Shown piece after piece: positions 1-64,000 of a DNA stretch of 64,000 nucleotides. Position numbers and translations under genes: made by a program. The notes under the pieces are model-generated. The model searched no databases. It was not told the origin of the DNA and saw nothing but the letters and a program-made list of their open reading frames with translations. Origin of the DNA: an uncultured virus (IMG/VR IMGVR_UViG_3300031857_021139) (lineage: Duplodnaviria; Heunggongvirae; Uroviricota; Caudoviricetes). The number at the start of each line of letters is the position of its first letter. Positions within the stretch are counted from its first letter, which is position 1. The DNA lies in IMG/VR virus record IMGVR_UViG_3300031857_021139; one strand, written 5' to 3'.

Positions 1-349
1 CTTGATCCCAGCGACCATGAGGTATCATGGCATGCATCTGATCCACGATATCAGGCACATCATGCTGATGATTGAACTTCTTGAACTCTGGGTAGATCGA
101 CGCATAAGTGTCACAACCTGATGTCACCAGAGGCAGATCTTCGAACTTGGTAAATTTTCCAGGATCAGCATCGATCTGTTGTATTATCTCCACTACTTCG
201 GGATTGTGTCCTTCGAAGTCATCGGTCCTGCCAAACTTTTTACAACGGAAGTTGCAACCGTAAGTGCGGAAGAACACCGATGGTACACCGGCCCAGCGTC
301 CTTCACCCTGTAAACTGTAGAATATTTCTGTGTATGTGATTTTTTCCAT
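1..349 (-). CDS. queE: 7-carboxy-7-deazaguanine synthase (radical SAM), 3' end outside the window
   Basis: Not in the ORF track. Manual translation from ATG at 349: [36 protein letters not shown]...GCDTYAS, which carries the QueE EIFxSxQGEG and GCNxRC...CDT signatures. Confidence 0.9.
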
Positions 350-357
350 GTGGATAT

Positions 358-786
358 TTAGGTCGTTGAGAATATTTCTTCTTGTAAATAACGTTTCAAT
401 TCTTTGTCTGTTGGTTCAACTGAATAGTTCTGTTTGAAAAAGATTTCATAGCTGTCTGATCCATACTTGCCGATACCGTACAACATTGTAGCATCTTCAC
501 CATCCCAAGTCAAGAAATCCACTGTCATCTTTAGGAGGCGTTTGGTACGCACATTGACCATGCCCAAAGAGCGGATCACTGTTTGCACCTCTTCGGGATT
601 GGCCTGCATGAATTTTGAAGGCCGAGACCAGCGTGATAAGAATTCGGGCAACACTGTTTTCACCGGCTTTCGCCCGGTTTGGTTTAGCATGATCACGGCC
701 ACCATGTGTTGCCAGGCACGGATCCTCTCTTGCCTGGCTGGCAACTGTTGCTGGACCATAAGGTCATCGCGCAAGGGCTGTGTCAT
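358..786 (-). CDS. HhH-GPD DNA glycosylase, MBD4-like
   Basis: [13 protein letters not shown] and [15 protein letters not shown] resemble the MBD4 glycosylase domain. Start set at ATG 786 (ATGA overlap with the upstream stop). Confidence 0.8.
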
Positions 787-1145
787 TGCGGCCTCGCGAA
801 AGGAGCCAAACGCGGTGGTTGCCATCCCTCGGGTTTGAGAACCTTGCCATCTTCTCTCTTTTTGACCAGGCCCGTGTCCGGATCTATCTTGTCAAAGTTT
901 GAGCGCATGACTTCTTTCCATGCACCTTCGGGATCCACGCCCAGGCTGTGGAGTGCGCCAGCAGTGACAACCATGATATCGATCAAAGCATCGAGATCAT
1001 CTATCACGTTGTCACTGTCGCAGAGTTCATCAAACTCTTCCTTGATGAGATTGCAGTACAGTTGATATTGATCTCGATTGAAAGCATCAGTGGTCTGCCC
1101 ACAGGCCTGCATGAATCTGCGCTGATCATTGAAGATGTCGCTCAT
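783..1145 (-). CDS. MazG-like/all-alpha nucleotide pyrophosphohydrolase (dUTPase-like)
   Basis: EEFDEL, DALIDIMVV, VMRSNFDK and REDGKVLKPEGW motifs. Confidence 0.8.
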   Translation of the reverse strand: MSDIFNDQRRFMQACGQTTDAFNRDQYQLYCNLIKEEFDELCDSDNVIDDLDALIDIMVVTAGALHSLGVDPEGAWKEVMRSNFDKIDPDTGLVKKREDGKVLKPEGWQPPRLAPFARPQ

Positions 1146-1151
1146 AATAGC

Positions 1152-1757
1152 CTACTTGATCCTGCGTTGTAGGTAATTTAGTAGCACACCATAGGCTGGT
1201 AAAATCACCAGGAGGCTGACGATGATCTTGCTGATAGAATTGTTGGTAGCCACAACGTGCCAATTGGCAGCCATGAACTCGTTGGCTCCTCGGTAAAACG
1301 CAGTGAAGAAGAACACATAGGTGTCGATAAAGGTACTGACTACTGCACTCAGCGTAGGAGCGATCCACCAGGTCTGATAGCGTTCACGGAAATACTGAAA
1401 CACATACACATCCAGGAGATTGCTGATGAGATATGCACAGCCCGAGCCAAGGCCAATGCGGAATGCAGTAGACCAAGGAGCACCAGTCAACCCTACTACC
1501 AAGACAGATGCGACGATGGCTGGAACAAAGGCCAGCGAGATCACCGCCCGTCCAGTTTCTTTGCCCAGCAATCTTACGGTTAGGTCAGTGAGCACTACTA
1601 CCAAGGGAAAAGTAAAAGCTGCCGCTGCCAAAGGGGCACCAAACACAGAAAATTTGAACTGTACGATATAGTTTGATATGGCTATAATGATCACGTGCGC
1701 GACCATGAGTTTCGCGGCCAGGGCCGAGTCTACGTTTTTTAAGATCCTATCCAACAT
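1152..1757 (-). CDS. yhhQ: Queuosine-precursor (preQ0/preQ1) transporter, YhhQ/VUT family
   Basis: Multi-TM protein with ISNYIVQ, FTFPLVVVLTDLTVR, SNLLDVYVF and IDTYVFF. AAGGAG SD lies before ATG 1757. Que-gene context. Confidence 0.85.
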   Translation of the reverse strand: MLDRILKNVDSALAAKLMVAHVIIIAISNYIVQFKFSVFGAPLAAAAFTFPLVVVLTDLTVRLLGKETGRAVISLAFVPAIVASVLVVGLTGAPWSTAFRIGLGSGCAYLISNLLDVYVFQYFRERYQTWWIAPTLSAVVSTFIDTYVFFFTAFYRGANEFMAANWHVVATNNSISKIIVSLLVILPAYGVLLNYLQRRIK

Positions 1758-1771
1758 TGTTATCTCCTTTT

Positions 1772-2293
1772 TTAGATATGTTGTTCGTCGGGATTCCATT
1801 TGCGCCACCACTCTTCCCAAGGGAAAACTATCCACTGCGGTGTCTCAAATTTGTTTACCTGCTCTGCAGAATACGTGACTTCTATTTCATTGTGGCTGCT
1901 TTGATTGTCGTACAGCACTGCTACACGCACATTGCCTCCCCAGATCTGGGCCCAGGCAGTGTCATTAGGCAGATTAGATTCCTGCCAATCCTGGCGTATC
2001 CAGTTAAGGGTGGCTCCGGAATCGTTGATGTCATCCACGATCAATATTTTTTTGCCAACAAATGCATCTTCGGCCATCCAAGCATTGGTTTCGCATTGCT
2101 CATCGTCTCTCAGGCTGACTTTCAGCGCATGCATAGGCACTTCGAGATACTGGCTGATGAGATTTGCCGGAATCAATCCGCCACGGGTGATGCCAACCAC
2201 ATAATCGGGATGGAACTCGTCCAGGTACATCTGGCGTATGATTTCTTGGGTCTGTCGTTCGACATCCGACCAGTTTACATAGACTTTTTTCAT
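1772..2293 (-). CDS. Purine phosphoribosyltransferase (Gpt-like)
   Basis: VVGITRGGLIPA, the PRPP-binding motif ILIVDDINDSGAT, and C-terminal WIVFPWE. Confidence 0.85.
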   Translation of the reverse strand: MKKVYVNWSDVERQTQEIIRQMYLDEFHPDYVVGITRGGLIPANLISQYLEVPMHALKVSLRDDEQCETNAWMAEDAFVGKKILIVDDINDSGATLNWIRQDWQESNLPNDTAWAQIWGGNVRVAVLYDNQSSHNEIEVTYSAEQVNKFETPQWIVFPWEEWWRKWNPDEQHI

Positions 2294-3255
2294 CTCTTGC
2301 TCACGTCCACCATGCTGGAGATCCAACGATAGGTTTCAGTGAGTCCGTGTTCAAGGTTATCTGCGGGGGCCCAACCTATGGTTTCACGTATGAGTTGGTT
2401 GTGGCTGTTACGACCCATGACTCCCATAGGGCCGGGTATATTGGTTATGCGTACAGTCTTACCAGCCAGTTCAGCAATCAACAGGGCCAAATCATTGATA
2501 GATATCATGCGCTCAGATCCAAGATTCAGTGCTGATTCACAGTCCGATGCCTGTATTCGGTGTATGCCTTCTATGCATTCGTCGATGAACAAGAATGATC
2601 TCGTCTGTGTACCCGGCCCCCAGACTTCGACGTGTCCATCACTTTCTGCTACCTTGCGGCACAATGCGGCCGGAGCTTTTTCTTTGCCATTGTTCCATGC
2701 GCCCAAGGGGCCAAACACATTGTGCAGACGAGCGATGCGCACACGCAGACCATGGTTGCGGCCAAAGGCCATCCACATGCGTTCTGAGAACAGTTTTTCC
2801 CAACCATATTCGCTGTCAGGGTTGGCTGGATAGGCTGACTCTTCACTCAGCAAAGGATTGTCAGGATCCTCTTGATTGTGGCTGGGATACATGCAGGCCG
2901 ATGATGTGTAAAACACATTTTTTACTCCATGCTTGACCATGGCTTCTGCGATGTTGAGATTGATTAGGCTGGAGTTGTGCATGATGTCGGCATCGTTTTC
3001 ACCGGTAAAGATATAACCGGCACCGCCCATGTCTGCAGCCAACTGATACACAGTGCCAATGTCATGCTCATCAAAAATTCTGCGAACATTGGCTTGCTCT
3101 CGCAGATCCAACTGTAAAAACACATCAGCATCAGATTTGCCGTATTCGTGCATTTTGATGTCTACTCCAATGACATGATGTCCTTGTTTCTTTAGACTTG
3201 AGACCAGATGTCCGCCGATGAATCCACCGGCTCCGCAGACCAACATTGATTTCAT
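2290..3255 (-). CDS. NAD-dependent epimerase, GDP-mannose 3,5-epimerase-like
   Basis: GAGGFIG, LAADMGGAGYI, SSACMYP, YGWEK, EKAPAALCRK and GVMGRNS. Start at 3255 (ATGA overlap). Confidence 0.85.
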   Translation of the reverse strand: MKSMLVCGAGGFIGGHLVSSLKKQGHHVIGVDIKMHEYGKSDADVFLQLDLREQANVRRIFDEHDIGTVYQLAADMGGAGYIFTGENDADIMHNSSLINLNIAEAMVKHGVKNVFYTSSACMYPSHNQEDPDNPLLSEESAYPANPDSEYGWEKLFSERMWMAFGRNHGLRVRIARLHNVFGPLGAWNNGKEKAPAALCRKVAESDGHVEVWGPGTQTRSFLFIDECIEGIHRIQASDCESALNLGSERMISINDLALLIAELAGKTVRITNIPGPMGVMGRNSHNQLIRETIGWAPADNLEHGLTETYRWISSMVDVSKR

Positions 3256-4085
3256 TGTGATTTCTCCATTGCTTGTATTATACGCTCTATGCCCTGATCC
3301 AGCGACGTTTTTGGTTGCCAATATTGCCGGATCCAGAGATCTGGTTCGTTGCGGCGATCCTGCTGTACTGTGTCTTTGGCCAAGGCCGGTTGGATCTTGG
3401 TACCTGGATAGTGCCCGGCGATTATCTCGGCCACTTGTTGCATGCTGTGCCATTCAAAACTGGTGATATGATATTCTTTTTCACGAGGCAGATCAGAGTA
3501 AATCTGCGACAAGGTATATAGGGCTTCACTGCAGTCATCGGCGTACAGCATCTGGCGAAGTTCCGTACCATCAGTGCGCATATCGATCAATCTGGTATGG
3601 CGTGCTTTGTTGATGAAATCTGTGACCACATGTGTCTTGGCCGGATCGTGTTCTATACCATAGACATTCCAGAATTTCACAGTAACTCCTCCCAGGCTTT
3701 GGGTGAGTTTTTCAGCCAGACTTTTGGTCAGACCATAGGAGCTATAGCTCATATTAGCCATCTGGCTGGATGCAAACACAAAAGGCTTTTTGGCTTCATA
3801 AAGACAATCAAACACGTTGTGCATGATAGCCACATTGTTCATGATGAATTCATAGGTATCTTGATAGCGTGCTAGATATGCGCTGCCACCAACATCCCAG
3901 GCCAAGAAATACACAAAGTCGGCATGGTACAAGGCCTGGCGGAACGAAGAGTTATACAGTCTACGTAGGTCATATTTTAAACCGTCGGCGATGTCAAATT
4001 CTTGTATGCTATGACCTTGATCGCGAAGGTAGGCACAAAGACTGAGTCCGATCTGTCCGGCTGATCCCAGTACAAGATATTTCAT
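3252..4085 (-). CDS. NAD-dependent epimerase/dehydratase (extended SDR)
   Basis: GSAGQIG, YGLTK and NVYG motifs. Confidence 0.8.
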   Translation of the reverse strand: MKYLVLGSAGQIGLSLCAYLRDQGHSIQEFDIADGLKYDLRRLYNSSFRQALYHADFVYFLAWDVGGSAYLARYQDTYEFIMNNVAIMHNVFDCLYEAKKPFVFASSQMANMSYSSYGLTKSLAEKLTQSLGGVTVKFWNVYGIEHDPAKTHVVTDFINKARHTRLIDMRTDGTELRQMLYADDCSEALYTLSQIYSDLPREKEYHITSFEWHSMQQVAEIIAGHYPGTKIQPALAKDTVQQDRRNEPDLWIRQYWQPKTSLDQGIERIIQAMEKSQ

Positions 4086-4687
4086 TTGATGACCTTGTTC
4101 GATTTACGGCGCAACAATGTTAGGCCATGATTCACTGGCACTGTGGACCACTCCCATAGTTCTGGATCTAACTCAGCCACAGCCCGATATGGGCCACCAC
4201 CGGCCCATTGGGCATCCGTGGTTGTGGGATCGGATCGATAGTCAGGTTGGGCATTGGAGTACATTAGATCATGCAACAAGATGATAGAAGAAGGTGTGAT
4301 CATGTCCTGGATGATTGACAGTTCTCGAGACACATGTTCGTAGGCGTGCCAATCATCTACATACACCAGGTCATATTGGCCACCATCACTGCGACGCTGT
4401 TCTAACCAGGCGATAGCATCGCTTTGATAGAATTTCCAATACACACGTAGATCCTCTGGACACTCAAAGGTAGTAGGATCGAGATCCACACTGTGTACAA
4501 CGCCCCCGGTCTCTTTAGCCGCGCACAAGAATGGCAATGTGGTATTGCCAGTCCTTACGCCCAATTCTAAGATACGTTTTGCATGTATCTGCATGGCCAT
4601 GGCGAAGCAAGTGAGCAAATGCCGATCGCTGTCGGCTCCTCCATATTTCACTCGGTTCAAAAGAAATTGATAATATTCTAATCTCAT
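4082..4687 (-). CDS. Class I SAM-dependent methyltransferase
   Basis: ILELGVRTG, SVDLD, DLVYVDDWH and LLHD motifs. Confidence 0.8.
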   Translation of the reverse strand: MRLEYYQFLLNRVKYGGADSDRHLLTCFAMAMQIHAKRILELGVRTGNTTLPFLCAAKETGGVVHSVDLDPTTFECPEDLRVYWKFYQSDAIAWLEQRRSDGGQYDLVYVDDWHAYEHVSRELSIIQDMITPSSIILLHDLMYSNAQPDYRSDPTTTDAQWAGGGPYRAVAELDPELWEWSTVPVNHGLTLLRRKSNKVIK

Positions 4688-5595
4688 TGGGGGTCCTTAA
4701 TGATTTCTTCAAGGTCTTGGCCTTGCAATCCCCAGGCCGTGGTGCCACTGCGGCGACTTAGCTCAAGAATCTCTCTATGATCATAGGCCATGTCTTGTGC
4801 GCTACGTTGGTGATGTTGATGAAAAATACAGCATGGTGCCTGTACCACATGTTGTTTGACACCAGCCCAATGGAATCGGTACAGGCTGATGCTGTCTACA
4901 TGCCAGCGTCGATCCAGGCTTTCGTATAACCCACGCACGGTCCAAAATGTTTCTCGGCTGGCCAAAATAAAGTCGCCAGCACCGTTGGTGTGCATGATGT
5001 TGAGATCAACCTGTCCACGTGGCAACGACGATACATCACCTGCATGATTTACAGGGAGGCTTACGCTGGCGTTTTGCTCCATGCTGTGTACCACGAAACT
5101 ATGTTTTACTGCGTAATTTTCTATCTCTGCATCGTTGATTGCACTGATACCATCAGGTACGAAGTCATATCTATCGGTACGATACACTGTGTCGGTACGC
5201 AAAGGTCTGGTAGACAACCAATCGATCATGGCCTGGCTGAACACGATGTCGGGATTGGTAGCCAACACAAAATCACCACGGGCTCGTCTAATACCCACAT
5301 TCTTGCCGGCAAACTCTAGCACAGGCATGGTGGCGCCTATGGTCTCGTGTGTGTCACTGTCTACAGTGATGTATCGCACTGATATGTTGCGTGTGGCCGG
5401 TAATGCTTGACTCAGTGGCTCACGATCAGGCAAGGGATTCCATTCTACTATGACAAGTTCCATAAGATCAGGACATGCCCGTACTTGCCAATCCAAGTGA
5501 CGCAGGAATACCCTGAGTCTGCCTAAAAAGTCTTGTCCATAATCATCGTTGCGTCCTGTGATGACTACGGAGATGTAGGGAGTATTAGATGTCAA
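4684..5595 (-). CDS. GT-A fold glycosyltransferase (GT2-like)
   Basis: ISVVITGRND, KNVGIRRARGDFVLATNPD and GDFIL motifs. Confidence 0.75.
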   Translation of the reverse strand: MTSNTPYISVVITGRNDDYGQDFLGRLRVFLRHLDWQVRACPDLMELVIVEWNPLPDREPLSQALPATRNISVRYITVDSDTHETIGATMPVLEFAGKNVGIRRARGDFVLATNPDIVFSQAMIDWLSTRPLRTDTVYRTDRYDFVPDGISAINDAEIENYAVKHSFVVHSMEQNASVSLPVNHAGDVSSLPRGQVDLNIMHTNGAGDFILASRETFWTVRGLYESLDRRWHVDSISLYRFHWAGVKQHVVQAPCCIFHQHHQRSAQDMAYDHREILELSRRSGTTAWGLQGQDLEEIIKDPQ

Positions 5596-6755
5596 TTTAA
5601 CGTTATCTCAAAAAATTCTACGCCTTGGGCTATTAGATCTGATTTGCGTTCAAACTGTATGCGTTGACCAAATTTTTGATCAAGATCTTCGACTAATTCT
5701 GTAGGTATGAGATTGTTTTGTTGTACAAACACCGTGTGACCCTTTTGTAGAAGTTTGACACAGACCTGGAACTGCTGGCTCTCTTCCAATATGTCTGTCT
5801 CAGGCTTGTACATGATAGAAGGCATGTAGAATGGTAGAGACTTTGTGTTTTGTTTTTCTAACCAATCTACAAGGAAATTGGAATGAAATAGATTAAATTC
5901 ATCCACGATGTGACCCAATGGAAAGTCTAATCCCACACGTTGAGAATAGTGAGCAAAGGCACGATTGTCTCTGGGCAGGCACGGCCCTCCGTAGCCAAAT
6001 CCGAATCTCATATATTTAGACCCAATGCGAGAATCGCTACCTACGGCTGCGAGAGCAAGGTCCACATCTTCATCGAGACCGGAGCGGATTAGCACTTCTC
6101 CCAGCATGTTGGCATAGGAGATCTTGGTGGTGAGGAAACAGTTGGTGGCAATCTTGACCAGTTCCGCGGCTGTGATGCTCATGGCATGCACGTTGGGCCG
6201 GACGGTCTGTATATCATCGTACAGCAACTGATAAGCAGAGATCACTGAAGGATTCTCACCACCGATCAGAACCATGTCGGCATTTTGTAGATCTCGGATA
6301 ATGGATCCCTGGGCGATAAATTCAGGATTATACAGCACACTGATACCTTGAAATCTAAGACGATCCTGCACACGCTGGCAATCACCAGGATTGGTCGTGC
6401 AACCTATCACAAGGATCTTGCCAGAGATATCAAATTCACACTCGGCGATGTCTTGTACCACGCGATCCACTGCAGATATGTCATAACTGCCATCCGCGGC
6501 CGACGGTGTGGCTACCATGACATAGATCACTTCGCTGTGTTGGATCACGGCTCGCGTATCCGTGGTAAATTGTATTGACTTCTTGTGGGCCAGTAATTCA
6601 GCCACGCCAGGTTCCGTGGTCTGGATCTCACCGCGATTCAATGCTGCCACATAGTTAGTACGGATGTCTGATGCCATGACATCATGCCCGGCACGATCCA
6701 GCAACAGGGCGAAACAGATACCCAGGCGTCCGACGCCAATCACACCAATCTTCAT
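5592..6755 (-). CDS. ugd: UDP-glucose/GDP-mannose 6-dehydrogenase
   Basis: GVGRLG, YNPEF, AELVKIATN and the catalytic GYGGPCLPRD. Confidence 0.9.
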   Translation of the reverse strand: MKIGVIGVGRLGICFALLLDRAGHDVMASDIRTNYVAALNRGEIQTTEPGVAELLAHKKSIQFTTDTRAVIQHSEVIYVMVATPSAADGSYDISAVDRVVQDIAECEFDISGKILVIGCTTNPGDCQRVQDRLRFQGISVLYNPEFIAQGSIIRDLQNADMVLIGGENPSVISAYQLLYDDIQTVRPNVHAMSITAAELVKIATNCFLTTKISYANMLGEVLIRSGLDEDVDLALAAVGSDSRIGSKYMRFGFGYGGPCLPRDNRAFAHYSQRVGLDFPLGHIVDEFNLFHSNFLVDWLEKQNTKSLPFYMPSIMYKPETDILEESQQFQVCVKLLQKGHTVFVQQNNLIPTELVEDLDQKFGQRIQFERKSDLIAQGVEFFEITLN

Positions 6756-7534
6756 GTTTTCTCCGCTGTGATCATGAGATGCCACCCCAAGCGGCGTTCC
6801 AAAGCATGAAACATGTCATCGGACATAGTTTCAAACCAAGGTTGGCGTACATATTTTCCTTGTTTGTAAGGTTCTATCTGATAAGGAAATATGTGATCCT
6901 GTTCTACCGACATGATTTTAAACTCAGGACCAATCATGTTGATCAGTTGCTGTTGCGTATAGGTATGAGCGATAGGGCACCCATGTTGCGCTTCTGGCTG
7001 ATCCAGTCCGGCGTCGATCATAAAGTTTTTCCATGAGTTTGCGGCATAGACCATGACCTTGAGTGTAGTACCAGGATTCATATAATTTTTGGCTTCACGC
7101 AAAATAGCCATGGGGTTAGGGCTGTGATGTATCACGCCCCAGGTAAAAACCAGGTCATAAGGTTGTATAGGTACGAAGTCAGTAAGTTGTTCGGCATTGC
7201 CTTGAAAGAACCTACCCGTATAATTATAGACTTGGAATCTCTGCCGTGTAAGGTCCAGGCTTTCTTGGCTGAGTTCTATTCCTGTATAGTCAGCTCCAGC
7301 ACGGGCAAAGTTGATGGCCATGGTGCCGATGCCCGATCCAATCTCCAACACTCGCTTGTTATGCCAGCGATCGAATTCACAAAAGGCAGGAATGTGTGGT
7401 TCGGCTAAGAACTTTTTCTTCTCCACCTCATCAAAATATTCTTTTGTGCCAATGGGTTTGTCACTGTGTCTTACGTTGCATGGTCTGGCATCCCAATACC
7501 TCTGGACATCATCTATGGTCACGGTTGGTGCCAT
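6752..7534 (-). CDS. Class I SAM-dependent methyltransferase
   Basis: VLEIGSGIG and YDLVFTWGVIHH motifs. Confidence 0.85.
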   Translation of the reverse strand: MAPTVTIDDVQRYWDARPCNVRHSDKPIGTKEYFDEVEKKKFLAEPHIPAFCEFDRWHNKRVLEIGSGIGTMAINFARAGADYTGIELSQESLDLTRQRFQVYNYTGRFFQGNAEQLTDFVPIQPYDLVFTWGVIHHSPNPMAILREAKNYMNPGTTLKVMVYAANSWKNFMIDAGLDQPEAQHGCPIAHTYTQQQLINMIGPEFKIMSVEQDHIFPYQIEPYKQGKYVRQPWFETMSDDMFHALERRLGWHLMITAEKT

Positions 7535-8346
7535 CTTGGCTCCTGCCTTGCTATCTGTCGGTTAGGATCGTATTCTCGACTGCACATCTTTGCCCATGGA
7601 TCCTGTTTGCTTGCTAAAACATTTTCAAACCAACTCACATCTTCACCCTGTGTGCGCAGGTAATCCACGATACGTCCAGCATCATCAAATCTTTGCTTAC
7701 GGAAAGTGACATAGTTAAAATCCTTGGGATGATCTGGGCGGCCCTCCAGCATGGGCCGATTTTGGAATGTCTCATCATTGTTGTTGCCAGTGATGTCAAA
7801 CCTATCATGGGTGACTTGTACGTCAATGTTGTGTATGCGATCTATGAGATATCCCACTTGGCTTATCCAAGAATCCGTGAGTTGGTGAGGACTTAGATAT
7901 CCAAACATTTCGTACCATTTGCGAGGCACTATAGGAAATATAGCGTAGGGATGGCAATTGTGTGTGGGCATGCGTAGCACCCGAAATCCATCTACTTCCG
8001 TGATGCGTAGGTCCCAATCGTCGCTCTCCATGACAGCATCGTCGCCCCAGAAAAATAACCAGTGTCCCTGAGCATAAGAAGCCAAAGAATTGAGATATTC
8101 GTTGAGTCTTATGTAACCCAGGCGTTCGAATCCCAGGCAGGTAAATCTCGCACCTCGATCAGTGAGATTTGGCGCAATGTTGTTGTTGAAATAATCTATG
8201 CTTTCCGTATCATCATGATCAAAAGCCAGTAACATTTCTACCCTACTGATATCATGGGCACGATCTGCAAGGCTTAATAGGCTACGGCCTAAGATGTCGG
8301 TACGTCCCCGAGTGGGAAGTAATACAGAAATATCAGTTTTAAGCAA
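7519..8346 (-). CDS. GT-A fold glycosyltransferase (GT2-like)
   Basis: ISVLLPTRGR and FFWGDD (DxD-like). Start uncertain (TTG). Confidence 0.7.
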   Translation of the reverse strand: MLKTDISVLLPTRGRTDILGRSLLSLADRAHDISRVEMLLAFDHDDTESIDYFNNNIAPNLTDRGARFTCLGFERLGYIRLNEYLNSLASYAQGHWLFFWGDDAVMESDDWDLRITEVDGFRVLRMPTHNCHPYAIFPIVPRKWYEMFGYLSPHQLTDSWISQVGYLIDRIHNIDVQVTHDRFDITGNNNDETFQNRPMLEGRPDHPKDFNYVTFRKQRFDDAGRIVDYLRTQGEDVSWFENVLASKQDPWAKMCSREYDPNRQIARQEPRWHQP

Positions 8347-8842
8347 AGAGATCCTCGTTCCAATGTCTGTGACCTTCGCGATAGGCCATGTTTGATTGTG
8401 TTTCTCTTACTTCCACGCGATAGCACCACAGCCGATCGGCTTCGCTGGGTCCCCACATGTCAGGAATGTAAACTCCATTGACATATTTGTAAAGCATGTC
8501 CGCCAGGCCTTCGCAACCTAATCGTGGCAGGATGGTCAGTTTGGCCATTTTCTTTTCTTGTAAAAGTTTGAATGTATCCAATTCGGGATCATCTTGAGCT
8601 ACCAATAAAGTATGATCAAATTGATCTTCTAACGTGCTTTTGAGTTCTTTGAGACCACCGTAATCGGCAGCCCAGTTGCGCACGTCCAGATCGTCGGTGC
8701 CAAAATAAAACTTCATGGAGAAACTGTATCCATGTATGAGATTGCAATGGCTGTCGGCTCGCCATTGGCGATAAGCGCAGGGGAAAGCGTCATGATATTC
8801 TTTGGTACTGGTCCAGCGATAAGTCTTTGGTGTTTGATCCAC
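8339..8842 (-). CDS. queD: 6-carboxy-5,6,7,8-tetrahydropterin synthase
   Basis: CNLIHGY, DYGGLK, FDHTLL, GCE and VEVRET T-fold motifs. GTG start with AGGAG SD. Confidence 0.9.
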   Translation of the reverse strand: MDQTPKTYRWTSTKEYHDAFPCAYRQWRADSHCNLIHGYSFSMKFYFGTDDLDVRNWAADYGGLKELKSTLEDQFDHTLLVAQDDPELDTFKLLQEKKMAKLTILPRLGCEGLADMLYKYVNGVYIPDMWGPSEADRLWCYRVEVRETQSNMAYREGHRHWNEDLFA

Positions 8843-8851
8843 GATATGTCT

Positions 8852-8916
8852 CCTATGTTAGAGTTTAGCATAGGCGGCAGAGTTTGTAAAGCGGGATGAC
8901 GCCGAAAAGACCGCTG
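8852..8916 (-). ncRNA. Candidate preQ1-I-like riboswitch (H-type pseudoknot plus SD-sequestering hairpin) in the queD leader
   Basis: Minus-strand RNA: AGCGG-UCUUUUCGGCGUCAUC-CCGCU-UUACAAACUC-UGCCG-CCUAUGCUAAACUCUAACAUAGG-AG. It has a 5-bp P1, loop CGGCG complementary to UGCCG, and a CCUAUG/CAUAGG stem covering the SD. Confidence 0.55.
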
Positions 8917-8923
8917 TGAAAAG

Positions 8924-9322
8924 TTATTTATCTGTTGGGTTTTTATAATCTGGTTTTTTATAGTTGGCCTGTCCGGGTATCACGGCCCGTATCCCGCCCA
9001 CCGGATCTGGTGCATCACCATCTCTCCTGGGTATGAGATGTATGTGCGGATACATCACTGTCTGTCCGGCTGTGCTTCCCATATTCATGCCCACGTTGAA
9101 TCCCTGGCATACACCCTGCTGGACCAAAAAGTTGCCTAATTTATAGGCCTGCCGGAAGCATTCCGCCACATGGTCATTGTCGTCCTGGGCAGGAACAAAC
9201 AATCGGTGTCCTGTGGTCACTGGAAATTTATCAGTATAGACTTTGACCATGCCCAGATCCAATACCAGTTCTTTCCAGGGCACCCGGCCTTGGGCCTGGG
9301 CTTGTATCAAGGTATCTACCAT
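8924..9322 (-). CDS. HIT-family nucleotide hydrolase
   Basis: FPVTTGH and AGQTVMYPHIHLIPR (histidine triad). Confidence 0.9.
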   Translation of the reverse strand: MVDTLIQAQAQGRVPWKELVLDLGMVKVYTDKFPVTTGHRLFVPAQDDNDHVAECFRQAYKLGNFLVQQGVCQGFNVGMNMGSTAGQTVMYPHIHLIPRRDGDAPDPVGGIRAVIPGQANYKKPDYKNPTDK

Positions 9323-11682
9323 CTAACTTTGTAGTTTACAGATAAGTTGTATTGATTTTGAGATGTGGTCATTGCATTGATTTGCATGCGTGAACGTCGC
9401 GTGATGTCATGATGATAAGACATGCGAGCATAACCAACTGTGGGGCTTATAAGATCGGCTCGGACTTGGCTGTACCTTATCTGTCCTTGGATGTCAACTG
9501 AAGTTGGCAGGGTAAGATCTACTGATCCATCTATAACTTTAGGCAAGGTGCCACCATAAACTCTGAAGTTAGACCACTCATGCCCTGCTTCGGTCCATAC
9601 AGCCGTGATAGGATTGATACGTGAAACCAGACCTTTTTCTATCTCTGTTGCGGTATACATGACCCCAACCTTGCCTACCCATCCTTGTTGCCTATGAGTG
9701 ATCGTAGACTCAATAGTGGTCGAACTCTGTACACGTCCCCAACTGCCTGATATTTGCACATAAGGATTGAATGGCATGCGAGCAAACTGGAGATTAAGTC
9801 GGGTATCTTTATAAACATCCATGTCAGTGATTCCCATGAACATGGTGCTATTGTCACTGGATGAACTGACTTTGAACTTTTGATATCTGGCGCTGGTCAT
9901 GTTTAGTACCTGCGCAGATCTGGTGTCATCATCGTCCATGTTGTCTGTATAACGATTCCACAGGTTGTTGCTGTTATAACTGGTTGGACTGTAATTCACT
10001 GTGAAATCTCTGCCCAGGCTGTCAACGGCCTTGATCGCATTGGCCGATCCAGCGATGTTGACTCCGGTGATGCTGCCATTGATCGGGCGCAGGCCACCGG
10101 CCACGGGTATACTCAATGCGCCCACAGGACTCAAGGCCTTGCTGGGATCCAGCAGTTTCATACCAAACCAAGACGTAGAACTGGTGCTGAGCACAGCATT
10201 GACCTGGGCATCGCTCATCCAGGGCCAGGTCTGCTTGACCAAAGCCGCCGTGGCCTGGGCATTGGGCGTGACTGCTCCTAACTTGCTGAGATATACAGCC
10301 TTTTGTTGTGCGCCATTTGTGGTATAGGTCACTGCCGTGGCCAGGTACATGGCGCCATCAGGTCCTTGTACAAACACCACGCCATTGGCACCGTTGATCA
10401 CCGAAGCATTGACTGCCCGTTCGAGATCCTGTGCTTGATCTTGGAAGGCCTTGAGCACCGCGGCATAACTGGCCACATACTTGTGCTCACTGGTATGAAT
10501 CAGCACCTGGCTGCCTGCGTTGCTGTCCCAGTTGGGACTGCTGAGCACGATATCTGTGAGTCCGTCGGAGTTCACGTCGGCCAACACAGGATTGTAACTG
10601 GCCGGAGTTGATGTGTCATAGTTGACCAAGACAGTATCGGTCACGTCAGTGAACACGCCGCCACCGTGGTTTTTAAGGAACTGCACTTCGCTGAACGCAG
10701 GATAGGTACCATTCTTTTCTGGCCTGCTGATGATCACTGCCGAGGTCCGGCCCGATGCATCAAAGTCAAAGGCCAAGGCACGGATATCATGACTGCTGGT
10801 GAAACCCTGGCTGCTCCATTTAGGTAACAAGAAACGTGGTGTGGGCAAGGTAGTGATCTCGTTGATCAGCAATCTATCCAGGCCTGCTTGTATGGTCCAA
10901 CTGTACAGTCGGTTGCCGCCGGCTGGCGTATCAGTGATTATCATAGAACTGCCGCCGGTGCCCATGAAGTCGCCCACAGATACTCCCGATCCGCCACCTA
11001 CCCAGCTTTGATTGGTGTAGGATTGGAATGTACCGTCACCACGCCCAAAATGGATCATGGTGTCTGATCTATGGCTCAAAGCCAAGATGTCTGATCGGCC
11101 ATCTCCGTTGATATCATAGATGGCGCTGTCGGCCACAGCGATATTGTTGACATTGGCAATGTCAGTGCGTGAAAATCTTCCACCTTGATTGATGAACACA
11201 GACATAGGACCATACACTGCGGTATCTGTATATGTGCCAATGAACATGTCATTGCGACCATCACCGTTGAAATCTGCAAATTTGACCTGGCTCTCGCTGC
11301 CTTGGATGCGATTATCTGTGCCAGAGAACCAGGAAGTGGTCTTGTTGGTCAGAGACCCATTGTCCCAACCAAAGATCTGCACGTCGTATTCGTGATAGGC
11401 CTGCCCATTCACTGGAGACATGCGTCCCACCATGACCACTTCTTGTTGGGTGCCGCCGGATAGGTTGTTACTGAACAATGCAGTGTTATCGTATCTGGCG
11501 CTTGTAGTGTTTAGCGGCTGTACTGTGCCAACTCGAGTGGGTGTATGGTATGGCACATTGTAGTTTGTGCTGGCACGCTGATATGATGGTGAGCCTCCTC
11601 CACCTCCACCTCCACAGCCCGTCAATACGAGACCCACGGCCACGGCTATGATTGTGGGACGCAGAACTGGGTTTGCTTGCAT
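9316..11682 (-). CDS. Lipoprotein with FG-GAP/VCBS repeats and a probable C-terminal beta-barrel (autotransporter-like)
   Basis: Lipobox LTGC followed by a poly-Gly run. Repeats DFNGDGRND, DINGDGRSD and DVNSDGLTD. Ends in the amphipathic strand YNLSVNYKVRW. Confidence 0.7.
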   Translation of the reverse strand: MQANPVLRPTIIAVAVGLVLTGCGGGGGGGSPSYQRASTNYNVPYHTPTRVGTVQPLNTTSARYDNTALFSNNLSGGTQQEVVMVGRMSPVNGQAYHEYDVQIFGWDNGSLTNKTTSWFSGTDNRIQGSESQVKFADFNGDGRNDMFIGTYTDTAVYGPMSVFINQGGRFSRTDIANVNNIAVADSAIYDINGDGRSDILALSHRSDTMIHFGRGDGTFQSYTNQSWVGGGSGVSVGDFMGTGGSSMIITDTPAGGNRLYSWTIQAGLDRLLINEITTLPTPRFLLPKWSSQGFTSSHDIRALAFDFDASGRTSAVIISRPEKNGTYPAFSEVQFLKNHGGGVFTDVTDTVLVNYDTSTPASYNPVLADVNSDGLTDIVLSSPNWDSNAGSQVLIHTSEHKYVASYAAVLKAFQDQAQDLERAVNASVINGANGVVFVQGPDGAMYLATAVTYTTNGAQQKAVYLSKLGAVTPNAQATAALVKQTWPWMSDAQVNAVLSTSSTSWFGMKLLDPSKALSPVGALSIPVAGGLRPINGSITGVNIAGSANAIKAVDSLGRDFTVNYSPTSYNSNNLWNRYTDNMDDDDTRSAQVLNMTSARYQKFKVSSSSDNSTMFMGITDMDVYKDTRLNLQFARMPFNPYVQISGSWGRVQSSTTIESTITHRQQGWVGKVGVMYTATEIEKGLVSRINPITAVWTEAGHEWSNFRVYGGTLPKVIDGSVDLTLPTSVDIQGQIRYSQVRADLISPTVGYARMSYHHDITRRSRMQINAMTTSQNQYNLSVNYKVRW

Positions 11683-11712
11683 AATCGCTCCTGGATCTAC
11701 AGTGATTTGACT

Positions 11713-11742
11713 ATTTTACTGCGGAGTCGATTTTTTGGTCAA
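11713..11742 (-). promoter_or_regulatory. Sigma70-type promoter for the FG-GAP lipoprotein gene
   Basis: TTGACC-18 nt-TAAAAT on the minus strand, with a GGAG SD downstream. Confidence 0.65.
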
Positions 11743-11759
11743 CCTCGGTAAGTGGGCAC

Positions 11760-12614
11760 TTACCTGGGGGCAAAATCCTGCTGTAATTTGATGTTGTCGG
11801 TGAACTCTTTTTTCACCGCAGGATCTGACCGGAAAGCACCATGAAGCACAGTGGTTTGGGTAAGGCTGGAATGGGCCATGATGCCACGATTCTCACAGCA
11901 ACCATGCGTGGCTTGGATATACACGCCCACATCCTTGCTATCAGTGGCCTTCATGATCTCTCGGGCGATGTCGTTGCAGAGTTCTTCTTGGAGTGTACCA
12001 CGACGGGCGCACCATTGTGCGATGCGTGTGTATTTGCTGAGTCCGATCAATTTCTGTGCCGCAAGGATGCCAATATAGGCAACGCCAACAACGGGTTGAT
12101 GATGATGGCTGCACATACTACGAAGTTCACTACGCACCACGAGCATGCCTTCATAACGGTCTGCTGAGTCGTTTGGAAAGGCTGTGCAATCTGGTGCCGG
12201 ATCGTATCTACCGCCCATGATTTCGTTGAAGTACATCTTGGCCAAGCGTCGTGCGGTGCCCTTGGAGTTAGGATCGTTTTCACGATCAATCAGCAATCGA
12301 TCTAACACAGTTTCAAATGCTTCTGCGGCTTCGTCGATTAGTTTCTCTTTATCTTGTTCGCTGACATAGTCGCTGATATTATCGCCAGCCCAAAAACGTT
12401 TTTTGTCACGTTTCATTTTAAAGCGAATTGCATCACCTAAGTATGATTCTTGATAACCGCCATCACCACTCATGGCATCTAAAGCTGTGGCGTCTTCATA
12501 ACCCGGTTGGTAAGGCGCCGCGGCTACCAGCGGATTTTGTTTAAGTGTGTCAAATGTATCTTTACTGGTAGCAGTAAGAGAGTTTTCCAGGTCTTCTGAT
12601 GTAAATGTTGTCAA
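11760..12614 (-). CDS. folE: GTP cyclohydrolase I with an N-terminal extension
   Basis: TARRLAKMY, SMCSHH, GLSKYTR, LQEEL and HGCCENRG motifs. Confidence 0.95.
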   Translation of the reverse strand: MTTFTSEDLENSLTATSKDTFDTLKQNPLVAAAPYQPGYEDATALDAMSGDGGYQESYLGDAIRFKMKRDKKRFWAGDNISDYVSEQDKEKLIDEAAEAFETVLDRLLIDRENDPNSKGTARRLAKMYFNEIMGGRYDPAPDCTAFPNDSADRYEGMLVVRSELRSMCSHHHQPVVGVAYIGILAAQKLIGLSKYTRIAQWCARRGTLQEELCNDIAREIMKATDSKDVGVYIQATHGCCENRGIMAHSSLTQTTVLHGAFRSDPAVKKEFTDNIKLQQDFAPR

Positions 12615-12659
12615 TTTATGTTCTCCGAGTTATGGTCGAGGATGATCAGTCTTACTGCT

Positions 12660-12688
12660 ATTGTAAGATCTTATTTAGACCTTGTCAA
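12660..12688 (-). promoter_or_regulatory. Sigma70 promoter with an embedded TAAATA late motif upstream of folE
   Basis: TTGACA-17 nt-TACAAT; the spacer contains CTAAATA. Confidence 0.75.
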
Positions 12689-13266
12689 ACATTTAATGAA
12701 ATTAGACGACAATCCGGATAGGTCACAGTTTGGCATTGTGGTATCACTGTGCCCAAGCGTTGTCTTGCCAGGGCCACGGTTTCCAGAGTGGGGCAGTAGT
12801 GCCATCCAGGCGAGAATACAGCCTGATTGATCCAAGGACTCACTGCCAAATCTCTCCCATCAGATCGCATGCGACTGAGATGATAATGTGCGATTTGATC
12901 GTCCAGCAAGATAGCACCACATTTGCCAACGCTGAGAGGTTTTTCATAACCAAAACTCAGGCACTGTACCTGTCCTGGTCGGAACATGCCGGGTTCCAAC
13001 CTACGTGCTGAATCCCAGATGTTGGTGCCGTGGAATTGATATTCTCCCGACCATGTTTCGTCGACAAGAGAGTAGTCAATACCAAGGTTGAGCATGGTCT
13101 GTGGAATGCTTAGATAAGTGTAGGCCGTAAATTCTACTTTTTTAATCTGATACCATCGCATGACCAACTCTATAGCATGAGTACACCCATCTGTCAATAC
13201 CACATAGGGCGAACCTGTGTATGCACCCAGTTCGTCTTCAAGATCAAACAGACTGCTAAAACTCAT
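12685..13266 (-). CDS. DegT/DnrJ/EryC1/StrS-like PLP aminotransferase (short form)
   Basis: DGCTHAIEL, WDSA and CLSFGYEKPLSVGKCGAIL motifs. Confidence 0.7.
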   Translation of the reverse strand: MSFSSLFDLEDELGAYTGSPYVVLTDGCTHAIELVMRWYQIKKVEFTAYTYLSIPQTMLNLGIDYSLVDETWSGEYQFHGTNIWDSARRLEPGMFRPGQVQCLSFGYEKPLSVGKCGAILLDDQIAHYHLSRMRSDGRDLAVSPWINQAVFSPGWHYCPTLETVALARQRLGTVIPQCQTVTYPDCRLISLNV

Positions 13267-14216
13267 TGATTATACCAATTCCATGCATGTGCTACCATGT
13301 CATTGAGCGTAAATCTCGGTCGAGTACCAGATACTGTCTGCCAACGATCAGATGATGCTGTGAGCATGGCAGGATCTCCCAGTCGACGCGAGCCCACTGA
13401 TACTGTAACTGTTTTGCCGGTCACTTGCTGTGCCATGGCTATGACTTCTCGGTTGCTTATACCTTGTTTGGTACCAAGATTATATGTGTCTGCTGGAATG
13501 TCTTTGTTCATGGCTGCTACATGGGCATCAGCAATATCTTCCACATGCACATAATCTCTCACGCAGGTCCCATCTGGGGTATCATAGTCATCGCCGTTGA
13601 GGATGAATTCTTTGTTGTCACGTATGGCTTCTAACACCCTGGCGATGATGTGAGTGGCTCCAGATTTCTGACCATGCCGTGCTTGGCTGTCAGCACCGCA
13701 GGCATTGAAATATCTCAAGGCCACAAAGTCGAGGTTGTATGCGTGCTTGTAGCTTTGCAACATCCATTCAACCATAAGTTTGCTTTGCCCATAGGGGCTG
13801 ATTGGCTCACAAGGATCCACCTCACTGCATGGATTGATCACTGGTTCGCCGTAACATGCTGCCGAACTGCTGAATATCACCCGAGTGTTGATTTTGTTAT
13901 CAACTATGAAATCTAATAATTTTTTTGTTTTGACGAAGTTGTTGTTATAGTAATCAGCTGGTCGTCCCAAACTGGGTCCAACCAGACTTGAACCGGCACA
14001 ATGTACCACGGCCTCTGGTGTAAATTGGTGTAAGAGATCCAGGGCATACGGGTTGCTGAAATCTTCTTGATAGAATCTGTCAGCCACAGATCCAAGATTC
14101 TTTGGGCAGACCACAGTGTCTACACCAATGACCGTGTGGCCTTGGTCTTTGAGACGCAACATGGTTTCTCCACCAATGAATCCACCGGCGCCAGTGACAA
14201 GCACTGTTTTTCTCAT
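13263..14216 (-). CDS. galE: UDP-glucose 4-epimerase
   Basis: TGAGGFIG, FSSSAACYG, PYGQSK, LRYFNACGA and DGTCVRDYVHV motifs. Confidence 0.9.
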   Translation of the reverse strand: MRKTVLVTGAGGFIGGETMLRLKDQGHTVIGVDTVVCPKNLGSVADRFYQEDFSNPYALDLLHQFTPEAVVHCAGSSLVGPSLGRPADYYNNNFVKTKKLLDFIVDNKINTRVIFSSSAACYGEPVINPCSEVDPCEPISPYGQSKLMVEWMLQSYKHAYNLDFVALRYFNACGADSQARHGQKSGATHIIARVLEAIRDNKEFILNGDDYDTPDGTCVRDYVHVEDIADAHVAAMNKDIPADTYNLGTKQGISNREVIAMAQQVTGKTVTVSVGSRRLGDPAMLTASSDRWQTVSGTRPRFTLNDMVAHAWNWYNQ

Positions 14217-15433
14217 GCTTGTGCTCCAAGTTTGACCACATGGTATTTGTTGCCGGGTACATGATCACGGTAACGATTTCCCGAACGGTTCCACTGTTCA
14301 CCTTGACCTTGTATGATGTCTACCACACGATCTACAGTGCCGTTGTTCCAATCGGATATTAGGCCCATGTTGTGATGTTGACGGTCCAGAAGTTGTTCTA
14401 ACTTGGCAAAGGCATCATCTATCGACCAAGGAACATAGAGTCGGTCAGGATCGTTGGCAAAGGTTTCAGGGAAACTGCGATAAGCAGGATATAACACATT
14501 ACAACCAAGAGTATCGGCTTCTGATACTGTGTTAGATACCCAGTCTTGTAGAGCACAATTAAAAAGCACACGAGTATCGTTGAGAAGAGCGTAGTAGTCA
14601 TTTTTCTGTAAGTTCTCGTAGATATGGAGATGTCCTTGATTGGACATGTCCCGGGCACGTCGCACGTACTCGGGATTGTTGCTCCTCAAAGGACCTCCCT
14701 GGAAGAGAGCAAACTCAATGTAGTTGCGATGACGGCCTTGTCGGAGATACATGTCGATCAAGTCCATGAAAAAGCCTGGTTGTTTCTCTTGATCAAAGCG
14801 TGCGGCAAAGCCCACACGCATTTTACGCTGATCAAAAGGTTGGATCTTTTCACTGCCGCCAACTCGTTCCAGCACTTCTGATTTGCCAAACGCCAGGCCT
14901 GAAATATTGTAGATAGGCGCGGTCCAGCCTGCGACACGCATGTGGGCGACCATTTCTTCATTGGTGGCCAATACATGCACATTAGGTATCTGGTTGACCA
15001 TGCGCTCATAAGTGCTCATCCAGCCGGCCATGTTCCATACATGCACGAAATCATCTGGATCGATGGCCTGTGCTAAACAGCGCACGAATATCCGGGGGCG
15101 CAGATTTTCAGGCACTTGATCCAGGATATATGGCAGGCTCTCGATACCGGGCTGGAACATGTCTTCAAAGTACACAACATCTTCTGCTGTGACATCACCT
15201 TGTTGCATGAGTCGTACCAAGTTCATCATCTGGCTCATGGCAAAGTAACTGCGACCGTGTGCATCCAACACCTGGCCCACAGAGATCTTTTTGCTGTTGT
15301 CGAGATTTAATCCGGGCACATACACCACATCCAAGGCCCGACGATCAAACACACGCCGATTCCATTCTGTGAGTTGTAGGGTATAACGAGCCTCGTAAGA
15401 CTCTAACCCCATATAAAATAACTTACGCATCAT
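14213..15433 (-). CDS. GT-B fold glycosyltransferase
   Basis: C-terminal ARFDQEKQP and ALQDWVSNTVSEADTLGC..LYP resemble a GT-B nucleotide-sugar-binding region. Confidence 0.65.
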   Translation of the reverse strand: MMRKLFYMGLESYEARYTLQLTEWNRRVFDRRALDVVYVPGLNLDNSKKISVGQVLDAHGRSYFAMSQMMNLVRLMQQGDVTAEDVVYFEDMFQPGIESLPYILDQVPENLRPRIFVRCLAQAIDPDDFVHVWNMAGWMSTYERMVNQIPNVHVLATNEEMVAHMRVAGWTAPIYNISGLAFGKSEVLERVGGSEKIQPFDQRKMRVGFAARFDQEKQPGFFMDLIDMYLRQGRHRNYIEFALFQGGPLRSNNPEYVRRARDMSNQGHLHIYENLQKNDYYALLNDTRVLFNCALQDWVSNTVSEADTLGCNVLYPAYRSFPETFANDPDRLYVPWSIDDAFAKLEQLLDRQHHNMGLISDWNNGTVDRVVDIIQGQGEQWNRSGNRYRDHVPGNKYHVVKLGAQA

Positions 15434-15645
15434 CGACTCCTGCGATTGGAGTCTTGTATCCACATATCCTTGGCGAACTTGCCTTGCACATGCTTGTTGA
15501 ACTGTTGGTAAGCGTAACTTTTCCAGTTATATAGGTCAGCCTCATTGTATCGATAACCAAAATCTTGGCAAAAAAGCTGGAATTGCTCGAGGTCTTCGAA
15601 GATGGCTCGCACTCGAGGGTTGGGTTTGAACGTGGGTTTGGCCAT
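15430..15645 (-). CDS. Hypothetical protein
   Basis: ORF MAKPTFKPNPR... with an upstream GAAGGA SD, coupled to the downstream gene. Confidence 0.65.
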   Translation of the reverse strand: MAKPTFKPNPRVRAIFEDLEQFQLFCQDFGYRYNEADLYNWKSYAYQQFNKHVQGKFAKDMWIQDSNRRSR

Positions 15646-15655
15646 GTTCCTTCTC

Positions 15656-16186
15656 TTAGATAGTGACTGAGTTATAGGGACGGTGAGTTTCATACTTTAT
15701 GAGGCAGCCGTTCTCACCATCTTCGGCCACTTCAATCCAGACGCTACGTTCAGGGTAGCGTTCTGCGATACAGGTATATAGTTCGTCTGCGATCATCTCG
15801 CAGGATTTGTAGTCGAGTTCGAGTCTATGGGTCGGTGCCAATCCAGTTCGATCTTGATTATGGGAAACGGACCGATCTGACAAGCCGGTACCCAAGGATC
15901 CGGATGGCGTGTACAGTGACAAGAGCCACCGCTTGAACTGGATGAACTCGATGTCCCGGTCATTATGGAACACATCGATCCACACCCGGAAATGGAAGAT
16001 ATGACGATGAGGATAACCAAGGAACGAAACATCATAGTGATCTCCAGTGGCCAGAGCAGGATCTGTCAAGGCAGCGGGATATTTATGGATGCCTTCCATC
16101 TGGAACGTGACCCAGATCTGGCGTTGCGCTTCGGACATGATGCGCTGGGCTGTTTCTTTTTGTGCTTGTTGTCGTTGTTCGCTCAT
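15656..16186 (-). CDS. Second T-fold (QueD/PTPS-like) protein
   Basis: EGIHKYP, HRHIFHFRV, RDIEFI, SCEMIA and IEVAEDGENG parallel the PTPS His, CE and VxE-T motifs. Confidence 0.6.
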   Translation of the reverse strand: MSEQRQQAQKETAQRIMSEAQRQIWVTFQMEGIHKYPAALTDPALATGDHYDVSFLGYPHRHIFHFRVWIDVFHNDRDIEFIQFKRWLLSLYTPSGSLGTGLSDRSVSHNQDRTGLAPTHRLELDYKSCEMIADELYTCIAERYPERSVWIEVAEDGENGCLIKYETHRPYNSVTI

Positions 16187-16698
16187 TGTATCACATCGTC
16201 CTTTTCGTATTGGCTCCAGTCAGTAAATCTATCGCGTGATTGTAGATCTCGCAATTCATGCACCCATACACCGGGGTTGGTGGCAGCAAAATCTTTGTCG
16301 TCGATTTTCACACAGGTGTTGTAATTCCATAGTTTTATGTAAGGGATAGGCACCTTGATGATAGGTATGAATCGATCACGTTCACACAGTCCGCCTTCGT
16401 GAAATTCCTCCACATGCCGGAACGGAATATCCAGGCTGCACCAGTAGCCACGATCCAGAAAAGTCAGGATCACGTTTTCCCAGGCAGTGTATTCGGCAGG
16501 AGTACGTGGCTGATAGCTGTCATTGGCACCGAAAAAGATGTGTTTGACACCAAGGCAACGATTCAATGTTTGCTCTATGTCTGCCTGCTGTTGATAACCT
16601 ATGACAAACAGTGTAGGCATGCCATGTGCAGGAGTGTGTTCTACTTCGTTACCAAAGAAAAACTCTGCTGATTCGTGTCCGGATCTATTCATCATCAC
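16183..16698 (-). CDS. Hypothetical protein in the DpdA module
   Basis: Intact coupled ORF (FFGNEVEHTPAHG, HIFFGANDS); no family recognised. Confidence 0.7.
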   Translation of the reverse strand: MMMNRSGHESAEFFFGNEVEHTPAHGMPTLFVIGYQQQADIEQTLNRCLGVKHIFFGANDSYQPRTPAEYTAWENVILTFLDRGYWCSLDIPFRHVEEFHEGGLCERDRFIPIIKVPIPYIKLWNYNTCVKIDDKDFAATNPGVWVHELRDLQSRDRFTDWSQYEKDDVIQ

Positions 16699-16888
16699 CT
16701 ACTTCTTGATCATGTTCATGTTGCCTGCGGCGCAGGTCTGCCAGTTCATCACGTATCTGTAGTCGTTTCTTTTTGAGGTACTGCAGATCCATGTCGCCAA
16801 AGTGACCGGTACGTTCCATGGTATCGATCTGCTTGTCCAGTGCTTCGTGTTGCTTTTCTAAATGGGTGATACGATTTTCATACATCAC
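16685..16888 (-). CDS. Small coiled-coil protein (DUF465/YdcH-like)
   Basis: LEKQHEALDKQI and LKKKRLQIRDEL pattern. Confidence 0.6.
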   Translation of the reverse strand: MMYENRITHLEKQHEALDKQIDTMERTGHFGDMDLQYLKKKRLQIRDELADLRRRQHEHDQEVGDDE

Positions 16889-18405
16889 ACGCTGTCCTCT
16901 AACGCTTCAAGTTTTGCAGGATCCAGATCTACTTCTTCAATCTGGGGTTGATCAAAATCAAACAAAGAGTTGAACATAGGAGTGGCGCTCCAAACTCTTT
17001 TGCCAGTAAATCCTCGAGTACCAACTATGCGTTCCCATATTTTACTATGTTCATCGATTATGGCCAATGATTTTGAGCGATCTCGCGCGGCAAAAACTCG
17101 ATCGATCACACGTCGTGCATCATAAACTGGATCGATTGGGTGTACCATCATGTCTGGACAGATGCCTTGATCGTACATTCGATTGGCTCGTTGCACTGCT
17201 TCGATGTGCATCCACACATTGTGTCCCATCATCAAAGCATAAGAAAATGAATCCCAAGACGTGCGGCCTTCTTTGCCGATCTTGTTTACATCACCTGGTT
17301 TGTACACGCACACATCTCTGATGCGTAATCTTTGAGAAATTGGAGAATCTTCAAAGGATTTGTGAATATCATCCGCTAACACTGCATCTCGGAACGAACG
17401 ATTATCTAATGCATATTTTTTATCATCTGCTGTGGGCGCCATCTGATAAGACCATTTGCTTCTGTTGTCAGTATAAATGCTGTGATACAATTGCCCATTG
17501 GCCGTGGCTAAGAATGGGCTTGCGCAATCAAAACTGATGGTAAAGTTAGGATTGGCATGTTTGCGCACAGCCCGCTGTATGTCGGTGAGCAACACTGCCC
17601 ACTCCAGTTTTGATGTCCCAAGAAAGTGCATCCAGTCATGGCAGCCTTTTTCTAACAATCCATCATGTATGAGATGCACCAAGCGTTTAAGTACCAGATG
17701 CACATCGCACATGTTCTGTCCGCCCATGCCCCAACCATTGAAGTGGTTCTTGTGTTTGGTTGGATCACAATAATCTTTCATGAGATCATACCAGTGATCG
17801 GCCTCGGCATGGTTACCACCCTGGAGCACATTCAAGATCTTGGTCTCGCCATAGCGATTGGCCATCCAGTATTCGTTGTTGTACCGGGTAGCGTTGACAG
17901 CGTCTTCATAACTGAAGATACCGCAGAGTTTTGATGCTTCAGGATCTCGGAAGGTCCATGTAGGTATGTCCATGGTCATTCCATAGGTGGCTATGCCCAT
18001 TTGCCACTTGAGGACCTTTTCCCTCTGGGCCTCGGCTTTCTTGTCTGTAAAATCGGCCCAACGCCCCGGCCACACGCCCTTGGCGATCTGGAATCCGCCG
18101 GAGTCAGCCAACATAATGGTGTTGGGATCTCTATTACGAACCATGTCCTCTTTGGGATCGGGTTTGTTGAGATCGAGATTGGCATGCCCTGCTGAATACA
18201 GACTCCAGCGATAAGGAAACAGGCCTTGTTGTGGATTCAACCAGTTCATTGATTCCATGTCGGGCATGGCCGGAGGCATGCGGCTCTGTTCTACATATGG
18301 CGTAGTCCTTTGCCGTCCCACATATGAAGCATAGAAGCTGGATATAGCCGGCAGGAATATAGCATAGTCCTGCTGTTTGGCTGTGAGGTTGTCTTGTTCA
18401 ATCAC
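16885..18405 (-). CDS. dpdA: DpdA/TGT-like DNA base-exchange transglycosylase
   Basis: TGT-fold motifs LADSGGFQ, MTMDIP, LNVLQG, HFLG and SFDCASP, in a queE/queD/folE context. Confidence 0.8.
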   Translation of the reverse strand: MIEQDNLTAKQQDYAIFLPAISSFYASYVGRQRTTPYVEQSRMPPAMPDMESMNWLNPQQGLFPYRWSLYSAGHANLDLNKPDPKEDMVRNRDPNTIMLADSGGFQIAKGVWPGRWADFTDKKAEAQREKVLKWQMGIATYGMTMDIPTWTFRDPEASKLCGIFSYEDAVNATRYNNEYWMANRYGETKILNVLQGGNHAEADHWYDLMKDYCDPTKHKNHFNGWGMGGQNMCDVHLVLKRLVHLIHDGLLEKGCHDWMHFLGTSKLEWAVLLTDIQRAVRKHANPNFTISFDCASPFLATANGQLYHSIYTDNRSKWSYQMAPTADDKKYALDNRSFRDAVLADDIHKSFEDSPISQRLRIRDVCVYKPGDVNKIGKEGRTSWDSFSYALMMGHNVWMHIEAVQRANRMYDQGICPDMMVHPIDPVYDARRVIDRVFAARDRSKSLAIIDEHSKIWERIVGTRGFTGKRVWSATPMFNSLFDFDQPQIEEVDLDPAKLEALEDSV

Positions 18406-19133
18406 TTGCTTTGTGCTGGCAAGATATAGTTGTATTCAGCGATGCCCGAGTTCACGGTGATCTGTGCGGCACCATCATCTGAAATGCGCACGATCTTGTC
18501 TCCGGTAAGATCCAAGATAGAGATCACTTGTTTCACTGGCCAGGACCAGGCACGTTTCAATGCGCCAGTGATACCGGTATGGAACACGAATTCTCCAGCA
18601 TGGGTAGAATGATCACCAAAGAAAAACTTCAGCGTATCTTTATCAGTCTTGGCCTGAAAATTGTTTTCCTCGGCATTGGCCTGGGCTTGCATCTTCAATC
18701 GCTGGATGCCAGCCACAGTGGGCTCAAACTCGATGTGCCAGGTAGCGCCACGGAATTTGGCTGTCTTTAATTTCTCGCTGACGATTTCAGAAGACATGAA
18801 TCTATAATCATTTTTGAAATCCCCCACGGTGTTTTTGAAATGCAGACCCACTGGTGCTTGTTCTCCATTGCGTTCTTGTCTCGTGACAGAGATATCAGCG
18901 TTTTCGCGATACTCAGCGATGTTTAGCAAGATCTTGAGTTTGCTGAGATTTGGCATGCCAAATGTGCCAATGAATTCAGGCACAGGTTTAAGAAACTTGC
19001 CTTGTACCACGACCGAACGATCTTCAGCCAGGCCATCGATCACAGTCTCTTTGTCTGTGCCAGTGATTTTGATCAGGTCTATGCAACCAAGATCATAGGT
19101 GTGTTCAACTAAGTCTAAAAGATAATCTCTCAT
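18402..19133 (-). CDS. Probable DNA sliding clamp (gp45/PCNA-like)
   Basis: About 240 aa with an alternating beta/alpha pattern, FGMPNLSKL and C-terminal EYNYILPA; near polB. The fold is inferred. Confidence 0.5.
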   Translation of the reverse strand: MRDYLLDLVEHTYDLGCIDLIKITGTDKETVIDGLAEDRSVVVQGKFLKPVPEFIGTFGMPNLSKLKILLNIAEYRENADISVTRQERNGEQAPVGLHFKNTVGDFKNDYRFMSSEIVSEKLKTAKFRGATWHIEFEPTVAGIQRLKMQAQANAEENNFQAKTDKDTLKFFFGDHSTHAGEFVFHTGITGALKRAWSWPVKQVISILDLTGDKIVRISDDGAAQITVNSGIAEYNYILPAQSK

Positions 19134-19156
19134 GTAAGTTCTCCAGTGATTTTAAA

Positions 19157-19185
19157 AGTTTACTATCATTATTTAGATTTGTCAA
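19157..19185 (-). promoter_or_regulatory. Sigma70 promoter with an embedded TAAATA late motif
   Basis: TTGACA-17 nt-TAAACT; the spacer contains CTAAATA. Confidence 0.7.
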
Positions 19186-20113
19186 TGGGTTTAGCCAAAG
19201 TTTGTCCGGCTTTGAGGCTGATCGCAGACCCAGGTTTGGTAGCTTCTACCCAGGTACATGCACGATCGAGCACGCGATAATCTCGGATCACGTAGCCCAG
19301 AGATTCGCATAGGCTGCGCAACAACCGTCCTGGTGTGTATGTCATGTAGTGTCGTTCGGCATTGGCCACGGCCCCGGACCGGTCACAGTCATTGAAGGTG
19401 AATGCCACAGTACCGCCAGGTCGCAGTTTGATCATGATCTCTGACAGATAACTCTTGATCACTTCCCACGGTTTGTAATGGAAAAAGTTGTAGGCCAAAC
19501 AGAATCCAATCTGTCCGTCGGGGATAGCTTGTAACCAAGGCTCGGGTCCGCGTTCCCACAAGGTAGTCCAACGCAGGCGATTGTTGTACACAGGGTTGAA
19601 ATAGTCTTTGATATGGGCCAAGAGATCATGTGATTCATCCACGAGATACAGTGGATCGCAGGCAACCATGTAATGTATCCATTGTTCTCGCCCAGGCCTG
19701 ATGATCATGCCAGCATAGTGGAAGTCGCTGAAAAATTGCGCTCTGCTGATAAGAAATTCTTCTTGCTCAGGAGAAAGATTGAACCTGCGGCCAAGCACAT
19801 GCTCGGCAGTGTCATGAACCATTTCTTTTTCATAGAGATCATACGAGGCACGGAAGTATTCGCGTTCTTGTTGTTCGATGTCCAGTTGTAACTGTTGTTT
19901 GAATTCTAACAGCCGTTGGTCAAAGTTGGCCACGGAATCATAAACTGCTTGCAAAGACGTTTCCAAGATGAACTGCTGATCCGGAGCACGCCATGGGTGT
20001 TCCTGCACGGTGTGGATCACATGCCCATGGTTTTGAGAAAAGTATTGGCTGACTTCTCTGGGAGTGATGCCCTCCAGTTGCTCTTTGTATCGTACCAGTT
20101 CGCTGAGTTTCAT
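19169..20113 (-). CDS. Protein with a C-terminal methyltransferase-like domain
   Basis: IPDGQIGFCLAYNFFHY and LRPGGTVAF resemble class I MTase motifs, but motif I is degenerate. Confidence 0.5.
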   Translation of the reverse strand: MKLSELVRYKEQLEGITPREVSQYFSQNHGHVIHTVQEHPWRAPDQQFILETSLQAVYDSVANFDQRLLEFKQQLQLDIEQQEREYFRASYDLYEKEMVHDTAEHVLGRRFNLSPEQEEFLISRAQFFSDFHYAGMIIRPGREQWIHYMVACDPLYLVDESHDLLAHIKDYFNPVYNNRLRWTTLWERGPEPWLQAIPDGQIGFCLAYNFFHYKPWEVIKSYLSEIMIKLRPGGTVAFTFNDCDRSGAVANAERHYMTYTPGRLLRSLCESLGYVIRDYRVLDRACTWVEATKPGSAISLKAGQTLAKPIDKSK

Positions 20114-22776
20114 GTGAAGTCAAACAAGGTTTGGAAAGTGTTTTCTGTGTTGGTGGCTGATGACAGATCCCAGTCCAGCACTGCCAACAGGTTGTCAATC
20201 TTTTGATCCACCACAGTGGCTTCCATTTCTGCATCGTCAAACGGCAATTCACGGAACCATTGTGGCAAATGCAGTTCATCAGTGGGATATGCTATGCTGG
20301 TCCAACCCAGGGCATTGCTCTTGAGCTTACACACTATGGCCTTCATGCCGTCTACGATTTGCATGGAGTAATTATCGCTATTCATGCGTCGCATGGTGTT
20401 CCAGTTCATGCCAGCCCTGACGTGTCCTGGCATGTTGGCCTTGCCTTCTCGCTCTTCTTTCTTGGCATACATGGTAAGGTTGTTCACACGCTTGGGCGAA
20501 CCCTTTTCCCAGCCCGGACGTTCAGCAAAAGCATATTTGAAATCACGGATCTTCTCTACCACGTCATCGCGTCCGGCACCTTGCAGGACGTCATCCAGGA
20601 TTTCGCTGAGGAAATCTTGTATGATCTTGGGCGTATCTGATCTTTTGAGATCTAAGCCCATGGCCTTGACCTTGCCAGGCTTGCCATTGACATCATAGCG
20701 TTTGCCTTCTTTGTCATAGTACATCACAGCATAGCGTTTCTTGGTGATGAACAAACCGCGGCTGGCCACGATCTCTCTACCGCCACGTATCACTGATCCC
20801 ATCTCTCTGGGACAATGAAAAGCCTGCTCCATGAATCCCGGGAATGATTGATTCACTTGATCTGCGATAGAATTGTAAAGTTGTATGGCCGTGTCTTTGG
20901 ACCACTCCATGCGACCATCATCAACATCGGATTTCACAGCAGGCCAAGCAGTGAAGTAGCAAGAGTCTGTGTCGCCGTAGATGATGGCTTCGCCCACGTG
21001 GTCATACTGGCCAGTGATACATTCGTTGACATAGGCATCCATGTGGCGTGCAATCGCACGTCCAGTAAGAGTAGTAGACTGACCGATGCGCTTATCGAAA
21101 AACCTGCAACCAGGATTAAGAATCGCACCGTAGAGACTGTTGAGATTAATCTTCTTGACCAGCTGACGCTTGTCCCAGTATTCAAATTTTTCTTCATCTT
21201 TGCCCTCGACTTCTTTGGCCTGCCGTTGCATGTCTTTGCGTTCGGCATACCAGCGTTTCAACAGACCCGGAATCACTGCTTCAATCTCATAGGTGAATAT
21301 GGTACCGTTGGCGCTTAATATCCAAGTTTGATTGGAATCAAACACCATCTTCCAGATCTCTGCAGCCGAATGCACAGATTCATCGCCGTCCTGCCAGTCT
21401 ATGGTTATCTCTGTGCCTCGCTGTTGTTCCATCACAGCAGTATACTCCAGGGTACCAAACAGGCCTTCCCAGGCTGCCGCAAAACTGGCACCGCTCTGTG
21501 TTTTTTCACGTATGTAATGATCGGTCATTATTGGCCGGAGTTGGCCGATAATGGTCTCGGGGCCCATGTTAAGAGCACGGATGGCTGAGGGATATAAACT
21601 GTTGATGTCGATACTGCCCACCCAGTCGTGCATGCCTTTCTTGGGATAAGCAACATAGGCACCTGCGGCTTGTGTGTCTTCATCTGTGAACCTTTCTTTG
21701 CGCACTGGCACTACCATGCCACGCTCGTGTGCTTCGTTGATGATGGCCTGCTCAGTCACTGCCACTGCGCCCATGGTCGTGGGCAACAGCACAGTGTTTT
21801 CATGGGCCAGGGTGTTGGCAAGATCCAGGAATCTCAGTTTTTTGTCGATCTGCGCCAGACCATTGACGTCCTGTCTGTTGTACTCGATAAAGGTCTTCCA
21901 GTTCTGATTGTACAGTTGATCCAAGGTACCTTCAAACTTGGTCTTGCCTTCCAGACCTTCATACTCCAGGATGGCATCCAGGCTGTAACTATGCCTCTCT
22001 TCATAGGTGTATTTTCTGTACAGTTGCATGTAGTCGAGATGCACACGTCCTATGAGATCAAATGTGAGATTTTCTGCGCCGAATCGCTCAAAGGTCCTTT
22101 GCTTGGGCAGTTGATCCCAGAGACAGAACCTGCGAGTGTCATCCTTGCTGAGCACGCGGGTGGTGCGCATCACAGTGTAAGGTATGTCATAGCCCTCGGA
22201 GTTCCAGCCCGACAGCACATCAGCATCTTGTATGATGTTGAGGAAAGTATCTAAGAGTTCGCTTTCTTCCCACATCACAAATGTGTTAGGGAACTCACTG
22301 GCGATTTCCTTGGCAGTTTCCGGACTCATGTGTCGGGGAGGTCTTACCAGAGTGACCAACTGATCCAACCAATCAAGATACACCGAAATGGCCGTGATGG
22401 CATTGAATGGATCTTCTGGACGTGAAAATCCACGCTCAGGATCGAAGTCTACTTCAATGTCAAAAAATGCTGTGTTTAACCGTGGAGCATCTACGTTTTT
22501 GTAGTTTTCTTCCAGGCAACGGAATATAGGATTGATGTCGGCTTCATACAAATTCTTGCCTTTTTGTATGGCCATTTCTTTGCGGAACTCTTTGTTGTTG
22601 CGAGTTGAAAATCTGGCCACTGGGGTGCCATAGATCGACCGAAACTTGCCGCGAGGATCGTCATAGTAAAAGATATAATTGGCTGGATGTTCTTCGTAGT
22701 ATCGATCGCTGCCGCGGCGGCCTACGATGTGGATGCGATCGTGATCACGATCAAATAGTGCGTCAATATATGACAA
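20110..22776 (-). CDS. DNA polymerase family B (T4 gp43-like)
   Basis: Exonuclease motifs FDIEV, GWNSEGYD and YNRQD; polymerase motifs DINSLYPS, KINLNSLYG, YGDTDS and KKRY. Confidence 0.97.
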   Translation of the reverse strand: MSYIDALFDRDHDRIHIVGRRGSDRYYEEHPANYIFYYDDPRGKFRSIYGTPVARFSTRNNKEFRKEMAIQKGKNLYEADINPIFRCLEENYKNVDAPRLNTAFFDIEVDFDPERGFSRPEDPFNAITAISVYLDWLDQLVTLVRPPRHMSPETAKEIASEFPNTFVMWEESELLDTFLNIIQDADVLSGWNSEGYDIPYTVMRTTRVLSKDDTRRFCLWDQLPKQRTFERFGAENLTFDLIGRVHLDYMQLYRKYTYEERHSYSLDAILEYEGLEGKTKFEGTLDQLYNQNWKTFIEYNRQDVNGLAQIDKKLRFLDLANTLAHENTVLLPTTMGAVAVTEQAIINEAHERGMVVPVRKERFTDEDTQAAGAYVAYPKKGMHDWVGSIDINSLYPSAIRALNMGPETIIGQLRPIMTDHYIREKTQSGASFAAAWEGLFGTLEYTAVMEQQRGTEITIDWQDGDESVHSAAEIWKMVFDSNQTWILSANGTIFTYEIEAVIPGLLKRWYAERKDMQRQAKEVEGKDEEKFEYWDKRQLVKKINLNSLYGAILNPGCRFFDKRIGQSTTLTGRAIARHMDAYVNECITGQYDHVGEAIIYGDTDSCYFTAWPAVKSDVDDGRMEWSKDTAIQLYNSIADQVNQSFPGFMEQAFHCPREMGSVIRGGREIVASRGLFITKKRYAVMYYDKEGKRYDVNGKPGKVKAMGLDLKRSDTPKIIQDFLSEILDDVLQGAGRDDVVEKIRDFKYAFAERPGWEKGSPKRVNNLTMYAKKEEREGKANMPGHVRAGMNWNTMRRMNSDNYSMQIVDGMKAIVCKLKSNALGWTSIAYPTDELHLPQWFRELPFDDAEMEATVVDQKIDNLLAVLDWDLSSATNTENTFQTLFDFT

Positions 22777-22784
22777 ATTTTTTC

Positions 22785-22845
22785 TCCTGTGGCTTATGGC
22801 CCACCCGTGCCGTTCTACATGCCCGTATCGTGGGCGAGTCGCTGT
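22785..22845 (-). promoter_or_regulatory. Candidate structured translational operator upstream of polB
   Basis: Hairpins GCCC-ACGAUAC-GGGC and GUGG-GCCAUAAG-CCAC; the second abuts the AGGAG SD. Confidence 0.4.
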
Positions 22846-22860
22846 TGATGATAACAGTAA

Positions 22861-23121
22861 TTATAAAGTCTTGCCCACTGTAGTCAAAATTGTTTCCAAC
22901 AATTCGTGATCCTGTTGCTCTTTGCCAAATTCTGCTTTGTGGGCAATACGGATGGCTTTTTTAAGGATGTTGGGTTTGATATCCAGTTCCTCGGCCACGG
23001 CCTTGACAGTGTCACTAAGTCCACCGTTGAGCGTTTCGATTTCGTGCATGACCTGCATGCCTTCGTTGATTATCTGTGTGAGTTTGGCTTTTTGTTCTGC
23101 TGAAAAATTACGATTGTCCAT
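22861..23121 (-). CDS. Small dsDNA-binding protein (T4 DsbA/GapR-like)
   Basis: 86-aa helical protein with the VKAVAEELDIKPNILKKAIRIAHK pattern. Confidence 0.55.
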   Translation of the reverse strand: MDNRNFSAEQKAKLTQIINEGMQVMHEIETLNGGLSDTVKAVAEELDIKPNILKKAIRIAHKAEFGKEQQDHELLETILTTVGKTL

Positions 23122-23168
23122 AAAATCTCCTGTTGGTCATTGATTGTAACATGTGGCTCCGTGGTTGT

Positions 23169-24008
23169 CTATTTAAATTTCACCGTTTTGGTATGATCCA
23201 ACATGCTCATGTGATCTTTTGATGAAGGACACTGCCGGCATATAGCATGTGGCTTGCCAAAATTGTTGATAAATTTATCAAGTTCACGATCACTGCAATC
23301 AGAATCCAGCCCTTTGGTCAAATAAGGTTGCCAGAGAGCCGAATTGGGCATTCCGTGCCTTTGCACTATCTTGGGCGTGAGACCCGCTGTGCCGCATTTG
23401 TAAAGGCGTGAGTCGTGTAGCAAAGGGCATCGCTGTTGCACACAGACATCGAACGCATCATGTATATTGTTGTCATGGGGTCTCATGTCATGATAATCAC
23501 CCTGGAAGGTCTTTAAGAAACGTGTAGGTGATGCAATCTGAAAACGCATGCCCGACGGCGAATGCCATCGGTCAATGCCAAACTCTTTGATCGCGACCCA
23601 TTTTCGGCTGGCAAACACTTGAGATATAGCCGAATCTATGCGCGGATCATTGACATGCTTGCTAATTTTCAGCACTGAATTACCAAGTTGATCAAGCAGA
23701 TCTACAACCCACCAGTGACGTTCTAACAAAAGACCATTGGTTATAAAACGTATCTGTGTGTTTGGCATGAGTTCTCTGATTCCTACGAGCCACGCACGCA
23801 AATCTGGATTGATCAGAGGTTCTCCCCCCATGAATCCAAATGCCTGTATGTCCAGTCTTTCCAACCAAGGTTCAATCTGCTGTCGGGCCTGCGCCCAGGT
23901 CATGTATCCACGATGATCCAGGTCTGAAAAAGTGGTGCATCCAGCACAACTAAGGTTACACACGTTAGTAGACATCATTTCCAGAAATGGCAACATTCGA
24001 CGTGTCAT
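23169..24008 (-). CDS. Radical SAM protein with a C-terminal Cys cluster
   Basis: CNLSCAGC, GGEPLINP and TNGLLL; later CVQQRC, YKC and CRQC. Confidence 0.9.
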   Translation of the reverse strand: MTRRMLPFLEMMSTNVCNLSCAGCTTFSDLDHRGYMTWAQARQQIEPWLERLDIQAFGFMGGEPLINPDLRAWLVGIRELMPNTQIRFITNGLLLERHWWVVDLLDQLGNSVLKISKHVNDPRIDSAISQVFASRKWVAIKEFGIDRWHSPSGMRFQIASPTRFLKTFQGDYHDMRPHDNNIHDAFDVCVQQRCPLLHDSRLYKCGTAGLTPKIVQRHGMPNSALWQPYLTKGLDSDCSDRELDKFINNFGKPHAICRQCPSSKDHMSMLDHTKTVKFK

Positions 24009-25078
24009 GACAATACCTGCTGTATCAGATCCATGGCTTTGAGATTGATTGACTCACAGGCATCGTAAAAATGTCCCGTGACTATGTGTTCGCGGTTGTG
24101 TCGGCGGCTCATCAAAGTGCGATCAAACCAATAAGCAATGCCATGTTCGCCGACTTGAGAAATCAGATCTATCATGCCCACACTGCGATCAATGTTGCCT
24201 GATTCTGAGTCATAATGTAGATCAAAGCCATAATCAAATTGCATGCCAAGAGATTCTAAAGTCCGGTAGGTATCAAATTGACCATTGGCTATAATCGCAG
24301 TTTCACTTAGCAGACATTTCATGGTTTTTTCAGTTAGAAATGGTCCAGGATACGTGTATTGTCGGTCAGGGGTGTGGTGCAAACTGTAATGCCAGCTTTC
24401 GTTGGTCACATTGAATACAACATTTCTATAGGCCTTGGATGTATAATCATGATTGATCAGACTGCTCTGCGCTTGTTGGTCAAAATCATCCACAGCCAAC
24501 TTATGGCCTAGCAGATGTTGTTGATATCGCACAGTCAAATCATCCAATCTAAGATTGCCAGTGGGTTTCCAATCATGGACATTTTTCATTTCAACCCAGT
24601 CGCTGTTAGATACAAGTCTTTGAGATCGGTCGATCTGGTCTATGACTGCCATGGTACTCCAAATTTTGTTTTGAGATATGCGAGCACTCAACGAACTGAT
24701 AAGATGCGTACAGGATGTTTTTGAAGACCAAGCAAAAGTTTCTAACATTGTTTTGGTTTGATAGTGCCATTCGGTCCAGGGCACATATACTACGTTGGCA
24801 CAAGAGTAATCATATTGATTGATCATGCCTAACACAATAACAGGAGCATGCATGCGTGATGCCTGCCGTTCAATCCAGATTACCTCGGGTCCTTCGACCA
24901 TGACCACATATGCTTTATGCCCATGAGGTAAATCCCAGTGTTGTTGTGGCCAACCTACATTGGCCCAGAACACATCCTTGCCGATTAGGTTTTGAAGCAA
25001 ATGGAAGTGTTTGAAGTTGGTATGCTTGGATATGACTTCCCAGGTGTAGCCATCTGAAAGATGATAAAAAGATGTCAT
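24005..25078 (-). CDS. Hypothetical protein with a TEK motif (possibly GT10-like)
   Basis: VTNES...FLTEKTMK; paralogous C-terminus with the next gene. Confidence 0.5.
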   Translation of the reverse strand: MTSFYHLSDGYTWEVISKHTNFKHFHLLQNLIGKDVFWANVGWPQQHWDLPHGHKAYVVMVEGPEVIWIERQASRMHAPVIVLGMINQYDYSCANVVYVPWTEWHYQTKTMLETFAWSSKTSCTHLISSLSARISQNKIWSTMAVIDQIDRSQRLVSNSDWVEMKNVHDWKPTGNLRLDDLTVRYQQHLLGHKLAVDDFDQQAQSSLINHDYTSKAYRNVVFNVTNESWHYSLHHTPDRQYTYPGPFLTEKTMKCLLSETAIIANGQFDTYRTLESLGMQFDYGFDLHYDSESGNIDRSVGMIDLISQVGEHGIAYWFDRTLMSRRHNREHIVTGHFYDACESINLKAMDLIQQVLS

Positions 25079-25983
25079 GACCCGGGCCCGGTATGTGTAT
25101 GGACAAAATACATCAAGTCTTTAGGGATATCAATTCGATCCAGAACCTTTTGACAGTAAGAATCTATGTGTTGATTCAATACCAAGAGTTGATTGGCCAA
25201 CAATCTTTGTCGCATCTGTAGCCTGAGATTTGATACGTAATCCAAGTCAGTCAACAGTCTTAGATTTTCGTCCAATGCACGTGAGATTCTTCGGTCAGGG
25301 TTGGGATCCCATTGATAGTCGTGATTGATAATGTCTTCAAATATATCAAACCCTACTGCTTTCCATAGATCGGCCTGGCGATAGCCGCCTAACCAGATTG
25401 GAAAGTTATAACTGAGCATGGGCCAAATGGTTTTTTCTGTGAAGGTCATGTTGTGATGCCATTCTGGTTCAATGGTCTCAGTGATCAAGGCCACAGCAGA
25501 GTGATCAAACACGTGAGTTTTCAAAAAATCATTGTAGTCGGCTGTGTTGTCGTAAACCGTCTGCCTGCCATTGCCATAGGTTTTTGCTTTCATACTGGTA
25601 TGATTATCTTCGCACAAGGTGTAGCATTCTGTAACCAGATGCCTATCAATCAAGGTTAGTATAGCTGTTTGCCTTGGCGCTCTGAGTTTGTAGATCATGA
25701 AATTAAAACAGTGTTTGGTCTCTGGAATCTCAGTCGGCACATCCGGATATGTCAACGCAAATCTACAAAATTCTTGCAACCAGGTTGGAGCAAACCGGGT
25801 AGGAAAATCAGAATCTACTGGCAACCAAAAAAAATCTTGGAAGATCTTGACCTGTTTACAACCGTGCCTATGCAGGAGATCGTCGAGAGACCGGGATGAG
25901 TAGTGATCAGTCACACGCACCCATGCTGTGTGTGGTGTCAATGTTCCTTGAAAGGATAGATCCGGACCCTGAATTCTAACCAT
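25075..25983 (-). CDS. Hypothetical protein with a TEK motif (possibly GT10-like)
   Basis: LITET...FTEKTIWP...GFDIFEDIINHDY. Confidence 0.5.
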   Translation of the reverse strand: MVRIQGPDLSFQGTLTPHTAWVRVTDHYSSRSLDDLLHRHGCKQVKIFQDFFWLPVDSDFPTRFAPTWLQEFCRFALTYPDVPTEIPETKHCFNFMIYKLRAPRQTAILTLIDRHLVTECYTLCEDNHTSMKAKTYGNGRQTVYDNTADYNDFLKTHVFDHSAVALITETIEPEWHHNMTFTEKTIWPMLSYNFPIWLGGYRQADLWKAVGFDIFEDIINHDYQWDPNPDRRISRALDENLRLLTDLDYVSNLRLQMRQRLLANQLLVLNQHIDSYCQKVLDRIDIPKDLMYFVHTHTGPGS

Positions 25984-27139
25984 GGAACAAATTTTGCATG
26001 TGTCCTTGGCGGCTCAAATCATTGGTCACACAGTGTATTCCACAGTCCCAAAAATACTTGTGCCTGAATGGTACCACATGGACTTCGATGCCATGGCGAG
26101 CACAGGCAGCCTCTACCTGGTCGTTGTGAGTTGATACCACGATGTTCTTGGGATTGACTATGAGTATGTTGACATCAAACACAGTTTCAGAAACCTGCCC
26201 GACCCACTCATCAAAATAGTGATCAACCATGTTGATAAGATTATTATCCCGTTCAAATCCTGGAATGAACCATCGACCTTTGTTGCGTTTCATAGAATGT
26301 TCAAATTCGCGCATGTGGCTGTAGTTGGACGGTGGAAGGTACACTACTTCCCAATCTGGGAACGTGTCTGCATAGGTCGGTATGTCATTGAGGCTGATTA
26401 TCAATCCTGGCGCCACAGGACAATACACAGCGTCTCCATGTCCGCCAGAATTCACCACATGATTCCTGGTATCCGGAAACAATTGGTTTACCCTGCGCAG
26501 GATATCTTGTTTGTCATCATAGTAGGTCTGCGTGGCAAAATATAGATCTTTGCCTAACCTGCTCACAAAACATCCATTGATAAAATCAAGTTCGGTATAC
26601 ACGATTTCGTTGCCTTGTGCTTGGATATCTGCAAACACATGATCATAAAATCCTAATTTGGCATCAAGATGCTTTTGATCAACGACACAAAAGTCTGCAA
26701 AACGCGACTGTGTGTCTAACGCAAATTCTGGCAAAGCCTTGTAGAAATCATCCGGACGCACATAATCAGGCCACCACGACTGCTTGTTTTGTCGGTAGAA
26801 AACAGACCATGCATGGCTGGCATTGGGCACATCCGGGACCCAAAATCGATCTTGGATCATCAAGAAGTAGTCTCTGGGAGCAGTTGGGGGTTGTACCCAT
26901 TTTCCTTGGATGTAAAGACTGTCAAGGTCTGAAGGAAATTTAGGACGAAACACAGTGACGCCGAATCGATTGGTCAGCAATTTTATCAGCTGCTGATAGT
27001 CTTCTTCTGTTTCCTCGGCTAAAGTCTCAAATCTGGTACGAGTCTGTGTATCGCTGATCCAGGAGTAGAACTCTGGAGGATAGGTGCGTCCCACCAAGCA
27101 GGTTTGTAGTGGGTCCCAATGTTGGTAGACATTATACAT
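25976..27139 (-). CDS. Amidinotransferase (pentein fold, glycine/inosamine-phosphate amidinotransferase-like)
   Basis: WDPLQTCLVG, PRD, HGD, FDVNIL and the catalytic GIHCVT. Confidence 0.85.
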   Translation of the reverse strand: MYNVYQHWDPLQTCLVGRTYPPEFYSWISDTQTRTRFETLAEETEEDYQQLIKLLTNRFGVTVFRPKFPSDLDSLYIQGKWVQPPTAPRDYFLMIQDRFWVPDVPNASHAWSVFYRQNKQSWWPDYVRPDDFYKALPEFALDTQSRFADFCVVDQKHLDAKLGFYDHVFADIQAQGNEIVYTELDFINGCFVSRLGKDLYFATQTYYDDKQDILRRVNQLFPDTRNHVVNSGGHGDAVYCPVAPGLIISLNDIPTYADTFPDWEVVYLPPSNYSHMREFEHSMKRNKGRWFIPGFERDNNLINMVDHYFDEWVGQVSETVFDVNILIVNPKNIVVSTHNDQVEAACARHGIEVHVVPFRHKYFWDCGIHCVTNDLSRQGHMQNLFHG

Positions 27140-27150
27140 GTTTTAATTTA

Positions 27151-27240
27151 TGCTCACTTCCGGTCCAAGGGTAGCGAATCCAGGACAGGGGCAGCAGCCG
27201 CCCACTCACCGTAGGTTTAACGGTCCTAAGGCGAATTCTT
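27151..27240 (-). ncRNA. Candidate structured RNA element of unknown class
   Basis: GC-rich intergenic stretch with stems ACCGU/ACGGU, GGGCGG/CUGCCC and GUCC/GGAC, plus repeated AUUCGC and GUGAG words that can cross-pair. Confidence 0.4.
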
Positions 27241-27477
27241 CAATTGATAGTAGACTTCGATTCTTTCCAGCATGTCTTTGAGTACCGGATCCGATTCGGC
27301 ATCATGGTGGATGCGTCCCCAGAGTTTGTGATGATTCAGAATTTTTTCTGTGTCAATGGCCTTTTGGCTGCGGGTATGCAGTTCTCTCTGATCCGGGGCA
27401 GCTCCTATCCTACGACGATAGACGGTGTCTCCACCATCGGGGCTTTCATAGATGTAAGTTTCTTGTCGGTCGCTCAC
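27226..27477 (-). CDS. Hypothetical phage protein
   Basis: YIYESPDGGDTVYRR; coupled ORF. Confidence 0.65.
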   Translation of the reverse strand: MSDRQETYIYESPDGGDTVYRRRIGAAPDQRELHTRSQKAIDTEKILNHHKLWGRIHHDAESDPVLKDMLERIEVYYQLKNSP

Positions 27478-28043
27478 TTGCGTCCTATGACCATGAATCT
27501 GGTATATTTGGTTTCGGGATCTTGTAAGTCGAGATCTCCTTGGTAATTAAGTTCTGCTAAGGGATATCGATCCAAGATGTCTTGGGTGCTGTTAAACTGT
27601 CTGCCGGAGTCATGATCTCTGGCTTGCATGACCACCAGAGTGCCCTGGGGGATGTTATCAAACCATATTCGACCTGGCATGTCTGTGAGGCTGGTGTTGA
27701 TGATCACACCATCATTGGCCAGTTGGCGGTAATCGATGTCATTGGCATCGGCCAATACATGATTCACGTTTTGTGCGCCGATGTGATCCAGCATGCGCTG
27801 ACTTTGGCGTAGCATGTCTCGGTCTCGTTCTACATTGATTATTTTACCGTGATCCAGGACATCCATTAACTTTAGATAAAGGCTGATATTGCCGAACCAT
27901 GATCCCAACACGTACACAGTGCCTACTCGAGGCTGGATGCGAGCCAGTTCACTGATCAGCCAGACCTTGCTGGCAGTGAGATCTCGTGTGAAACTCCCGG
28001 CTAAACTGTAACCACTGCTTTCTGCAAGATCACGAATGTTCAT
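27474..28043 (-). CDS. Methyltransferase-like protein with a putative capsid-targeting N-terminus
   Basis: MNIRDLAE start; VYVLGSWFG, IINTS and RFMVIG motifs. Confidence 0.6.
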   Translation of the reverse strand: MNIRDLAESSGYSLAGSFTRDLTASKVWLISELARIQPRVGTVYVLGSWFGNISLYLKLMDVLDHGKIINVERDRDMLRQSQRMLDHIGAQNVNHVLADANDIDYRQLANDGVIINTSLTDMPGRIWFDNIPQGTLVVMQARDHDSGRQFNSTQDILDRYPLAELNYQGDLDLQDPETKYTRFMVIGRK

Positions 28044-28112
28044 ACAGGACTGAAAGGATAGCGGGGCCGATCGGCGCCGTCATCTTCGGGATACACTGGA
28101 TATTGCACAGGA

Positions 28113-28577
28113 TCATTTTCCTGCGGCAGCGATGGCTGCCCCGTTGTTGAAACTGGGGCTCCAGGAATTTGGGGTGCGTCTTTTACGTTTATACCATTCA
28201 TAACCGGCTCTGTGACCACTACAGTCTACTGTACACGGACTGCCCTTGAAAGTCAACTCGTCTAATTGTTCTTCGTTTGTTTTGGTAGCCACACGCACTG
28301 GCTTTCTACCGCCACCACCTACGTCTTTGCCTGGTTTGCCAGCCCTGCCCTGCGCTTGTCGTTTGCGACGCACGGCCGACGCCTTTTGTTTGTCGCTCAT
28401 GGCCGCAGCCTTGGCAGCGGGCACGCATTTGGCATAGCCCTTTTTCTTGCCAGATGTCCCACATTCAGGATGGCCGCCACCTTTTTTCTTTTTGCCGATG
28501 TTGACCCACCGCTGTTTGAACCATTTACGCAGTCCACCTTGGTAAGCACCTTCGATGATGAATTCTTGTGCTCTCAT
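28113..28577 (-). CDS. Basic putative internal head protein (MRAQEFIIE start)
   Basis: True start is ATG 28577 (ATGA overlap). Contains GLRKWFKQRW and a second module after LDE (CTVDCSGHRAGYEW). Confidence 0.7.
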   Translation of the reverse strand: MRAQEFIIEGAYQGGLRKWFKQRWVNIGKKKKGGGHPECGTSGKKKGYAKCVPAAKAAAMSDKQKASAVRRKRQAQGRAGKPGKDVGGGGRKPVRVATKTNEEQLDELTFKGSPCTVDCSGHRAGYEWYKRKRRTPNSWSPSFNNGAAIAAAGK

Positions 28578-28981
28578 TTTACGATGGGTCCACCCTCGAC
28601 CCAGGCATCGCAGGTGCGCTTGGCCGCGCACTTGAATTTCAAGAACTTGCAATATCCAAGATCGCCGGCATCTATGGTGCTCATGGGGTCCGACCCAGGC
28701 TCGGTTCCGATACCCTTGGCTATGCAATCGAGCATATCGGGACTTTTGTCGAAAGCGGCGCAATTGCCACAAAGAGCTGTCCGAGCCTGGCCGGGATCGT
28801 CCATGTTCCATTCTTCGGCCTTGGCCTGCCAAAATTCGTCATTGGGTTGTCCTGGATCCAAGGGTCCATAGCCGTATTCATCTATGGCCTTTTGCCGATT
28901 TTTAAGATTCACATCGATGCTCCGAGTTGCCTCAGGACAACCTTGGCTCACTGCTTCCATGAGATTGATGAGATCTCTCAT
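28574..28981 (-). CDS. Cys-rich hypothetical protein
   Basis: MRDLINLMEA start; CGNCAAF, GYC, FKC and RTCDAW suggest metal binding. Confidence 0.7.
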   Translation of the reverse strand: MRDLINLMEAVSQGCPEATRSIDVNLKNRQKAIDEYGYGPLDPGQPNDEFWQAKAEEWNMDDPGQARTALCGNCAAFDKSPDMLDCIAKGIGTEPGSDPMSTIDAGDLGYCKFLKFKCAAKRTCDAWVEGGPIVK

Positions 28982-29082
28982 GCCAGTCCCAGTTGTTGTC
29001 TTACCATGCGCACGGCAGCAGCCAGGCTGGGTGCTGTCACTCTGTGCCAGGCCCCTTGTAATTTGATTTCAAAATTTTTCAT
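28978..29082 (-). CDS. 34-aa peptide MKNFEIKLQGAWHRVTAPSLAAAVRMVRQQLGLA
   Basis: Fills the gap exactly, with ATGA overlaps at both ends. Confidence 0.55.
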   Translation of the reverse strand: MKNFEIKLQGAWHRVTAPSLAAAVRMVRQQLGLA

Positions 29083-31172
29083 TCTTCAGCTCCTTTTTTA
29101 GGTCCTTTGCCCATGCGCCATCCACCGCCCTTGGATTTGTACCATTTGGCTGCCCATGCGTTGGCGTAGGCCGATGGATACACATCAAACTTGGATCTGG
29201 CTGCAGACTTTGCCCTGCTCCAGAGACCTGGATTGGTTGGTGTGGGTCTTTTTTTCTTTTCATTGATCTGTTGCTCTTTTACACCTTGCTTGACCAATTG
29301 CTGTGCTATTTTTTGATAGTTGGGATCACGTGGGCTGATAACCTGCCCTCCCACTGTGATTGGTTGCCCCATGCGCCAGGTTCCTGTCTGTGTCGGCACC
29401 GTGGTCGGCGTTTGGGCAGTAACAGGCGCCTTGGTCGCTGCCGCTGGGGCAGCAGATCCGGTTGTGGCAGCGGGCATAGGAGTACCAGTGAGCTGTCCCA
29501 CCATGCTGCCAAATGCGCCAGCACCCCCAGGTGGTGTAGATGATTTTGGAGCAATTGTGCCGGCTGCTGTTCTCGCCGATGCTACATCTTGTTTGAACAT
29601 TCCAGCTCGCTGTCGCAACATCGTGGATTGTCGTTGTAGTTCTCTGGCCTTGTCGATGTCCCCGGAAATGTTTGCTTGCTTGATTTGCTTTTGTATATCT
29701 GCGATTTGATTTTGTATCTTGAGTTTTTCTGACTGGGCCAGGTTTTGCAGGGCCTGTTGTTGCTGGCGATAAGCGCCTTGATTGCCCATGGCTTTGGCTG
29801 ATGTGGCCACATTAGATCTAATATTCATCGCTTTTTCTGCGGATGTTAGATCTCTAAAAGGATTGGTCGTTGGCTGAAATCCAATAGCCCGACCAACGCG
29901 ATCCATGATACCCTCGGTGGTTGATTCAGCCGCTTGTTGTACTAAAGAAAAACGCTGTCGGCGTTGTGCCGGATCAAGGGCCGGCTCATTGGCCGCTAAC
30001 TCATCTGCTGTCGATGCCGGAGAAATCGACACAGGTTCTGATTTCACAGGAGCAGCTGCCGCAGGAGCAGTGGGGGTTTGAGATTTGATCGTAGGTAGCA
30101 CGACACGGGGCGTAGCAACTGGTTTGATCGCGGGGGCTTTGTCCGGCTCGCTCTTGGGTATTGATACCTTTATAGATTTAGAGATATCAGATAGATTGGC
30201 CACTGCTTTTTCAAGACTGTTGATTTCTTTTTGTTGTTCATCGTTGACTCGTGATAGTTGGTCTAACACCGCGTCTGTCTTGGTATCTTTTTCAACAGCT
30301 TGTTGTATACCACCACGGCGTTTTGTCAAGGTGGCGATGCGTTTTTGCAGATCTGACTTGATATCTGTTTCGAGATTGTCAACTTCTTTTTCTAATTTAT
30401 TGATTTCTTGGCTGTCACGACGCTCGGCGTCTTCGAGTTCGTAGGCCAGAGCTTCCACATCAGACGTGGCTTGAGGTTGCCTTGCCCGCATCTTGGACAT
30501 CATCCTTTCGGTACGTCCTTGAGCCCCGGCAGGTGCTTCTGCTACTTCAGATCTTTTTTTTTGAGGAAGGGTGGTTTCGTCCTGTCGTCGAGGACTTTTT
30601 GCGCCACCGGATTGCGTGGGAGAGAAGAGATCACCGGCAGCAGGTTCGACATCTTGCTGTGCCTGCTGGGCACGGGCTTTGATAGCATCTTCCTTTTCCC
30701 AGGCGCTGAGTAGGAAATCAAATCCTTCAGCTGTGCCCATGAAACGATAGAGATCTTGTGCCTTGCCAGCGTCAGTCCACTCCTTGGCATGACCTATGAC
30801 CCACTCCTTGTCACCGGGTAACTTGACCTGGTATTTGACTCTACCGGTCTGATTTTTGATGTACACAGAGATGTCGTTTTTGGCATTGGTTTCAAGGTTG
30901 CGCAGATTCTCCATGCCGCGTATGACATTGGGATCGGATTGCCCTTGCTCATCCAATTTGATGGTCTGCACAGATTGTCCAGTACCTTTGGCATACTCCG
31001 CGGCAGGCCCCAGGCTCATGAATTCTTTGTCGCCTACCTTATAACGATATGCGCTCTGTGGTCGTTCTTTGTCAATGTCACGCAGGGTGAGATCGGGACG
31101 GCCTGCTTGCCTGCGCAGGTATGTAGGCATGTCGCTGGGCTTGAGGGCTTCAAATATATCGTCTAATATCAT
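29079..31172 (-). CDS. Modular coiled-coil protein, putative internal head polyprotein
   Basis: MILDDIFE start; linkers KLDE, EVAE, TTE, QGVKE and QINE; basic C-terminal module KFDVYPSAYAN...YKSKGGGW. Confidence 0.7.
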   Translation of the reverse strand: MILDDIFEALKPSDMPTYLRRQAGRPDLTLRDIDKERPQSAYRYKVGDKEFMSLGPAAEYAKGTGQSVQTIKLDEQGQSDPNVIRGMENLRNLETNAKNDISVYIKNQTGRVKYQVKLPGDKEWVIGHAKEWTDAGKAQDLYRFMGTAEGFDFLLSAWEKEDAIKARAQQAQQDVEPAAGDLFSPTQSGGAKSPRRQDETTLPQKKRSEVAEAPAGAQGRTERMMSKMRARQPQATSDVEALAYELEDAERRDSQEINKLEKEVDNLETDIKSDLQKRIATLTKRRGGIQQAVEKDTKTDAVLDQLSRVNDEQQKEINSLEKAVANLSDISKSIKVSIPKSEPDKAPAIKPVATPRVVLPTIKSQTPTAPAAAAPVKSEPVSISPASTADELAANEPALDPAQRRQRFSLVQQAAESTTEGIMDRVGRAIGFQPTTNPFRDLTSAEKAMNIRSNVATSAKAMGNQGAYRQQQQALQNLAQSEKLKIQNQIADIQKQIKQANISGDIDKARELQRQSTMLRQRAGMFKQDVASARTAAGTIAPKSSTPPGGAGAFGSMVGQLTGTPMPAATTGSAAPAAATKAPVTAQTPTTVPTQTGTWRMGQPITVGGQVISPRDPNYQKIAQQLVKQGVKEQQINEKKKRPTPTNPGLWSRAKSAARSKFDVYPSAYANAWAAKWYKSKGGGWRMGKGPKKGAEE

Positions 31173-32089
31173 GTTCTTTTTTCTTCTATGTAATCAGCTG
31201 TTTCCAAGGCTTGTCGGCGGCGAGTCTTGTACATCTCACAGGCCATGACAGCCTCATCCAAGGACTTGAATGCTGTGGGCAGGTCTTTGTTGCGGATGCT
31301 GATACGGAAACCATCATCTTCGTTGCCACGTATCTTGATTTCTTTGCCATCATCTGTGGTCAAAGTTTTCACGGCCGAGATCTGATCTATGTCTTGCGAT
31401 AACTTGTCTTTGAGATCAGGGTCTGTTTTGATGGCAGTGGCCACGTCCTGGAGGTAGTTGTCCAGTTTTTTCTTCATTGTGCTGATAACATCTTCTGTGG
31501 CTGATTCTTTGGCCTCGGACATGTCTTCGCGGCCCACCATGCGGTCATCCAGGGCCGATTTGACATAGTTCACATAGGCCGACACATCGCTTGACCCAAT
31601 TTCTTCCCAGTCCATGTTGTCTTCTGTGACATCGTCAATGGCCTGGAGCACAGCTTCTACGCCATAGCGTGTAAGCCACTCGGGATGGGCATGTGCTATC
31701 CGGCGTGTGACGGCCCGGGCCATGGGATTGCGATCTTCGCCTTCTTTGATTATGCCTTGTTGCATGGCTGCTTGGTTCAAGGCAGATAATCTTTCTTTGG
31801 CTTCGGCCTTGGTCTCGCTGTCGGTACCAGGTTGTGTCATAAGGCGATACAGCAAATCTCTCTTGTCGAGATAATCATCTTTATCGCGTAATTTATTATA
31901 CCCACCACGATTGACTTGAGGAGCATCATCACCTTCGCCTACGAGATAGCCTCGAGTGGCATTCTGCCCCGGATACGGACCGGCGAGTTGTGGTGATGTC
32001 TGTGGTGGTTTGAACAGCGCAGGCAATTGTTTTGCTCGGCGCTGTGCGGCATCAAGATTCTCGAGAATCTGATAGATATCGTGGCTCAT
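31169..32089 (-). CDS. Modular hypothetical protein
   Basis: Intact coupled ORF with Glu-ending linkers (ILE, LVGE, IIKE, MSE). Confidence 0.65.
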   Translation of the reverse strand: MSHDIYQILENLDAAQRRAKQLPALFKPPQTSPQLAGPYPGQNATRGYLVGEGDDAPQVNRGGYNKLRDKDDYLDKRDLLYRLMTQPGTDSETKAEAKERLSALNQAAMQQGIIKEGEDRNPMARAVTRRIAHAHPEWLTRYGVEAVLQAIDDVTEDNMDWEEIGSSDVSAYVNYVKSALDDRMVGREDMSEAKESATEDVISTMKKKLDNYLQDVATAIKTDPDLKDKLSQDIDQISAVKTLTTDDGKEIKIRGNEDDGFRISIRNKDLPTAFKSLDEAVMACEMYKTRRRQALETADYIEEKRT

Positions 32090-32526
32090 TCACGAGCCTC
32101 TTTGAGATATGACTTGATCTGCCAGGCATACTTGCCATGCGCTTCTTGGCGCTCGGCAGCAAAGTTGGAAATATCTTCACGACCTTCTTGCGAAGCAGAT
32201 TGGAACAGGGTCTTGCTTAGATCGATCATGGTCTGCGTGTCGGCCAGCAACTCAGTAAGCATGAGTCGGGCACGCGGTACTTTGATCTGTCCTGTGATCT
32301 GGCTGAGTTCTTGAAAACGCTCAAGGCTGCCAGGAGCATATTCGTCAGTGGTGCGGATGAATTCCGCGGTCTTGTCGATGCTTTCTTGGGTATCAGTGTA
32401 GATGCCAGCAAAGAAATCATGCAGTTCACCAAAGTTAGATCCTTCCACGTTCCAGTGGAAGCCCCAGGCCTTGGTAAAATACGCATAACTGCTGCCTAAA
32501 AATGTTTTTAAATCATCAACCAACAT
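32086..32526 (-). CDS. dps: Dps/ferritin-like protein
   Basis: FHWNVEGSNFGELHDFF, DKTAE and HGKYAW ferroxidase-like motifs. Confidence 0.85.
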   Translation of the reverse strand: MLVDDLKTFLGSSYAYFTKAWGFHWNVEGSNFGELHDFFAGIYTDTQESIDKTAEFIRTTDEYAPGSLERFQELSQITGQIKVPRARLMLTELLADTQTMIDLSKTLFQSASQEGREDISNFAAERQEAHGKYAWQIKSYLKEARE

Positions 32527-32692
32527 GGCGTTTCCGTTTCTTTGCAGGATTAAAACTGTTCATATATTTAGCAGGTTTGCCAAAACCCGTGCGCGAGATC
32601 AATGACCCTAAAGATTGAGATATAGGTGCCATAGAACCTGCACTGGTAGTGCTGGCAGCGGCATTTTCCGGAAGGAATTCTTTAGCTCTCAT
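32516..32692 (-). CDS. 58-aa peptide with an MRAKEFLPE start
   Basis: Manual translation MRAKEFLPENAAASTTSAGSMAPISQSLG...KKRKRHVG; below the ORF-track cutoff. Confidence 0.65.
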   Translation of the reverse strand: MRAKEFLPENAAASTTSAGSMAPISQSLGSLISRTGFGKPAKYMNSFNPAKKRKRHVG

Positions 32693-32975
32693 CTAATACC
32701 TCCAACAGGGCTTTCTTGGCCCAGCGTGCCGGCCCTACTTCTATTCGCCAGTTGCTGGGGCGAAATTCCGCAAGATTTGGTCCCACGGGCACTACTCGGA
32801 TCTTGTACTGGCCCGGTGCCGCATTGATCTGCAACATTTCTTCGAGATAATGATTGGTCCATATCCAGGTGCGCTCTGCGAACATCTCGTCGTTGACATA
32901 TATGCGATACACTGGAGGCAATCCTTCCCAATCGCAATCAAGATCGAATAACACTTTGACGAACGCAGTTTTCAC
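32682..32975 (-). CDS. Hypothetical protein
   Basis: PPVYRIYVNDEMFAERTW; GTG start 4 nt after TAAATA. Confidence 0.65.
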   Translation of the reverse strand: MKTAFVKVLFDLDCDWEGLPPVYRIYVNDEMFAERTWIWTNHYLEEMLQINAAPGQYKIRVVPVGPNLAEFRPSNWRIEVGPARWAKKALLEVLDES

Positions 32976-32993
32976 GGTGTATTTACCGTGGCT

Positions 32994-34970
32994 TTATTTG
33001 CTTTTTTTCTTGCCGGATTTCATGTTGGCACACCAGTGATACATTTTGGCCTTTTCGCCCGACGCATTTTTAGCACGGGCTCGTAGATCAGTTACACTTC
33101 CGTTGCAACTGGCACCTGCACGTTTCACACGACCTGGTCTGCTTTTTCCCTTGACTTTGCCATCAGCAAAGTTCTCGTCGGTCTTGCTTTTGTAGAATAT
33201 TTTTTCATGATGCGGGCCAGTGGTCTTCATGATTTCGTTGGCCAGCTTGGCCACAGTTATCACTGCACGGTTACTTCTAGGATTGGCCTTGACATCTGCC
33301 CAGTTCTTATAACCATTCTTCTGTGCGGCTTGATCCAAGGCTCGTAGCACTTCGGGTGGAGTTTCTTGCATTTCCTCCAGAGTCTTGGTCGGAGGTTTGA
33401 TACGGTCCGTGGGTAAAGCATGTGTGCGCCAGTATTCTTCGGCACCGGCTGGTGTGGGTGCCCGTTTTTCTTGCCTACGTTGCTTGGCCACTTGCTTGCC
33501 TTGCTTTAGCAGAGCCAACTGACGATCTATTTCTGCTCGCTGGGCTAACAGTTTTGGCAGTTCACTGGGTTGGTAAGGTATTCCATAGATCCGGCTGGCT
33601 TGCTTGATGGCCTGGTCGTAGTCCAGAGTTATGCCTTCACGTCCGGCATCTCTCATGGCCATGGCCGCTGCTTTGAACAATAGGCTGCGGCCAGTGATTT
33701 CGGGGCCTATCTTTACTTCCGTGACACCTGCTGACATATCTTTAGATAATTTTTGTTTAAGTGATTGAATCTTTTGCTGATACATTTTGCATTTTGCATC
33801 ATCACCGGCACGATTTGCAGCCAGGGCCAGTGCTTCCAATTTTGACATTTTCTTTTTGATATCATCGGTGCCTTCCGCCACACCTTGTTTTGATTCACTT
33901 GTATAAGTCGCCCCATAACCTACCCAGGCAGGTCCAGTATACCCCTGGGGATACGCTTTTAGATGTTGGATGGTCCTATGCCACCCTTCAATCAAATCAT
34001 AACCATTGCTCAATTTAGCAACAATGATAGGTTCTTGGCTTACCCCTTTTTGTTGGATCATTTTTTGTTGTAATGCGTGGCGTTCGGTATCTTTGGGCAC
34101 TTGATATGGATTACTCGAACCACCTTCACGCTCTTTGATCATTCGTTGAGTTTTGGGTGTAAAGATGTCAAGTGTGATGGGCAGTTTTTCCAATCGCCAT
34201 CTCACTCGACCAAAATCTCGCTGTATCTCATCTGAAAAATCTTCTAAATCTTTTTGATTTTGATTTCCTTTTGCCTTGGCATATAAAAAATCTCGTTGCA
34301 CATATTCAGGCCATTGTGTGCTTGGAAATTTAGACTGAATCCAAGCCCAAAGTTGATCACGATATTCATTCAAGGAGCCTTCCGAGACACCCTGTTCCCA
34401 CACATTGCTATCGGGTCGATGTTTGGCCCAAAAGCCAGCACCAGCATCGGTCTGCTGGCCACTCCTGCGTATCTTATAACCCAGGCTTTTCACATAGTCA
34501 TACATGGCAGCGGCGATGCCTTGGCCACGATAGCGTTCATCCACCTCAAGATCCTGTGGCATCAACTCACCGTCGTAGTCCACGAACAGCACGGATCCCA
34601 ACTGCTTGTCACCTGTTGACGCTCGCACCATGATTTCGTCATCGTCGCGTTCCATAGATATATCTATGCCACGAAATGCATCTTCCATCAAACCTGTGCT
34701 TCGACGCAGTTTCAAATCGTAATCACGGTCACTTTCATAGTTGGTATTGTATTTTTCATAATAGCGTCGTGCTTCGGCAGGTGTGCCAGCTTCAAATCTA
34801 TGGACTATGCGAGTGGGATCTTCAGCGTGGTATATTTCGTAGCCCTTGTTGAGTCTATCTCTGACCTGGGCCATTTTTTCCATTCTACGATCAACCTGTT
34901 GTCCAGCGCGGCTCAAATAATTTTGTAAACGTTCGTCGCTGACTTCGACGATAAATTCTCTGGCTCTCAT
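32994..34970 (-). CDS. Polyprotein: GNAT acetyltransferase, ParB-like domain and basic C-terminal module
   Basis: MRAREFIVE start; GNAT motif EVDERYRGQGIAAAMY; ParB-like PIIV..YDLIEGWHR; linkers GLME, QGVSE, QGVAE and AGVTE. Confidence 0.75.
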   Translation of the reverse strand: MRAREFIVEVSDERLQNYLSRAGQQVDRRMEKMAQVRDRLNKGYEIYHAEDPTRIVHRFEAGTPAEARRYYEKYNTNYESDRDYDLKLRRSTGLMEDAFRGIDISMERDDDEIMVRASTGDKQLGSVLFVDYDGELMPQDLEVDERYRGQGIAAAMYDYVKSLGYKIRRSGQQTDAGAGFWAKHRPDSNVWEQGVSEGSLNEYRDQLWAWIQSKFPSTQWPEYVQRDFLYAKAKGNQNQKDLEDFSDEIQRDFGRVRWRLEKLPITLDIFTPKTQRMIKEREGGSSNPYQVPKDTERHALQQKMIQQKGVSQEPIIVAKLSNGYDLIEGWHRTIQHLKAYPQGYTGPAWVGYGATYTSESKQGVAEGTDDIKKKMSKLEALALAANRAGDDAKCKMYQQKIQSLKQKLSKDMSAGVTEVKIGPEITGRSLLFKAAAMAMRDAGREGITLDYDQAIKQASRIYGIPYQPSELPKLLAQRAEIDRQLALLKQGKQVAKQRRQEKRAPTPAGAEEYWRTHALPTDRIKPPTKTLEEMQETPPEVLRALDQAAQKNGYKNWADVKANPRSNRAVITVAKLANEIMKTTGPHHEKIFYKSKTDENFADGKVKGKSRPGRVKRAGASCNGSVTDLRARAKNASGEKAKMYHWCANMKSGKKKSK

Positions 34971-35755
34971 CGCAGTTCTATCGGTCGTGTGACTACAATG
35001 TTTTTTCCATATTGCTGTGCCACCATGCGTTTGGCTTGTTCAGGATTGCGTGCCACCACAGTGGTATCCATGCGCTGTGAAGCGGCCCCTTGCGATATTT
35101 TTAGGGTGACTTTGTAGGTTTTGAGTCGGGCCGCGTGGCTCTGAAAATCCTGCGATTCTGTCATGTTCACACCGTAAATCTTGGCCAGCTGTGCTATGGC
35201 ATCATCCACGTTGCTGTCTCGATATAGTATGCCTATGCCACCAGCATCCTGCCAGGCACCTACGTATTTTTTGAAATCATCAACCAAGACATTGGGTCGA
35301 CCACCTGTGGTAGCCATGCGTGCTTTGTCTCCGGTGAATATGGCTGATCCCGATGTGCCGGGATTGTGAGAATCTAACCAGATTTTTTTACCAGCGATGC
35401 TGGGTGCATTCATGCCGCGCAAGGGTGCGCTGAGCACAGTGAAAGGTATGCGATTTTGTCTCAACCAGCGTATGAGTTTCTGGCCGCCGGGCAAGGTAGG
35501 CAAAGTAGCAAAGAATCGTTCAATGAATTCCGGACCTTCGGCTGACAGTTCTGAAATGCTCTGTTCACGCTGTTCTTTTGACCCGATATCTTTGTAACGC
35601 TCTACATGGCTCATACCAAATTTTTTGTTGTGCCAACGGGCCCATTGTGTAAAAAAATCAGCTTGCACACCGTCCATGTCGAGATAGAGATGCGGTTTTT
35701 CTATCTCATCCTTGGTGACTTCGCTGACATTGGTAAACAGTTCGTTGAGGAGCAT
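34967..35755 (-). CDS. HAD-family 5'(3')-nucleotidase-like protein with an extra C-terminal module
   Basis: LYLDMDGVQADF, LSAP, K and LVDD HAD motifs; MLLNELF start 4 nt after TAAATA. Confidence 0.8.
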   Translation of the reverse strand: MLLNELFTNVSEVTKDEIEKPHLYLDMDGVQADFFTQWARWHNKKFGMSHVERYKDIGSKEQREQSISELSAEGPEFIERFFATLPTLPGGQKLIRWLRQNRIPFTVLSAPLRGMNAPSIAGKKIWLDSHNPGTSGSAIFTGDKARMATTGGRPNVLVDDFKKYVGAWQDAGGIGILYRDSNVDDAIAQLAKIYGVNMTESQDFQSHAARLKTYKVTLKISQGAASQRMDTTVVARNPEQAKRMVAQQYGKNIVVTRPIELR

Positions 35756-35762
35756 AGAGTAT

Positions 35763-36077
35763 TTAATGTGATTTGCTGAATTGAGCAGGATCAATCATGC
35801 GGTGATTCTTCCCCACACCAATGATACAGCCCGTGATCTGCCCATACTGCACCAAGGTCCATGTACCTGTACCGGCATTGATAAAAAGGCTGAACTGCGT
35901 GCGATCAGCACTGCTTTGGCCAATCCAGATGGGTGCTTCTTCATACTGCTCCAGTGTCAGGGTCTGCACTATTTCCCGGAACGGGCCGCAGGTCACTGGT
36001 TTCTGACTTTCGAACCACTCGTTCGCTTGTGCAGGCAGACTCAGGCCTAATAAGACCAGGAGCATGAGTTTTCTCAT
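35763..36077 (-). CDS. Secreted hypothetical protein
   Basis: Signal peptide MRKLMLLVLLGLSLPAQA and two Cys residues. Confidence 0.65.
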   Translation of the reverse strand: MRKLMLLVLLGLSLPAQANEWFESQKPVTCGPFREIVQTLTLEQYEEAPIWIGQSSADRTQFSLFINAGTGTWTLVQYGQITGCIIGVGKNHRMIDPAQFSKSH

Positions 36078-36131
36078 AGGAATCCTTTATATTAGTATTT
36101 AATGATCGACGTGGGCTGTGTTTGAACCAGC

Positions 36132-36746
36132 TCATTTTTTCGTCCTGCTCAGCATGGTAGATGCTATGTTCATCATAGCACGAATTTGATCTATGTCCGC
36201 AGGCTGCTCTTTCCAGCCCACTGTCAACTGACCAATGAATCTTGTGTTGTCTGGAGGAACGCTGATCCTGCAGCCGTATCTCATGCCTTGGTCGATGTAC
36301 CACAGCCCAATCTCGCTCTGGGCCGTGAGATATTCTCCGCAGGGCGTTTCACCGGCCATGAGGGCCACCACATCACGATTGTTGGCAGCGTTGGCGGAAA
36401 ACAAGCCCACATCCATGCCTTCCTTGGTTTTGTCTCGACCTTCGCGAGTGTAAGCACGATACAATACCCTTGTGCCCAGTATGGGGTTGACCTTGAATAC
36501 AGCCACCACTTCGGCCTGGGTGTATTTGAACAAGTGTTTGACAGCATCATCCAAGCGGTCATCCGCTATCTCTGGCAGTCGCTGGTGCTCTTTGTAGGCA
36601 CCCAGCAAGATCTCTTGGTTCTTGTAAAGCATGACACCGGTAAATCCCACCACGGCCATGATAATGATGGCAATGAGTTTGAACGGCGAGTCCACATAGG
36701 CCAGGATCTTGGCCAACCAGTCTGTGGATTCACGCCGTTGGCTCAT
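36132..36746 (-). CDS. Single-TM protein with a periplasmic GAF-like domain, possibly T4 holin T-like
   Basis: One N-terminal TM followed by about 150 aa with PC...GCRISVPP...FIGQLTVGW; architecture resembles T4 gp t. Confidence 0.45.
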   Translation of the reverse strand: MSQRRESTDWLAKILAYVDSPFKLIAIIIMAVVGFTGVMLYKNQEILLGAYKEHQRLPEIADDRLDDAVKHLFKYTQAEVVAVFKVNPILGTRVLYRAYTREGRDKTKEGMDVGLFSANAANNRDVVALMAGETPCGEYLTAQSEIGLWYIDQGMRYGCRISVPPDNTRFIGQLTVGWKEQPADIDQIRAMMNIASTMLSRTKK

Positions 36747-37276
36747 TAGAACACCGGTGGAGGCGGTAGGTTAGGAGGTCCTGGTGGTGCCGAACTCACA
36801 GGAGCTGCACCCGGAGGTGGTGGTGGCATGCTGGGCATGCCCATGGGTGCAGCCGGTGGCATAGCGGGTCTTGGTGGCATACCCGATGTGCCAAACCCAC
36901 CCATGGCGGGTGTCGTGGGCATGGAACTCACTGGTCGTGCCTGAGGCACAGCACCCGCGGCAGCGTCCAGGGCCTTGGCTTTCAAATCCTTGTCATTGCC
37001 GGCCAACATGATACCACTCAAGGTACCTGTGAGGAACGTGGCTATGGGTATGATCAGTTCAAAGAACTTCTGATCAATGGGACTGATAGCATTCAGCGGT
37101 TGGGTGACAAAAATAATGCTGTATAGAACTACGAACACGATGCCTACCAGCGTGAGAGCCAGGCAGATGCCTATGAAAAACTTGAGCCGGGCCATGAGCT
37201 GCTCTTCGGTATACATAAAAGTTTCTGGTGGTGTGTTATCAGACGCACGGTCTAAGATTTTGTCTAATATTTTCAT
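36746..37276 (-). CDS. Two-TM membrane protein with a Pro-rich tail
   Basis: Two hydrophobic helices and a C-terminal Pro/Met-rich low-complexity region. Confidence 0.7.
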   Translation of the reverse strand: MKILDKILDRASDNTPPETFMYTEEQLMARLKFFIGICLALTLVGIVFVVLYSIIFVTQPLNAISPIDQKFFELIIPIATFLTGTLSGIMLAGNDKDLKAKALDAAAGAVPQARPVSSMPTTPAMGGFGTSGMPPRPAMPPAAPMGMPSMPPPPPGAAPVSSAPPGPPNLPPPPVF

Positions 37277-37548
37277 TTACATTCTGCTCCTTGACGAGGT
37301 TGTGCGGCAACGGGGGTGCCTGTGGGTTGTTGATCCGTGGGCATGCCTTGGCGAGGATCTCTCTGTCCTTTGAATATGTGCTCAGGGCAAGTGCGGGTAA
37401 CATCACACTGGGGTTTTTTACAGAAATCCTTGTCCCAATTGGCGGGATCCTGGCATGGGTATCGGAAGTTATCGCCACCGAATATTGCCAGTGTTAAGGG
37501 TGCCAGGATCAACAAAATCACCCATTTGAAAAGCTTTTTATCGTTCAC
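37273..37548 (-). CDS. Small membrane-anchored Cys-rich protein
   Basis: N-terminal TM; RYPCQDPANW..C..P.C....C. Confidence 0.65.
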   Translation of the reverse strand: MNDKKLFKWVILLILAPLTLAIFGGDNFRYPCQDPANWDKDFCKKPQCDVTRTCPEHIFKGQRDPRQGMPTDQQPTGTPVAAQPRQGAECK

Positions 37549-37592
37549 TGGTGTCTGCTCCTATTATCTTGGAGTATTTACCAGTGGATGGT

Positions 37593-38072
37593 TTACTTGC
37601 CCGCCAGTGGGTTGTCCAGTGCTTTTTGTATTTTAGCGTCGATTTCTTTGCGGAGCTCACGCAGATCACGCTCTTGCTCACGCTGGCTCTGCTTGCTACT
37701 ACGCTCTACATCGTCCACGATCTTTTCCAATTTGCGGATATCTGCACGGAGATCGTTCTTGATATCTCTGGTGTAGTCCGATGACTTCTGGCTGTTTTCT
37801 TCCACGATGGCCAGTTTCTTTTCGATTTCCGTGAGATCCGGGGTCACATACTTCTCGATCTTGGTCTTCATGTCCTGGTAACTCTTGTACACTTCAAAAG
37901 TACCGTAGAGTCCGCCCAGGATTGAACTCACTATGGTGGCTGCTACCATAAGTTTAGCCGGAGTGAACTCGTAGCCTCCAATGGAGATCACTGTGTCCTT
38001 GCTGGCGTACTTCTTCACGGCCGCTTCTGCGGCATCAATCTTTTTGTTTACATCCTTGATTTCTTCTGACAT
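37593..38072 (-). CDS. Membrane-anchored coiled-coil protein
   Basis: One TM followed by a long heptad region ending ALDNPL. Confidence 0.7.
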   Translation of the reverse strand: MSEEIKDVNKKIDAAEAAVKKYASKDTVISIGGYEFTPAKLMVAATIVSSILGGLYGTFEVYKSYQDMKTKIEKYVTPDLTEIEKKLAIVEENSQKSSDYTRDIKNDLRADIRKLEKIVDDVERSSKQSQREQERDLRELRKEIDAKIQKALDNPLAGK

Positions 38073-38084
38073 TTTACGACTCCT

Positions 38085-38294
38085 TTATTCTTGTTGTCTT
38101 TGTAATTCTCGCATTTTTTGTCTCATCATTATGAGATCACTGGCCGACGGTCCTGTGTTTCGAGCCAGTTCTATGGCCTGTTGTTGCTCTTCTATATGAT
38201 ATTCTCGAGACATCATGTACACAAACACCGCTATGAATGCAATCTCCAAGAGATAGAAAACCATGAACGCCTGGAACAGCAGTGAGTATTCCAT
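38085..38294 (-). CDS. Small membrane protein
   Basis: Hydrophobic N-terminus; GGAGG SD. Confidence 0.55.
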   Translation of the reverse strand: MEYSLLFQAFMVFYLLEIAFIAVFVYMMSREYHIEEQQQAIELARNTGPSASDLIMMRQKMRELQRQQE

Positions 38295-38296
38295 GT

Positions 38297-39847
38297 CTAC
38301 CTCCCATACTGGCTGTCTACCATTTCGGCGTGCCGTTGGTCCGAAGCACCTGTGAGCCCGCGTAATAGTCTACGGTTGTCCACTGGCTGTTGGCCGCGAT
38401 ATATCTCATAGGGACGATATCCTGGTGCGTCGGGTAGTCGAGCCACACCGTAACTTTCAAAGCCGGGAACGAAGTTCATGGTGGCCACGATCAAAGCCTG
38501 ATTGGCCACTTGTTGTTCCAGGGTCTGGGCACGATCGGCATCCCGTATGGCTTCGCGGCCTCGGCCCACAGCGGCTTCTTGTGCTGCCGCTCGCATCTTG
38601 GCAGCAAGTTCTTTCCTACGCTCGCTGGCTTCTTCTTCGCGTTTCTTTTCTTCTTTGAGTGCGATCTCACGCTCGGCGTCAGTGGCTGCTCGCAGCCTGC
38701 GGCGTCGTTCTTCTTCGCTTTCTTCCTGTGCCTTGGTCTGTACCTGCAGGGTCACTGAGCCAGTGGGACTGGCTGTGCTTTCAATTTTTTTAGTCACCAC
38801 GGTATTGACCTCACTGTCAGGAACCACTGCCACTCCTGTGGTCACCGTGCCGTCGGTAGCAATGGTTATGGTAGGTTCTGTTGTGGAAACAGTGCCTGTG
38901 ACAGATACCGTGGTGGTGCTGGTGGAGGCAGTAGAAGCAGTGGCAGTGGACTGTGTGGATTGTTGTTGCAGGGCATAAGCAGTGTTGTATCCCGGACATG
39001 ATCGATCATACAAGGGATTGGCTGTGCATTGTTGATTGAAATAGGCCTGTTGATATCCAGGGCAGGTAGCATTGTACAATGGATTTGCTGTGCATTGTTG
39101 CGTAAAAAGTGCGGTTGCATACCCTGGACAGGAAGGATCTGTCAATGGATTGGCTGTGCATTGTTGTGTCAACAAGGCCTGTGCATAGCCCGAACAAGTG
39201 GGATCGCTCAAGGGATTGGTGGCACACTGATCCACCCCATACAGCAGCCGCACATTGGTGTCTCGCACCCTCGGTCCATACAGTCCCATCCAGAACAAAC
39301 TGTCTTGTCCAGTCCATGACATATCCAGACTGCTTACTTGTCCAGTGGTGTAGCCACCGCTTTGGGAAAAAAGTTGCCGACCAGAATAGGTGACGAAAAT
39401 ACCAGCAGGTTGGCCACCGGCTGCATATGAATAGGAAAATGTTTCCAATACCGATTTGTTCTGCATGAGACTGATGTTTGCTGACAGCGGGCCAGCGGCC
39501 TGGCCACCGTTCATGATCGACCAGGCATAGTCATAGCCCAGCCACTTGATGCCGTTACCGGCCAAAGCATTGGTAATGGCAATGCTCTGTGCCACTGTGC
39601 TAGGCATATATGAAAATCTGATGGTGTTGGTATCTTGATTGTAGTAGGCCGAACCCGTGGTAGGTCCAGCACCTTCTATGGCACCGATACCTGCAGAGTT
39701 CATGACTTGGTTATTGGGTATGCCCCAGGCCGTGCCAGCAGGGTTGATGAGATTGGTCGTGGCTGTCTGGCCATAGGCCGGATAACTCAACCAGAACCCA
39801 AAGGTCAATAGGGCCCAGTAGATCCAGAAACGAAGCCAGATGTTCAT
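38297..39847 (-). CDS. Exported protein with tandem Cys repeats, a Thr-rich linker and a coiled coil
   Basis: Signal peptide ending AYG; four CxxNPLxxxxCxGY repeats. Confidence 0.75.
   Translation of the reverse strand: MNIWLRFWIYWALLTFGFWLSYPAYGQTATTNLINPAGTAWGIPNNQVMNSAGIGAIEGAGPTTGSAYYNQDTNTIRFSYMPSTVAQSIAITNALAGNGIKWLGYDYAWSIMNGGQAAGPLSANISLMQNKSVLETFSYSYAAGGQPAGIFVTYSGRQLFSQSGGYTTGQVSSLDMSWTGQDSLFWMGLYGPRVRDTNVRLLYGVDQCATNPLSDPTCSGYAQALLTQQCTANPLTDPSCPGYATALFTQQCTANPLYNATCPGYQQAYFNQQCTANPLYDRSCPGYNTAYALQQQSTQSTATASTASTSTTTVSVTGTVSTTEPTITIATDGTVTTGVAVVPDSEVNTVVTKKIESTASPTGSVTLQVQTKAQEESEEERRRRLRAATDAEREIALKEEKKREEEASERRKELAAKMRAAAQEAAVGRGREAIRDADRAQTLEQQVANQALIVATMNFVPGFESYGVARLPDAPGYRPYEIYRGQQPVDNRRLLRGLTGASDQRHAEMVDSQYGR
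38975..39232 (-). repeat. Four tandem 66-nt (22-aa) Cys repeats
   Basis: QCATNPLSDPTCSGY, QCTANPLTDPSCPGY, QCTANPLYNATCPGY and QCTANPLYDRSCPGY. Confidence 0.9.
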
Positions 39848-40410
39848 TACTTACAGCCCAGGCGTTTCCGCACCAGGTCGTCATCGCCTGCATAGGATTC
39901 ACAGGTCCACTTGTCCTTTTTGTCTGTCTGTGCCACAGGGCGTGTTTCGGGCTTTTTGGGATTGCGACGCTCTTCCCATATGACCTTGGCTTCGGCACCG
40001 ATCTTGCCTTCTACGGGACAGGGTGTACCAGCATTCATCATGGCTTCGAACACACGCTCGTCACCACATAGTGTGGCCACGGCTGCTACCTTCATGCCCA
40101 TGTCGTAGAGACTCTTAGACAGTTTTAATCGTTCGCAGTTCTTGTCTGTAAATGTTGACCCAATGGCTATGCCAAGGATCTGTGTTTGTGCCGCTCCTGA
40201 CACGCCCACCGCACACAGATCTGAGTTCATTGAACTGATAGCAGGTGCCACGGCCGTGGGAGGTGGAGACTTCACAGTGGTCTCACTTTTTCCATTGGTT
40301 GTGCTTGTCGATGTGCTGGTGCTTTGCGTTATAATCGGATCGGTCTGTGCCATGGCAACAGACGCGAAGATAGATATCGTTACGCCCGCCCAGAATTTTT
40401 TTATAGTCAT
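39847..40410 (-). CDS. Exported Cys-containing protein
   Basis: Signal peptide ending AMA; SPPPTAVAP, DLC, NCERLK and GTPCP. Confidence 0.7.
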   Translation of the reverse strand: MTIKKFWAGVTISIFASVAMAQTDPIITQSTSTSTSTTNGKSETTVKSPPPTAVAPAISSMNSDLCAVGVSGAAQTQILGIAIGSTFTDKNCERLKLSKSLYDMGMKVAAVATLCGDERVFEAMMNAGTPCPVEGKIGAEAKVIWEERRNPKKPETRPVAQTDKKDKWTCESYAGDDDLVRKRLGCK

Positions 40411-40480
40411 AGTTGTCTAGCTCCTAAGGCGACTTATTATTTACAGTCAGCCAGGGGTAGACAAATGCGAGTAGTTTATT

Positions 40481-40726
40481 TTATGGCAGCGGCACTGACT
40501 TCAAAGCGTTGATGATATTGTTGAAAGCTATCTGTTGATCCAGTTCATCTGCACTCAGTTGTATTTGGTCCAGCCGTTGCAGATCTGTCATCAGTGCTTG
40601 ATATTCGTCAGCACTCATCTCACCGGCTTCGGCTGCAGCCTTGTAGGACAAAGCCTGTTGCATGCGCTGTGACAGTGCTGTATTTTGTTGCAAGAAGTTG
40701 TGTATTACCGTGTCTATGTTCATCAT
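40481..40726 (-). CDS. Hypothetical protein
   Basis: Coupled to the upstream lipoprotein gene. Confidence 0.6.
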   Translation of the reverse strand: MMNIDTVIHNFLQQNTALSQRMQQALSYKAAAEAGEMSADEYQALMTDLQRLDQIQLSADELDQQIAFNNIINALKSVPLP

Positions 40727-41145
40727 GATCTGGGTCTCCGGGCCGAAACTTTCATTATGGTATCCGTGGCAAGACGGATGTTTTCAAACTTGTTCTTGCA
40801 GTAGAATACGCTCACTGTGGCAGTGCTCTCGTACCTGTCTGCGAGTTCCTTGGTGATCTGCATGAGTTCCAATTCCATCTTGGTCATCTTTTCGTTGTCC
40901 GATAGATGCTGTCCATAGTGCCAGACCCAACGAGCGTCCTGATACATCTGTTGTGCCACAGGTGCGGCTGCTTCTCTCCGATTGCATACGGAATCATCGA
41001 TGGCAGCCACGTGTATGTTGACTATGCGAGCATGTTCATTGGCATCAAACATAGATGGAAACAGGGCACAACCTGTAAGCAGTATAGCTAACAAAAATGC
41101 GATACCGGTGTAACCGACTATACGTCTCTGGTTGTAAGGTGACAT
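40723..41145 (-). CDS. Lipoprotein
   Basis: Lipobox LLTGC; AGGAG SD. Confidence 0.7.
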   Translation of the reverse strand: MSPYNQRRIVGYTGIAFLLAILLTGCALFPSMFDANEHARIVNIHVAAIDDSVCNRREAAAPVAQQMYQDARWVWHYGQHLSDNEKMTKMELELMQITKELADRYESTATVSVFYCKNKFENIRLATDTIMKVSARRPRS

Positions 41146-41165
41146 GGCGTGATCTCCTGCTGATT

Positions 41166-41744
41166 TTATATAGTTATGCCTTGCCCTATTCCTTTGAGGC
41201 TGACTTCTCTGATGCGTAAATTACGACTTTCGGTAAGTCTGATTATGTCCAACATGGTTTCGCACCAGGTGTCTACATGTGCGCAAGTGGTTTGTGGGTT
41301 GGTGCAACCCGGTGTGTCAACGGGCCCAGGGCGCATCACCACGATATCCGGCCAGGCTGATTTGGCCTGTAATTCAAAACAAGCGTCTTCCAATGAAATT
41401 TTTTGATTACGATATCTGCTGGCCTGCACGGACGATGCATCATCTCTATTGTTTTGGGTGCTATATAGTGTCATCATACTGCTCATACACCAGATATGTT
41501 TGTTAGGCAAAGTTCGCCAGTGATCCCAAACTGCATACAACAAATCAGTCTGATTGAAATCTTGTTGTGCATTGTTTATAAAAATATCGCAGTCTAAGAT
41601 CAAAGGTAATATTTTATCAATCTGACTGATGTCGCCGCCATTGGTCCTGCTGAGGCCAATCACGCTGTGTCCTTTGGCAGACAGTGCCTGTGTCAACCCA
41701 CGTCCAATGCCCGATGTGTGACCAGTGATGGCTATTTTTTTCAT
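41166..41744 (-). CDS. Short-chain dehydrogenase/reductase
   Basis: ITGHTSGIG, FINNA and YRNQK motifs. Confidence 0.8.
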   Translation of the reverse strand: MKKIAITGHTSGIGRGLTQALSAKGHSVIGLSRTNGGDISQIDKILPLILDCDIFINNAQQDFNQTDLLYAVWDHWRTLPNKHIWCMSSMMTLYSTQNNRDDASSVQASRYRNQKISLEDACFELQAKSAWPDIVVMRPGPVDTPGCTNPQTTCAHVDTWCETMLDIIRLTESRNLRIREVSLKGIGQGITI

Positions 41745-41792
41745 CTTTGACCCTGTTGAATATATGTGTTTATCAGGATAGCAAACAGCAGG

Positions 41793-42503
41793 TTAATTTG
41801 TTTGGTTTTTTTGATACCAGCGATCTACCACATCAAAGGCTGGTCGGAAGAATATGGCTATGGGAAAACCTTGATCACGTCGTATCATGCCCACTCGTGT
41901 CTTACCTTGAGGCGCATCAGTTTTCTGGTCTCGGCCCACACGTTGCAACCAAGCATCAGGGCGTATGCGTACCAACCAGGTGTAAGGATGCTGGCTGGCA
42001 AACAGATCACCACCCTGTAGATAAGTGCGCAGAGGATAAAACCACAGTGCGGGTCGACCTCCCGGACGTGGCAGTGACAACGGATCAAAGTCAGGATCGT
42101 CGATGTCAGGAGTGCGACCAAAGTGTTGTCTTGCTGAAAATCCCACCTTGTCTTGATCCGTGAAGCGCACGAAATATTCGTCCGGTGATCCCGGCAATAT
42201 GGTGGCCATGTTTTCGATCTCAGTGCGGGCATCAGCGTGCCGGGCTTCGTGTAACTTGGAGTCTATGGTCAAAGGACGGAGATATCCAGCACTGCCAGGA
42301 TCATATTCATAGCCAAGATCATTGAGTTCTTGCATCATGGCCTGTGTTTCGGCTCTGAGACGCTGGAAAAGTTGATCATTACCATACTGCCGCATATGGA
42401 CATTGAGATCTAACACATGATCGTGTATGTCGCCGGCAATGGATCTCGCAGTGTTGATGTTCACACCGGGCTTGGCTTCGATTACAAACTCTTGTGCTCT
42501 CAT
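41793..42503 (-). CDS. Putative internal head protein (MRAQEFVIE start), two modules
   Basis: CTS-like N-terminus; LHE linker. Confidence 0.7.
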   Translation of the reverse strand: MRAQEFVIEAKPGVNINTARSIAGDIHDHVLDLNVHMRQYGNDQLFQRLRAETQAMMQELNDLGYEYDPGSAGYLRPLTIDSKLHEARHADARTEIENMATILPGSPDEYFVRFTDQDKVGFSARQHFGRTPDIDDPDFDPLSLPRPGGRPALWFYPLRTYLQGGDLFASQHPYTWLVRIRPDAWLQRVGRDQKTDAPQGKTRVGMIRRDQGFPIAIFFRPAFDVVDRWYQKNQTN

Positions 42504-43081
42504 TTTTTCGTGGCCGCCAATCTTATGTTGCGTGCGATATACCGACTTTCGCGGTTTCGTGCGGCATCTGCGGGCACAGCATACATCTCTGCATCTCGTG
42601 CGCCAAAGTTTAAGATTTCACCAGTTTGCGTGTCATATCCATAGACTTCGATGTCAGGGTAACCTTCCAACTGCTGCCACACACGCTGACCACCGGGACT
42701 CTGATTGCGATCTGATATCAAGGTCAGGCCTTGATCCAAGATGAGACCACGATAGAACTTGGCGGCACGCACGGGATTGCCCGGTGCCGCATAGAGCCCG
42801 GCCACGATCAGTGAGTTGGGGTTGCCTTTATATCGGCTGCCAAAGGCCACCACGATCACGGTACGGCTTTTGGGATCAAACAGTTGGTAACTGACCTGTC
42901 CACCCAGATAGTCTCGATACAAAGGGTAACCTGCGATCTTGCCCACTTGTTGACCGAGATATCGCGTTTCTTCGTTGGGACGTATGGCTTGGCCGCGCTT
43001 GGGCAACATGCTGGGCTGATCGCCTTTGCCTTTGACTTTGTTGAGTATCTTCACTTCGGATATAAAATCTTTTGCTCTCAT
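42500..43081 (-). CDS. Putative internal head protein with a GNAT-like fold (MRAKDFISE start)
   Basis: AAKFY...LISDRNQSPGGQRVWQQL resembles the C-terminal motif of divergent GNATs. Confidence 0.6.
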   Translation of the reverse strand: MRAKDFISEVKILNKVKGKGDQPSMLPKRGQAIRPNEETRYLGQQVGKIAGYPLYRDYLGGQVSYQLFDPKSRTVIVVAFGSRYKGNPNSLIVAGLYAAPGNPVRAAKFYRGLILDQGLTLISDRNQSPGGQRVWQQLEGYPDIEVYGYDTQTGEILNFGARDAEMYAVPADAARNRESRYIARNIRLAATKK

Positions 43082-43656
43082 AGGCTGTAGGGATCCACTA
43101 TAACAAGATGGCCATTATTCCTACGGCCAAGATTTTCTACGGCTGACAAGTCCAAAGGTGCCTGTCCGCCCAAGACCTGTATCATGTCTTCGGTGGCTTG
43201 TATCAGTCCAAATATTTCTTCCTCGTTCATCTCTGCAGGCACAGGATTACGTTGTAAAAACTGCTCGCCCTGTTCGCGGTCTACAGCACTCATTAGTTTT
43301 TCTATGTAGTCCAGGGTTGCTTCTTCGTTGGCCACATAGTTTACTCGTTCCATTTCATACACAAAGTAAGTTTCACCATCTACGGTGAAATTGCCCGAGT
43401 TGTAGATCCTGGGATAGTAGGGATTCCGTTGATTCTTTTCAAAGAAGCGAACATAGTTCTTGACTATGTCTTCACGTTCCATATCTCCTGTGCCCAGCAC
43501 TTTGACGATGGTTCCTCTAGGACTTTCAAAAGCCATCTGATCACGTCCTTCGCCGGCCAAGTCATAGCCACGCTGGTAGAAATAGTTTTGGATCCTATCG
43601 CTGACTGTGAGTTCGTCAGGATAGTTGACTTCGGAGATAAAATCCTGGGCTCTCAT
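43078..43656 (-). CDS. Protein-kinase-like putative internal head protein (MRAQDFISE start)
   Basis: Gly loop LAGEGRD, IVKV lysine, YEMERV hinge, DLSAVEN and VIVDP. Confidence 0.65.
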   Translation of the reverse strand: MRAQDFISEVNYPDELTVSDRIQNYFYQRGYDLAGEGRDQMAFESPRGTIVKVLGTGDMEREDIVKNYVRFFEKNQRNPYYPRIYNSGNFTVDGETYFVYEMERVNYVANEEATLDYIEKLMSAVDREQGEQFLQRNPVPAEMNEEEIFGLIQATEDMIQVLGGQAPLDLSAVENLGRRNNGHLVIVDPYSL

Positions 43657-44001
43657 TCATTCATCCAGACCATGCTGTCGCATGAATGAGTCATATCGGT
43701 CAGTGTGTCGCCGGATGATGTCGTAAAGCCCTTGCGTCACTCGGAGATCCTGGCGAGGCAGAGGCTCTCCCACTTTGATGCGATTTAGGAACTTTTCCAG
43801 CAACTCTTTGCCGGCCTGCAATGCTTCGTGATCGGTTTGACCACGCACTGCGGGCACCAAGCGTTCCACGGCCGCACGATCTGCGGGTGAAAATATCTGT
43901 GCCCGGGCACTGTCAGCAGGCAAGGTGACCACGGGACTCTTCTGTGCCAGGAAACTGGCAAGGTCTTTGTTTTCGGTCATGATGAATTCCAAGGCTCTCA
44001 T
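43657..44001 (-). CDS. Putative internal head protein (MRALEFIMTE start)
   Basis: True start is ATG 44001 (TAATG overlap). Confidence 0.65.
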   Translation of the reverse strand: MRALEFIMTENKDLASFLAQKSPVVTLPADSARAQIFSPADRAAVERLVPAVRGQTDHEALQAGKELLEKFLNRIKVGEPLPRQDLRVTQGLYDIIRRHTDRYDSFMRQHGLDE

Positions 44002-45125
44002 TATACGTACCTTGCAAGGGTGTCGGGTCCCAAATCTCGTATGCGATTGGGAGGAATTCGCACAGTTGAAAAGTGCCAACCATATTGGTATTCCAGTGGA
44101 AGCCCAGTGATATCAACTTGCAACAAGGTCAACTCTTCATCCGAGTCGTAGGCTTTGGCTCCTATCCAACCGGCCACTTGATATATTTCGTCACGCAACT
44201 TCTTTTGATTGCCCTCGTCTACTACTAAGAATGCTTTGCCATCGCGGGGGTCCAATCCTTTGTACATGATTTCTTCTGCGTTTTCAAGGCCAGTGATATG
44301 ATATGCTGTCGTTGGTGTTGATGGTTGTTCAGATTCGACCATCTGAGATTCCATCATCTCTGCACCCACACGATCGGCAATCACACTCCATGCTTCCGCA
44401 TTGGCATTGTCGTTGACGACTAATTCTCTATTTTGTGTTTTGTACAGTCTTTCACCGGCTGCAAACAAAGATTTAATCACAGCAGTGGCAGCACCTTTGT
44501 ACTGACCGGCTGTGGCATCTTCTATCACAACAATCATCGACTCGCCTTCGGCATAGGCATTGAGTGTGAGATAAAATGCTCCACGCACAGTATCACTGCC
44601 AGCAAACGCACTGGCTGCACCTTGTTGTCCTTTGGCTGTGGTCAATCCCACACCTTCTACCACCGACCGACCATACAGTTTGACATCTGGGTATAGTTGG
44701 GCAAACGCATCTTGTGCTACTGCTATGATCTGCTGTGCTGGCATTTGTTCAAAGTCCACTGACTCAACGATATCTGCTTCGGGATCTCTGTTTCTCCAAA
44801 ATGCTTTGCCCGGATCAGTGAGTGCGTGGCTGGGTTCTATATCGTTGCCCAGTTCTTCAGCAAAATCGTACATCATTCGAGCAATGCCTCGACGACGGTA
44901 TTCTGGTTTTACTTCGGCTGTGCTGGCTTGTAAATGATCACCAAGGTTTATAAATGACACACTGCCAACTTCTTGGTCATCAATTGAAGCTGAAATTTCT
45001 AATCTACCTGCTTCTTCGATCCAGGCTCGTAATTTTATACCATTGCGTTCTTCGGAGTAGTTGAAACTGCGATCATACTCCAGTTCGGGCATTGTGTCTT
45101 CGAGGATAAACTCTTGTGCTCGCAT
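44001..45125 (-). CDS. Polyprotein: GNAT, GNAT-like and ART/Tpt1-like modules (MRAQEFILE start)
   Basis: EVKPEYRRRGIARMMY; GQYKGAA...AEAW; AYHIT..IMYKGLDP..LLQVD..IPPNRI; linkers IVE, MME and MVE. Confidence 0.7.
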   Translation of the reverse strand: MRAQEFILEDTMPELEYDRSFNYSEERNGIKLRAWIEEAGRLEISASIDDQEVGSVSFINLGDHLQASTAEVKPEYRRRGIARMMYDFAEELGNDIEPSHALTDPGKAFWRNRDPEADIVESVDFEQMPAQQIIAVAQDAFAQLYPDVKLYGRSVVEGVGLTTAKGQQGAASAFAGSDTVRGAFYLTLNAYAEGESMIVVIEDATAGQYKGAATAVIKSLFAAGERLYKTQNRELVVNDNANAEAWSVIADRVGAEMMESQMVESEQPSTPTTAYHITGLENAEEIMYKGLDPRDGKAFLVVDEGNQKKLRDEIYQVAGWIGAKAYDSDEELTLLQVDITGLPLEYQYGWHFSTVRIPPNRIRDLGPDTLARYV

Positions 45126-45131
45126 GTTATT

Positions 45132-46016
45132 TTATATCTTAGGTGGCATTACAGCACCGGCATGCGGATGTCCAGCTGGGTAACGCGGACTGTGGGTATC
45201 GCCTTGCCACTGGCCGTTGCCTGGCTTTGGCGGACGATAAGTATCACCAACATTGTATGTATTATCATGATCAGTTGGATACCATACAAACACTATCTCA
45301 TGCTGACTATTGGTTACCAGTGCATAAGTGTGTGCTTTTTGTTGCATTACTGCACGTTTACCAGCGTTCTTAGCACCCTTGAGTGTGTGTGCCGCAAATT
45401 GTCCTGCTCGAACTACGTCAGTATAAATGGTATAAGGATCACCCTCGTCAGGTTCAGGTCTTTCAGGCTGTGGCTCAGGAGGCTTTGCAGCCGCATACAA
45501 CGCCATCATATTTTCTAGGCGGCGAATTTCAGCAACTATTTTAGCACGTTCTTCGTATTTTAATCCTGCCATACGTCGTAATTCTCGAGTTAATAATTGA
45601 ATTTTACGGAGAGCAACATTTGGATTAAAATCTGCGGGCACTTCAGGAAGCACATCCCCAACGTTAGATCCAACTTGACTGGCAACTGGATACCAGTCAT
45701 CACCGGTGGCTTCTTTGGTTAATTGAGATCCTGCGTTACCAAATTTAGACAAATCTTGGCTGTCTTGGAGCCACTGATCCCACTTTTGTAGTTCGGCCAT
45801 GACCTGTTTGTATGCTGTGCTGTTAGGATCAATACGCCCGCGGCTTTGTGCCTGCTTGACTGCATTGGTCAGTTCTTGCACACGCTTCATTACATCCTGG
45901 AGACGATAGTTTCCATTGACCTTGGGTAGATTTGGACCAGAGACATATTGTATAACTCTGTCAAATACACCAGCTGGTACTTGTGGGGCTTCTTTTATGA
46001 TTTGTTTTATTTTCAT
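45132..46016 (-). CDS. Modular hypothetical protein (MKIKQIIKE start)
   Basis: CTS-like start; LTKE linker. Confidence 0.65.
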   Translation of the reverse strand: MKIKQIIKEAPQVPAGVFDRVIQYVSGPNLPKVNGNYRLQDVMKRVQELTNAVKQAQSRGRIDPNSTAYKQVMAELQKWDQWLQDSQDLSKFGNAGSQLTKEATGDDWYPVASQVGSNVGDVLPEVPADFNPNVALRKIQLLTRELRRMAGLKYEERAKIVAEIRRLENMMALYAAAKPPEPQPERPEPDEGDPYTIYTDVVRAGQFAAHTLKGAKNAGKRAVMQQKAHTYALVTNSQHEIVFVWYPTDHDNTYNVGDTYRPPKPGNGQWQGDTHSPRYPAGHPHAGAVMPPKI

Positions 46017-46026
46017 TTCAAATTCC

Positions 46027-49000
46027 TTATCTCATCTCCGGCACTACTTCCAAAGGATCATCGATCCGCGACTGCTGTGCCCAACGCTGTGCCACTCTGT
46101 TGGCATCGGCTTGGCTGTTGCCTATGCCACCAAATGTGTGTAGAACTTCATTGGTGTTGGCATTGCGTATCTGCCACCGACCAGAGAATTCCTGTTGTGT
46201 TGATGCAGGAATAAATTCGCGCATGCGTCGCCAGGCTGGAGGTTCTTGTGGATTGGCTTCGATGCTGACGATGTCGCGACGTTGTGCCTGGAGAGCCGAA
46301 CGCACACGATCCATGGCAGCATTGGCATTCTCAGCATCTACGTTGAGGCTGTCTTGAACTTCTTGACCGTTGCGACGTTCACGCCAGATCACTCGGTAGT
46401 ATCCGGTGTCTCTCACAGCACCGGCTGGTTGCGGCTCGCCTATGCGTGCTTGTAAATCTTTGGAATCTTGTGCATTGTCTGCAGCCACTTCTGGACTTAC
46501 TTTGGGTTCTTTTAATCGTTTGGCCACCTGCGCTCTTGGGCTCAGTTTGTTTTTTGGTTCTGGAGTCTCGTCGGGTCTACGGAATACTTTCCAGTCATCC
46601 GACAATCGATCTCCATATTCTGCTTGGACTTTTTGTGTGGCTTGATCAATATCTCGAGCTCGCACAGTTAAAAAGACATCGCCATAACTGTCTTTGACAT
46701 CAAACCATGGCTGTTTGATACGGACTTCAAGTTCGTTGATGTCCTTGCCGTATTGTCTCAAGAACAGATCGTAGGCACTGTCATAGTCCGTGGCATAGAA
46801 TGTGCCAACAATTCCATCGGGACTGTCTTTGTTGTCTCGACGGTAGACTTCGTATTCTTCTTTACCTGTGGTAGGAATTTCTTTCTGTAGTACAGCATCA
46901 GCCCACTGTTTTTTCAACTGTTCTGGTGAAATGGTTCCTGCGGCATATTCAGAGAACAGTTTCAATCCATCATCCTGAGCTCCTGGGCTGATCAATTTGT
47001 ATAATTTTTTAGCATACTCTCGTCGCTCCAAAGAAGGACTACCAGCGATCTGCATGGCTCGAGCAAAGCGCAACATGGTATTTTTTATGTCGTCATATTC
47101 GCCACGGCTTTCCATGCTGAGATAATCACCACCAGGACTGCGGAATTCAATATAGCCATCTTTGATGTGTGCCGAAGTGTATTTGCTGAGACCTACACCA
47201 TCCTGCACGTAACGAGCAGCCAACTCAATGAGATTCTTTTGAACCAGTTCCAAGGCACCCAAGGGGTCTAATTTGGCTTCTGTTAGTTCGCCACGATTAC
47301 GGGCTCCGGCCATGTTCTGGCGCAGTTTGCTCATAGCCGAGGCCGCATAGGTATTTGATGCACGACCAAACTTGTCCAGGATGTATTCGTCGCCCATGAA
47401 CAACACCAGTTTCACGTAGTCAACATCACCACCCACATAGGGTATGCTTATGCCCATGTGTAGACCAGTTGATGAGTTAGTGTAAGCATCGGCTTCGTTG
47501 TTACCCCACTCAATCACTGCTTTCAATTTGTCCAAAGTCTCTGGCAATGGCATGGGCGGAGATACGATTTCTAATCCCATGTCTTCGTAATCGTCGGGGT
47601 CCAGGCTGCCATCAGGTTCGATGATCCAACGATCATCTCGGCGGGTGGCAGAATGATATCCAGAACTGACCTTGACAGGCATATCCACTGCGCTTTGCAA
47701 GCTGCTGCCAATGTCTTCCCAGTCGCGTTCGCCGCCACCTTGACTACTGCCGGTGTAGTAAGGCCAATCCAGACCAAATTCGTTGGCGATGTCGCTCATC
47801 CAGCGCAGACCCACATCCGAAAAGAAAGAATCATCATCACCTGACCAGTTGTCGCGGAAATTGTCCAAGGCAGTGTCATAATAGCCATCTTGCCTGCGTA
47901 TGCTGTCTTCCACTTGCTCTTGTAATTCTGTGTCTACAGCATCAGCGGCCTCCAGATATTGTTCGTAGTCTGAGTTTTCAGCCGCGTAGGCTTCTTGATC
48001 CGAATTTTTTGTAAAACTCGGCGCCTTCGAACCAGCGGCTATGATCCTGTCTGCTTCTTCGTCGGACTTCTGTAGGGCGTCTGTGAGGTATACATAGATG
48101 CGGTCGCTGAGGGGTGTGTCATCTAACAACACTTCGCGTACGAGATCTTCGGCTTCGTTGCCAAAATCGTCTATGATCTGACTGTCACGCCATTCCATGT
48201 AGGTTTCATCTAGTCTTTCTTCCAGACGATCTTGTTGGCGTTGTGTCATGCCATAACCATAGTCGTCATTGGCAAAGAAATCTACTACCTGTGCCACGCT
48301 AAAAGCACGCTCATCTGCGTCATAGTCGGGCTCCATTTCCTCGTCATCATCATCACGCTTGGTATTGCGGAAGATCATTTCCGCTTCGAAACCGGCACGG
48401 ATACCCTGGGCTTCGGGCGATCGCGCCCAGTCTTCCAGAGACGTGGGATTCATCTTGACTTCTAATAGATCCTCTTCCTCATCGATCTCCACACAGTTGG
48501 GCACCATCCTATTGCCCTTCCGCTTCATGCCTTGCTGTTGATAACCGTCCCAGCATTTCTCATCCAGTTTCACTGCTTCCAGGAGATTGTTTAATTTTTT
48601 CATCAACAGTTGCGGACGACCTTGGCTGTCGGTTTTCAGTCCCAGTTTGTTGGCTTCCTTGCCTGTCTGGCCAGGTTGCACATCCACAGTCAGTGCCATC
48701 TTGAAACGCGGATCATTCTTTTGTTTTTCTGTTGGGATGTAGCCCGATGCCTCGGCCACTTGCTTTCTCATCTGCTGTGCCAGTCTATAGGTCTTGATGA
48801 ATTCTTGTTCTTGTCGAGTCATGGGCCGCCCAAGATTGGCCTTCATATGCAAGAACTTGTAGTAATCATCGTGTGCTTTTTGGTTCTTGGCCACGGGAGT
48901 TTGTATGGACTCTTTCCGCATGTCCGACTGTGCTTCTCGGCGCCATTGATCAACCAGTTCCGGTGATGGCGATGGTTTGGCACCCTGCCGTCCATTGCGT

Positions 49001-50721
49001 ATCCAATCTTTCATGGCTTGTTGGAATTCTTCCTTGGCACCAGCACGGATGATATCTCCACGGCTGGCAGTGCCATAGGGCTTGGTGGCCTGGATTGCAC
49101 GACCAATGGCTTGGGCACCTTGTATGGCATCAGTGCCTGTGGTAGCACAACCTGGCGTGCCAGCTACACAGGCGGCGGCAGCCAAGGCACCTAACTTGGA
49201 TTTGATACCTTCATCAAGGTTGCCAAAATATTCGGGATTGAGATCTGCGTAACGGCGCATGATGATACCGGCAGCGGCATTGGCTTCGTTTTCCCAGTCA
49301 CTGCCAGTGTCACCGCTGTGTTCTGGCATAGGAGAGATTTCGTTCTGGCGATGATGTGCCAGTTCGTGGGCCACGGTGCGCATGATGTCCAAAGGATGGC
49401 GATTGACCAGGCTCACATACAAAGTATTTTCTTCGGGCTTGTAACGACCAAATGTGTTGTTGCGTTCGCTCCAGGCTGGATCTCTGCGGAACTTGATCTT
49501 GGGCATGTGATCTATGCCCAATTGTCCTGCGGCAAAGGCTATGAATCTCTCCAGCATGTGTTCAGCACCTTGGTCCTCATCCATGCGATAAGCACCTTCG
49601 GGATCTTTGTTCTTGGCCCTGCGATCAATGTCCAAGGTCTTCATGCCCAGCCGATCGAGATCCTTTTTGTAGAGATGCTCTATGGGTTCCGACCCAAAAC
49701 TCAAAACGGTTTGTGGAGCGCCTTTGCCGTAGGCACGAGGATCTGCGTGCTTGAGGTCACTGATGTCTTGGCCTAACTTGTACCAATCATACACGTCACT
49801 GACATTGACTAACACAGTGCCTGCTGGCATTTCAGGTTTGAATTCTGGACCTGGTGGTTCATCATTGGGATCGTAATCCTCGACACGGCTTTCGCCGCCG
49901 CCATCACCACCACCACCGGCATCGCTGCCTTCTGTTGAGCCATATCCAAAGCCTGGATAAAAATATCCACCAAATGATCCCCAACGGCGCTTGCTACGTT
50001 TCTTTTTCCGTTCGCTGAGACTCATCAATTGATCTTTGGCCTGCAGGCGTGCGTTGCGCAGTCGTTCAAGGGTGCCGTTGCCTCGCAACACCTTGAAGGC
50101 CAGATTCTCCGGACCAAACTCACCGTGCTGGTCCAATCCGCTCTGACGGAGCTCACGTATCTTGGTAGCCATCTTGTCCATGCGATCGAGGTCCCCGGAT
50201 TCAATGGCCTGATCAATACGTGATGCAAGATCTTCGTACTTGCTCTTGACTGAAATGTCATCTACGTCAGGTTGTCTACGATTAGGAACACGCACCCATT
50301 TGTCATGCAACACTGAATATATGCCCTGGCTGTGATGTGGTTTGCGGGCATCTTGCACATAGAGTTCTACGTCATAGCCACCGATCTTGAAATCATGCTG
50401 ATCGTTGTACTGATATTTCTTCGCATCAAAAAGTTCACGATAGACTTCGCTGTCATCAGCCCTGGGCAGGTCTGTGACTAAATGAAGATCTATGTCTGAA
50501 TGAGGGGTGTATGTATAGGCTGCATTAGAGCCAGACACAGTGATGTCTTTGACTTCGACACCTATGCCCAGGCTTTCGCGGAAGTCGTCTGCGATAGCCA
50601 GCAGACGTTCGCGCACTTGTGGCAACATCTGCTCGTCTGGCCCCCAGATTCGGGGGTTTAGACGATCATTAAATTTTACAGCGTCTGAAAGACGATAATT
50701 TTCTAACTCACGGAGATCCAT
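46027..50721 (-). CDS. 1564-aa polyvalent protein: Pol-beta-type nucleotidyltransferase, HExxH metallopeptidase, amidoligase and small modules
   Basis: VSGSNAAY...SDIDLH; VAHELAH; GFEAE, EPDGSL, GLEIVSPP, STGLHM and IEFRSPG. Confidence 0.8.
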   Translation of the reverse strand: MDLRELENYRLSDAVKFNDRLNPRIWGPDEQMLPQVRERLLAIADDFRESLGIGVEVKDITVSGSNAAYTYTPHSDIDLHLVTDLPRADDSEVYRELFDAKKYQYNDQHDFKIGGYDVELYVQDARKPHHSQGIYSVLHDKWVRVPNRRQPDVDDISVKSKYEDLASRIDQAIESGDLDRMDKMATKIRELRQSGLDQHGEFGPENLAFKVLRGNGTLERLRNARLQAKDQLMSLSERKKKRSKRRWGSFGGYFYPGFGYGSTEGSDAGGGGDGGGESRVEDYDPNDEPPGPEFKPEMPAGTVLVNVSDVYDWYKLGQDISDLKHADPRAYGKGAPQTVLSFGSEPIEHLYKKDLDRLGMKTLDIDRRAKNKDPEGAYRMDEDQGAEHMLERFIAFAAGQLGIDHMPKIKFRRDPAWSERNNTFGRYKPEENTLYVSLVNRHPLDIMRTVAHELAHHRQNEISPMPEHSGDTGSDWENEANAAAGIIMRRYADLNPEYFGNLDEGIKSKLGALAAAACVAGTPGCATTGTDAIQGAQAIGRAIQATKPYGTASRGDIIRAGAKEEFQQAMKDWIRNGRQGAKPSPSPELVDQWRREAQSDMRKESIQTPVAKNQKAHDDYYKFLHMKANLGRPMTRQEQEFIKTYRLAQQMRKQVAEASGYIPTEKQKNDPRFKMALTVDVQPGQTGKEANKLGLKTDSQGRPQLLMKKLNNLLEAVKLDEKCWDGYQQQGMKRKGNRMVPNCVEIDEEEDLLEVKMNPTSLEDWARSPEAQGIRAGFEAEMIFRNTKRDDDDEEMEPDYDADERAFSVAQVVDFFANDDYGYGMTQRQQDRLEERLDETYMEWRDSQIIDDFGNEAEDLVREVLLDDTPLSDRIYVYLTDALQKSDEEADRIIAAGSKAPSFTKNSDQEAYAAENSDYEQYLEAADAVDTELQEQVEDSIRRQDGYYDTALDNFRDNWSGDDDSFFSDVGLRWMSDIANEFGLDWPYYTGSSQGGGERDWEDIGSSLQSAVDMPVKVSSGYHSATRRDDRWIIEPDGSLDPDDYEDMGLEIVSPPMPLPETLDKLKAVIEWGNNEADAYTNSSTGLHMGISIPYVGGDVDYVKLVLFMGDEYILDKFGRASNTYAASAMSKLRQNMAGARNRGELTEAKLDPLGALELVQKNLIELAARYVQDGVGLSKYTSAHIKDGYIEFRSPGGDYLSMESRGEYDDIKNTMLRFARAMQIAGSPSLERREYAKKLYKLISPGAQDDGLKLFSEYAAGTISPEQLKKQWADAVLQKEIPTTGKEEYEVYRRDNKDSPDGIVGTFYATDYDSAYDLFLRQYGKDINELEVRIKQPWFDVKDSYGDVFLTVRARDIDQATQKVQAEYGDRLSDDWKVFRRPDETPEPKNKLSPRAQVAKRLKEPKVSPEVAADNAQDSKDLQARIGEPQPAGAVRDTGYYRVIWRERRNGQEVQDSLNVDAENANAAMDRVRSALQAQRRDIVSIEANPQEPPAWRRMREFIPASTQQEFSGRWQIRNANTNEVLHTFGGIGNSQADANRVAQRWAQQSRIDDPLEVVPEMR

Positions 50722-50735
50722 GAGTGTATTTACCG

Positions 50736-51611
50736 TTATTTGGTTTTGGCGGCTTTGGCTTTGCGAGCGGCCGGTTTCTTGTCTTCCGCAGGTGTTTTGG
50801 TGCTTTCGCTGGGTTGATTTGTATTCAACACAGTGGGTGCAGTAACAGGTGCCTGGCTGGCTGGAGTTACTTGGACATTGGTACCAAATTCTCGGGCAAA
50901 GGCTTCATACAAGGGTTGCTGTTGGGCGTAGTCAAACACATAATTACCGGTATGACGCAACAACACACGCTTGTCCACCCAGATCTTGCCGCCGAGATCA
51001 CGCCAATTTTCACAGAAAGTCCAGTCTTCCGAATAGTAGCGATTCTCACGCACCGCGGTATCATAGTAAGTCTTTAGATGCTTGTCCAGTTCCTTGGGCA
51101 AGCCTATATCGTTGTTGAAAGGCTTCACAGCAGGATGAGAATTAAGTTTATCAAACACGTGGCGCTTGACAAGCATGAATCCTGTTCCAGTCTTTGAAAC
51201 TTCTTGAAGACCATCTTCCCCAGTTTCGGCGCCGTCAAAGCCGTTGACCACCCACTTCACTGGCAAGGTTTTCATAGGATACAAGCCACCTATCACGTCA
51301 ACGTCTCTACAAAGCAGGACCAAGAGATGCCAAGGTTCCCAACCGATGTCGGCATCGATGAACATGAGATGTGTGCTGTCAGGGTTGTTGAGGAATTTGG
51401 CCACAAGTGTATTGCGGGCACGTGATATCAATGATTCATTGGTCATGGTTTCCATGGTCCACTCCAAGCCCAGTTGTCGGCAGGTGTTGGACCATTTGAT
51501 GTAACTCATGAATGTGGATTCTGTAAGCATGCCGCCGTAGCAGGGCATGCAGATATGAACACGGGTCTGTCTCAGTAGATCTACGTTTACGGTGATTTGT
51601 TGTTCGGCCAT
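50736..51611 (-). CDS. GT-A fold glycosyltransferase-like protein
   Basis: ICMPCYGG, ESLISRARN, FIDAD, GTGFML and SEDWTFC motifs. Confidence 0.7.
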   Translation of the reverse strand: MAEQQITVNVDLLRQTRVHICMPCYGGMLTESTFMSYIKWSNTCRQLGLEWTMETMTNESLISRARNTLVAKFLNNPDSTHLMFIDADIGWEPWHLLVLLCRDVDVIGGLYPMKTLPVKWVVNGFDGAETGEDGLQEVSKTGTGFMLVKRHVFDKLNSHPAVKPFNNDIGLPKELDKHLKTYYDTAVRENRYYSEDWTFCENWRDLGGKIWVDKRVLLRHTGNYVFDYAQQQPLYEAFAREFGTNVQVTPASQAPVTAPTVLNTNQPSESTKTPAEDKKPAARKAKAAKTK

Positions 51612-51670
51612 TTGGCATCCTCTCAAAATATACGCAGATATTTAACGACTATTTTGGAGGGTGAGATATT

Positions 51671-51766
51671 TTAGTTCAGGGGCAAGCGCCAGGGCAGATT
51701 CACTGGCATAGGAATCTGTCGGCGACCGGGTCTGGGCATGGAAGGTATGGGACTGGGATGTCTCAT
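51671..51766 (-). CDS. 31-aa Pro/Arg-rich peptide
   Basis: MRHPSPIPSMPRPGRRQIPMPVNLPWRLPLN; ATGA overlap with the upstream peptide gene. Confidence 0.4.
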   Translation of the reverse strand: MRHPSPIPSMPRPGRRQIPMPVNLPWRLPLN

Positions 51767-51882
51767 TTTTTCTTGCGTCCGGCGCAGTGTGCTCTTTGGC
51801 TGAAACCGCGAGGACGTTGGCAATTGATACTGCGTTTGTACTTTTGGCTCCATTTTTCGGAGATGAATTCTTTAGCCCGCAT
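51763..51882 (-). CDS. 39-aa basic peptide with an MRAKEFISE start
   Basis: Manual translation MRAKEFISEKWSQKYKRSINCQRPRGFSQRAHCAGRKKK. Confidence 0.7.
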   Translation of the reverse strand: MRAKEFISEKWSQKYKRSINCQRPRGFSQRAHCAGRKKK

Positions 51883-52900
51883 TTTTCTCGTCGAGATAAT
51901 CGCTCATTTCGATTTCACGACCACGTGCGATAGGGCGTCGACCTTGTTTGGCCATGAATGCTTGGTATTCCGCCAGGGCTTGGACCATGCGATCTACCAC
52001 TTCGCCTTTTTGTAAGACATAGTGGAGTCGGTCATAATCACCAGATTTCAACATCTGTAGCATGCTGGAGAATTTGCCTGCGAGATTGGATTTGAGACTG
52101 GCTTCATCCCAGGTTCCCATGCCACCATCGGGTCTGATCTGATGGCCAGCATCAGGGTCGTTGATCAATACTGCTTCGTCTATGTCACTGTCCATGGAGC
52201 TGGCTATTTCAGCTCCAGCCACACGTCCGGCCAATTGCCCCAAAGCACCGGCACCAGCAGATCGTGCCACTGCGCCGCCCAATGCAGCTCCTAACATGGG
52301 AGCAAATTCCTTGACTTCACTGCCAATGACCTCGTCAAAAATTTTCACGATCACATCGGCTAACTTGGTTTTGGTCTGGGTGTCAGGATACAACTGTTTG
52401 ACCAGGCGTGTTTTTTGTTCCTCGTCCATGCCAGGCCATTTGGCGCGGATCTCTGTGGCCGATGTCATGCCTGGTCCAAACTGTACCGTGGGCAGATATA
52501 CCATGTAACCGTGCTGGTCCATGGGTTGGAGATTGTTTCTTTTGTAAGGTTGCAGGTAGGAAGACGTGCCGTCTTTTTTCACGCCTCCAGCCAAGGGTTG
52601 CTGTTCGCGATCTTTTTCACTGCGAGCAAAGATCAGCACAGTGTCTTTGGGATCATAATGCTGAGTTATTTCTTTGGCCTGGAACGGCGATTTGACCTGG
52701 ATGAATCTGTGTCCGTCTACGCCGGCAATGCGAGCCAGTTTTTGTTTTACTTCAAAAGGAAACGGACGGTTAGATGTATCTGCTGTGGCTGCTACATAAA
52801 TGTCTGCCGAGGGAAATGCTTCACGTGCGGCATCGTACAATGCTTTGTGCCCTGCATGGAATGGGTGGAAACCACCTGGTATGATCACGAGCTTTTTCAT
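51872..52900 (-). CDS. HIGH-motif (cytidylyltransferase-like) nucleotidyltransferase with extra C-terminal modules
   Basis: PGGFHPFHAGH and SATEIR; linkers VKE and IDE. Confidence 0.8.
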   Translation of the reverse strand: MKKLVIIPGGFHPFHAGHKALYDAAREAFPSADIYVAATADTSNRPFPFEVKQKLARIAGVDGHRFIQVKSPFQAKEITQHYDPKDTVLIFARSEKDREQQPLAGGVKKDGTSSYLQPYKRNNLQPMDQHGYMVYLPTVQFGPGMTSATEIRAKWPGMDEEQKTRLVKQLYPDTQTKTKLADVIVKIFDEVIGSEVKEFAPMLGAALGGAVARSAGAGALGQLAGRVAGAEIASSMDSDIDEAVLINDPDAGHQIRPDGGMGTWDEASLKSNLAGKFSSMLQMLKSGDYDRLHYVLQKGEVVDRMVQALAEYQAFMAKQGRRPIARGREIEMSDYLDEKNAG

Positions 52901-52914
52901 ACCAGTATTTACCG

Positions 52915-53343
52915 TTACATGTTTTCTAACAGCCAGAGATAAATGGGTGTGATAAAACAGAATTTGATGGAACCGTTACAGCCCATGTTGCCATAAAACT
53001 CCGTTTGCGTGGGCTCTGAGGTCCCGTTGTAATCATGTAGATATAAAGACTTTTCATACAAGATCTGATCTACGTTGATTTCGTCGAAGCACATGTCTCT
53101 TATGGTCAGTAACAAATCTTCAACTATCTGACCGTTTTCATTAACCTTGGTGTGATCCGGGGTTTTACCCGACATTTCCAAACACATTTCGTGTTGTGCA
53201 TCATCATCAACAAATTCAATGATAACCTTGTCAGTTTCAGGACGTGCTGGGCCATTCCACACAGGCTGGCCATCAATGCTGACAGTGAGAGTTAGGCCCG
53301 GTGCAGTGGCCCCCAGTATGAAACTAAAAGAACTTTTGACCAT
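52915..53343 (-). CDS. Hypothetical protein
   Basis: Start 53343 (TGATG overlap); C-terminal GNMGCNG...PIYLWLLENM. Confidence 0.65.
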   Translation of the reverse strand: MVKSSFSFILGATAPGLTLTVSIDGQPVWNGPARPETDKVIIEFVDDDAQHEMCLEMSGKTPDHTKVNENGQIVEDLLLTIRDMCFDEINVDQILYEKSLYLHDYNGTSEPTQTEFYGNMGCNGSIKFCFITPIYLWLLENM

Positions 53344-53711
53344 CAATAACTCATCGCTACCTGGGTTATGGTTCCTGCCACGAATCCCTCTACGTTGGCC
53401 CGGATCCAAGTGAAGTTGCCCGTGATGTTGGTAGAAAAATTGGTAGTGGTCTGCGATGACAAGCTGTCATATTCGTAAACTTTGAACCAGGCTGCATCCG
53501 TGGTAGGATCGCTGTCCAAGGTGCATTCTATCTTGATCAGACCTCGAAAGTTTACGAGATAAAACGCTATGGTTTGGAGGTCACCATATCCACCATAATA
53601 GTCAGCGGCTTTTTCGCGATCTCCTGACCAGTCCAAGCTGGATCCATCATAGTTGCCCGATGGTGTACCATAAGAAGTGGTTGGCAGTAGTTGTACTGTA
53701 GTGGTTTTCAT
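53343..53711 (-). CDS. Beta-rich hypothetical protein, possibly a virion protein
   Basis: Thr/Ser/Gly-rich; NITGNFTWIRA. Confidence 0.6.
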   Translation of the reverse strand: MKTTTVQLLPTTSYGTPSGNYDGSSLDWSGDREKAADYYGGYGDLQTIAFYLVNFRGLIKIECTLDSDPTTDAAWFKVYEYDSLSSQTTTNFSTNITGNFTWIRANVEGFVAGTITQVAMSY

Positions 53712-53875
53712 TCTGTCGCTATTTCCACCATGGTATTTGGGCCTGCTAATTCTTGGATCACTGCTTCCAAGCTGCTCACGCTTTCTTGAGGCAGGATAGC
53801 CGGGCTGTCTTGCTCGCTGTCGCGTATCAAGCGCGATACTTTTATAACGATGATTTCTTCCTGTATTTTTGCCAT
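53708..53875 (-). CDS. 55-aa hypothetical protein
   Basis: MAKIQEEIIVIKVSRLIRD...LEAVIQELAG..VEI; ATGA overlap downstream and TAAATA upstream. Confidence 0.6.
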   Translation of the reverse strand: MAKIQEEIIVIKVSRLIRDSEQDSPAILPQESVSSLEAVIQELAGPNTMVEIATE

Positions 53876-53881
53876 GATAGT

Positions 53882-54580
53882 TTATTTATACGTGGTTATA
53901 GGCTGGGTTTTCCTTGCCAGTCGGGGATGAATCAAACTCAGCATGGTTTCAAGTCCAACTACGCTGTGATCGATGAAAAAATAATCTTGGGGGTTTTTCC
54001 AACTGGTGTGATTGACCCATTCATTCAGGCTAGGGCTCAAACGCATGTCAGTCTGTTTTACCAGGAAATCTCTCAAAGCCTGTGACCGACTGTCGCTGAT
54101 GTTGGCATAGCGCAGCCAGGTACGATAGGCATAAGATGATTTTTTCAAGTACACATGACCAACTTCCTGCCCGGACAGCTTGAGTTTGCGCAGATGCATC
54201 TTGGACTGATCCAACCAGGGTATGTCCAAGAGTTCATCTAAAAAAGATTGATCCTGTGTATAGAAATATAAGCAGTTGCCCGAAATTACCAGTTTAAATC
54301 TGCCAGCACGGTATTGCAACCAATCCGCCATGTCATGCACATTTTTTTTGACTGTGTCGTCTATCTGTCGGGGAGTCCAATCTGTACGCCACGAACCGCC
54401 GTAGTTTCGATTGATAGCACGATGTCCCCAACTCTGCCGTATTGCCAAGATACGATCAATCTTTTTATGATCGGGATATCTCAGTACTGCTGCCTCAGGA
54501 AGATATACCAGCAGGCAATGATCGTATTTGCCAAACCAAGCGCCGGGCCTGGAAACTATGTCACAGGGTATCTTAGTCAC
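53882..54580 (-). CDS. Hypothetical protein
   Basis: Intact ORF overlapping the clpA stop. Confidence 0.65.
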   Translation of the reverse strand: MTKIPCDIVSRPGAWFGKYDHCLLVYLPEAAVLRYPDHKKIDRILAIRQSWGHRAINRNYGGSWRTDWTPRQIDDTVKKNVHDMADWLQYRAGRFKLVISGNCLYFYTQDQSFLDELLDIPWLDQSKMHLRKLKLSGQEVGHVYLKKSSYAYRTWLRYANISDSRSQALRDFLVKQTDMRLSPSLNEWVNHTSWKNPQDYFFIDHSVVGLETMLSLIHPRLARKTQPITTYK

Positions 54581-56849
54581 GAGGTTTGAACCTATCGATC
54601 ACTATATAACCTTTTTGATCCACGCTGGGCCTGGTGGCAGTATCAGTGGAGAAAGTCACTGCGTCATCAACTCGGTCTATTGCCACTGTGCAGGATTTTA
54701 ATTCTTCGAACATGATTTTTTTGCTCAGTGGTACCCGGATGATCTCGTCGATCTTCCTGCTCAAGGGTCGGGCACCCATCTTGGGATCATACCCCACCTG
54801 TGCCAGATAATCAATCACTGCCTCGGTCAGTGTTAATCGTATGTCTTTGTCTGCCAGGCTGGTCTTGAGTTCGTCTATGAATTTAACGACGATTTTCTTT
54901 ATAGCCAAGGTATCCAACTTTTCAAACTTGCAGATCTGGTCTATCCTGTTGCGCAGTTCAGGCTTGAAGAAATCTTTCATGGCACGATCTTCTTCGCCGG
55001 TGCGTTCCAGGCTCTTGGCAAATCCAATGTTGTTGTTTTCGTTGTCTCTGGCTCCAAGATTAGAAGTCATGATCACTATGGTGTTCTTGCAGTCCACGGT
55101 CTTGCCATTGCTACTGGTGATCCTGCCTTCATCCAGCAGTTGCAACAGGATATTGATCACGTCAGGGTGTGCCTTTTCGATTTCATCCAACAATATGATA
55201 GCATAAGGATTCTTGCTGAGATCAGAAATCATCTTGCCACCACCCAGGTTGCCATCTTCATAACCCACATAACCCGGTGGCGCACCAATGAGACTGCTTA
55301 CTGTGTGTCGTTCTTGATACTCGCTCATGTCATATTTCAGCAAGGGCATGTCAAGATACCGGCTTAGCAATCGCGCCAGTTCAGTTTTGCCCGTGCCTGT
55401 TGGCCCCAGGAACAGAAAGCTGCTCATAGGTCTGCCTTTGTGTCCGATGCCGGCAAAAGACACGTAGATCCTGTCCAGCACAGCATCCACGGCTTGATCT
55501 TGCCCGTGCAACAGTTGTTTTATATTGGTGGCGAGATCGCGTATCTTGGAACTCTGCTCGTTCTTCAATCTATCCAAGGGCACACCGGCGGTTTTGCTGG
55601 CCTGGGCCATGATCATGTCTTGCGTGACTGTGATCGTACCTGCATCTTTTACCCGCTCTCGAGCACAAGCACCGTCCAGGAGATCTATGCTCTTGTCGGG
55701 ATTTTTCTTGTCATGGATGTATCTGTGCGATAACTCGATGGCAGCCTTGATAGCATCGGTGTCGATCATGACATCATGGAACTTTTCCAAGCGAGCACTG
55801 AGACCAATAAGGATCTGCTCTGTGGCTTCCATGGAAGGTTCATCTATACTGAGCCTATGGAACCGGCGCATGAGAGCGCGATCCTTTTCAAAACTCTCGT
55901 AATATTCTTCCCATGTGGTCGAGGCCACGACCTTGAGCACTCCTTTGGTTATGGCTGGTTTGATCATGTTGGCAAAATCTAACTGGCTGGAACCTGAAGA
56001 TCCAGCACCACGCATGGTATGTGCTTCATCGATAAACAGCACACAGTTCTTCTTGGCTTCCAAGGCCTGGATCACTGCCTTGAGTTTTTCTTCAAATTCT
56101 CCACGATACTTTGATCCTGCTAAAAGGCTGCCTATCTCCAATGACCACAGTTCGTGATTGTGTAAAAACTTAGGCACCTGGTTCTGATTCATCCTCTGCG
56201 CAAGGCCCTCAACTATGGCCGTCTTGCCTACGCCAGGATCGCCTACCATGAGCACGTTGCTCTTGAATCTGCGTGCCAGCACTGTGACCATTTCTTCCAC
56301 TTCAGTGTCACGGCCGATCACAGGTTCCAGGCGATCTTGTTTGGCCATCTTGGTCAAGTTCACACAGTGCTCTTCCAAGATCTCTGTGGCCTGTTGGTCA
56401 GTGATGGTGATATCTTTGTGATTGTAATTCTGTTCCCAGAACTGCACAAACTCAGCCTTGGTGATGCCATGTTTGAGCAAGAAATAGTGGGCATGGCTAT
56501 TGGTTTCAGCCATGATGGCTAGATAAAGATCCGCAGTAGTCAACGTACGACGCCCGGTGAACAACACCTGGGTCATGGCACGGTTGAAACATCTTTCCAA
56601 GCCATTGGTTTTCTTGGGTTGGTCACCATCGTTGACAGTGCCCATGCTGGTGATACTTTGTAGGTAATTTTGTATCTCCTGTTTCATGACTTCCACGTCT
56701 ACACCAAATTTCGCCAAGACTGTGGCAAAAGGAGCATGGTGGACCATGGCCAGCAACAGGTGCTCGATGACCACATAACGATGATTGTGATCGCGTGCCA
56801 ACTTGACTGCGTTGTCGATGATCTGTTCTATTTCAGGATTTGTTTGCAT
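54573..56849 (-). CDS. clpA: ClpA-like Hsp100 AAA+ chaperone
   Basis: Clp N domain (EHLLLA); two Walker A motifs ([16 protein letters not shown]); [14 protein letters not shown] and GARPL; no ClpB middle domain. Confidence 0.9.
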
Positions 56850-57279
56850 TTTGTTCCTTGTATCTATCCCACATGGTGACACCGTCTAAATGATCTAATT
56901 CGTGTTGGAAACATCGGGCCTGCAGGCCTACCAGTGTTTCGGTATGTGCAGTCCCTTGATGATCTTGATATCGCACTTCTACCCAGTCCGGTCTTACAAT
57001 TGTACACTGATCTCCAGGAAAACTCAAGCATCCTTCATCAAAATCGGCCAGCACGTCGCTTTGTTGCAACACTTCCGGATTGAAACAGGCACGACGCACG
57101 CCATGTACCAACATAACAAATACCCTTTGTGACATGCCTACCTGCGGGGCTGCCAACCCTATGCCATTTTGTTTGTGCATGAAATCAAATAGATGCTCGC
57201 TGATCATCCTGTTCCGTTCGGGATATTGGAATGTCACTGGTTTGGCTGTGCGATTTAAAACCCGTTTAGTAAGTTTCAT
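56833..57279 (-). CDS. def: Peptide deformylase
   Basis: GIGLAAPQ, EGCLS and QHELDH motifs. Confidence 0.95.
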   Translation of the reverse strand: MKLTKRVLNRTAKPVTFQYPERNRMISEHLFDFMHKQNGIGLAAPQVGMSQRVFVMLVHGVRRACFNPEVLQQSDVLADFDEGCLSFPGDQCTIVRPDWVEVRYQDHQGTAHTETLVGLQARCFQHELDHLDGVTMWDRYKEQNANKS

Positions 57280-57287
57280 AAAAATAT

Positions 57288-58076
57288 TTATTGACCGATT
57301 TCTTTCCTGATAGCAGCCATTAAATCCTCGCTCACGGGCGTGGGTATCTTGGCATTGAGCCTGACCAGGAGATCTCCGGCAGGACCGCCTTGCCGACCTG
57401 GCAGGCTGCTGGCAGGTACACCTTGGTGTCGGAGTCTCAACATGGCACCAGGTTGTGTCCCTGGAGGTATGGTAAGCGCGAGTTCACGACCCTGTAGATC
57501 TGTGATTATAACCTCGCTGCCAACTATGAGTTGCCACACAGTGACCTGGCGATCAGTGATGATGTCCTTGCCTTGTCTTTGCCATCGGGCATCGGGTTTG
57601 ACTCGGTAAGTGATCACGAGATCTTGACCACCCGGGGCCAGACGCGGATAGCGTATGGTGTCACCATCATCAAGTCCGCGAGGCACGTCAATTTCAATGT
57701 TGGACACTGTGTCTCCTACCTGCAGGCTCACAGTGCGTGTGCCTCCTGACAACACATCAGCCAATGTGATCCAGAGATTCAATCTGGCATGACCGGGCTG
57801 GCGATTGCGCGGTGGATGCCCAAACATGCTGAAAATATCATCGAAGTTGAAGCCGTTGGCCCCAAAGTTCACATGTACTGATTGGCGTGGGTTGTCATAT
57901 TCTCTGCGCCGCTCAGGATCGCTGAGCACAGTATGTGCTTCGTTGATGTCTTGGAACTGAGAAGCATCGCCGCCGCGGTCTGGATGGTGTTGCATGGCCA
58001 AGCGACGGAAGGCTCGTTTGATTTCGTCTTCCGATGCCGTGCGGGATACTCCCAGTATCTTGTAATAATCTTTCAC
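57288..58076 (-). CDS. DnaJ/CbpA-type co-chaperone (no zinc finger)
   Basis: DYYKILGV, HPD J-domain and C-terminal PPGTQPG..GDLLV. Confidence 0.9.
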   Translation of the reverse strand: MKDYYKILGVSRTASEDEIKRAFRRLAMQHHPDRGGDASQFQDINEAHTVLSDPERRREYDNPRQSVHVNFGANGFNFDDIFSMFGHPPRNRQPGHARLNLWITLADVLSGGTRTVSLQVGDTVSNIEIDVPRGLDDGDTIRYPRLAPGGQDLVITYRVKPDARWQRQGKDIITDRQVTVWQLIVGSEVIITDLQGRELALTIPPGTQPGAMLRLRHQGVPASSLPGRQGGPAGDLLVRLNAKIPTPVSEDLMAAIRKEIGQ

Positions 58077-58082
58077 AGTGTT

Positions 58083-58111
58083 ATTTTACTACCAACACAC
58101 AGCATTGTCAA
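58083..58111 (-). promoter_or_regulatory. Sigma70 promoter for the dnaJ-def-clpA operon
   Basis: TTGACA-17 nt-TAAAAT; the predicted +1 falls on or near the GTG start. Confidence 0.75.
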
Positions 58112-58461
58112 ATCGGAGATTTGGGTGCAGAACCGTTGTTGGAGGATTCTTTGAGCGTCAACCACTTGTTGAGCAAGGCGTTGCCCGTCCATGCGGCCAT
58201 GTATCCCGCGAAATACCATTCTGAGAATCTTTGGTCCACGATAAGGTAGACAAACCCCCAGGTAGATACCACGAACGTGGTAAAGCGCATGAATTTGGCT
58301 TCGTTAATTCGGCCATCTTTGCATACCAGGTCTTTGAGATCTATCTGGTTGTTTTTGTCTCGTTGGATGTTCCAAAATATCAACACAGCGATTATGACCA
58401 CTATGGCCAGGATCACGTTCATGCCATGGCTGACTTGCATGGTGGTCAACATCTCTTTCAT
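58108..58461 (-). CDS. Small multi-TM protein, holin candidate
   Basis: 2-3 TM helices directly downstream of the spanins. Confidence 0.5.
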   Translation of the reverse strand: MKEMLTTMQVSHGMNVILAIVVIIAVLIFWNIQRDKNNQIDLKDLVCKDGRINEAKFMRFTTFVVSTWGFVYLIVDQRFSEWYFAGYMAAWTGNALLNKWLTLKESSNNGSAPKSPI

Positions 58462-58835
58462 TTCTTTTCAGCCTCGGATTTCCGGGGTTCATAGTACTCG
58501 CGGTACTTGACAATGATTTCTCTCTGCTGAGCCACAAACGCACGTATTTCGGCCATGTCTACTGACAGTTCTTCGTAGCCATCATCGGTCAAGGCAAACA
58601 GCACGAGATCCATGTTTTTGGCCTTGAGGTCAGCAAAAACCTTGGCTTGATTTTCTGGAGTCACGACAAACCATTGTGGTGCCGTGGGTTTGAGTGGTTT
58701 AGGATCGGCGATGTTCAACGGTGTGCGTTCCTGGGCCCGCTTGCGTATCTCGATGGGCGATACTGAATCCCAACCAAACATGGCACAACCTTGTAGCATG
58801 ACAGCGGCAACAATGACAGTGATAAAAGTTTTCAT
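58458..58835 (-). CDS. o-spanin-like lipoprotein
   Basis: Lipobox LQGC and a Pro-rich segment; follows the i-spanin. Confidence 0.7.
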   Translation of the reverse strand: MKTFITVIVAAVMLQGCAMFGWDSVSPIEIRKRAQERTPLNIADPKPLKPTAPQWFVVTPENQAKVFADLKAKNMDLVLFALTDDGYEELSVDMAEIRAFVAQQREIIVKYREYYEPRKSEAEKK

Positions 58836-59326
58836 TGGGTTGCCTTGTAGTTGGGGTTGGCTATTGCAGGACATTCTTTGTTGATCTCTGTGGCAGTTTT
58901 GGCAGCCAGTTCTTGCTCAGTCCTCGGGGCGCCGGATGCTATCTCAAGACAGCGCATGGCGTTCTTGGTTCCACGATTGATCAAGCGTTCCACCAGGTCA
59001 GGTTTTTCCTTGGCAAAATTTCCAAAGTCTCGAGGTTGTCCTCGTGCATCTTGGCTGAACTTGCGACTCAAGGCATCTACCTCGGCCTTGTGTTTGCCCG
59101 CGATGTCACTGAGGTCGCGATTTATCTGTTGTATGGCTGCGATGTCTTCTGTCATCTGTTTCATCAAGGCCTGCTGTTCTTGTATACCATCCTGCAGTTT
59201 CTTGTTATTGTTCTCAGATATGGCCAAGTCAGCCTTGAGATTGATCAAATAATAACCGCCCACGGCCAACAGGATTACCACAACCAACACGACCACGGCC
59301 TTGATTGCGCCACCTATACCAAACAT
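58832..59326 (-). CDS. i-spanin-like protein
   Basis: N-terminal TM, periplasmic coiled coil and C-terminal Cys residues. Confidence 0.7.
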   Translation of the reverse strand: MFGIGGAIKAVVVLVVVILLAVGGYYLINLKADLAISENNNKKLQDGIQEQQALMKQMTEDIAAIQQINRDLSDIAGKHKAEVDALSRKFSQDARGQPRDFGNFAKEKPDLVERLINRGTKNAMRCLEIASGAPRTEQELAAKTATEINKECPAIANPNYKATQ

Positions 59327-59790
59327 CAGGCAATCAATCCTTGTTTGTAAACAGTCTTACCGTTTTCACGCATGGCTGTCATGGCCTGGCGCTTGAGATT
59401 AGCGGGATCATAACTCACATGCACCCATCCTGAATCAGGGATGCCTGGTGTGTAAAATTCCAGGATCAACTGGGTGAACTGGAAGTATTCGGCGATATAC
59501 TTGGCCAAGTCGGCGTTGGGCACGCCGGGGATCTCAATGTCTGCTGCCTGTCCTTTGCAGTGATCACTGGTACGGCTGCCGCCCACAGCGGCATTGACAT
59601 CTGGTGCGCGATATCCAGAATTGACCTTGATACCACGACCATAGGCCGTGCGCAGAGGTTGGAGTATTTGTTCGCATAATATGCGTAGATTATCAATCAC
59701 ATCTTCCGGCGGGGTGTTGTCAAGACCGTGACGCAGTGCTGTCTCTGACTTGATCATTTCGTTGAGGCTGAAATTTTCGGTTAGTTGCAT
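59326..59790 (-). CDS. Endolysin, peptidase M15 family
   Basis: SGYR..VNAAVGG..SDHCKGQAAD...WVHVS; start MQLTENFSL with GGAG SD. Confidence 0.85.
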   Translation of the reverse strand: MQLTENFSLNEMIKSETALRHGLDNTPPEDVIDNLRILCEQILQPLRTAYGRGIKVNSGYRAPDVNAAVGGSRTSDHCKGQAADIEIPGVPNADLAKYIAEYFQFTQLILEFYTPGIPDSGWVHVSYDPANLKRQAMTAMRENGKTVYKQGLIA

Positions 59791-59808
59791 ATAAAAGCTC
59801 CTTGTGCC

Positions 59809-59827
59809 GATATTTACCTTAAATATC
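59809..59827. promoter_or_regulatory. Back-to-back TAAATA late promoters forming a palindrome
   Basis: GATATTTA-CCT-TAAATATC between divergently oriented genes. Confidence 0.65.
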
Positions 59828-59830
59828 ACG

Positions 59831-61102
59831 ATGAATGTACTGATACTCACCCCAGACGCTGTAGGCAGCACCTTGTTACAGCGATTGATAACCATATACA
59901 TGCAATTTTGTGAGTATGATCGGCCAGTGATCAATCTGCACGAACTGACCAACGGATTAGAAAAATATTTCAGTCCCGAGTTCAATCGTGAAATCGTCAG
60001 CAAAAAGAAAGTACCAAACTGGGGTTATCATCAAAGTCTACAACAAATCGTGGAAGTTTTGAGCAGTGTTGACCACTACAAAACTTCTCGCTTGGCACAT
60101 TATCATCTGGTCAATCGCCAAGATCCTTTGCAGGATCAGGTTCCATTTTACAATTACCTGAATGAAAACTTTTATATCATATCTTGCAGGCGTAAAAATG
60201 TGTTTGAACATGCGCTCAGCAGGACTCTAAGCAATGTAATCAAAAAACTCAATGTTTACTCTGGTGCAGAAAAGATTGATACTTTCTTGCCTTTATACAG
60301 AGATAAAATAGAAATAGATCAAATGAGTTTGATCAAATATCTCGATGCCTACAAACACTATGCTGACTGGGTAGATAATTTTTTCCATGTATCTTCTTAC
60401 TTTACCTACGAAGATCACTTGCCCGAGATAGAAAAGTTCATACTGTCTTTGCCGTTTTTTTCGGGGCAGACAGAAAAACTTTCTTGGGATGCAAAGTTTG
60501 GAATCAGTGTCAACGATTGGAATCGCTGTCAGCATGCTGTCAGCGATATTGGTTCATACATGATACACGGCCAGGGCAAGAACTCAGCATTGGCCTATGA
60601 GTATGACAATGGACCCAAGATTGACAACACCGTGGTAACATTTTATCAACGGCATGCACATGAGTCTTGGCCCGCTATACATAACACCACAGATTTTGCC
60701 AATCTTCCCGACTGGTACAAAAAATCAACTTATCAGATGATCGCCAAGGAAAAAATCACAAATCAATTGGTCACTGACAGAAATTTTGACAGCTACTTCG
60801 GCAATCTTCGCGCAGGGTTTGATAATGTACAACAAACTATCAAAAAGATGCAAGAGTTGGATATCATCGTATCTCCTCCTCCAATCAAGAAACAAACGTT
60901 GGAGGAGAAAAAACACATGATAAAAAATTTCAATCAATGTGTTGCCACGTTCAATGACTGGGTCAAAACCAACGCAAGATTTGGCCCAGAAATCAACGAT
61001 GATTCAATACAAAAACAAGTGCAATTTGAACAGCAATATTGGAAACTACCAGTTACCCCTCAAGTTTCTGCACCACATGATTTGCCAGCCATTGAGCAGT
61101 AA
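59831..61102 (+). CDS. Hypothetical protein with a sulfotransferase-like N-terminus; the only plus-strand gene
   Basis: ILTPDAVGSTLL, LHEL, ISCRRKNVFEHALS and FTYED resemble PAPS-binding 5'/3' motifs. Confidence 0.6.
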   Translation: MNVLILTPDAVGSTLLQRLITIYMQFCEYDRPVINLHELTNGLEKYFSPEFNREIVSKKKVPNWGYHQSLQQIVEVLSSVDHYKTSRLAHYHLVNRQDPLQDQVPFYNYLNENFYIISCRRKNVFEHALSRTLSNVIKKLNVYSGAEKIDTFLPLYRDKIEIDQMSLIKYLDAYKHYADWVDNFFHVSSYFTYEDHLPEIEKFILSLPFFSGQTEKLSWDAKFGISVNDWNRCQHAVSDIGSYMIHGQGKNSALAYEYDNGPKIDNTVVTFYQRHAHESWPAIHNTTDFANLPDWYKKSTYQMIAKEKITNQLVTDRNFDSYFGNLRAGFDNVQQTIKKMQELDIIVSPPPIKKQTLEEKKHMIKNFNQCVATFNDWVKTNARFGPEINDDSIQKQVQFEQQYWKLPVTPQVSAPHDLPAIEQ

Positions 61103-61907
61103 GCAAATCAAAATGATGACCATCTCTGGCGATATCTAATCTTGGAACTTGTACACAGCATGCTTGATCCTCAAAGCACACGCTGAGTAAATCAAAGTAA
61201 TAAAACTTTTGCTTGATCTCCTCAGAGAGATATTGGGGTAATGCGGCCAATTCTTGGATTGATTTTGGAGGTCGACTGGGCCAATCTGGTCCTTTGATAT
61301 CCAGCCAACTTTGGTCAATGTTGGGCTTGAAATCAGGAATCACGTAGTGCAAGACCTGCGTAGATACGCCACGTACCTTGGACACACAGGATTGGAAGTG
61401 CTGATAATCCTCAGCATCGCTGGCCTGGGATCTATCAATGCGCCTGAGTTCATCATCTCGGATGTGATCCATGGTTTCACGGCGATGTATGTAGCTCCAC
61501 AGGATAATCATGACACTGGGTTGAATTTCGTCAATGATCTGTTGGGCACGCCTGCAGATCCAGTCATTGCTGGCGCCATCCATGCTGACGTTGATGGTTC
61601 GTTGCCCTATAGTCTGTTGCAGTAGATAAGGCCATGTGTGTGATCTAGGACTGCCCAGGCCCACTGTAAAACTATCTCCAATGCACCAAATTGCGGTCTG
61701 CAAACATGTTCGGTCTGTGGGCCAAGGTAGGTCGCGAAATCCCCGATCGTTGTAGTGATATTCTACGGCGTGAGGATATCTATCAAACCAGGCACGGTCA
61801 ACACAGTGGTCGGGCGAATCTAACCCGCTGTGGCGCCAGCATTGATTGACCCGGCTGAGGATTCTTAAATCTGGGAGAACTTGCCCGGGCGGGCAGCCGT
61901 GGATCAC
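61053..61907 (-). CDS. SGNH/GDSL-like protein
   Basis: WCIGDSFTVG, NVSMDGASN and RDGHH motifs. Confidence 0.6.
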   Translation of the reverse strand: MIHGCPPGQVLPDLRILSRVNQCWRHSGLDSPDHCVDRAWFDRYPHAVEYHYNDRGFRDLPWPTDRTCLQTAIWCIGDSFTVGLGSPRSHTWPYLLQQTIGQRTINVSMDGASNDWICRRAQQIIDEIQPSVMIILWSYIHRRETMDHIRDDELRRIDRSQASDAEDYQHFQSCVSKVRGVSTQVLHYVIPDFKPNIDQSWLDIKGPDWPSRPPKSIQELAALPQYLSEEIKQKFYYFDLLSVCFEDQACCVQVPRLDIARDGHHFDLLTAQWLANHVVQKLEG

Positions 61908-62737
61908 TCCAGACCCATCTCTCGACGTATCTTGGTGGCCGAGATCTCTGTGATGGACTCGTCAAAGGTCTCTTCACCTGAGGTATACCCCACTCCGCGG
62001 CCCCAGCCTATGTGTACAATGTTGGGTACCACTTGGATCTCGTACTGCCCTTGATAGATTGGATCAAGGTCTCTGCGGATGTAATTTTTTACTTGTTCTA
62101 TAGCAAAAGGATTTGATCCTTGCCAACCCTGTACATCCCGCACCTGTATGACTACCTGTCCTGTGCGGGCTATGAGTCTTTCAAACAAGGCTCTATGGCC
62201 GGCATGCCAAGGCTGCCATCGTCCCAACATCTGCACAGTTTCCTTGCGCCAGTCAAACACGGGTCTCCGTCGATCTTCCAAGATGTGCTGACCAATGAAT
62301 TCGGCCCATTTCTCCGCGTTCTGTTCTGTCACCCGGAAATCGTAAACGTCCGGTGGTGTAAACATGCGGTTGGTATCTTCATAGCGACCTGCGTCAATGG
62401 TATCCATCCATATGGTCCAGTCGGCTTTGTAATTGTAGCGCATCTCGGGCAAAGGCGCCACGAAATCTACAATCACAAAATCCGCTTGCGACTTGTCTGC
62501 GAGTTCTCGCATCCTATGGCTTTGCCGGATACGACCTTCCTGGCTGAAATCCCAATCGTTGAACTTCTTTCTAACATCATCGGCATTGTACCATTGCACA
62601 GTGGCATAACTCTGGTGGGCCATCTCTTTTTCATCATGGAACATGCCACTGTTTGTTTCGAGATATTGTTTCAATGCAGTGGCCATGAAAGTCTTGCCTG
62701 CGCCTGGCAAACCCATGATCAATATTCTTTTAGACAT
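61904..62737 (-). CDS. Adenylyl-sulfate kinase-like domain fused to a HIGH nucleotidyltransferase
   Basis: GLPGAGKT, NADDVR, DFSQEGRIRQ, then GRWQPWHAGH and ISATKIR. Confidence 0.75.
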   Translation of the reverse strand: MSKRILIMGLPGAGKTFMATALKQYLETNSGMFHDEKEMAHQSYATVQWYNADDVRKKFNDWDFSQEGRIRQSHRMRELADKSQADFVIVDFVAPLPEMRYNYKADWTIWMDTIDAGRYEDTNRMFTPPDVYDFRVTEQNAEKWAEFIGQHILEDRRRPVFDWRKETVQMLGRWQPWHAGHRALFERLIARTGQVVIQVRDVQGWQGSNPFAIEQVKNYIRRDLDPIYQGQYEIQVVPNIVHIGWGRGVGYTSGEETFDESITEISATKIRREMGLE

Positions 62738-62738
62738 T

Positions 62739-63416
62739 TTATACTCCTGTGAGGTTGTGAAAAAAATCGCTTTGATTAGCGATGATGTGTTTGGCTGCGG
62801 CTTCATGTGCCTGTTCCAAAGGATGCTCGGTATCGCTGATTGCGTAATCATGATCTCTGCTCCATTCTACAAAGTTGCGACCTTGGAAGTTGCGTAGATA
62901 ATGCTTGGCATGTTGTTGTAACAATGAGATGGCCGGACTACAATGATACTGCGTATCAAATATGAGATGATCCATGTAAGTCATCATGTATGGTATGTTG
63001 CGCTGTACCAAAGTATCTATGCAGGTCTTGATGACGATCAGGGCATTGAGTTTGTCACGGTAATCACCCTGCAGATGAGAAAAATAAAACTTGTTTTCTT
63101 CTGACTTTTCACCGGGCCGCAGAGTGGACCAATCTCTATCCCAGGGAGTCTGATTCATGCCGTAGTCAAATCTATCAATGTAGGTCCAGTTGATCACATA
63201 GATATCATCGCCGGGGCTAGCCGCATGGCTCAACACACGATCCGCTATGGATAGATTGCCGGCGCCGGGCCTGGCATAACAAATATAGTCTTGCTCGAAA
63301 TATCGGGCCAAATGGGCCGGCCATGTCAATTGGCTGGCTGAGGCGGAGGCGTGTCCTCGGCCGTCATCGGCTAAATCCGTGCCGAAAACGAAACTACAAC
63401 CAAAACTTTTGAGCAT
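62739..63416 (-). CDS. SGNH/GDSL-like protein
   Basis: FGCSFVFG, ARPGAGN, INWTYIDRFD and HPLEQAH motifs. Confidence 0.6.
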   Translation of the reverse strand: MLKSFGCSFVFGTDLADDGRGHASASASQLTWPAHLARYFEQDYICYARPGAGNLSIADRVLSHAASPGDDIYVINWTYIDRFDYGMNQTPWDRDWSTLRPGEKSEENKFYFSHLQGDYRDKLNALIVIKTCIDTLVQRNIPYMMTYMDHLIFDTQYHCSPAISLLQQHAKHYLRNFQGRNFVEWSRDHDYAISDTEHPLEQAHEAAAKHIIANQSDFFHNLTGV

Positions 63417-63441
63417 GTGATTTTATAAAGTAGGGGATACT

Positions 63442-63999
63442 TTATATACCGGCGGCGGCTTGTAATTGGCAAATATCTTGCTCGCGATCGTAGATCTGGC
63501 GAGGTTCCAGGCCTGCACTTTCGCGAACCTGATTTAGAGCTTTTTCTTTCTTCTCACGATAGTCTTTGGGGCTGAGAGGTACCATGCGGTCAAAGGTTTC
63601 TTGGCTCCAAGGCATGGTCTGATCATCATAGTGCATGGTCCAATCCTTGGCGTCAAATTCGGTCAACGTGCTGAGATCTTCCAAGGCTGTGTTGATCTTT
63701 TCTCCGGCTGTGCTTCTACGGCGCATCTCTAGATATACCAGATAGCGGCTGGGTCTGATTTCGCCCGGACTCTTTGCCGCATCCAAGACCCAATCATAGC
63801 CCTTTTCAAACCAGTTCACGAGATCTTTGGCAGCTGCATCACTGCGCACGAAGAATGAAATCACTATGATGTCATCGTCATCGCCCATCTTGCTGGCGAA
63901 TTCGTCAACGTGTATGGTAGGCTTGATCATGCCGACCATGTCTTTGTATTCAAGGTTCTCACACAGCGGGAGCTGCGACGGATTGTGATATCTGCTGTT
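63442..63999 (-). CDS. Hypothetical phage protein; the frame stays open to the window edge
   Basis: IHVDEFASKMGDDDDIIVISF; no stop codon upstream of 63939. Confidence 0.65.
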   Translation of the reverse strand, partial: NSRYHNPSQLPLCENLEYKDMVGMIKPTIHVDEFASKMGDDDDIIVISFFVRSDAAAKDLVNWFEKGYDWVLDAAKSPGEIRPSRYLVYLEMRRRSTAGEKINTALEDLSTLTEFDAKDWTMHYDDQTMPWSQETFDRMVPLSPKDYREKKEKALNQVRESAGLEPRQIYDREQDICQLQAAAGI

Positions 64000-64000
64000 C

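Follow-up and report, generated by a model that had tools for sequence, protein, structure and literature searches.

The window, by which we mean the whole 64-kb stretch of viral DNA that was analyzed, carries all of its long open reading frames (ORFs) on the minus strand. Judged by its genes, which include a family-B DNA polymerase and many PHROG matches, it is phage-like. One of the genes belongs to the PTPS family and is queD-like; it is read from a GTG start codon (8842 to 8840, minus strand) and encodes the active-site motif CNLIHGY. The original prediction for this locus had placed the gene in a context of 7-deazaguanine synthesis. The gene content agrees with this assignment: folE, queD, a queE fragment, and a yhhQ-like transporter gene are all present in the window (Table 1). 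A radical-SAM gene at 23169 to 24008 was considered as QueE and rejected. Parts of the stretch were contained in 20 of the 22 sequencing runs listed; one run, contributing a small share, was an RNA library. Contigs from the RNA run span the queD gene of relatives together with its leader, and they carry no information on transcription, transcript ends, or strand.

Table 1. Genes and leader elements of the window, ordered by position
Feature	Coordinates	Strand	Remarks
QueE homologue, first 106 residues	349-8	-	Fragment cut by the window edge
yhhQ-like queuosine-precursor transporter	1152-1835	-	TIGR00697, 115 bits versus cut-off of 51
queD-like gene, PTPS family	8339-8842	-	PF01242, 1.5e-15; phrog_2389, 3.4e-36
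Shine-Dalgarno (SD) sequence AGGAG	8850-8854	-	7 nt before the start codon
SD-covering hairpin CCUAUG-CUAAACUCUAA-CAUAGG	8852-8874	-	Arms 8874-8869 and 8857-8852; covers AGG of AGGAG
Sigma-70-like pattern TTTACA-17 nt-TAAACT	8862-8890	-	Within the element; 9/12 matches, 0.6 expected per region
P2 3' strand CGCC	8873-8876	-	Last two C's also start the SD hairpin
UGCCG, alternative partner of loop CGGCG	8875-8879	-	
UCUGC, unpaired block	8877-8881	-	U8881, C8880, G8878, and C8877 invariant
A-rich part of L3, UUACAAAC	8882-8889	-	A8887, A8885, and A8883 invariant
P1 3' strand CCGCU	8890-8894	-	Pairs with AGCGG
P1 loop UCUUUUCGGCGUCAUC	8895-8910	-	16 nt, terminal C
L2 UCAUC	8895-8899	-	C8895 invariant, abuts the P1 3' strand
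P2 5' strand GGCG	8900-8903	-	Within the P1 loop
L1 UCUUUUC	8904-8910	-	C8909 in 98% of relatives
P1 5' strand AGCGG	8911-8915	-	Relatives: AGUGG/CCACU, ACCGG/CCGGU, AGAGG/CCUCU, AUCGG/CCGAU
HIT-family ORF	8924-9322	-	Upstream neighbor of the queD-like gene; TAA stop at 8926-8924
TAAATA, -10-like box	8925-8930	-	Ends 9 nt 5' of the stem; overlaps the TAA stop of the HIT-family ORF; putative promoter
folE	11760-12614	-	PF01227, 1.5e-38
Family-B DNA polymerase	20110-22776	-	Gene annotation of the window
FG-GAP protein, 788 aa	Near the queD-like gene	-	Gene annotation of the window
Glycosyltransferase-like gene, methyltransferase, UDP-glucose dehydrogenase, sugar epimerases	Around the queD-like gene	-	

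The gap between the HIT-family ORF and queD comprises 81 nt (8843 to 8923, minus strand), in line with the first description of the locus. Its core, at 8873 to 8915, comprises a 5-bp stem (P1), a 16-nt loop ending in C, an A-rich tail, the invariant UCUGC, and the CGCC segment that can pair with GGCG of the loop. The elements that had been named in the original prediction, TAAATA, AGCGG/CCGCU, UGCCG, and a hairpin over the SD sequence of queD, are each present on the minus strand as described, and the CCUAUG/CAUAGG hairpin does cover the AGG of AGGAG. It has a folding energy of -4.8 kcal/mol, which rises to 0.0 when its two C:G pairs are left out. Both pairings between loop and tail that had been proposed are possible in the window, namely, CGGCG with UGCCG (register A) and GGCG with CGCC (register B). 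The UCUGC block stays constant while P1 varies and, therefore, does not pair with P1.

Taken by itself, the leader of the window did not fold better than chance. Its MFE was -16.4 kcal/mol, compared to -15.05 ± 2.97 kcal/mol for shuffled sequences (z = -0.45), and 67 of 200 shuffles folded as well. A terminator-like site was looked for in the leader region, and none was found. When the whole window was scanned with Rfam at gathering score, no match was obtained, and narrower scans of 401-nt and 86-nt stretches at an E value of ≤10 returned no match to a preQ1 model. The low-scoring matches to RT-12 (15 bits) and sR17 (8.9 bits) in the narrow scans lay on the opposite strand and were dismissed as chance. 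The preQ1-I model RF00522, with a gathering score of 39 bits, was also run alone against the genomes of five relatives; its best matches scored 15 bits or less, and none fell at the motif coordinates. Membership in an Rfam preQ1 family, as predicted for the leader, was thus not borne out by the covariance-model search at either threshold. What sets the element apart from chance is its conservation among relatives.

Relatives were collected in two ways. For the first set, IMG/VR was searched with the QueD protein only, and no RNA criterion was applied. The best 80 of 591 confirmed relatives, with QueD identities of 86 to 92% to the window protein, were used. A covariance model (R1) was built from relatives' sequences. 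It gave one match each in 78 of these 80 QueD-selected loci, with scores of 24 to 67 bits and always on the strand of queD. The two loci that lacked a match contained only 38 nt of upstream sequence (L050) or none (L054); one match was weak (L061, 29.6 bits), and another was cut by the contig end (L007). The presence of the motif was independent of which gene lies 5' of it, and in one locus (L049) a methyltransferase gene is located between motif and queD. Among the 57 unique full-length aptamers of this set, which derive from the best 80 of 591 relatives, 12 positions were invariant (C8895, C8894, C8893, A8887, A8885, A8883, U8881, C8880, G8878, C8877, G8875, and C8873). Eleven further positions were conserved in at least 90% of these aptamers, and G8911 was conserved in 98%.

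For the second set, the 3' half of the motif was written as a 23-nt degenerate pattern and run against IMG/VR, yielding at least 120 further stretches. Eighty of them were examined with their flanks, and 78 proved to be the motif; the remaining two, L097 and L098, were set aside as chance matches of the 3'-half pattern. Among the matches listed, the first downstream ORF was QueD-like in 76 of 77 loci, and these proteins were 30 to 90% identical to that of the window (median, 59%; n = 76). In locus L153, a cupin gene lies between motif and queD. This cupin is the one exception among 78 downstream proteins examined, all others of which contain CxxxHGY. A solved QueD aligns HGH at the place where the downstream proteins read CxxxHGY; therefore, the exact reaction of the QueD-like enzyme is not certain. 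Directly 3' of queD, 14 loci have a queE-like gene and 5 have a yhhQ-like one, and one relative has the gene order motif, queD, radical-SAM gene, queE. Neither QueC nor TGT/DpdA (PF01702) nor DUF6610 was detected in five large relatives, two of which are 98 to 100% complete (353 and 382 kb). Matches to QueC in the relatives comprised only the PP-loop N terminus of a 310-amino-acid protein. The genes detected thus lend no support to a role in deazaguanine modification of phage DNA. Enzymes of the DpdA3 type may escape the models used, because divergent DpdA families are described in PMC10516641.

The motif is a single-copy element. In the window, R1 scored 64 bits at 8868 to 8918, with a next best match of 10.8 bits in the 64 kb, and a 22-nt core pattern occurred once compared to an expectation of 0.00. 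Each of the five large relatives contained one R1 match of 52 to 62 bits, and all their other matches stayed at or below 16 bits. Since the motif occurs once per 64-kb window and once per genome, the idea of a repeated phage promoter or terminator was abandoned. The 3'-half pattern was further run against the bacterial and archaeal contigs of a 185,579-species set, which yielded at least 121 stretches. Of the cellular stretches listed, nine had a stem with five of five pairs, and only one was a true motif (L255), located on a 5.5-kb contig in a Bacteroidetes bin; no bacterial home for the motif was found among these matches. No near DNA match to the window was found among 50,697 phage records. 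The closest cultured QueD-like proteins are those of Acidovorax phage ACP17 (53% identity) and Xanthomonas phage X1. Neither phage has a leader of this kind, as queD overlaps or abuts the preceding ORF.

An unbiased view of P1 is provided by the 120 viral matches of the 3'-half pattern listed. A fully complementary 5' arm was present in 111 of them, while 6 had four of five pairs and 3 had three of five. Among the pattern hits listed from bacterial and archaeal genomes, such an arm was seen in only 9 of 122. Double changes were observed at three positions of the helix (CG/AU/UA, GC/CG/UA, and AU/UA), and RNAalifold predicted P1 unaided. For the alignments, aptamers were collected with a finder that demanded five of five P1 pairs. 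It recovered 187 of 201 sources and 136 unique aptamers and missed L068 and L072, both of which were picked up by R1 together with L061 and L007. The percentages of P1 pairing in the alignments are partly circular because of this demand; P2 played no part in the selection of sequences.

Pairing between loop and tail was clearly above chance. Duplexes formed by a leader's own loop and tail averaged -5.71 kcal/mol, compared to -4.27 ± 0.16 kcal/mol for permuted partners, and this value was reached by none of 500 permutations. In an alignment of 79 sequences, whose rows are related phages and not independent events, 87.7% of cells were paired for the 5-bp form of P2 (pairs 18 to 22 with 48 to 52). 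Two-sided changes were seen at four of these five pairs (e.g., AU 31, GC 21, and GU 11). With P1 and P2 in register, 93.9% of cells in the same alignment were paired versus 34 to 58% when the strands were slid, a score which was reached in 0 of 500 shuffles. In 38 of the 136 aptamers, there is no contiguous 3-bp P2 at the anchored place, so that a bulge, mismatch, or shift is needed. The comparison of related queD leaders thus uncovered both conservation and covariation, and the H-type pseudoknot that had been predicted just 5' of queD is conserved and covarying. The same applies to the predicted hallmarks of the element, as the 5-bp stem, the invariant loop-terminal C, the A-rich tail, a TAAATA-like box, and the SD-covering hairpin were all recovered.

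The two registers of P2 fared differently. In the window's subgroup of 57 sequences, register B was paired in 79.4% of cells, and its fourth pair was realized as AU 26, GC 15, CG 2, GU 2, and UA 1. Register A was paired in 73.7% of cells, and one of its pairs failed in 32 of the 57 rows. Register B alone also fits relatives with the combinations GACAU:AUGUC, GACUU:AAGUC, and GGCAU:AUGCC. GGCG:CGCC is, hence, the register with the better covariation support as far as the aligned sequences go.

The bases just 3' of UCUGC pair with the ribosome site. Duplexes between the two regions of the same leader averaged -8.45, compared to -6.73 ± 0.15 for permuted partners, with 0 of 500 permutations reaching this level. 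Among 151 unique leaders, three platform designs were distinguished, comprising 85 leaders of class a, 54 of class b, and 9 of class c, whereas 3 were of other kinds. Class a, to which the window belongs, uses the CCUAUG/CAUAGG hairpin to cover the AGG of the SD sequence. All six pairs of this hairpin are possible in 82 of 85 leaders, and a two-sided change was seen only at the sixth pair (GC 74, AU 6, and GU 5). In class b, NGYCAUC pairs with positions -1 to +5 around the AUG; at least 52 of 53 leaders form six contiguous pairs across -1 to +4, and the compensatory changes among them include CG/UA/AU and UG/UA/CG exchanges. In class c, the two strands of the helix are AUGUCU and, within the SD region, AGACAU. 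The hiding helix of all three classes uses the P2 3' strand as its 5' strand, and, therefore, the two helices exclude each other. The overlap amounts to 3 to 5 bases in classes b and c (54 and 9 leaders), and in the window P2 and the SD hairpin have only two bases in common. Given this mutual exclusion, formation of the pseudoknot should free the ribosome site, which corresponds to an ON switch.

Nearest-neighbor modeling agreed with this expectation to a degree that depended on the platform. When the P2 strands were withdrawn from other pairing, the probability of the start codon being unpaired increased from 0.02 to 0.46 in class b, with the same direction in 53 of 53 leaders. The 85 class a leaders gave a mixed response, as 28 opened, 24 closed, and 33 remained unchanged. 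In the model of the window, the hairpin gives way to other weak pairings, so that the SD sequence stays covered (0.37 to 0.34) and the accessibility of the start codon drops from 0.25 to 0.06. According to these models, ON is the best-supported direction for the family; it appears clear where the start codon is the hidden site and ambiguous in the SD-hairpin design of the window.

The direction of switching separates this reading from an ordinary preQ1-I-type riboswitch, in which CGGCG:UGCCG would stack on the SD hairpin, stabilize it, and repress queD in response to the end product. Such OFF feedback had been favored in the original prediction, and end-product repression would suit a biosynthetic gene. 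All known preQ1 classes, as surveyed in PMC11625349, are OFF switches preceding queuosine genes. The noninvading register exists in the window, its pairing in the subgroup includes AU/GC/GU exchanges at one position, and the nearest-neighbor model leaves the SD sequence of the window unopened when P2 forms. Yet, register A fails for the loops GACAU, GACUU, and GGCAU, with which register B pairs perfectly, and one of its pairs is lost in the 32 rows mentioned above. In addition, P2 and the hiding helix cannot coexist in the leaders of classes b and c, and the Rfam preQ1 models are blind to the motif. Feedback repression was not borne out: the better-supported register shares two C's with the SD hairpin, and in relatives the P2 3' strand hides the start codon, so the pseudoknot should open the ribosome site. 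We therefore regard an OFF switch of this kind as quite improbable.

Promoter-like sequences accompany the motif. A TAA[AG]TA box ended 3 to 14 nt 5' of the stem in 90 of 161 unique upstream sequences, compared to 5.9 in shuffles (maximum, 13), and TATAAT occurred at the same distance 5' of P1 in 25 of the 161 versus 3.2 in shuffles. Several relatives contain a full TTGACA-17-TATAAT 5' of P1. With a -10-like box just 5' of P1, the aptamer would therefore lie at the 5' end of the transcript. A second pattern was found inside the element, where a promoter scan identified TTTACA-17-TAAACT at 8890 to 8862. This internal -35/-10-like pair is kept in 74 of 85 class a leaders, including the window, and the loop of the class a hairpin often reads TATAAT. 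Conservation could, in principle, reflect DNA rather than RNA, in which case the promoter and the inverted repeats on its flanks would act as a protein operator. However, the pair is present in 0 of 54 class b leaders and 1 of 9 class c leaders, although these classes keep the same L3 and UCUGC, and for this reason it cannot explain the common core. Moreover, 0.6 such sites are expected by chance in the region, the frequent G-U pairs of P2 and of the hiding helix would be mismatches in DNA, and long-range covariation between loop and tail and between tail and start codon would be meaningless for a promoter. The many G-U pairs and the strict strand specificity indicate that the element acts as RNA and not as DNA. 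An explanation at the DNA level is, hence, highly improbable. An internal promoter may exist alongside the RNA element, and the sigma-70-like pattern may yield a transcript that is free of the aptamer.

A conserved RNA structure does not need to bind a small molecule. The leader could instead be an RNA thermometer, or it could act constitutively, its two competing helices fixing how fast translation proceeds and how stable the mRNA is. It could also be a protein operator that is bound by an RNA-binding protein of phage or host, for instance, by the QueD-like protein or a translational repressor. Covariation demonstrates structure and not a ligand, and restriction to one phage group and one gene is often seen with protein operators. 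A RegA-type translational repressor is annotated in ACP17, the cultured relative with the highest QueD identity, and the ON logic is hard to square with an end-product ligand. Several features of the motif speak against this possibility. Its 12 invariant positions are mostly unpaired junction bases at the interface of P1 and P2, as is typical of a ligand pocket, and their invariance spans QueD-like proteins down to 30% identity. The layout of the preQ1-I pocket is copied, with the closing G-C pair, the adjacent invariant C, and the A-rich L3. Finally, three platforms on the same aptamer core represent a modularity which is typical of riboswitches. We consider a structured leader without a small-molecule ligand unlikely, less so than the two preceding alternatives.

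The reading that we favor, and hold to be rather probable, is that the leader is a translational riboswitch aptamer, a preQ1-I-like but distinct and phage-restricted variant, which frees the ribosome site (ON). The element probably controls translation of queD. The 81-nt gap would encode the 5' leader of the queD mRNA, which is predicted to fold as an H-type pseudoknot with P1 formed by AGCGG/CCGCU and P2 formed by GGCG of the loop and CGCC of the tail. Conserved unpaired bases, comprising the invariant C next to P1, the A-rich L3, and the invariant UCUGC, would line the junction. Without the pseudoknot, the P2 3' strand would hide the ribosome site, that is, the SD sequence in the window and the start codon in many relatives. 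Binding of a ligand would stabilize the pseudoknot, release the ribosome site, and turn on translation of queD and, where they lie downstream of it, of queE or the yhhQ-like gene.

The pocket-like conserved core suggests that the leader may bind a small molecule, and the likely candidate is a compound with a guanine-like face. Such a compound could be a 7-deazaguanine, for example, preQ1, preQ0, or CDG, or one of the pterins that occur as intermediates in 7-deazaguanine synthesis. By analogy with the specificity C of preQ1-I (PMC11625349), C8895 is a candidate for the ligand-pairing base. An ON response to an end product is odd for a biosynthetic gene.

More tentatively, and with somewhat less confidence than we place in the riboswitch reading itself, the window could provide the founding example of a phage-restricted riboswitch class that senses a 7-deazaguanine or a pterin and turns on queD, queE, and yhhQ. 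If such a class exists, it might, with similar reserve, represent a new pseudoknot architecture that was derived from preQ1-I or converged with it. In the literature covered, mostly open-access papers, no description was found of the motif, of a preQ1 or queD riboswitch in phages, of a preQ1 class beyond the three known ones, or of an ON-acting preQ1 switch. According to PMC5473149, riboswitches have rarely been identified in bacteriophage genomes, and phages may favor undiscovered classes; the motif would be one such class. It is abundant, with at least 120 pattern matches in IMG/VR and 591 confirmed QueD relatives. Being single-copy, gene-specific, and approximately 50 nt long, it is small enough for direct biochemical and structural study. 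With a 7-deazaguanine as its ligand, the motif would be the first in that ligand family to act as an ON switch and would illustrate the rewiring of a preQ1-I-like pocket; with a pterin or some other guanine-like ligand, it would define a new ligand class. In either case, the presence of folE, queD, queE, and a precursor transporter in large phages without a recognizable QueC or DNA transglycosylase becomes a question open to testing. If the phage-restricted class is real, it would let a jumbo phage adjust its supply of queuosine precursors to the metabolic state of the infected cell.

Of the known systems, class I preQ1 riboswitches are the closest. As described in PMC11625349, their aptamers are H-type pseudoknots with an A-rich L3 and with SD bases in P2. 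The same account lists a G-C closing pair and a strictly conserved specificity C located 5' of the P1 3' strand; the base before this C is U in type I, whereas types II and III have A. L1 is reported there to start with a conserved U (UU in types I and III) that reads N9 of the ligand. The motif shares the small H-type pseudoknot with a 5-bp P1 and a P2 between loop and 3' tail, the conserved G-C closing pair, and the invariant C directly 5' of the P1 3' strand, here mostly with U as the base before it, which resembles type I. P1 is directly followed by an A-rich stretch in which three A's are invariant, and the motif, too, lies in the leader of queuosine/7-deazaguanine genes (queD, queE, and yhhQ-like).

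Differences from preQ1-I are equally evident. Neither RF00522 nor another Rfam model matches the motif, and its P1 loop has 13 to 19 nt. While L3 of preQ1-I comprises about 6 to 8 nt, that of the motif has 13 to 14 nt and includes the additional invariant UCUGC, which is absent from preQ1-I. The first base of L1 is U, C, or A (the commonest in 44%), and the next is C in 98%. In preQ1-I, the SD sequence is in or next to the P2 3' strand, whereas in the motif it is located approximately 20 nt downstream of P2. The motif is found essentially in uncultured phage contigs. Lastly, preQ1-I is an OFF switch, whereas the P2 3' strand of the motif is the anti-RBS strand, so that an ON switch is predicted. 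On the basis of these comparisons, the motif appears to be preQ1-I-like but distinct, and we would not file it in RF00522; by analogy, it would work like a preQ1-I pocket with a reversed platform.

THF riboswitches are relevant because the substrate and product of QueD are pterins. THF-I and THF-II (the folE motif) are small RNAs which precede GTP-cyclohydrolase and pterin genes and read the guanine-like face of the pterin. The known THF switches are, to our knowledge, OFF switches. THF-II folds as a simple hairpin that contains an internal loop, unlike the pseudoknot described here, and no Rfam THF model matches the motif.

With regard to the switching mechanism, the adenine-sensing add riboswitch offers a parallel. 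It is a translational ON switch whose purine aptamer, a three-way junction, captures the anti-RBS strand. In both cases, an aptamer pairing stabilized by ligand would compete with a helix that hides the SD sequence or the start codon; the motif differs in being a pseudoknot of roughly 50 nt with a different conserved core. As is general for riboswitches, it combines one aptamer core with platforms, here three, whose pairing excludes the aptamer helix.

The hairpin that covers the Shine-Dalgarno (SD) sequence of the queD-like gene carries a CUCU in its loop, which is able to pair with the GGAG of the SD once the C:G pairs of the hairpin are lost. This alternative pairing is specific to the window. 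When folding was modeled with the P2 strands of the candidate riboswitch pseudoknot withdrawn, the window SD was predicted to stay unopened, because CUCU in the hairpin loop can pair with GGAG. A sigma-70-like promoter pattern lies within the same RNA element. Similar patterns were present in 74 of the 85 leaders in which a helix hides the SD (class a, window included), versus none of the 54 in which it hides the start codon (class b).

Given the N-terminal QueE fragment at the window start, the phage has folE, queD, and queE. Neither QueC nor TGT was seen in near-complete relatives. A queuosine-precursor transporter is also phage encoded, and in five related loci a gene of this YhhQ/Vut_1 type lies immediately 3' of queD, behind the motif. 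In one relative (G008), a radical-SAM-like open reading frame (ORF) is found between queD and queE in a putatively motif-controlled operon.

In the window, queD is embedded in an extended run of sugar-nucleotide genes, all on its own strand, that may represent a glycan or hypermodification module. Immediately 3' of queD, 22 related loci carry a GT-like gene of 276 amino acids (aa). The FG-GAP/VCBS-type protein, placed between folE and the HIT gene, is unusual within a metabolic block.

Coordinates of features in the window and, for the last row, in locus L338 of G008
Feature	Position	Strand	Evidence or remark
QueE homologue, N-terminal 106 residues	8-349	-	Cut by window start; 46% identity to relative's 280-aa QueE-like protein
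YhhQ/Vut_1-type queuosine-precursor transporter	1152-1835	-	PF02592, 5.9e-23; TIGR00697, 115 bits (cut-off, 51)
Sugar-nucleotide block	2290-8346 and 12685-15463	-	Three NAD-dependent epimerases/dehydratases, UDP-glucose dehydrogenase, DegT-like aminotransferase fragment, glycosyltransferase-like gene, two methyltransferases
QueD-like gene	8339-8842	-	
SD-hairpin loop	8858-8868	-	
Sigma-70-like promoter pattern	8862-8890	-	TTTACA-17-TAAACT, TG preceding -10
788-aa protein	9316-11682	-	FG-GAP/VCBS-type repeats; N-terminal lipoprotein-like signal (Cys, then glycine run)
365-aa radical-SAM-like ORF	L338 1615-2712	-	Cys-rich

The QueD-like proteins encoded behind the motif, that of the window and 76 related ones, share a CxxxHGY active-site motif at the position where a solved QueD aligns HGH. 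CxxxHGY also occurs in the QueD of the cultured Acidovorax phage ACP17 (53% identical).

Follow-up and report, generated by a model that had tools for sequence, protein, structure and literature searches.

A nine-residue N-terminal tag on unrelated proteins of an uncultured giant phage as a probable lineage-specific counterpart of the T4 capsid-targeting sequence

Nine genes in a stretch of DNA from an uncultured virus (the window: all 64,000 nucleotides analysed from IMG/VR record IMGVR_UViG_3300031857_021139) encode proteins that begin with the tag MRAxEFIxE, and this tag is probably a lineage-specific version of the T4 capsid-targeting sequence (CTS), accompanied in longer proteins by joints that would be cut by the same protease. 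If this is true, the packaged and probably injected protein cargo of an uncultured giant phage may be readable from its sequence. The observation of nine ORFs with near-identical N-termini and unrelated bodies, made in an earlier sequence-only reading, was borne out. A six-frame regular-expression scan found exactly nine M-R-A-x-[E/D]-F starts, all ATG and all on the minus strand, and the nine DNA-pattern matches compare with 0.04 expected by chance (100 shuffles, none with nine or more); neither scan found a further MRAx[ED]F start elsewhere in the 64 kb. The final Glu is residue 9 in eight of the nine tags and residue 10 in the other, and two tags have Asp at residue 5. The genes, named by the position of their start, are the following.

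51763..51882, minus strand: g51882, 39 aa, MRAKEFISE, then a 30-residue basic module (mature pI 11.5)
44001..45125, minus strand: g45125, 374 aa, MRAQEFILE, a GNAT module (about residues 10-121) and a second cargo unit (122-374)
43657..44001, minus strand: g44001, 114 aa, MRALEFIMTE, Glu at residue 10
43078..43656, minus strand: g43656, 192 aa, MRAQDFISE, kinase-like body
42500..43081, minus strand: g43081, 193 aa, MRAKDFISE, basic, GNAT-like fold
41793..42503, minus strand: g42503, 236 aa, MRAQEFVIE
32994..34970, minus strand: g34970, 658 aa, MRAREFIVE, chain of at least five modules
32516..32692, minus strand: g32692, 58 aa, MRAKEFLPE, small basic protein (mature pI 11.8)
28113..28577, minus strand: g28577, 154 aa, MRAQEFIIE, basic protein (mature pI 10.5)

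GNAT-type bodies stand behind the strict tag in g45125 (Pfam PF00583, E 2e-5, above the Pfam cut-off) and g34970 (a match just below the cut-off). A third GNAT-like fold is that of g43081, where each of the best PDB matches of the AF2 model (mean pLDDT 89.1) is a GNAT acetyltransferase (E from 1.4e-3, prob 0.99, TM 0.35-0.44). The second unit of g45125 includes a C-terminal Tpt1/KptA-like domain of the ART superfamily, and Foldseek matched this protein to KptA/Tpt1 (E 4.8e-4) and to a tandem GNAT (E 6e-4). In g43656, residues 20-191 match PHROG 15752, a T7 gp0.7-type protein kinase (E 2.8e-6). The GNAT, kinase-like and ART-like members of the enzyme list drawn up earlier are therefore found under the strict tag, whereas the nucleotidase, the methyltransferase-like protein and the 1564-aa nucleotidyltransferase have looser N-termini only. 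The g28577 protein matches PHROG 23735 from residue 14 on; its start lies within a longer in-frame TTG ORF, but both a relative and the ATGA overlap of this start with the gene upstream (28574-28981) speak for it. No known family was found for the body of g44001, and an atlas search with that of g42503 gave no usable lead. Two of the starts belong to very short ORFs (39 aa at 51882 and 58 aa at 32692), both of which have homologues. In cyanophages SynMITS9220M01 and Bellamy the g51882 module stands behind the leaders MKTFKQFQE and MKSFKQFQE, in a gene amid structural and packaging genes; in S-SM2, S-CAM9 and P-TIM68 it is internal, with Glu directly before it. The syntenic counterpart of g32692 in the relative L308 starts MKIHEIMES.

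The T4 internal proteins IPII and IPIII start with MKTYQEFIAE, as the earlier reading stated and the T4 record confirmed. By the account in PMC9026906, 10 N-terminal residues of IPIII are enough for incorporation into the head, gp21 cuts after L/I-X-E, and Asp at the last tag position blocks processing. The T4 CTS, which is also present in IPI and the Alt propeptide and is removed by gp21, is likewise a short N-terminal peptide on unrelated proteins, and has in common with the window tags MRAQEFI(I/L)E an EFIxE core ending in [I/L]-x-Glu. The likeness spans about five residues: the T4 peptide has ten residues, whereas the tag has nine and starts Met-Arg-Ala, T4 Tyr4 has no counterpart, and g42503 (V-I-E) and g44001 (I-M-T-E) depart from the strict L/I-x-E of T4. 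Homologous cargo in other lineages bears T4-type ten-residue tags, and N-terminal forms of the g43081 module there start MIRFKEFITE, MRTFKEYLAE or MKTFRQFLLE. In T4, too, small basic proteins and an enzyme of the ART superfamily are among the cargo, and cargo loci vary between relatives. However, T4 has a handful of tagged genes as opposed to at least nine in 25 kb here, and the tag bearers, known here from sequence alone, are, unlike T4, uncultured phages of about 350 kb.

We infer core binding, cleavage, packaging and injection as follows. The nine-residue tag probably forms a short amphipathic helix, one face of which bears Phe6 and Ile7; it would attach freshly synthesized cargo to the scaffolding core as the prohead assembles. 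A T4-type prohead protease (Peptidase_S77) would then cut after Glu9, an [I/L/V]-x-Glu site, as well as between the modules of g34970 and g45125 at the same three-residue motif, and the mature pieces would be retained alongside the DNA inside the head until infection, when they would pass into the host. Among the proposed cargo are proteins of GNAT type, an ART-fold domain resembling Tpt1/KptA, one kinase-like protein and three proteins that are small and very basic.

A scan of relatives, a check suggested with the original observation, recovered more than 140 different tag-bearing ORFs in IMG/VR, on fragments from genomes some 350 kb in size. The tag is a clade marker, and is absent from the six cultured giant relatives searched (Atu_ph07, Phosso, CBB, GAP32, 121Q and Vibrio phage 2.275.O). 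Each of the six tag-bearing IMG/VR records that reach at least 190 kb encodes the T4-type Peptidase_S77 prohead protease (PF03420), and one of these records, G002, has a DNA polymerase 80% identical to that of the window. The 64-kb window itself contains neither a prohead protease nor head genes, and a protease for its phage is predicted from these relatives. Core genes flanking the cargo region are 71-82% identical to G002, but of 13 proteins compared from the region itself, 7 lack a G002 match at E 1e-5. The cargo region is thus hypervariable, resembling the T-even internal-protein loci as described in PMC3012670.

Entry into the prohead need not imply injection. The tag might instead deliver accessory core, scaffold or DNA-condensing proteins, or proteins that are degraded and expelled, with the enzyme domains acting before or during assembly, although we consider this unlikely. 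Very small size and strong basicity (mature pI 10.5 to 11.8) give three of the nine tagged proteins a resemblance to the DNA-associated T4 internal proteins, and the T4 core proteins gp22, gp67 and gp68, whose N-termini in the T4 record hold [L/I]-x-E in the first 10 residues, are cut to fragments that mostly leave the head, according to PMC9026906. Folded enzymes (GNAT, Tpt1/KptA-like, kinase-like), however, make unlikely scaffolds, and hypervariability between close relatives is more readily expected of cargo in a host-directed arms race than of structural parts. In addition, T4 IPI and Alt, which have such propeptides, are reported as injected (PMC3012670, PMC9026906, PMC5512222).

Two of the tagged proteins, g34970 and g45125, are chains of modules joined at [V/I/L]-x-Glu, a feature missed in the sequence-only reading. 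At internal joints of fused homologues the last three residues of the tag persist as [V/I/L]-x-Glu, while the rest of the tag is gone. The g45125 joint is DIVE121/S122 (codon 44765-44763), where E121 occurs in every sequence (58 of 58), AF2 pLDDT falls below 50 (residues 120-124), and the first post-leader residue of 73 leader-headed homologues (~262 aa) aligns to residue 122. The modules of g34970 are, in order, an N-module, GNAT, an FPTWP module (weak ParB_N hint), others, and a basic C-terminal module last. Leader-headed standalone homologues begin at its joints (GLME96/D, GVSE197/G, SLNE202/Y, GVTE418/V and TLEE533/M), with V-x-E before the 419 module in 59 of 59 matches and [V/L/I]-x-E before the 534 module in 15 of 15. 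Of 63 representatives of the g43081 module, 45 have it in an internal position, directly preceded by Glu (P1) in 42 of the 45 and with V, L or I at P3 in 40. Such joints could partly be relics of gene fusion at tags, but the fact that they do not vary speaks for selection. At many joints P3 is occupied by Val, a residue not listed in the passages of the T4 literature on gp21 sites consulted here.

Chains in which the cleavage motif, frequently with a P3 Val, links the modules are unlike T4, and bring to mind the polyvalent proteins of Iyer et al. 2017 (PMC5512222). These are described as combining several disparate enzymatic domains per polypeptide (for the window proteins GNAT, ParB-like and ART-fold) and are predicted to be packaged in the capsid and co-injected with DNA, with proteolytic domain release proposed. 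In that account processing is assigned to an in-protein metallopeptidase (MPTase) domain, and MuF or portal fusions serve as markers, whereas in this phage the proposed address is the nine-residue tag and the proposed cutter the prohead protease at [V/I/L]-x-E joints; a Pfam search found no peptidase, MuF or portal domains in the window. The giant phages phiKZ, 201phi2-1 and SPN3US also have many head-internal proteins cut after Glu by a gp21-related protease, with propeptides thought to target proteins into the prohead. However, they belong to a different lineage, their propeptides are mostly >100 residues long with the motif S/A-x-E, and the portions of the sources used here describe no short universal tag (PMC5694885, PMC9026906).

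An address outside the prohead would suit the position of the tagged genes, which lie apart from head genes; in G002 tags are found at 54-74 kb and 263 kb and the protease at 224 kb, and the tagged genes do not adjoin the head module. The target could be the ClpB-like AAA+ or DnaJ-like proteins of the phage, another assembly, or a different Glu-specific protease, and the first two are encoded beside the region.

54.5-58.1 kb, adjoining the cargo region: ClpB-like AAA+ protein (769 aa; PHROG 4871, E 1e-236), DnaJ-like protein and peptide deformylase

This we regard as improbable, since the T4 tag, which is defined by experiment, has the same core and terminal cleavage motif, T4-like cyanophages carry homologous cargo with T4-type tags amid structural and packaging genes, and the joints retain the three-residue protease motif alone and not the remaining tag.

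In a scan with residues 8 and 9 left free, residue 9 was Glu in 136 of 144 matches and Asp in none, and residues 10-14 were unconserved; Glu9 is a sharp tag boundary. Codon choice at tag residues 3, 5, 6, 7 and 9 is that of the protein bodies. Because codons vary synonymously and the DNA upstream of tagged genes is unrelated between them, the tag is under selection as a peptide. In both AF2 models it is disordered (residues 1-17 of g43081 and 1-19 of g45125, pLDDT below 50). The tag is present in 97 of 120 g45125 homologues, ahead of several different downstream modules, and gp52 of Pelagibacter phage HTVC023P is a g28577 body that lacks the leader; the tag is portable between proteins. The earlier proposal thus held up in part, in the portability of the tag, the EFIxE core of the T4 tag, an L/I-x-E end, a conserved module boundary and selection as peptide. 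That the shared start is instead a nucleic-acid feature with no peptide role, such as a translation-initiation element or a gene-shuffling recombination cassette, is scarcely credible: Arg2 is AGA in 79% of tags versus 33% in bodies and modules are clearly exchanged exactly at the tag, but the other five conserved residues match body codon use, upstream DNA is unrelated, Glu9 is never swapped for Asp, and internal joints that no longer initiate translation retain [V/I/L]-x-E.

Six looser N-termini, and one protein with no tag, lie in the same region.

51872..52900, minus strand: 342-aa cytidylyltransferase-like protein, MKKLVIIPGG, no tag
46027..50721, minus strand: 1564-aa multidomain protein, MDLRELE (PHROG 36119, E 2e-41; PF12224, E 2.2e-5)
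45132..46016, minus strand: 294-aa protein, MKIKQIIKE, looser nine residues with Ile7 and Glu9
34967..35755, minus strand: NT5C-type nucleotidase, MLLNELFTNVSE, looser (Pfam PF06941, E 6.5e-9)
29079..31172, minus strand: 697-aa protein, MILDDIFE, candidate second leader class (MILxDLFE type)
28574..28981, minus strand: 135-aa protein, MRDLINLME, looser nine residues with Leu7 and Glu9
27474..28043, minus strand: 189-aa methyltransferase-like protein, MNIRDLAE, looser (TIGR04364, E 3.6e-6, well below its cut-off)

All six looser variants (starts at 28043, 28981, 31172, 35755, 46016 and 50721) were found as reported, but the class is only slightly enriched over background: [L/I]-x-E occurs in the first 11 residues of 6/20 non-strict genes in the region, 3/41 outside it and 47/447 in G002 (p about 0.02-0.05; gene list without the 28981 gene). 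The 1564-aa protein has a nucleotidyltransferase-like N-terminus and an amidoligase-like domain, and its MDLRELE is doubtful as a tag.

TAAATA-N5-ATG, a promoter-like motif that by analogy with T4 may be a late promoter, precedes operons with tagged genes and lies precisely at -11 in 10 of the 141 tagged genes from IMG/VR. It sets the start of the nucleotidase and stands ahead of the 342-aa protein gene, the first in the operon that holds g51882. The motif also precedes the peptide deformylase gene, and is therefore no cargo-specific marker. As for the 697-aa protein, its L308 ortholog starts MITLDLFE, an MILxDLFE-type start is found on 16 of the 45 chains holding the g43081 module, and a possible joint is GVKE633/Q.

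Nine ORFs on the minus strand, all with an ATG initiation codon, begin with M-R-A-x-[E/D]-F at the positions that the sequence-only reading had listed (51882, 45125, 44001, 43656, 43081, 42503, 34970, 32692 and 28577; the proteins are named here by these starts, as in g51882), and a six-frame scan of the window returned no further start of this form. The corresponding DNA pattern occurs nine times in the window against 0.04 expected from shuffles, and the shared tag, MRAxEFIxE, is real. Glutamate occupies residue 9 in eight of the nine tags and residue 10 in one (44001); seven tags end in [L/I]-x-E, and of the other two, one ends in V-I-E and the other has a one-residue shift. The bodies behind the tags belong to different families, or to no family. 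Two of the tagged ORFs are short, at 39 and 58 aa, and relatives exist for both. In the case of g28577, a longer in-frame TTG ORF encloses the start, which forms an ATGA overlap with the stop of the upstream gene (28574-28981, with an MRDLINLME start); the ortholog of g28577 in a relative also begins at the tag. Longest-ORF calling takes a spurious 239-aa TTG ORF (28113-28832, minus strand) that masks both the true 28577 start and the upstream gene.

The tag is under selection as a peptide; an RNA-level explanation of the shared start is rejected on codon usage. The window tags draw on three codons for Arg, three for Ala, and both codons each for Glu and Phe. The DNA upstream of the tags is unrelated among the genes. 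At residues 3, 5, 6, 7 and 9, codon choice across 146 distinct tags from IMG/VR is that of the protein bodies, the lone biased codon being that of Arg2, which is AGA in 79% of tags versus 33% of body Arg codons; this bias may reflect a second-codon preference for translation initiation. When only M-R-A-x-E-F-I was fixed in a scan of IMG/VR, residue 9 was Glu in 136 of 144 distinct matches and never Asp. Of the eight exceptions, three carry Glu one or two residues further on, and residues 10-14 show no conservation. Asp is tolerated at tag residue 5 in the window, but not at residue 9. By this pattern of conservation Glu9, the last tag residue, is a sharp functional boundary, and the retention of Glu to the exclusion of Asp agrees with the Glu specificity reported for gp21, the prohead protease of phage T4.

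GenBank phages hold no DNA near-identical to the window, and tblastn against them gave no match for g45125. The window family-B DNA polymerase shares 46-49% identity with its counterparts in Sinorhizobium phage Phosso and Agrobacterium phage Atu_ph07, and about 41% with those of Rak2-like giant phages. Closer kin is found in a complete IMG/VR record of 352,754 bp, here G002, with identities of 79.9% for the DNA polymerase, 71.5% for an AAA+ protein and 82.3% for a third core protein. A pattern scan of IMG/VR found at least 148 tag matches at no fewer than 127 loci, with highly diverse bodies downstream, and more than 140 distinct ORFs in IMG/VR carry the tag; among the matches listed, all but one read M-R-A, though Ser was permitted at residue 2. 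Three near-complete giant records hold four or five strict tags each, versus none for a reversed control pattern, and in G002 (113,601 residues) seven of fifteen [E/D]-F-[I/L/V/M]-x-E pentamers fall at ORF residues 5-9. The 64-kb window has no T4-type prohead protease (Peptidase_S77, PF03420). A search of 36 tag-bearing IMG/VR records, with contigs of at least 30 kb, found PF03420 in all six of those of at least 190 kb, G002 included; 29 others are fragments of ~350 kb genomes, with a completeness of 7-35% according to CheckV, and one small complete record has no PF03420 and a tag match of 28 residues that is evidently due to chance.

The tag was not found in the cultured giants examined, namely Atu_ph07, Phosso, CBB, GAP32, 121Q and Vibrio phage 2.275.O. 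The strict pattern had no match in Atu_ph07 and Phosso, and a relaxed pattern had none in CBB, none in Vibrio phage 2.275.O, and one in GAP32 and two in 121Q versus one control match; it also had none in T4, whose tag spacing differs. The IMG/VR relatives additionally encode tandem paralogs of ~125 aa (L071:233-990, L036:601-1382 and L032, loci of these relatives) that start with the MRA tag, end in a conserved SPxxxFKGY(P/K)(R/K), and are present in most tag-bearing contigs. This family has no match in Pfam or PHROGs and is not seen in the window, and a 129-aa member has no tblastn match in GenBank phages.

In the T4 record, the internal proteins IPII and IPIII begin with MKTYQEFIAE and IPI with MKTFKEFTS, and the same record gives the starts of Alt (MELITELFDE), gp22 (MLKEQLIAE), gp67 (MEGLIE), gp21 (MNEPQLLIE), gp24 (MAKINELLRE) and Inh (MIDKDYIAE). 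PMC9026906 presents the concept that T4-like phages load varied proteins by means of a targeting sequence, and reports that the first ten residues of IPIII are enough for head incorporation, that residues 4 and 7 serve targeting and residues 8 and 10 processing, that an Asp in the final position prevents processing and leaves targeting intact, and that gp21 cleavage follows L/I-X-E. The window tag resembles this capsid-targeting sequence (CTS) in being a short N-terminal peptide common to proteins with unrelated bodies. It aligns with T4 residues 6-10 (EFIxE), a stretch too short to prove homology, and its Phe, Ile and Glu land on functionally mapped T4 positions; it differs in being one residue shorter, at nine. 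Among papers open without subscription, none was found that describes this tag, giant-phage tag sets this large, or prohead-protease joints of the kind considered below; the literature on the 'capsid targeting sequence' concerned T4, SPN3US/phiKZ, P1 or T4 engineering, or merely named the term in reference lists. CTS-like starts in other T4-like phages may be mentioned by Mullaney and Black 1996 and in older T4-like genome papers.

The Glu boundary recurs inside chained cargo proteins, where modules meet at an internal [V/I/L]-x-Glu, or joint, with Glu at P1 and, as a difference from the T4 CTS, also Val at P3. In the case of g45125, the tag stands at the start of 97 of the 120 best homologues, and in 73 homologues of ~262 aa it abuts SVDFEQM, such that the first post-tag residue aligns to g45125 residue 122. 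The window protein reads DPEADIVE/SVDFEQM at this point (a slash marks the joint), with E121 invariant in 58 of 58 aligned sequences, and its AF2 model has a pLDDT <50 at residues 1-19 and 120-124. For g34970, homologues that stand alone behind a tag start at or close to residues 97, 194, 203 and 534, where its own sequence reads GLME/D, GVSE/G, SLNE/Y and TLEE/M, respectively. Directly before the module from residue 419, V-x-E is present in all 59 matches that hold the module, and in 15 of 15 the module at 534 comes after [V/L/I]-x-E; GVAE366/G is predicted to be a further joint. The g43081 module, counted over 63 representatives whose alignment reaches the module start, is internal in 45, and there the preceding residue is Glu in 42 and a Val, Leu or Ile stands three residues before the module in 40, the upstream modules of these chains being mutually unrelated. 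The joints have lost the targeting part of the tag and retained the three-residue cleavage motif, which argues for selection on cutting and against the joint being a neutral relic of fusion. The pool of modules is very large: searches at E up to 0.001 gave 4,917 and 4,455 short relatives. To detect joints in the window generally, [Q/E/G]-G-[V/I/L]-x-E is of little use, with only three matches inside the region and two outside.

In g45125 a GNAT-type domain is joined to a Tpt1/KptA-like one, and in g34970 a GNAT-type domain to further modules. Each thereby holds two or more disparate enzymatic domains in one polypeptide, a likeness to the multi-enzyme injected 'polyvalent proteins' described by Iyer et al. 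2017 (PMC5512222). For the marks of polyvalent proteins, namely MuF, portal and metallopeptidase (MPTase), the 28 proteins of the region gave no Pfam hit at E up to 0.01.

The same bodies are found behind other leaders, or behind none. For instance, the g28577 body is found without the tag in Pelagibacter phage HTVC023P, and the 30-residue basic body of g51882 follows MKTFKQFQE in SynMITS9220M01 and MKSFKQFQE in Bellamy, two cultured T4-like cyanomyoviruses, amid structural and packaging genes; in the cyanophages S-SM2, S-CAM9 and P-TIM68 the g51882 module lies inside longer proteins with Glu directly before it. The g43081 module is N-terminal in 18 representatives, with leaders that include MRANEFIYE and MRAKEFIKE and also the T4-type ten-residue leaders MIRFKEFITE, MRTFKEYLAE and MKTFRQFLLE, the first two being intermediate between the T4 tag and that of the window. 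These swaps on homologous bodies indicate that cargo carries the address typical of its phage lineage. The leader-headed cyanophage protein, very basic and of 39 to 51 aa (L309:4001-4120 in SynMITS9220M01, L310:4001-4156 in Bellamy), is encoded just upstream of the large terminase gene.

The list of cargo enzymes proposed in the sequence-only reading is retained in part. The GNAT, kinase-like and ART-like proteins carry strict tags; the nucleotidase, the methyltransferase-like protein and a 1564-aa protein have only looser N-termini, and the cytidylyltransferase-like protein has neither a strict nor a looser tag. As a class, the looser N-termini that had been added to the set show marginal enrichment only and are not counted as tagged, but the MILxDLFE type is independently supported, as it starts 16 of 45 chains holding the g43081 module; the window 697-aa protein begins with MILDDIFE. 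Profiles place g45125 (PF00583, E 2e-5, 25.3 bits, cut-off 20.7) and g34970 (18.8 bits, just below the cut-off, with homologues that carry PF00583) as putative GNAT-type proteins, the latter with a weak ParB_N hint. A GNAT-type assignment for g43081 is suggested by fold only, the best PDB matches of its model (pLDDT 89.1, residues 1-17 disordered) all being GNATs, at weak scores (E from 1.4e-3, TM 0.35-0.44). In Foldseek, the g45125 model is matched by tandem GNAT proteins as well as by Tpt1/KptA, whose fold belongs to the ART superfamily (TkoKptA, probability 1.00, E 4.8e-4; 1wfx, rmsd 4.3 over 106 columns); the match to PF01885 (E 0.21) is below the cut-off, and a PDB sequence search with the C-terminal part gave no match. 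g43656 matches a T7 gp0.7-type kinase PHROG (E 2.8e-6); g51882, g32692 and g28577 are small, highly basic proteins; and the bodies of g44001 and g42503 fall in no known family. NCBIfam models gave nothing useful on 15 proteins, and an atlas search with g42503 gave no usable lead.

The 1564-aa protein (46027-50721, minus strand) has a nucleotidyltransferase-like N-terminus (PHROG 36119; cyanophages and Maribacter phages have homologues) as well as an amidoligase-like domain, and only its first ~580 residues are matched in G002, by three separate stretches at 67.0-68.8 kb. The operon with the tagged genes also includes a Dps/ferritin-like protein (32086-32526, minus strand; PF00210, E 4.7e-15) that has no N-terminal extension past the Pfam domain and is thus apparently untagged.

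The core genes on either side of the region share 71-82% identity with G002. Seven of thirteen cargo-region proteins compared have no G002 match at E 1e-5, and identity falls to 32.5% for the GNAT part of g45125. This variability is like that of the internal proteins of T-even phages, where the sets are diverse and share only the targeting sequence, according to PMC3012670.

With respect to expression, TAAATA-N5-ATG precedes the genes at 35755, 50721, 52900 and 57279, and the same arrangement with a GTG start precedes the gene at 32975. The motif starts on the minus strand at 32985, 35765, 50732, 52911 and 57290, and also at 36101, 51644 and 53889, and the minus strand of the window holds 13 copies of TAAATA[C/T] versus one on the plus strand. 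Of 141 tagged genes in IMG/VR, 10 have the motif exactly 11 bases upstream of the ATG and 19 have it within 8-30 bases, and control stretches of 100 bases in the same comparison held it five times. It also precedes the peptide deformylase gene. We take the motif to resemble the T4 late-promoter consensus, and by this analogy the genes that it precedes may be expressed late. The spacing would give almost leaderless mRNAs lacking a Shine-Dalgarno sequence.

That the tag acts as a CTS-like address, with core docking, cleavage, retention and injection, is a plausible mechanism and, from the sequence comparisons, probably the right one. In a fuller proposition, MRAxEFIxE would be a clade-wide address derived from the T4 CTS that loads cargo into the capsid, with MILxDLFE as a possible second class, and the three-residue [V/I/L]-x-Glu joint would be a second element, at which the prohead protease would cut polyprotein chains apart. 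The arsenal would comprise acetyltransferases, an RNA/DNA-end ADP-ribosyl/phosphotransferase-like enzyme, kinase-like and ParB-like modules, and small DNA-binding proteins, encoded in mix-and-match fashion as single genes or polyprotein chains and evolving fast. The evidence leaves finely balanced this fuller proposition, in which an uncultured phage clade with ~350 kb genomes uses the tag, the joints and possibly the MILxDLFE class to load such an arsenal into its capsids.

If the fuller proposition holds, the injected proteome of such phages would be readable directly from metagenomic data. If the tag is CTS-like, proteins that uncultured giant phages package and inject could be listed from sequence, a task that today needs purified virions and mass spectrometry. 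Pre-made acetyltransferases and a Tpt1/KptA-like enzyme would then be indicated as tools of host takeover or anti-defence in the first minute of infection, and the T4 ten-residue address would belong to a family of addresses, each specific to a lineage and co-varying with the head core. Cargo would also be encoded as polyproteins that the prohead protease processes, and tag and joints could be used to bring foreign proteins into other large capsids, a use already made of the T4 tag.

All called genes of the window, with one or two exceptions, lie on the minus strand. Among them is a large gene set for sugar and nucleotide modification, which may act in DNA or surface modification:

2290-15463, minus strand: modification set of two nucleotide-sugar epimerases, UDP-glucose dehydrogenase, methyltransferases, a glycosyltransferase, a QueD-like enzyme and GTP cyclohydrolase

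At 54573-58076 (minus strand), a ClpB-like AAA+ protein (769 aa; PHROG 4871, E 1e-236) adjoins the peptide deformylase and a DnaJ-like protein.

Follow-up and report, generated by a model that had tools for sequence, protein, structure and literature searches.

A candidate capsid-targeted phage polyprotein whose module linkers may serve as both protease sites and in-frame DNA joints

The open reading frame (ORF) at positions 32994-34970 of the window, which is the whole 64,000-nucleotide stretch of uncultured-virus DNA analysed here (IMG/VR IMGVR_UViG_3300031857_021139), probably encodes a capsid-targeted cargo polyprotein in which the linkers between modules are both protease sites and DNA joints. 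As part of this explanation, the ORF would belong to a T4-like jumbo phage of about 330 kb from a lake. Both halves of the proposal, the protease site and the in-frame recombination joint, are supported in that they pass all of the computational tests that were run. The suggested protease site is supported by its agreement with the L/I-X-E rule, by a leader that resembles the T4 capsid targeting sequence (CTS) and by the gp21 genes of relatives. The canonical linker doubles as a joint in the DNA: the silent sites of its 18-base sequence, CAAGGTGTGGCGGAAGGC, are kept across unrelated phage genes, and the limits of DNA similarity between genes lie there.

The start codon of the ORF overlaps the TGA stop codon of the upstream NT5C-like gene (ATGA), and behind the 9-residue leader MRAREFIVE stand at least seven small, unrelated modules joined at [LIVM]-x-Glu sites (Table 1). 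One of these, M4, recurs within polyproteins of about 1000 aa in relatives. Searches of Pfam at E values of up to 1 gave no credible match to M1, M4, M5, M6 or the tail, and Pfam showed no peptidase family in the ORF or its modules. The whole ORF gave zero matches at E 1e-5 by tblastn against 50,697 GenBank phage records.

Table 1. Features of the window (a slash marks a module junction; HSP positions are those of the ORF)
Feature	Position	Strand	Details
Candidate cargo polyprotein ORF	32994..34970	(-)	658 aa
Leader MRAREFIVE	34944..34970	(-)	aa 1-9; like T4 capsid targeting sequence; ends I-V-E
Module M1	34683..34943	(-)	aa 10-96; helical; end TGLME/D; L218 HSP nt 25-288
Module M2, predicted minimal GNAT acetyltransferase fold	34380..34682	(-)	aa 97-197; AF2 + Foldseek
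Module M3, three helices then predicted ParB/sulfiredoxin fold	33873..34379	(-)	aa 198-366; AF2 + Foldseek
Module M4, 52-aa helical piece	33717..33872	(-)	aa 367-418
Module M5	33375..33716	(-)	aa 419 to ~533; end TLEE/M; HSPs nt 1250-1600 in L217, L220, L041
Module M6	33174..33374	(-)	~aa 533-599; end TDE/N; L219 HSP nt 1596-1788
Module M7, basic tail NFADGK...MYHWCANMKSGKKK	32997..33173	(-)	HSP start nt 1795 in 7 loci
Linker 1 QGVSEG	34377..34394	(-)	CAG GGT GTC TCG GAA GGC; CAGGGTGTCTCGGAAGG at 34378-34394
Linker 2 QGVAEG	33870..33887	(-)	identical to consensus 18-mer CAAGGTGTGGCGGAAGGC; CAAGGTGTGGCGGAAGG at 33871-33887
Linker 3 AGVTE	33717..33731	(-)	GCA GGT GTC ACG GAA; CAGGTGTCACGGAA at 33717-33730
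QGVKE junction	29274..29288	(-)	CAAGGTGTAAAAGAG; in ORF 29079-31172
Leader gene MRAQEFIIE	28113..28577	(-)	154 aa, two basic modules
Leader gene MRAKEFLPE	32516..32692	(-)	58 aa
Leader gene MRAQEFVIE	41793..42503	(-)	236 aa
Variant leader gene MRALEFIMTE	43657..44001	(-)	114 aa
Leader gene MRAQEFILE	44001..45125	(-)	374 aa, with GNAT
Leader gene MRAKEFISE	51763..51882	(-)	39-aa basic peptide

The preliminary description of this DNA had placed four copies of a short repeat on the minus strand, and all four are found at those positions and read in frame as QGVSEG, QGVAEG, AGVTE and QGVKE. The last of these directly precedes a 64-aa basic tail matching phrog_27331. The linkers said to separate the modules are real and more numerous than had been described, with additional junctions at residue 96 (TGLME/D), near residue 533 (TLEE/M) and at residue 599 (TDE/N); the N-terminal leader was absent from that description. 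The motif count that it had called for was run on the window, where the longer form CARGGTGTNNNNGAR is enriched (three copies against a shuffle mean of 0.16, with none of 100 shuffles reaching three) and the core GGTGTNNNNGAR is not (six copies against 3.76 expected, a number reached by 20 of 100 shuffles). The impression that the ParB-like segment is richer in AT than its flanks also holds good. The GC content of M3 is 0.416, a level of GC poverty reached by just 2.5% of 507-nt windows, and GC3 steps at the linkers, from 0.545 in the GNAT module to 0.320 in M3, 0.327, and then 0.526 in M5, indicating a mosaic composition. Because the two linkers that flank M3 agree at only 14 of 18 bases, with a longest exact run of 8, exchange with other genomes fits better than intragenic recombination.

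The leader MRAREFIVE has the form of an N-terminal leader of about ten residues with a hydrophobic-x-Glu end. The CTS of T4 is MKTYQEFIAE (PMC8442874), of which residues 8 and 10 are needed for processing, and gp21 cleaves after L/I-X-E (PMC9026906). Of the genes in the window, six fit the leader pattern and one more bears a variant leader; none of 100 shuffles gives any match. Against the protease rule, most linkers have Val where the rule for T4 gp21 has L/I, and the T-D-E junction before the tail departs from it. L210 carries a natural Glu-to-Asp variant of the linker, QGVTDG. Genes for a gp21-family protease and a gp23-type capsid protein were not found in the 64-kb window, and we infer the prohead protease of its phage from relatives. 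These are phages of 320-350 kb, and the PolB of the window is 77-80% identical to that of four of them (G001, G002, G003 and G005). Peptidase_S77 (gp21) was found in three of five relative records (E about 1e-23), which are all three of those at least 92% complete, and the T4-type capsid protein gp23 is present in all three near-complete relatives. The three that have both genes carry a PolB 77-78% identical to that of the window. One gp21 homologue in a relative is the L082/L087 ORF at 7106-7738.

The DNA of the linker is conserved beyond what its peptide requires. In IMG/VR, the frequency of the spelling CAAGGTGTGGCGGAAGGC for QGVAEG greatly exceeds what codon usage would predict. Across 93 in-frame QGVAEG sites from 79 loci, with flanking codons as background, GGT is used at 82 sites (0.43 among flanking codons), GTG at 65 (0.18), the rare Ala codon GCG at 71 (0.10) and GGC at 63 (0.30), with p values from 5e-14 to 6e-52. 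After removal of sites with similar flanks, 42 of 83 still have the exact 18-mer. As an internal control, 53 leaders are unlocked at their silent sites, with the exception of Arg AGA. A matched test within one family is supportive, on a small sample: in 18 M3 genes, conservation of the linker codons is 0.83-1.0, but 16 of 57 conserved M3-internal codons of at least four-fold degeneracy also reach 0.83. Of 38 genes extracted for this test, 20 were removed, 15 for failing the boundary regular expression and 5 for having identical DNA. Near-complete relatives have only one to four exact copies of the 18-mer per genome.

DNA similarity to other contigs begins or ends within a few bases of the linkers. 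The ends of blastn HSPs fall at ORF nt 576-580, 596, 1080-1101, 1240-1255, 1596-1600 and 1795. Among the 120 homologues listed, [VILMF]xE stands at the N-side boundary of M3 in 62 of 67 cases, with two more at another offset (a count that leaves out the L-N-E internal to M3), and at the C-side boundary in 78 of 81; M3 is preceded by at least 44 different neighbours and followed by at least 38. In four public sequencing runs, one of which (X1) is not independent, being possibly the source sample, 11 of 24 listed loose ends of contigs are no more than 4 nt from a linker edge; four contig joints were left out, as their sides of 22-26 letters compare with a reliability mark of 30. Read depth peaks over the GNAT core, M4 and the tail, where it is a sum across all similar contigs and gives no copy numbers.

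Module content varies among relatives. The syntenic slot measures 658 aa in this phage, against 335 aa in G001 and 203 aa in G002, and its modules differ. Module starts abut a Glu, as in EFITE/TINTGILNKRF of G002, where the module directly follows the leader, and DQDIAE/TINSAILNKRF of G001. In homologues, modules are joined to GH19 chitinase with LysM, deaminase, ParB, nucleotidyltransferase, sigma-70 region 4, NT5C and amidoligase domains. A metagenome scan gave 11 loci. For the two closest of the variants that lack the ParB-like module (P0002 and P0003), the crossover of this deletion form is located at the protein level only (...NVWEQGVAEGTDDIKK). Thus the expectations that followed from the preliminary proposal of a recombination microhomology, namely linker DNA more alike than the amino acids demand, breakpoints at the motif and orthologues without fixed domain content, are all borne out. 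Breakpoints at the linkers could nevertheless stem from selection on viable chimeras alone.

Structure prediction suggests folds for two modules, M2 and M3. The AF2 model of M2 has a pLDDT of 87, and every top Foldseek match to it is a GNAT protein (best E 9.6e-4, probability 1.0). M2 carries RYRGQGIA, which fits the acetyl-CoA-binding motif R/Q-x-x-G-x-G/A, and its Pfam GNAT scores of 24.1 and 20.5 bits are slightly under the cut-offs of 27 and 20.7. M2 is therefore predicted to have a GNAT acetyltransferase fold. For M3, the model (pLDDT 86) matches sulfiredoxin, ParB, Noc, PadC and KorB (E 8e-3 to 3e-2, probability 0.97-1.0, about 95 aligned columns), and a sequence search of the PDB gave Spo0J at E 0.15. 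The module is below the curated Pfam threshold for ParB_N (15.2 bits against a cut-off of 26.3, E 0.023) and reads GWHR where ParB has its GERR box; a fold of the ParB/sulfiredoxin superfamily is predicted from the model. In both models, the linker residues look disordered (pLDDT below 50).

In the proposed pathway, the CTS-like leader would bring the chain into the prohead core, where a gp21-type protease would cut after the leader Glu (EFIVE/). The same protease may then cut the exposed linkers TGLME/, QGVSE/, QGVAE/, AGVTE/ and TLEE/, and possibly TDE/ as an atypical variant with Thr, not [LIVM], two residues ahead of the Glu. These cuts would free a putative GNAT acetyltransferase, an enzyme of the ParB/sulfiredoxin fold, small helical pieces and the basic tail, which would be retained in the head and pass into the host along with the DNA. 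At the DNA level, phages that infect the same cell would gain, lose or exchange modules in frame, most likely through recombination at short homologies. The modules that spread would be those with consensus linkers on both sides, and such preferential spread would explain the codon lock without foresight. For T4-type homologous recombination to be efficient, a joint of eighteen bases is short; the paper on promoter early stem-loop (PeSL) cassettes cites recombination patches of less than 50 bp, and its own motifs are about 100 bp (PMC2839356).

The chain might instead be a multidomain polyvalent protein that acts or is injected whole, its linker being a flexible spacer and recombination joint. 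Phage polyvalent proteins with 2-15 domains, GNAT and ParB-like domains included, have been described, and some of them are packaged unprocessed, such as the N4 virion RNA polymerase (PMC5512222; PMC7824862). We consider this unlikely, for a spacer has no need of an invariant Glu, nor of a hydrophobic residue two places ahead of it, the same Glu rule ends the leader, modules elsewhere follow the leader Glu directly, and relatives encode gp21 homologues. It is also conceivable, and quite improbable, that the polyprotein is cleaved and the lock on silent sites serves translation or RNA, for example with a pause at rare GCG or at the purine-rich AAGGTG/GGAAGG stretches, which in our own reading resemble Shine-Dalgarno sequences, allowing modules to fold singly. 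In the background the locked GCG is indeed the least used Ala codon, at 7-10%, compared with 68-77% in linkers, and the lock is confined to positions between modules, but a pause would not need CAA, GGT and GGC to be fixed as well, and it leaves unexplained why DNA similarity from gene to gene stops inside the linker.

An integron-like cassette system, in which a dedicated phage nuclease or recombinase specific to the 18-mer shifts modules in frame, would account for the retention of the 18-mer over many unrelated contigs at just one to four copies per genome, a number at which intragenomic conversion would be hard-pressed to maintain it. A helper protein has been raised as a possibility for T4-type shuffling (PMC2839356). 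This is nevertheless very unlikely, as general T4-type recombination machinery may suffice and no candidate enzyme linked to the linkers was met in what was not a systematic search. That the likeness of the motifs is a coincidence in a normal multidomain gene is barely credible: the lack of enrichment of the short core speaks for it, and it is contradicted by the enrichment of the longer motif, by the codon statistics and by the junction statistics.

The preferred reading, a cleaved capsid-targeted polyprotein with recombining linkers, has partial counterparts among known systems. The T4 proteins IPI, IPII, IPIII and Alt likewise have a short N-terminal xEFIxE leader that ends in the protease rule (PMC8442874, PMC9026906, PMC3012670); in both, hypervariable basic cargo stands behind a conserved leader, and T4 has a gp21-family protease and a gp23-type capsid protein, as do the near-complete relatives of the present phage. 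The T4 internal proteins are, in these accounts, single proteins with one cut, whereas here seven or more unrelated modules can stand in one chain, separated by putative internal cut-site linkers. The linker here is moreover conserved as DNA. Ejection and inner-body head cargo of the giant phages phiKZ, 201phi2-1 and SPN3US is cut by gp21-like proteases after Glu, in A-X-E or S/A/G-X-E, at several sites in some proteins (PMC5694885). As presented in that paper, these proteins lose long propeptides and are not built as strings of shuffled modules that occur independently, and a codon-locked linker does not figure in it.

With at least seven unrelated modules in one polypeptide and architectures that vary among relatives, the ORF has the make-up of a polyvalent protein. 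Those proteins likewise show many effector-type domains and mosaicism and have been proposed to enter the host with DNA (Iyer et al., 2017; PMC5512222), and GNAT, ParB-like, deaminase, nucleotidyltransferase and lysozyme-type domains are common to them and to the present family. Their release has been proposed to occur through built-in zincin-type peptidase domains (PMC5512222), which the ORF is without by Pfam. The main text of Iyer et al. (2017; PMC5512222), from which the word 'linker' is absent, describes no conserved junction peptide, prohead-protease rule or conservation at the DNA level. In PeSL cassettes, short conserved DNA motifs beside variable T4-type genes act, like the linker, as crossover sites for insertion, deletion or replacement (PMC2839356). 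PeSLs as described are regulatory elements of about 100 bp that lie between genes and carry a sigma-70-like promoter and a stem-loop; the element conserved here is 18 bp, coding and frame-keeping, may double as a peptide signal and is not a PeSL.

In CdiA and Rhs, a conserved junction motif stands ahead of exchangeable C-terminal modules, and in polymorphic toxin loci, as here, a conserved junction marks recombination swaps of variable C-terminal modules. These toxins are bacterial and secreted, have immunity genes and vary at a single tip, whereas serial modules are found here in a putative phage head protein. Polyvalent proteins have themselves been compared with polymorphic toxins (PMC5512222). 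A literature search found no paper on the QGVAEG linker system.

A bolder version, possible and on balance doubtful, is that the 18-base linker is under active maintenance as a signal for exchange, through which differing lake phages share one pool of injected effector modules. The modules would then be semi-autonomous replicators that cross over in frame, maybe by means of a dedicated nuclease or recombinase, and the head protease would cut at the same six residues. If so, one short sequence works at two levels, joining DNA and marking where the peptide is cut, in an in-frame, protein-coding counterpart of the integron. A linker that is both cut site and swap site would explain how giant T4-like phages build and rapidly re-assort the kit of small proteins delivered with their DNA, and the delivered modules would be candidates for roles in anti-defence and host takeover. 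It would moreover give a clear example from nature of silent coding sites on which selection, or transmission bias, acts for reasons of recombination. In practical terms, cutting polyproteins at the linker offers a way to mine many phage effector modules in metagenomes, and leader and linker together could serve for loading chosen proteins into phage heads.

The T4 late promoter TATAAATA, for which the T4 consensus was used, precedes no leader gene and has one copy in the window, at 53890; these phages may use late promoters other than the T4 type. The tail, M7, is the most widespread module, accounting for most of 591 related viral stretches. An Atlas search with it returned unnamed viral clusters and nothing else, and it occurs also as a stand-alone viral protein of 48-67 aa. 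Conversely, the 39-aa peptide of the leader gene at 51763..51882 recurs as a polyprotein module in other loci.

The cargo polyprotein candidate at 32994-34970 (minus strand, 658 residues) consists of a leader followed by modules M1-M7, whose borders were drawn from blastn alignments between the ORF and 19 related IMG/VR and JGI metagenome loci; the alignment edges fall at the linkers and at other junctions that mostly end in Glu (Table). All four motif copies claimed in the preliminary description were found in place and in frame, as QGVSEG, QGVAEG and AGVTE here and as QGVKE in another gene. Only 12 [LIVM]-x-E triplets occur in the ORF, and seven of these coincide with, or directly adjoin, a module boundary or the end of the leader, the remaining five being inside M2 and M3. 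For M2, an AlphaFold model (pLDDT 87) supports a GNAT fold, its top Foldseek matches all being GNAT acetyltransferases (best E 9.6e-4, probability 1.0), with Pfam scores slightly below the cut-offs. The M3 model (pLDDT 86) likewise supports a ParB-like assignment, its top matches all being sulfiredoxin, ParB, Noc, PadC or KorB at weak E-values (8e-3 and up) and probabilities of 0.97-1.0; the sequence match to Spo0J has E 0.15, and Pfam ParB_N was below threshold in M3. Linker residues have pLDDT below 50 in both models. For the other modules, Pfam and a search of the tail gave no assignable family.

Coordinates of modules, junctions, gene overlaps and contig departures (a slash marks a junction)
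Feature	Position	Related loci, runs or remark
M1	ORF nt 25-288	L218
M2 (GNAT)	ORF nt 286-576; 317-596	L213; L210
M3 (ParB-like)	ORF nt 576/580 to 1098-1101	L210 (95.6%), L211 (88%), L001 (85.5%)
M4 (helical)	ORF nt 1080-1255	six loci
M5	ORF nt 1250-1600	three loci
M6	ORF nt 1596-1788	L219
M7 (basic tail)	similarity starts exactly at ORF nt 1795	seven loci
Linkers 1, 2, 3	ORF nt 577-594, 1084-1101, 1240-1257	
Boundary TGLME/D	residue 96	
Boundary TLEE/M	about residue 533	
Boundary TDE/N	residue 599	
Boundary-associated [LIVM]-x-E	residues 7-9, 94-96, 195-197, 364-366, 416-418, 531-533, 534-536	
ATGA overlaps	28574-28577, 34967-34970, 42500-42503	leader genes of the window
Departure point	34378/34379	X1, X5, X7
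Departure point	33887-33891	X1, X5, X6
Departure point	33716	X5, X6

Module gain and loss among relatives, as anticipated in the preliminary description, is observed at several levels. Among 8000 candidates scored in the protein search, 2589 were relatives, most of which match one query module (about 27-29% of the length, typically M3) or two; unlike the query, relatives also carry GH19 chitinase with LysM, dCMP deaminase, canonical ParB and nucleotidyltransferase domains, and further ones of the sigma-70 region 4, NT5C, acid phosphatase and amidoligase types. Two close relatives, P0002 (93%) and P0003 (88%), keep the GNAT, helical and following modules with M3 exactly absent, reading ...NVWEQGVAEGTDDIKK. 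At the syntenic position, marked by the shared small ORF, Dps-like gene and neighbours downstream of it, content varies: 658 residues in the window, 335 in the related record G001 (leader, two other GNATs, tail) and 203 in the record G002 (leader, one GNAT, tail). Because EFITE/TINTGILNKRF in G002 corresponds to DQDIAE/TINSAILNKRF in G001, a module can begin directly after the Glu of either leader or linker.

The breakpoints fall at the motif, as had been proposed. Among 120 listed homologues, [VILMF]-x-E stands at the expected offset in 62 of the 67 N-side boundaries of M3 seen, directly abuts in 2 and is absent in 3, and the C-side boundary carries the motif in 78 of 81 (GAAE in 2, GVTK in 1). 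The neighbours of M3 are varied, at least 44 being distinct on the upstream side and at least 38 on the downstream side. In Logan contigs from four public runs of four studies (X1, which may be the source sample, X5, X6 and X7), 11 of the 24 listed departures from the window, beside which 77 more exist, lie at most 4 nt from a linker edge. GC3 steps at the linkers (0.545, 0.320, 0.327, 0.526) as expected for a mosaic, and M3, at 0.320, is indeed more AT-rich than its flanks (0.545 in M2 before it and 0.526 in M5, beyond M4).

Contigs of all four runs pile up over the tail (32976-33069), the M4 helix with linker 2 (33728-33915) and the GNAT core (34386-34573), where depth sums to about 40-220, compared with about 5-12 over the rest of the gene, so the samples contain these modules in many other contexts. 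Elsewhere in the window, 46027-50721 (minus strand) encodes an amidoligase-domain protein of 1564 aa, whose counterparts in G001 and G002 (1625 and 1864 aa; L015 and L043) have extra C-terminal modules, joined by GMAE, GIAE and GVAE linkers, and canonical ParB; this giant protein is thus, in relatives, a polyprotein of the same system. In the metagenome contig L210, from a relative that is 97% identical, the linker behind the GNAT (about 790-810) is QGVTDG, Asp replacing Glu. Asp at that position of the T4 leader is reported to block processing and not targeting (PMC9026906), and QGVTDG may be a natural uncut junction.

The N-terminus of the ORF, MRAREFIVE, belongs to a pattern, M-R-A-x-E-F-[ILV]-x-E, that starts six window genes on the coding strand (6 matches at the DNA level; 0 of 100 shuffles with any); a variant leader is present on a seventh. 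Comparison with the T4 capsid targeting sequence, given as MKTYQEFIAE (PMC8442874), shows that both share the ending E-F-I-x-E. In T4, leader residues 8 and 10 are reported to govern processing and the prohead protease gp21 to cleave after L/I-X-E (PMC9026906), and T4-type internal proteins are described as diverse, with the leader as sole common feature (PMC3012670). In related loci, 45 of 53 leaders have an ATGA start, in which the TGA of the upstream gene overlaps the leader ATG; such overlap suggests translational coupling of leader genes, and one base change there could join adjacent cargo genes or separate them. The polyprotein P0047, with an internal MRAKEFITE, fits such a fusion.

As DNA, the linker is constrained beyond its amino acids. 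Counted across the window, the motif is enriched in its longer form, CARGGTGTNNNNGAR (3 copies against 0.16 expected; 0 of 100 shuffles reach 3), and not as the shorter core, GGTGTNNNNGAR (6 against 3.76; 20 of 100 shuffles reach 6). The variable residue, Ser, Ala or Thr, is encoded in the window by TCG, GCG or ACG, each only 8-10% of the codons for that amino acid (joint probability 8e-4, for a pattern noticed post hoc). At 53 non-redundant GV[AST]E sites of 80 viral loci and the window, Ala is GCG in 68% (background 7%), Val GTG in 57% (20%), Gly GGT in 83% (40%) and the following Gly GGC in 80% (31%); GVAE within an unrelated structural protein is spelled GTT GCT. An unbiased IMG/VR scan for CAAGGNGTNGCNGAAGGN returned at least 137 matches in at least 122 loci, of which at least 93, in at least 79 loci with unrelated flanks, are in-frame QGVAEG; at least 45 of those listed are exactly CAAGGTGTGGCGGAAGGC, and at least 10 more differ at the last base alone. 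Relative to 40 flanking codons on each side, the 93 linker sites among the matches listed prefer Ala GCG (71/93, flanking 0.10, p 6e-52), Val GTG (65/93, 0.18, p 4e-28), Gly GGT (82/93, 0.43, p 1e-19) and Gly GGC (63/93, 0.30, p 5e-14), and no such preference appears in the 44 listed matches without an open frame. After removal of sites with flanks resembling an earlier site, 83 are left among the matches listed, and 42 of these are the exact 18-mer.

Silent sites in 53 leaders of related loci follow background codon usage, except that Arg is AGA in 83% (background 28%), in line with the common ATGA overlap; this restricts the lock to the linker and makes it a general feature neither of these genes nor of protease sites. 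A matched test on 18 non-identical M3 genes of 38 (15 dropped for failed boundary patterns, 5 for identical DNA), supportive but small, also favours a linker lock: top-codon fractions are 0.83-1.0 at linkers (Ala GCG 13/14 and 14/15), and inside M3 they average 0.70 over 57 conserved codons of at least four-fold degeneracy, 5 of which are fixed and 16 reach 0.83. Since only 1, 1 and 4 copies of CARGGTGTNNCGGAA are present in the near-complete relatives, and all have the same spelling (reversed-pattern control, 0), conversion among copies within one genome is an unlikely cause of the lock.

Window genes lie nearly all on the minus strand, in a large-phage block encoding a T4-type family-B DNA polymerase, ClpB-like ATPase, DnaJ, peptide deformylase, endolysin, spanins, and nucleotide-sugar and queuosine-type enzymes. 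The polymerase is 77-80% identical in the IMG/VR records G001, G002, G003 and G005 and 56% in the fifth, G004. A Peptidase_S77 (gp21) homologue (E about 1e-23) was found in three of the five records searched, namely all three near-complete ones (G001-G003; 320-350 kb, 92-97% complete), which also have a Gp23-type capsid protein (E about 1e-97) and head genes in the T4-like order portal, protease, scaffold, capsid. The N-terminal region of the capsid protein of relatives contains L-x-E and I-x-E sites, such as KYLKE/NASAGS, which we take to precede the part aligned with mature T4 gp23. We infer from these sequences that the source of the window is a T4-like jumbo phage and that it encodes a gp21-type protease, the protease being seen in relatives' genomes; a GenBank phage search with the ORF gave no match.

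The suggestion that the linker serves as both protease site and recombination joint is supported by every computational test available, with cleavage, packaging and crossover as its predicted steps. The leader would take the chain to the prohead core, a gp21-type protease would cut behind the Glu of leader and linkers, and the released modules would enter the host along with the DNA, while the 18-mer would promote in-frame crossover between co-infecting phages. The lock could arise without foresight through transmission bias, since modules with consensus-spelled flanks could recombine into new genes and would so make up most of the copies observed. Breakpoints at linkers would also follow from selection on viable chimeras alone, but a silent-site lock would not. 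The linker homology is very short relative to the lengths cited for T4-type recombination (PMC2839356). A dedicated nuclease acting at the linker is a rival explanation to which a 274-aa ORF directly after the capsid gene of G001 (L087 10114-10938), with an N-terminus by eye like a GIY-YIG homing endonuclease, could matter. Besides the short homology, weak points of the dual role are Val, not Leu or Ile, two positions before the linker Glu and the off-rule T-D-E junction, and no T4 late promoter was found before the leader genes of the window.

Among the closest known systems are T4 internal proteins with a targeting leader, the polyvalent proteins of Iyer et al. (2017; PMC5512222), for which built-in peptidases are proposed and 'linker' has zero occurrences in the main text, the multiply cut ejection proteins of phiKZ-like phages (PMC5694885) and the PeSL shuffling motifs of T4-type genomes (PMC2839356). 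As far as these sources describe them, serial modules, a protease-rule linker and linker DNA conservation are combined in none of the four. Within papers free of subscription, a full-text search for the linker peptide returned one unrelated fungal paper only, and searches on polyproteins, prohead proteases, capsid targeting, jumbo phages and microhomology turned up no description of the linker.

A 516-aa ORF at 38297-39847 (minus strand) has no family match; its N-terminus is hydrophobic, and it contains a repeat of about 21 aa with paired Cys (QQCTANPLxDxSCPGY...) in four or five tandem units, after which come a Thr/Ser-rich region and a charged one. A chaperone and protein-maturation cluster at 54573-58076 (minus strand) comprises the ClpB-like double AAA ATPase, the peptide deformylase and a full DnaJ. 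Matches to a Vut_1/YhhQ-type transporter (1152-1835), a QueD-like PTPS (8339-8842), GTP cyclohydrolase I (11760-12614) and a radical-SAM protein (23169-24008) together look like a 7-deazaguanine (queuosine-type) pathway; in phages, such pathways often serve DNA modification.
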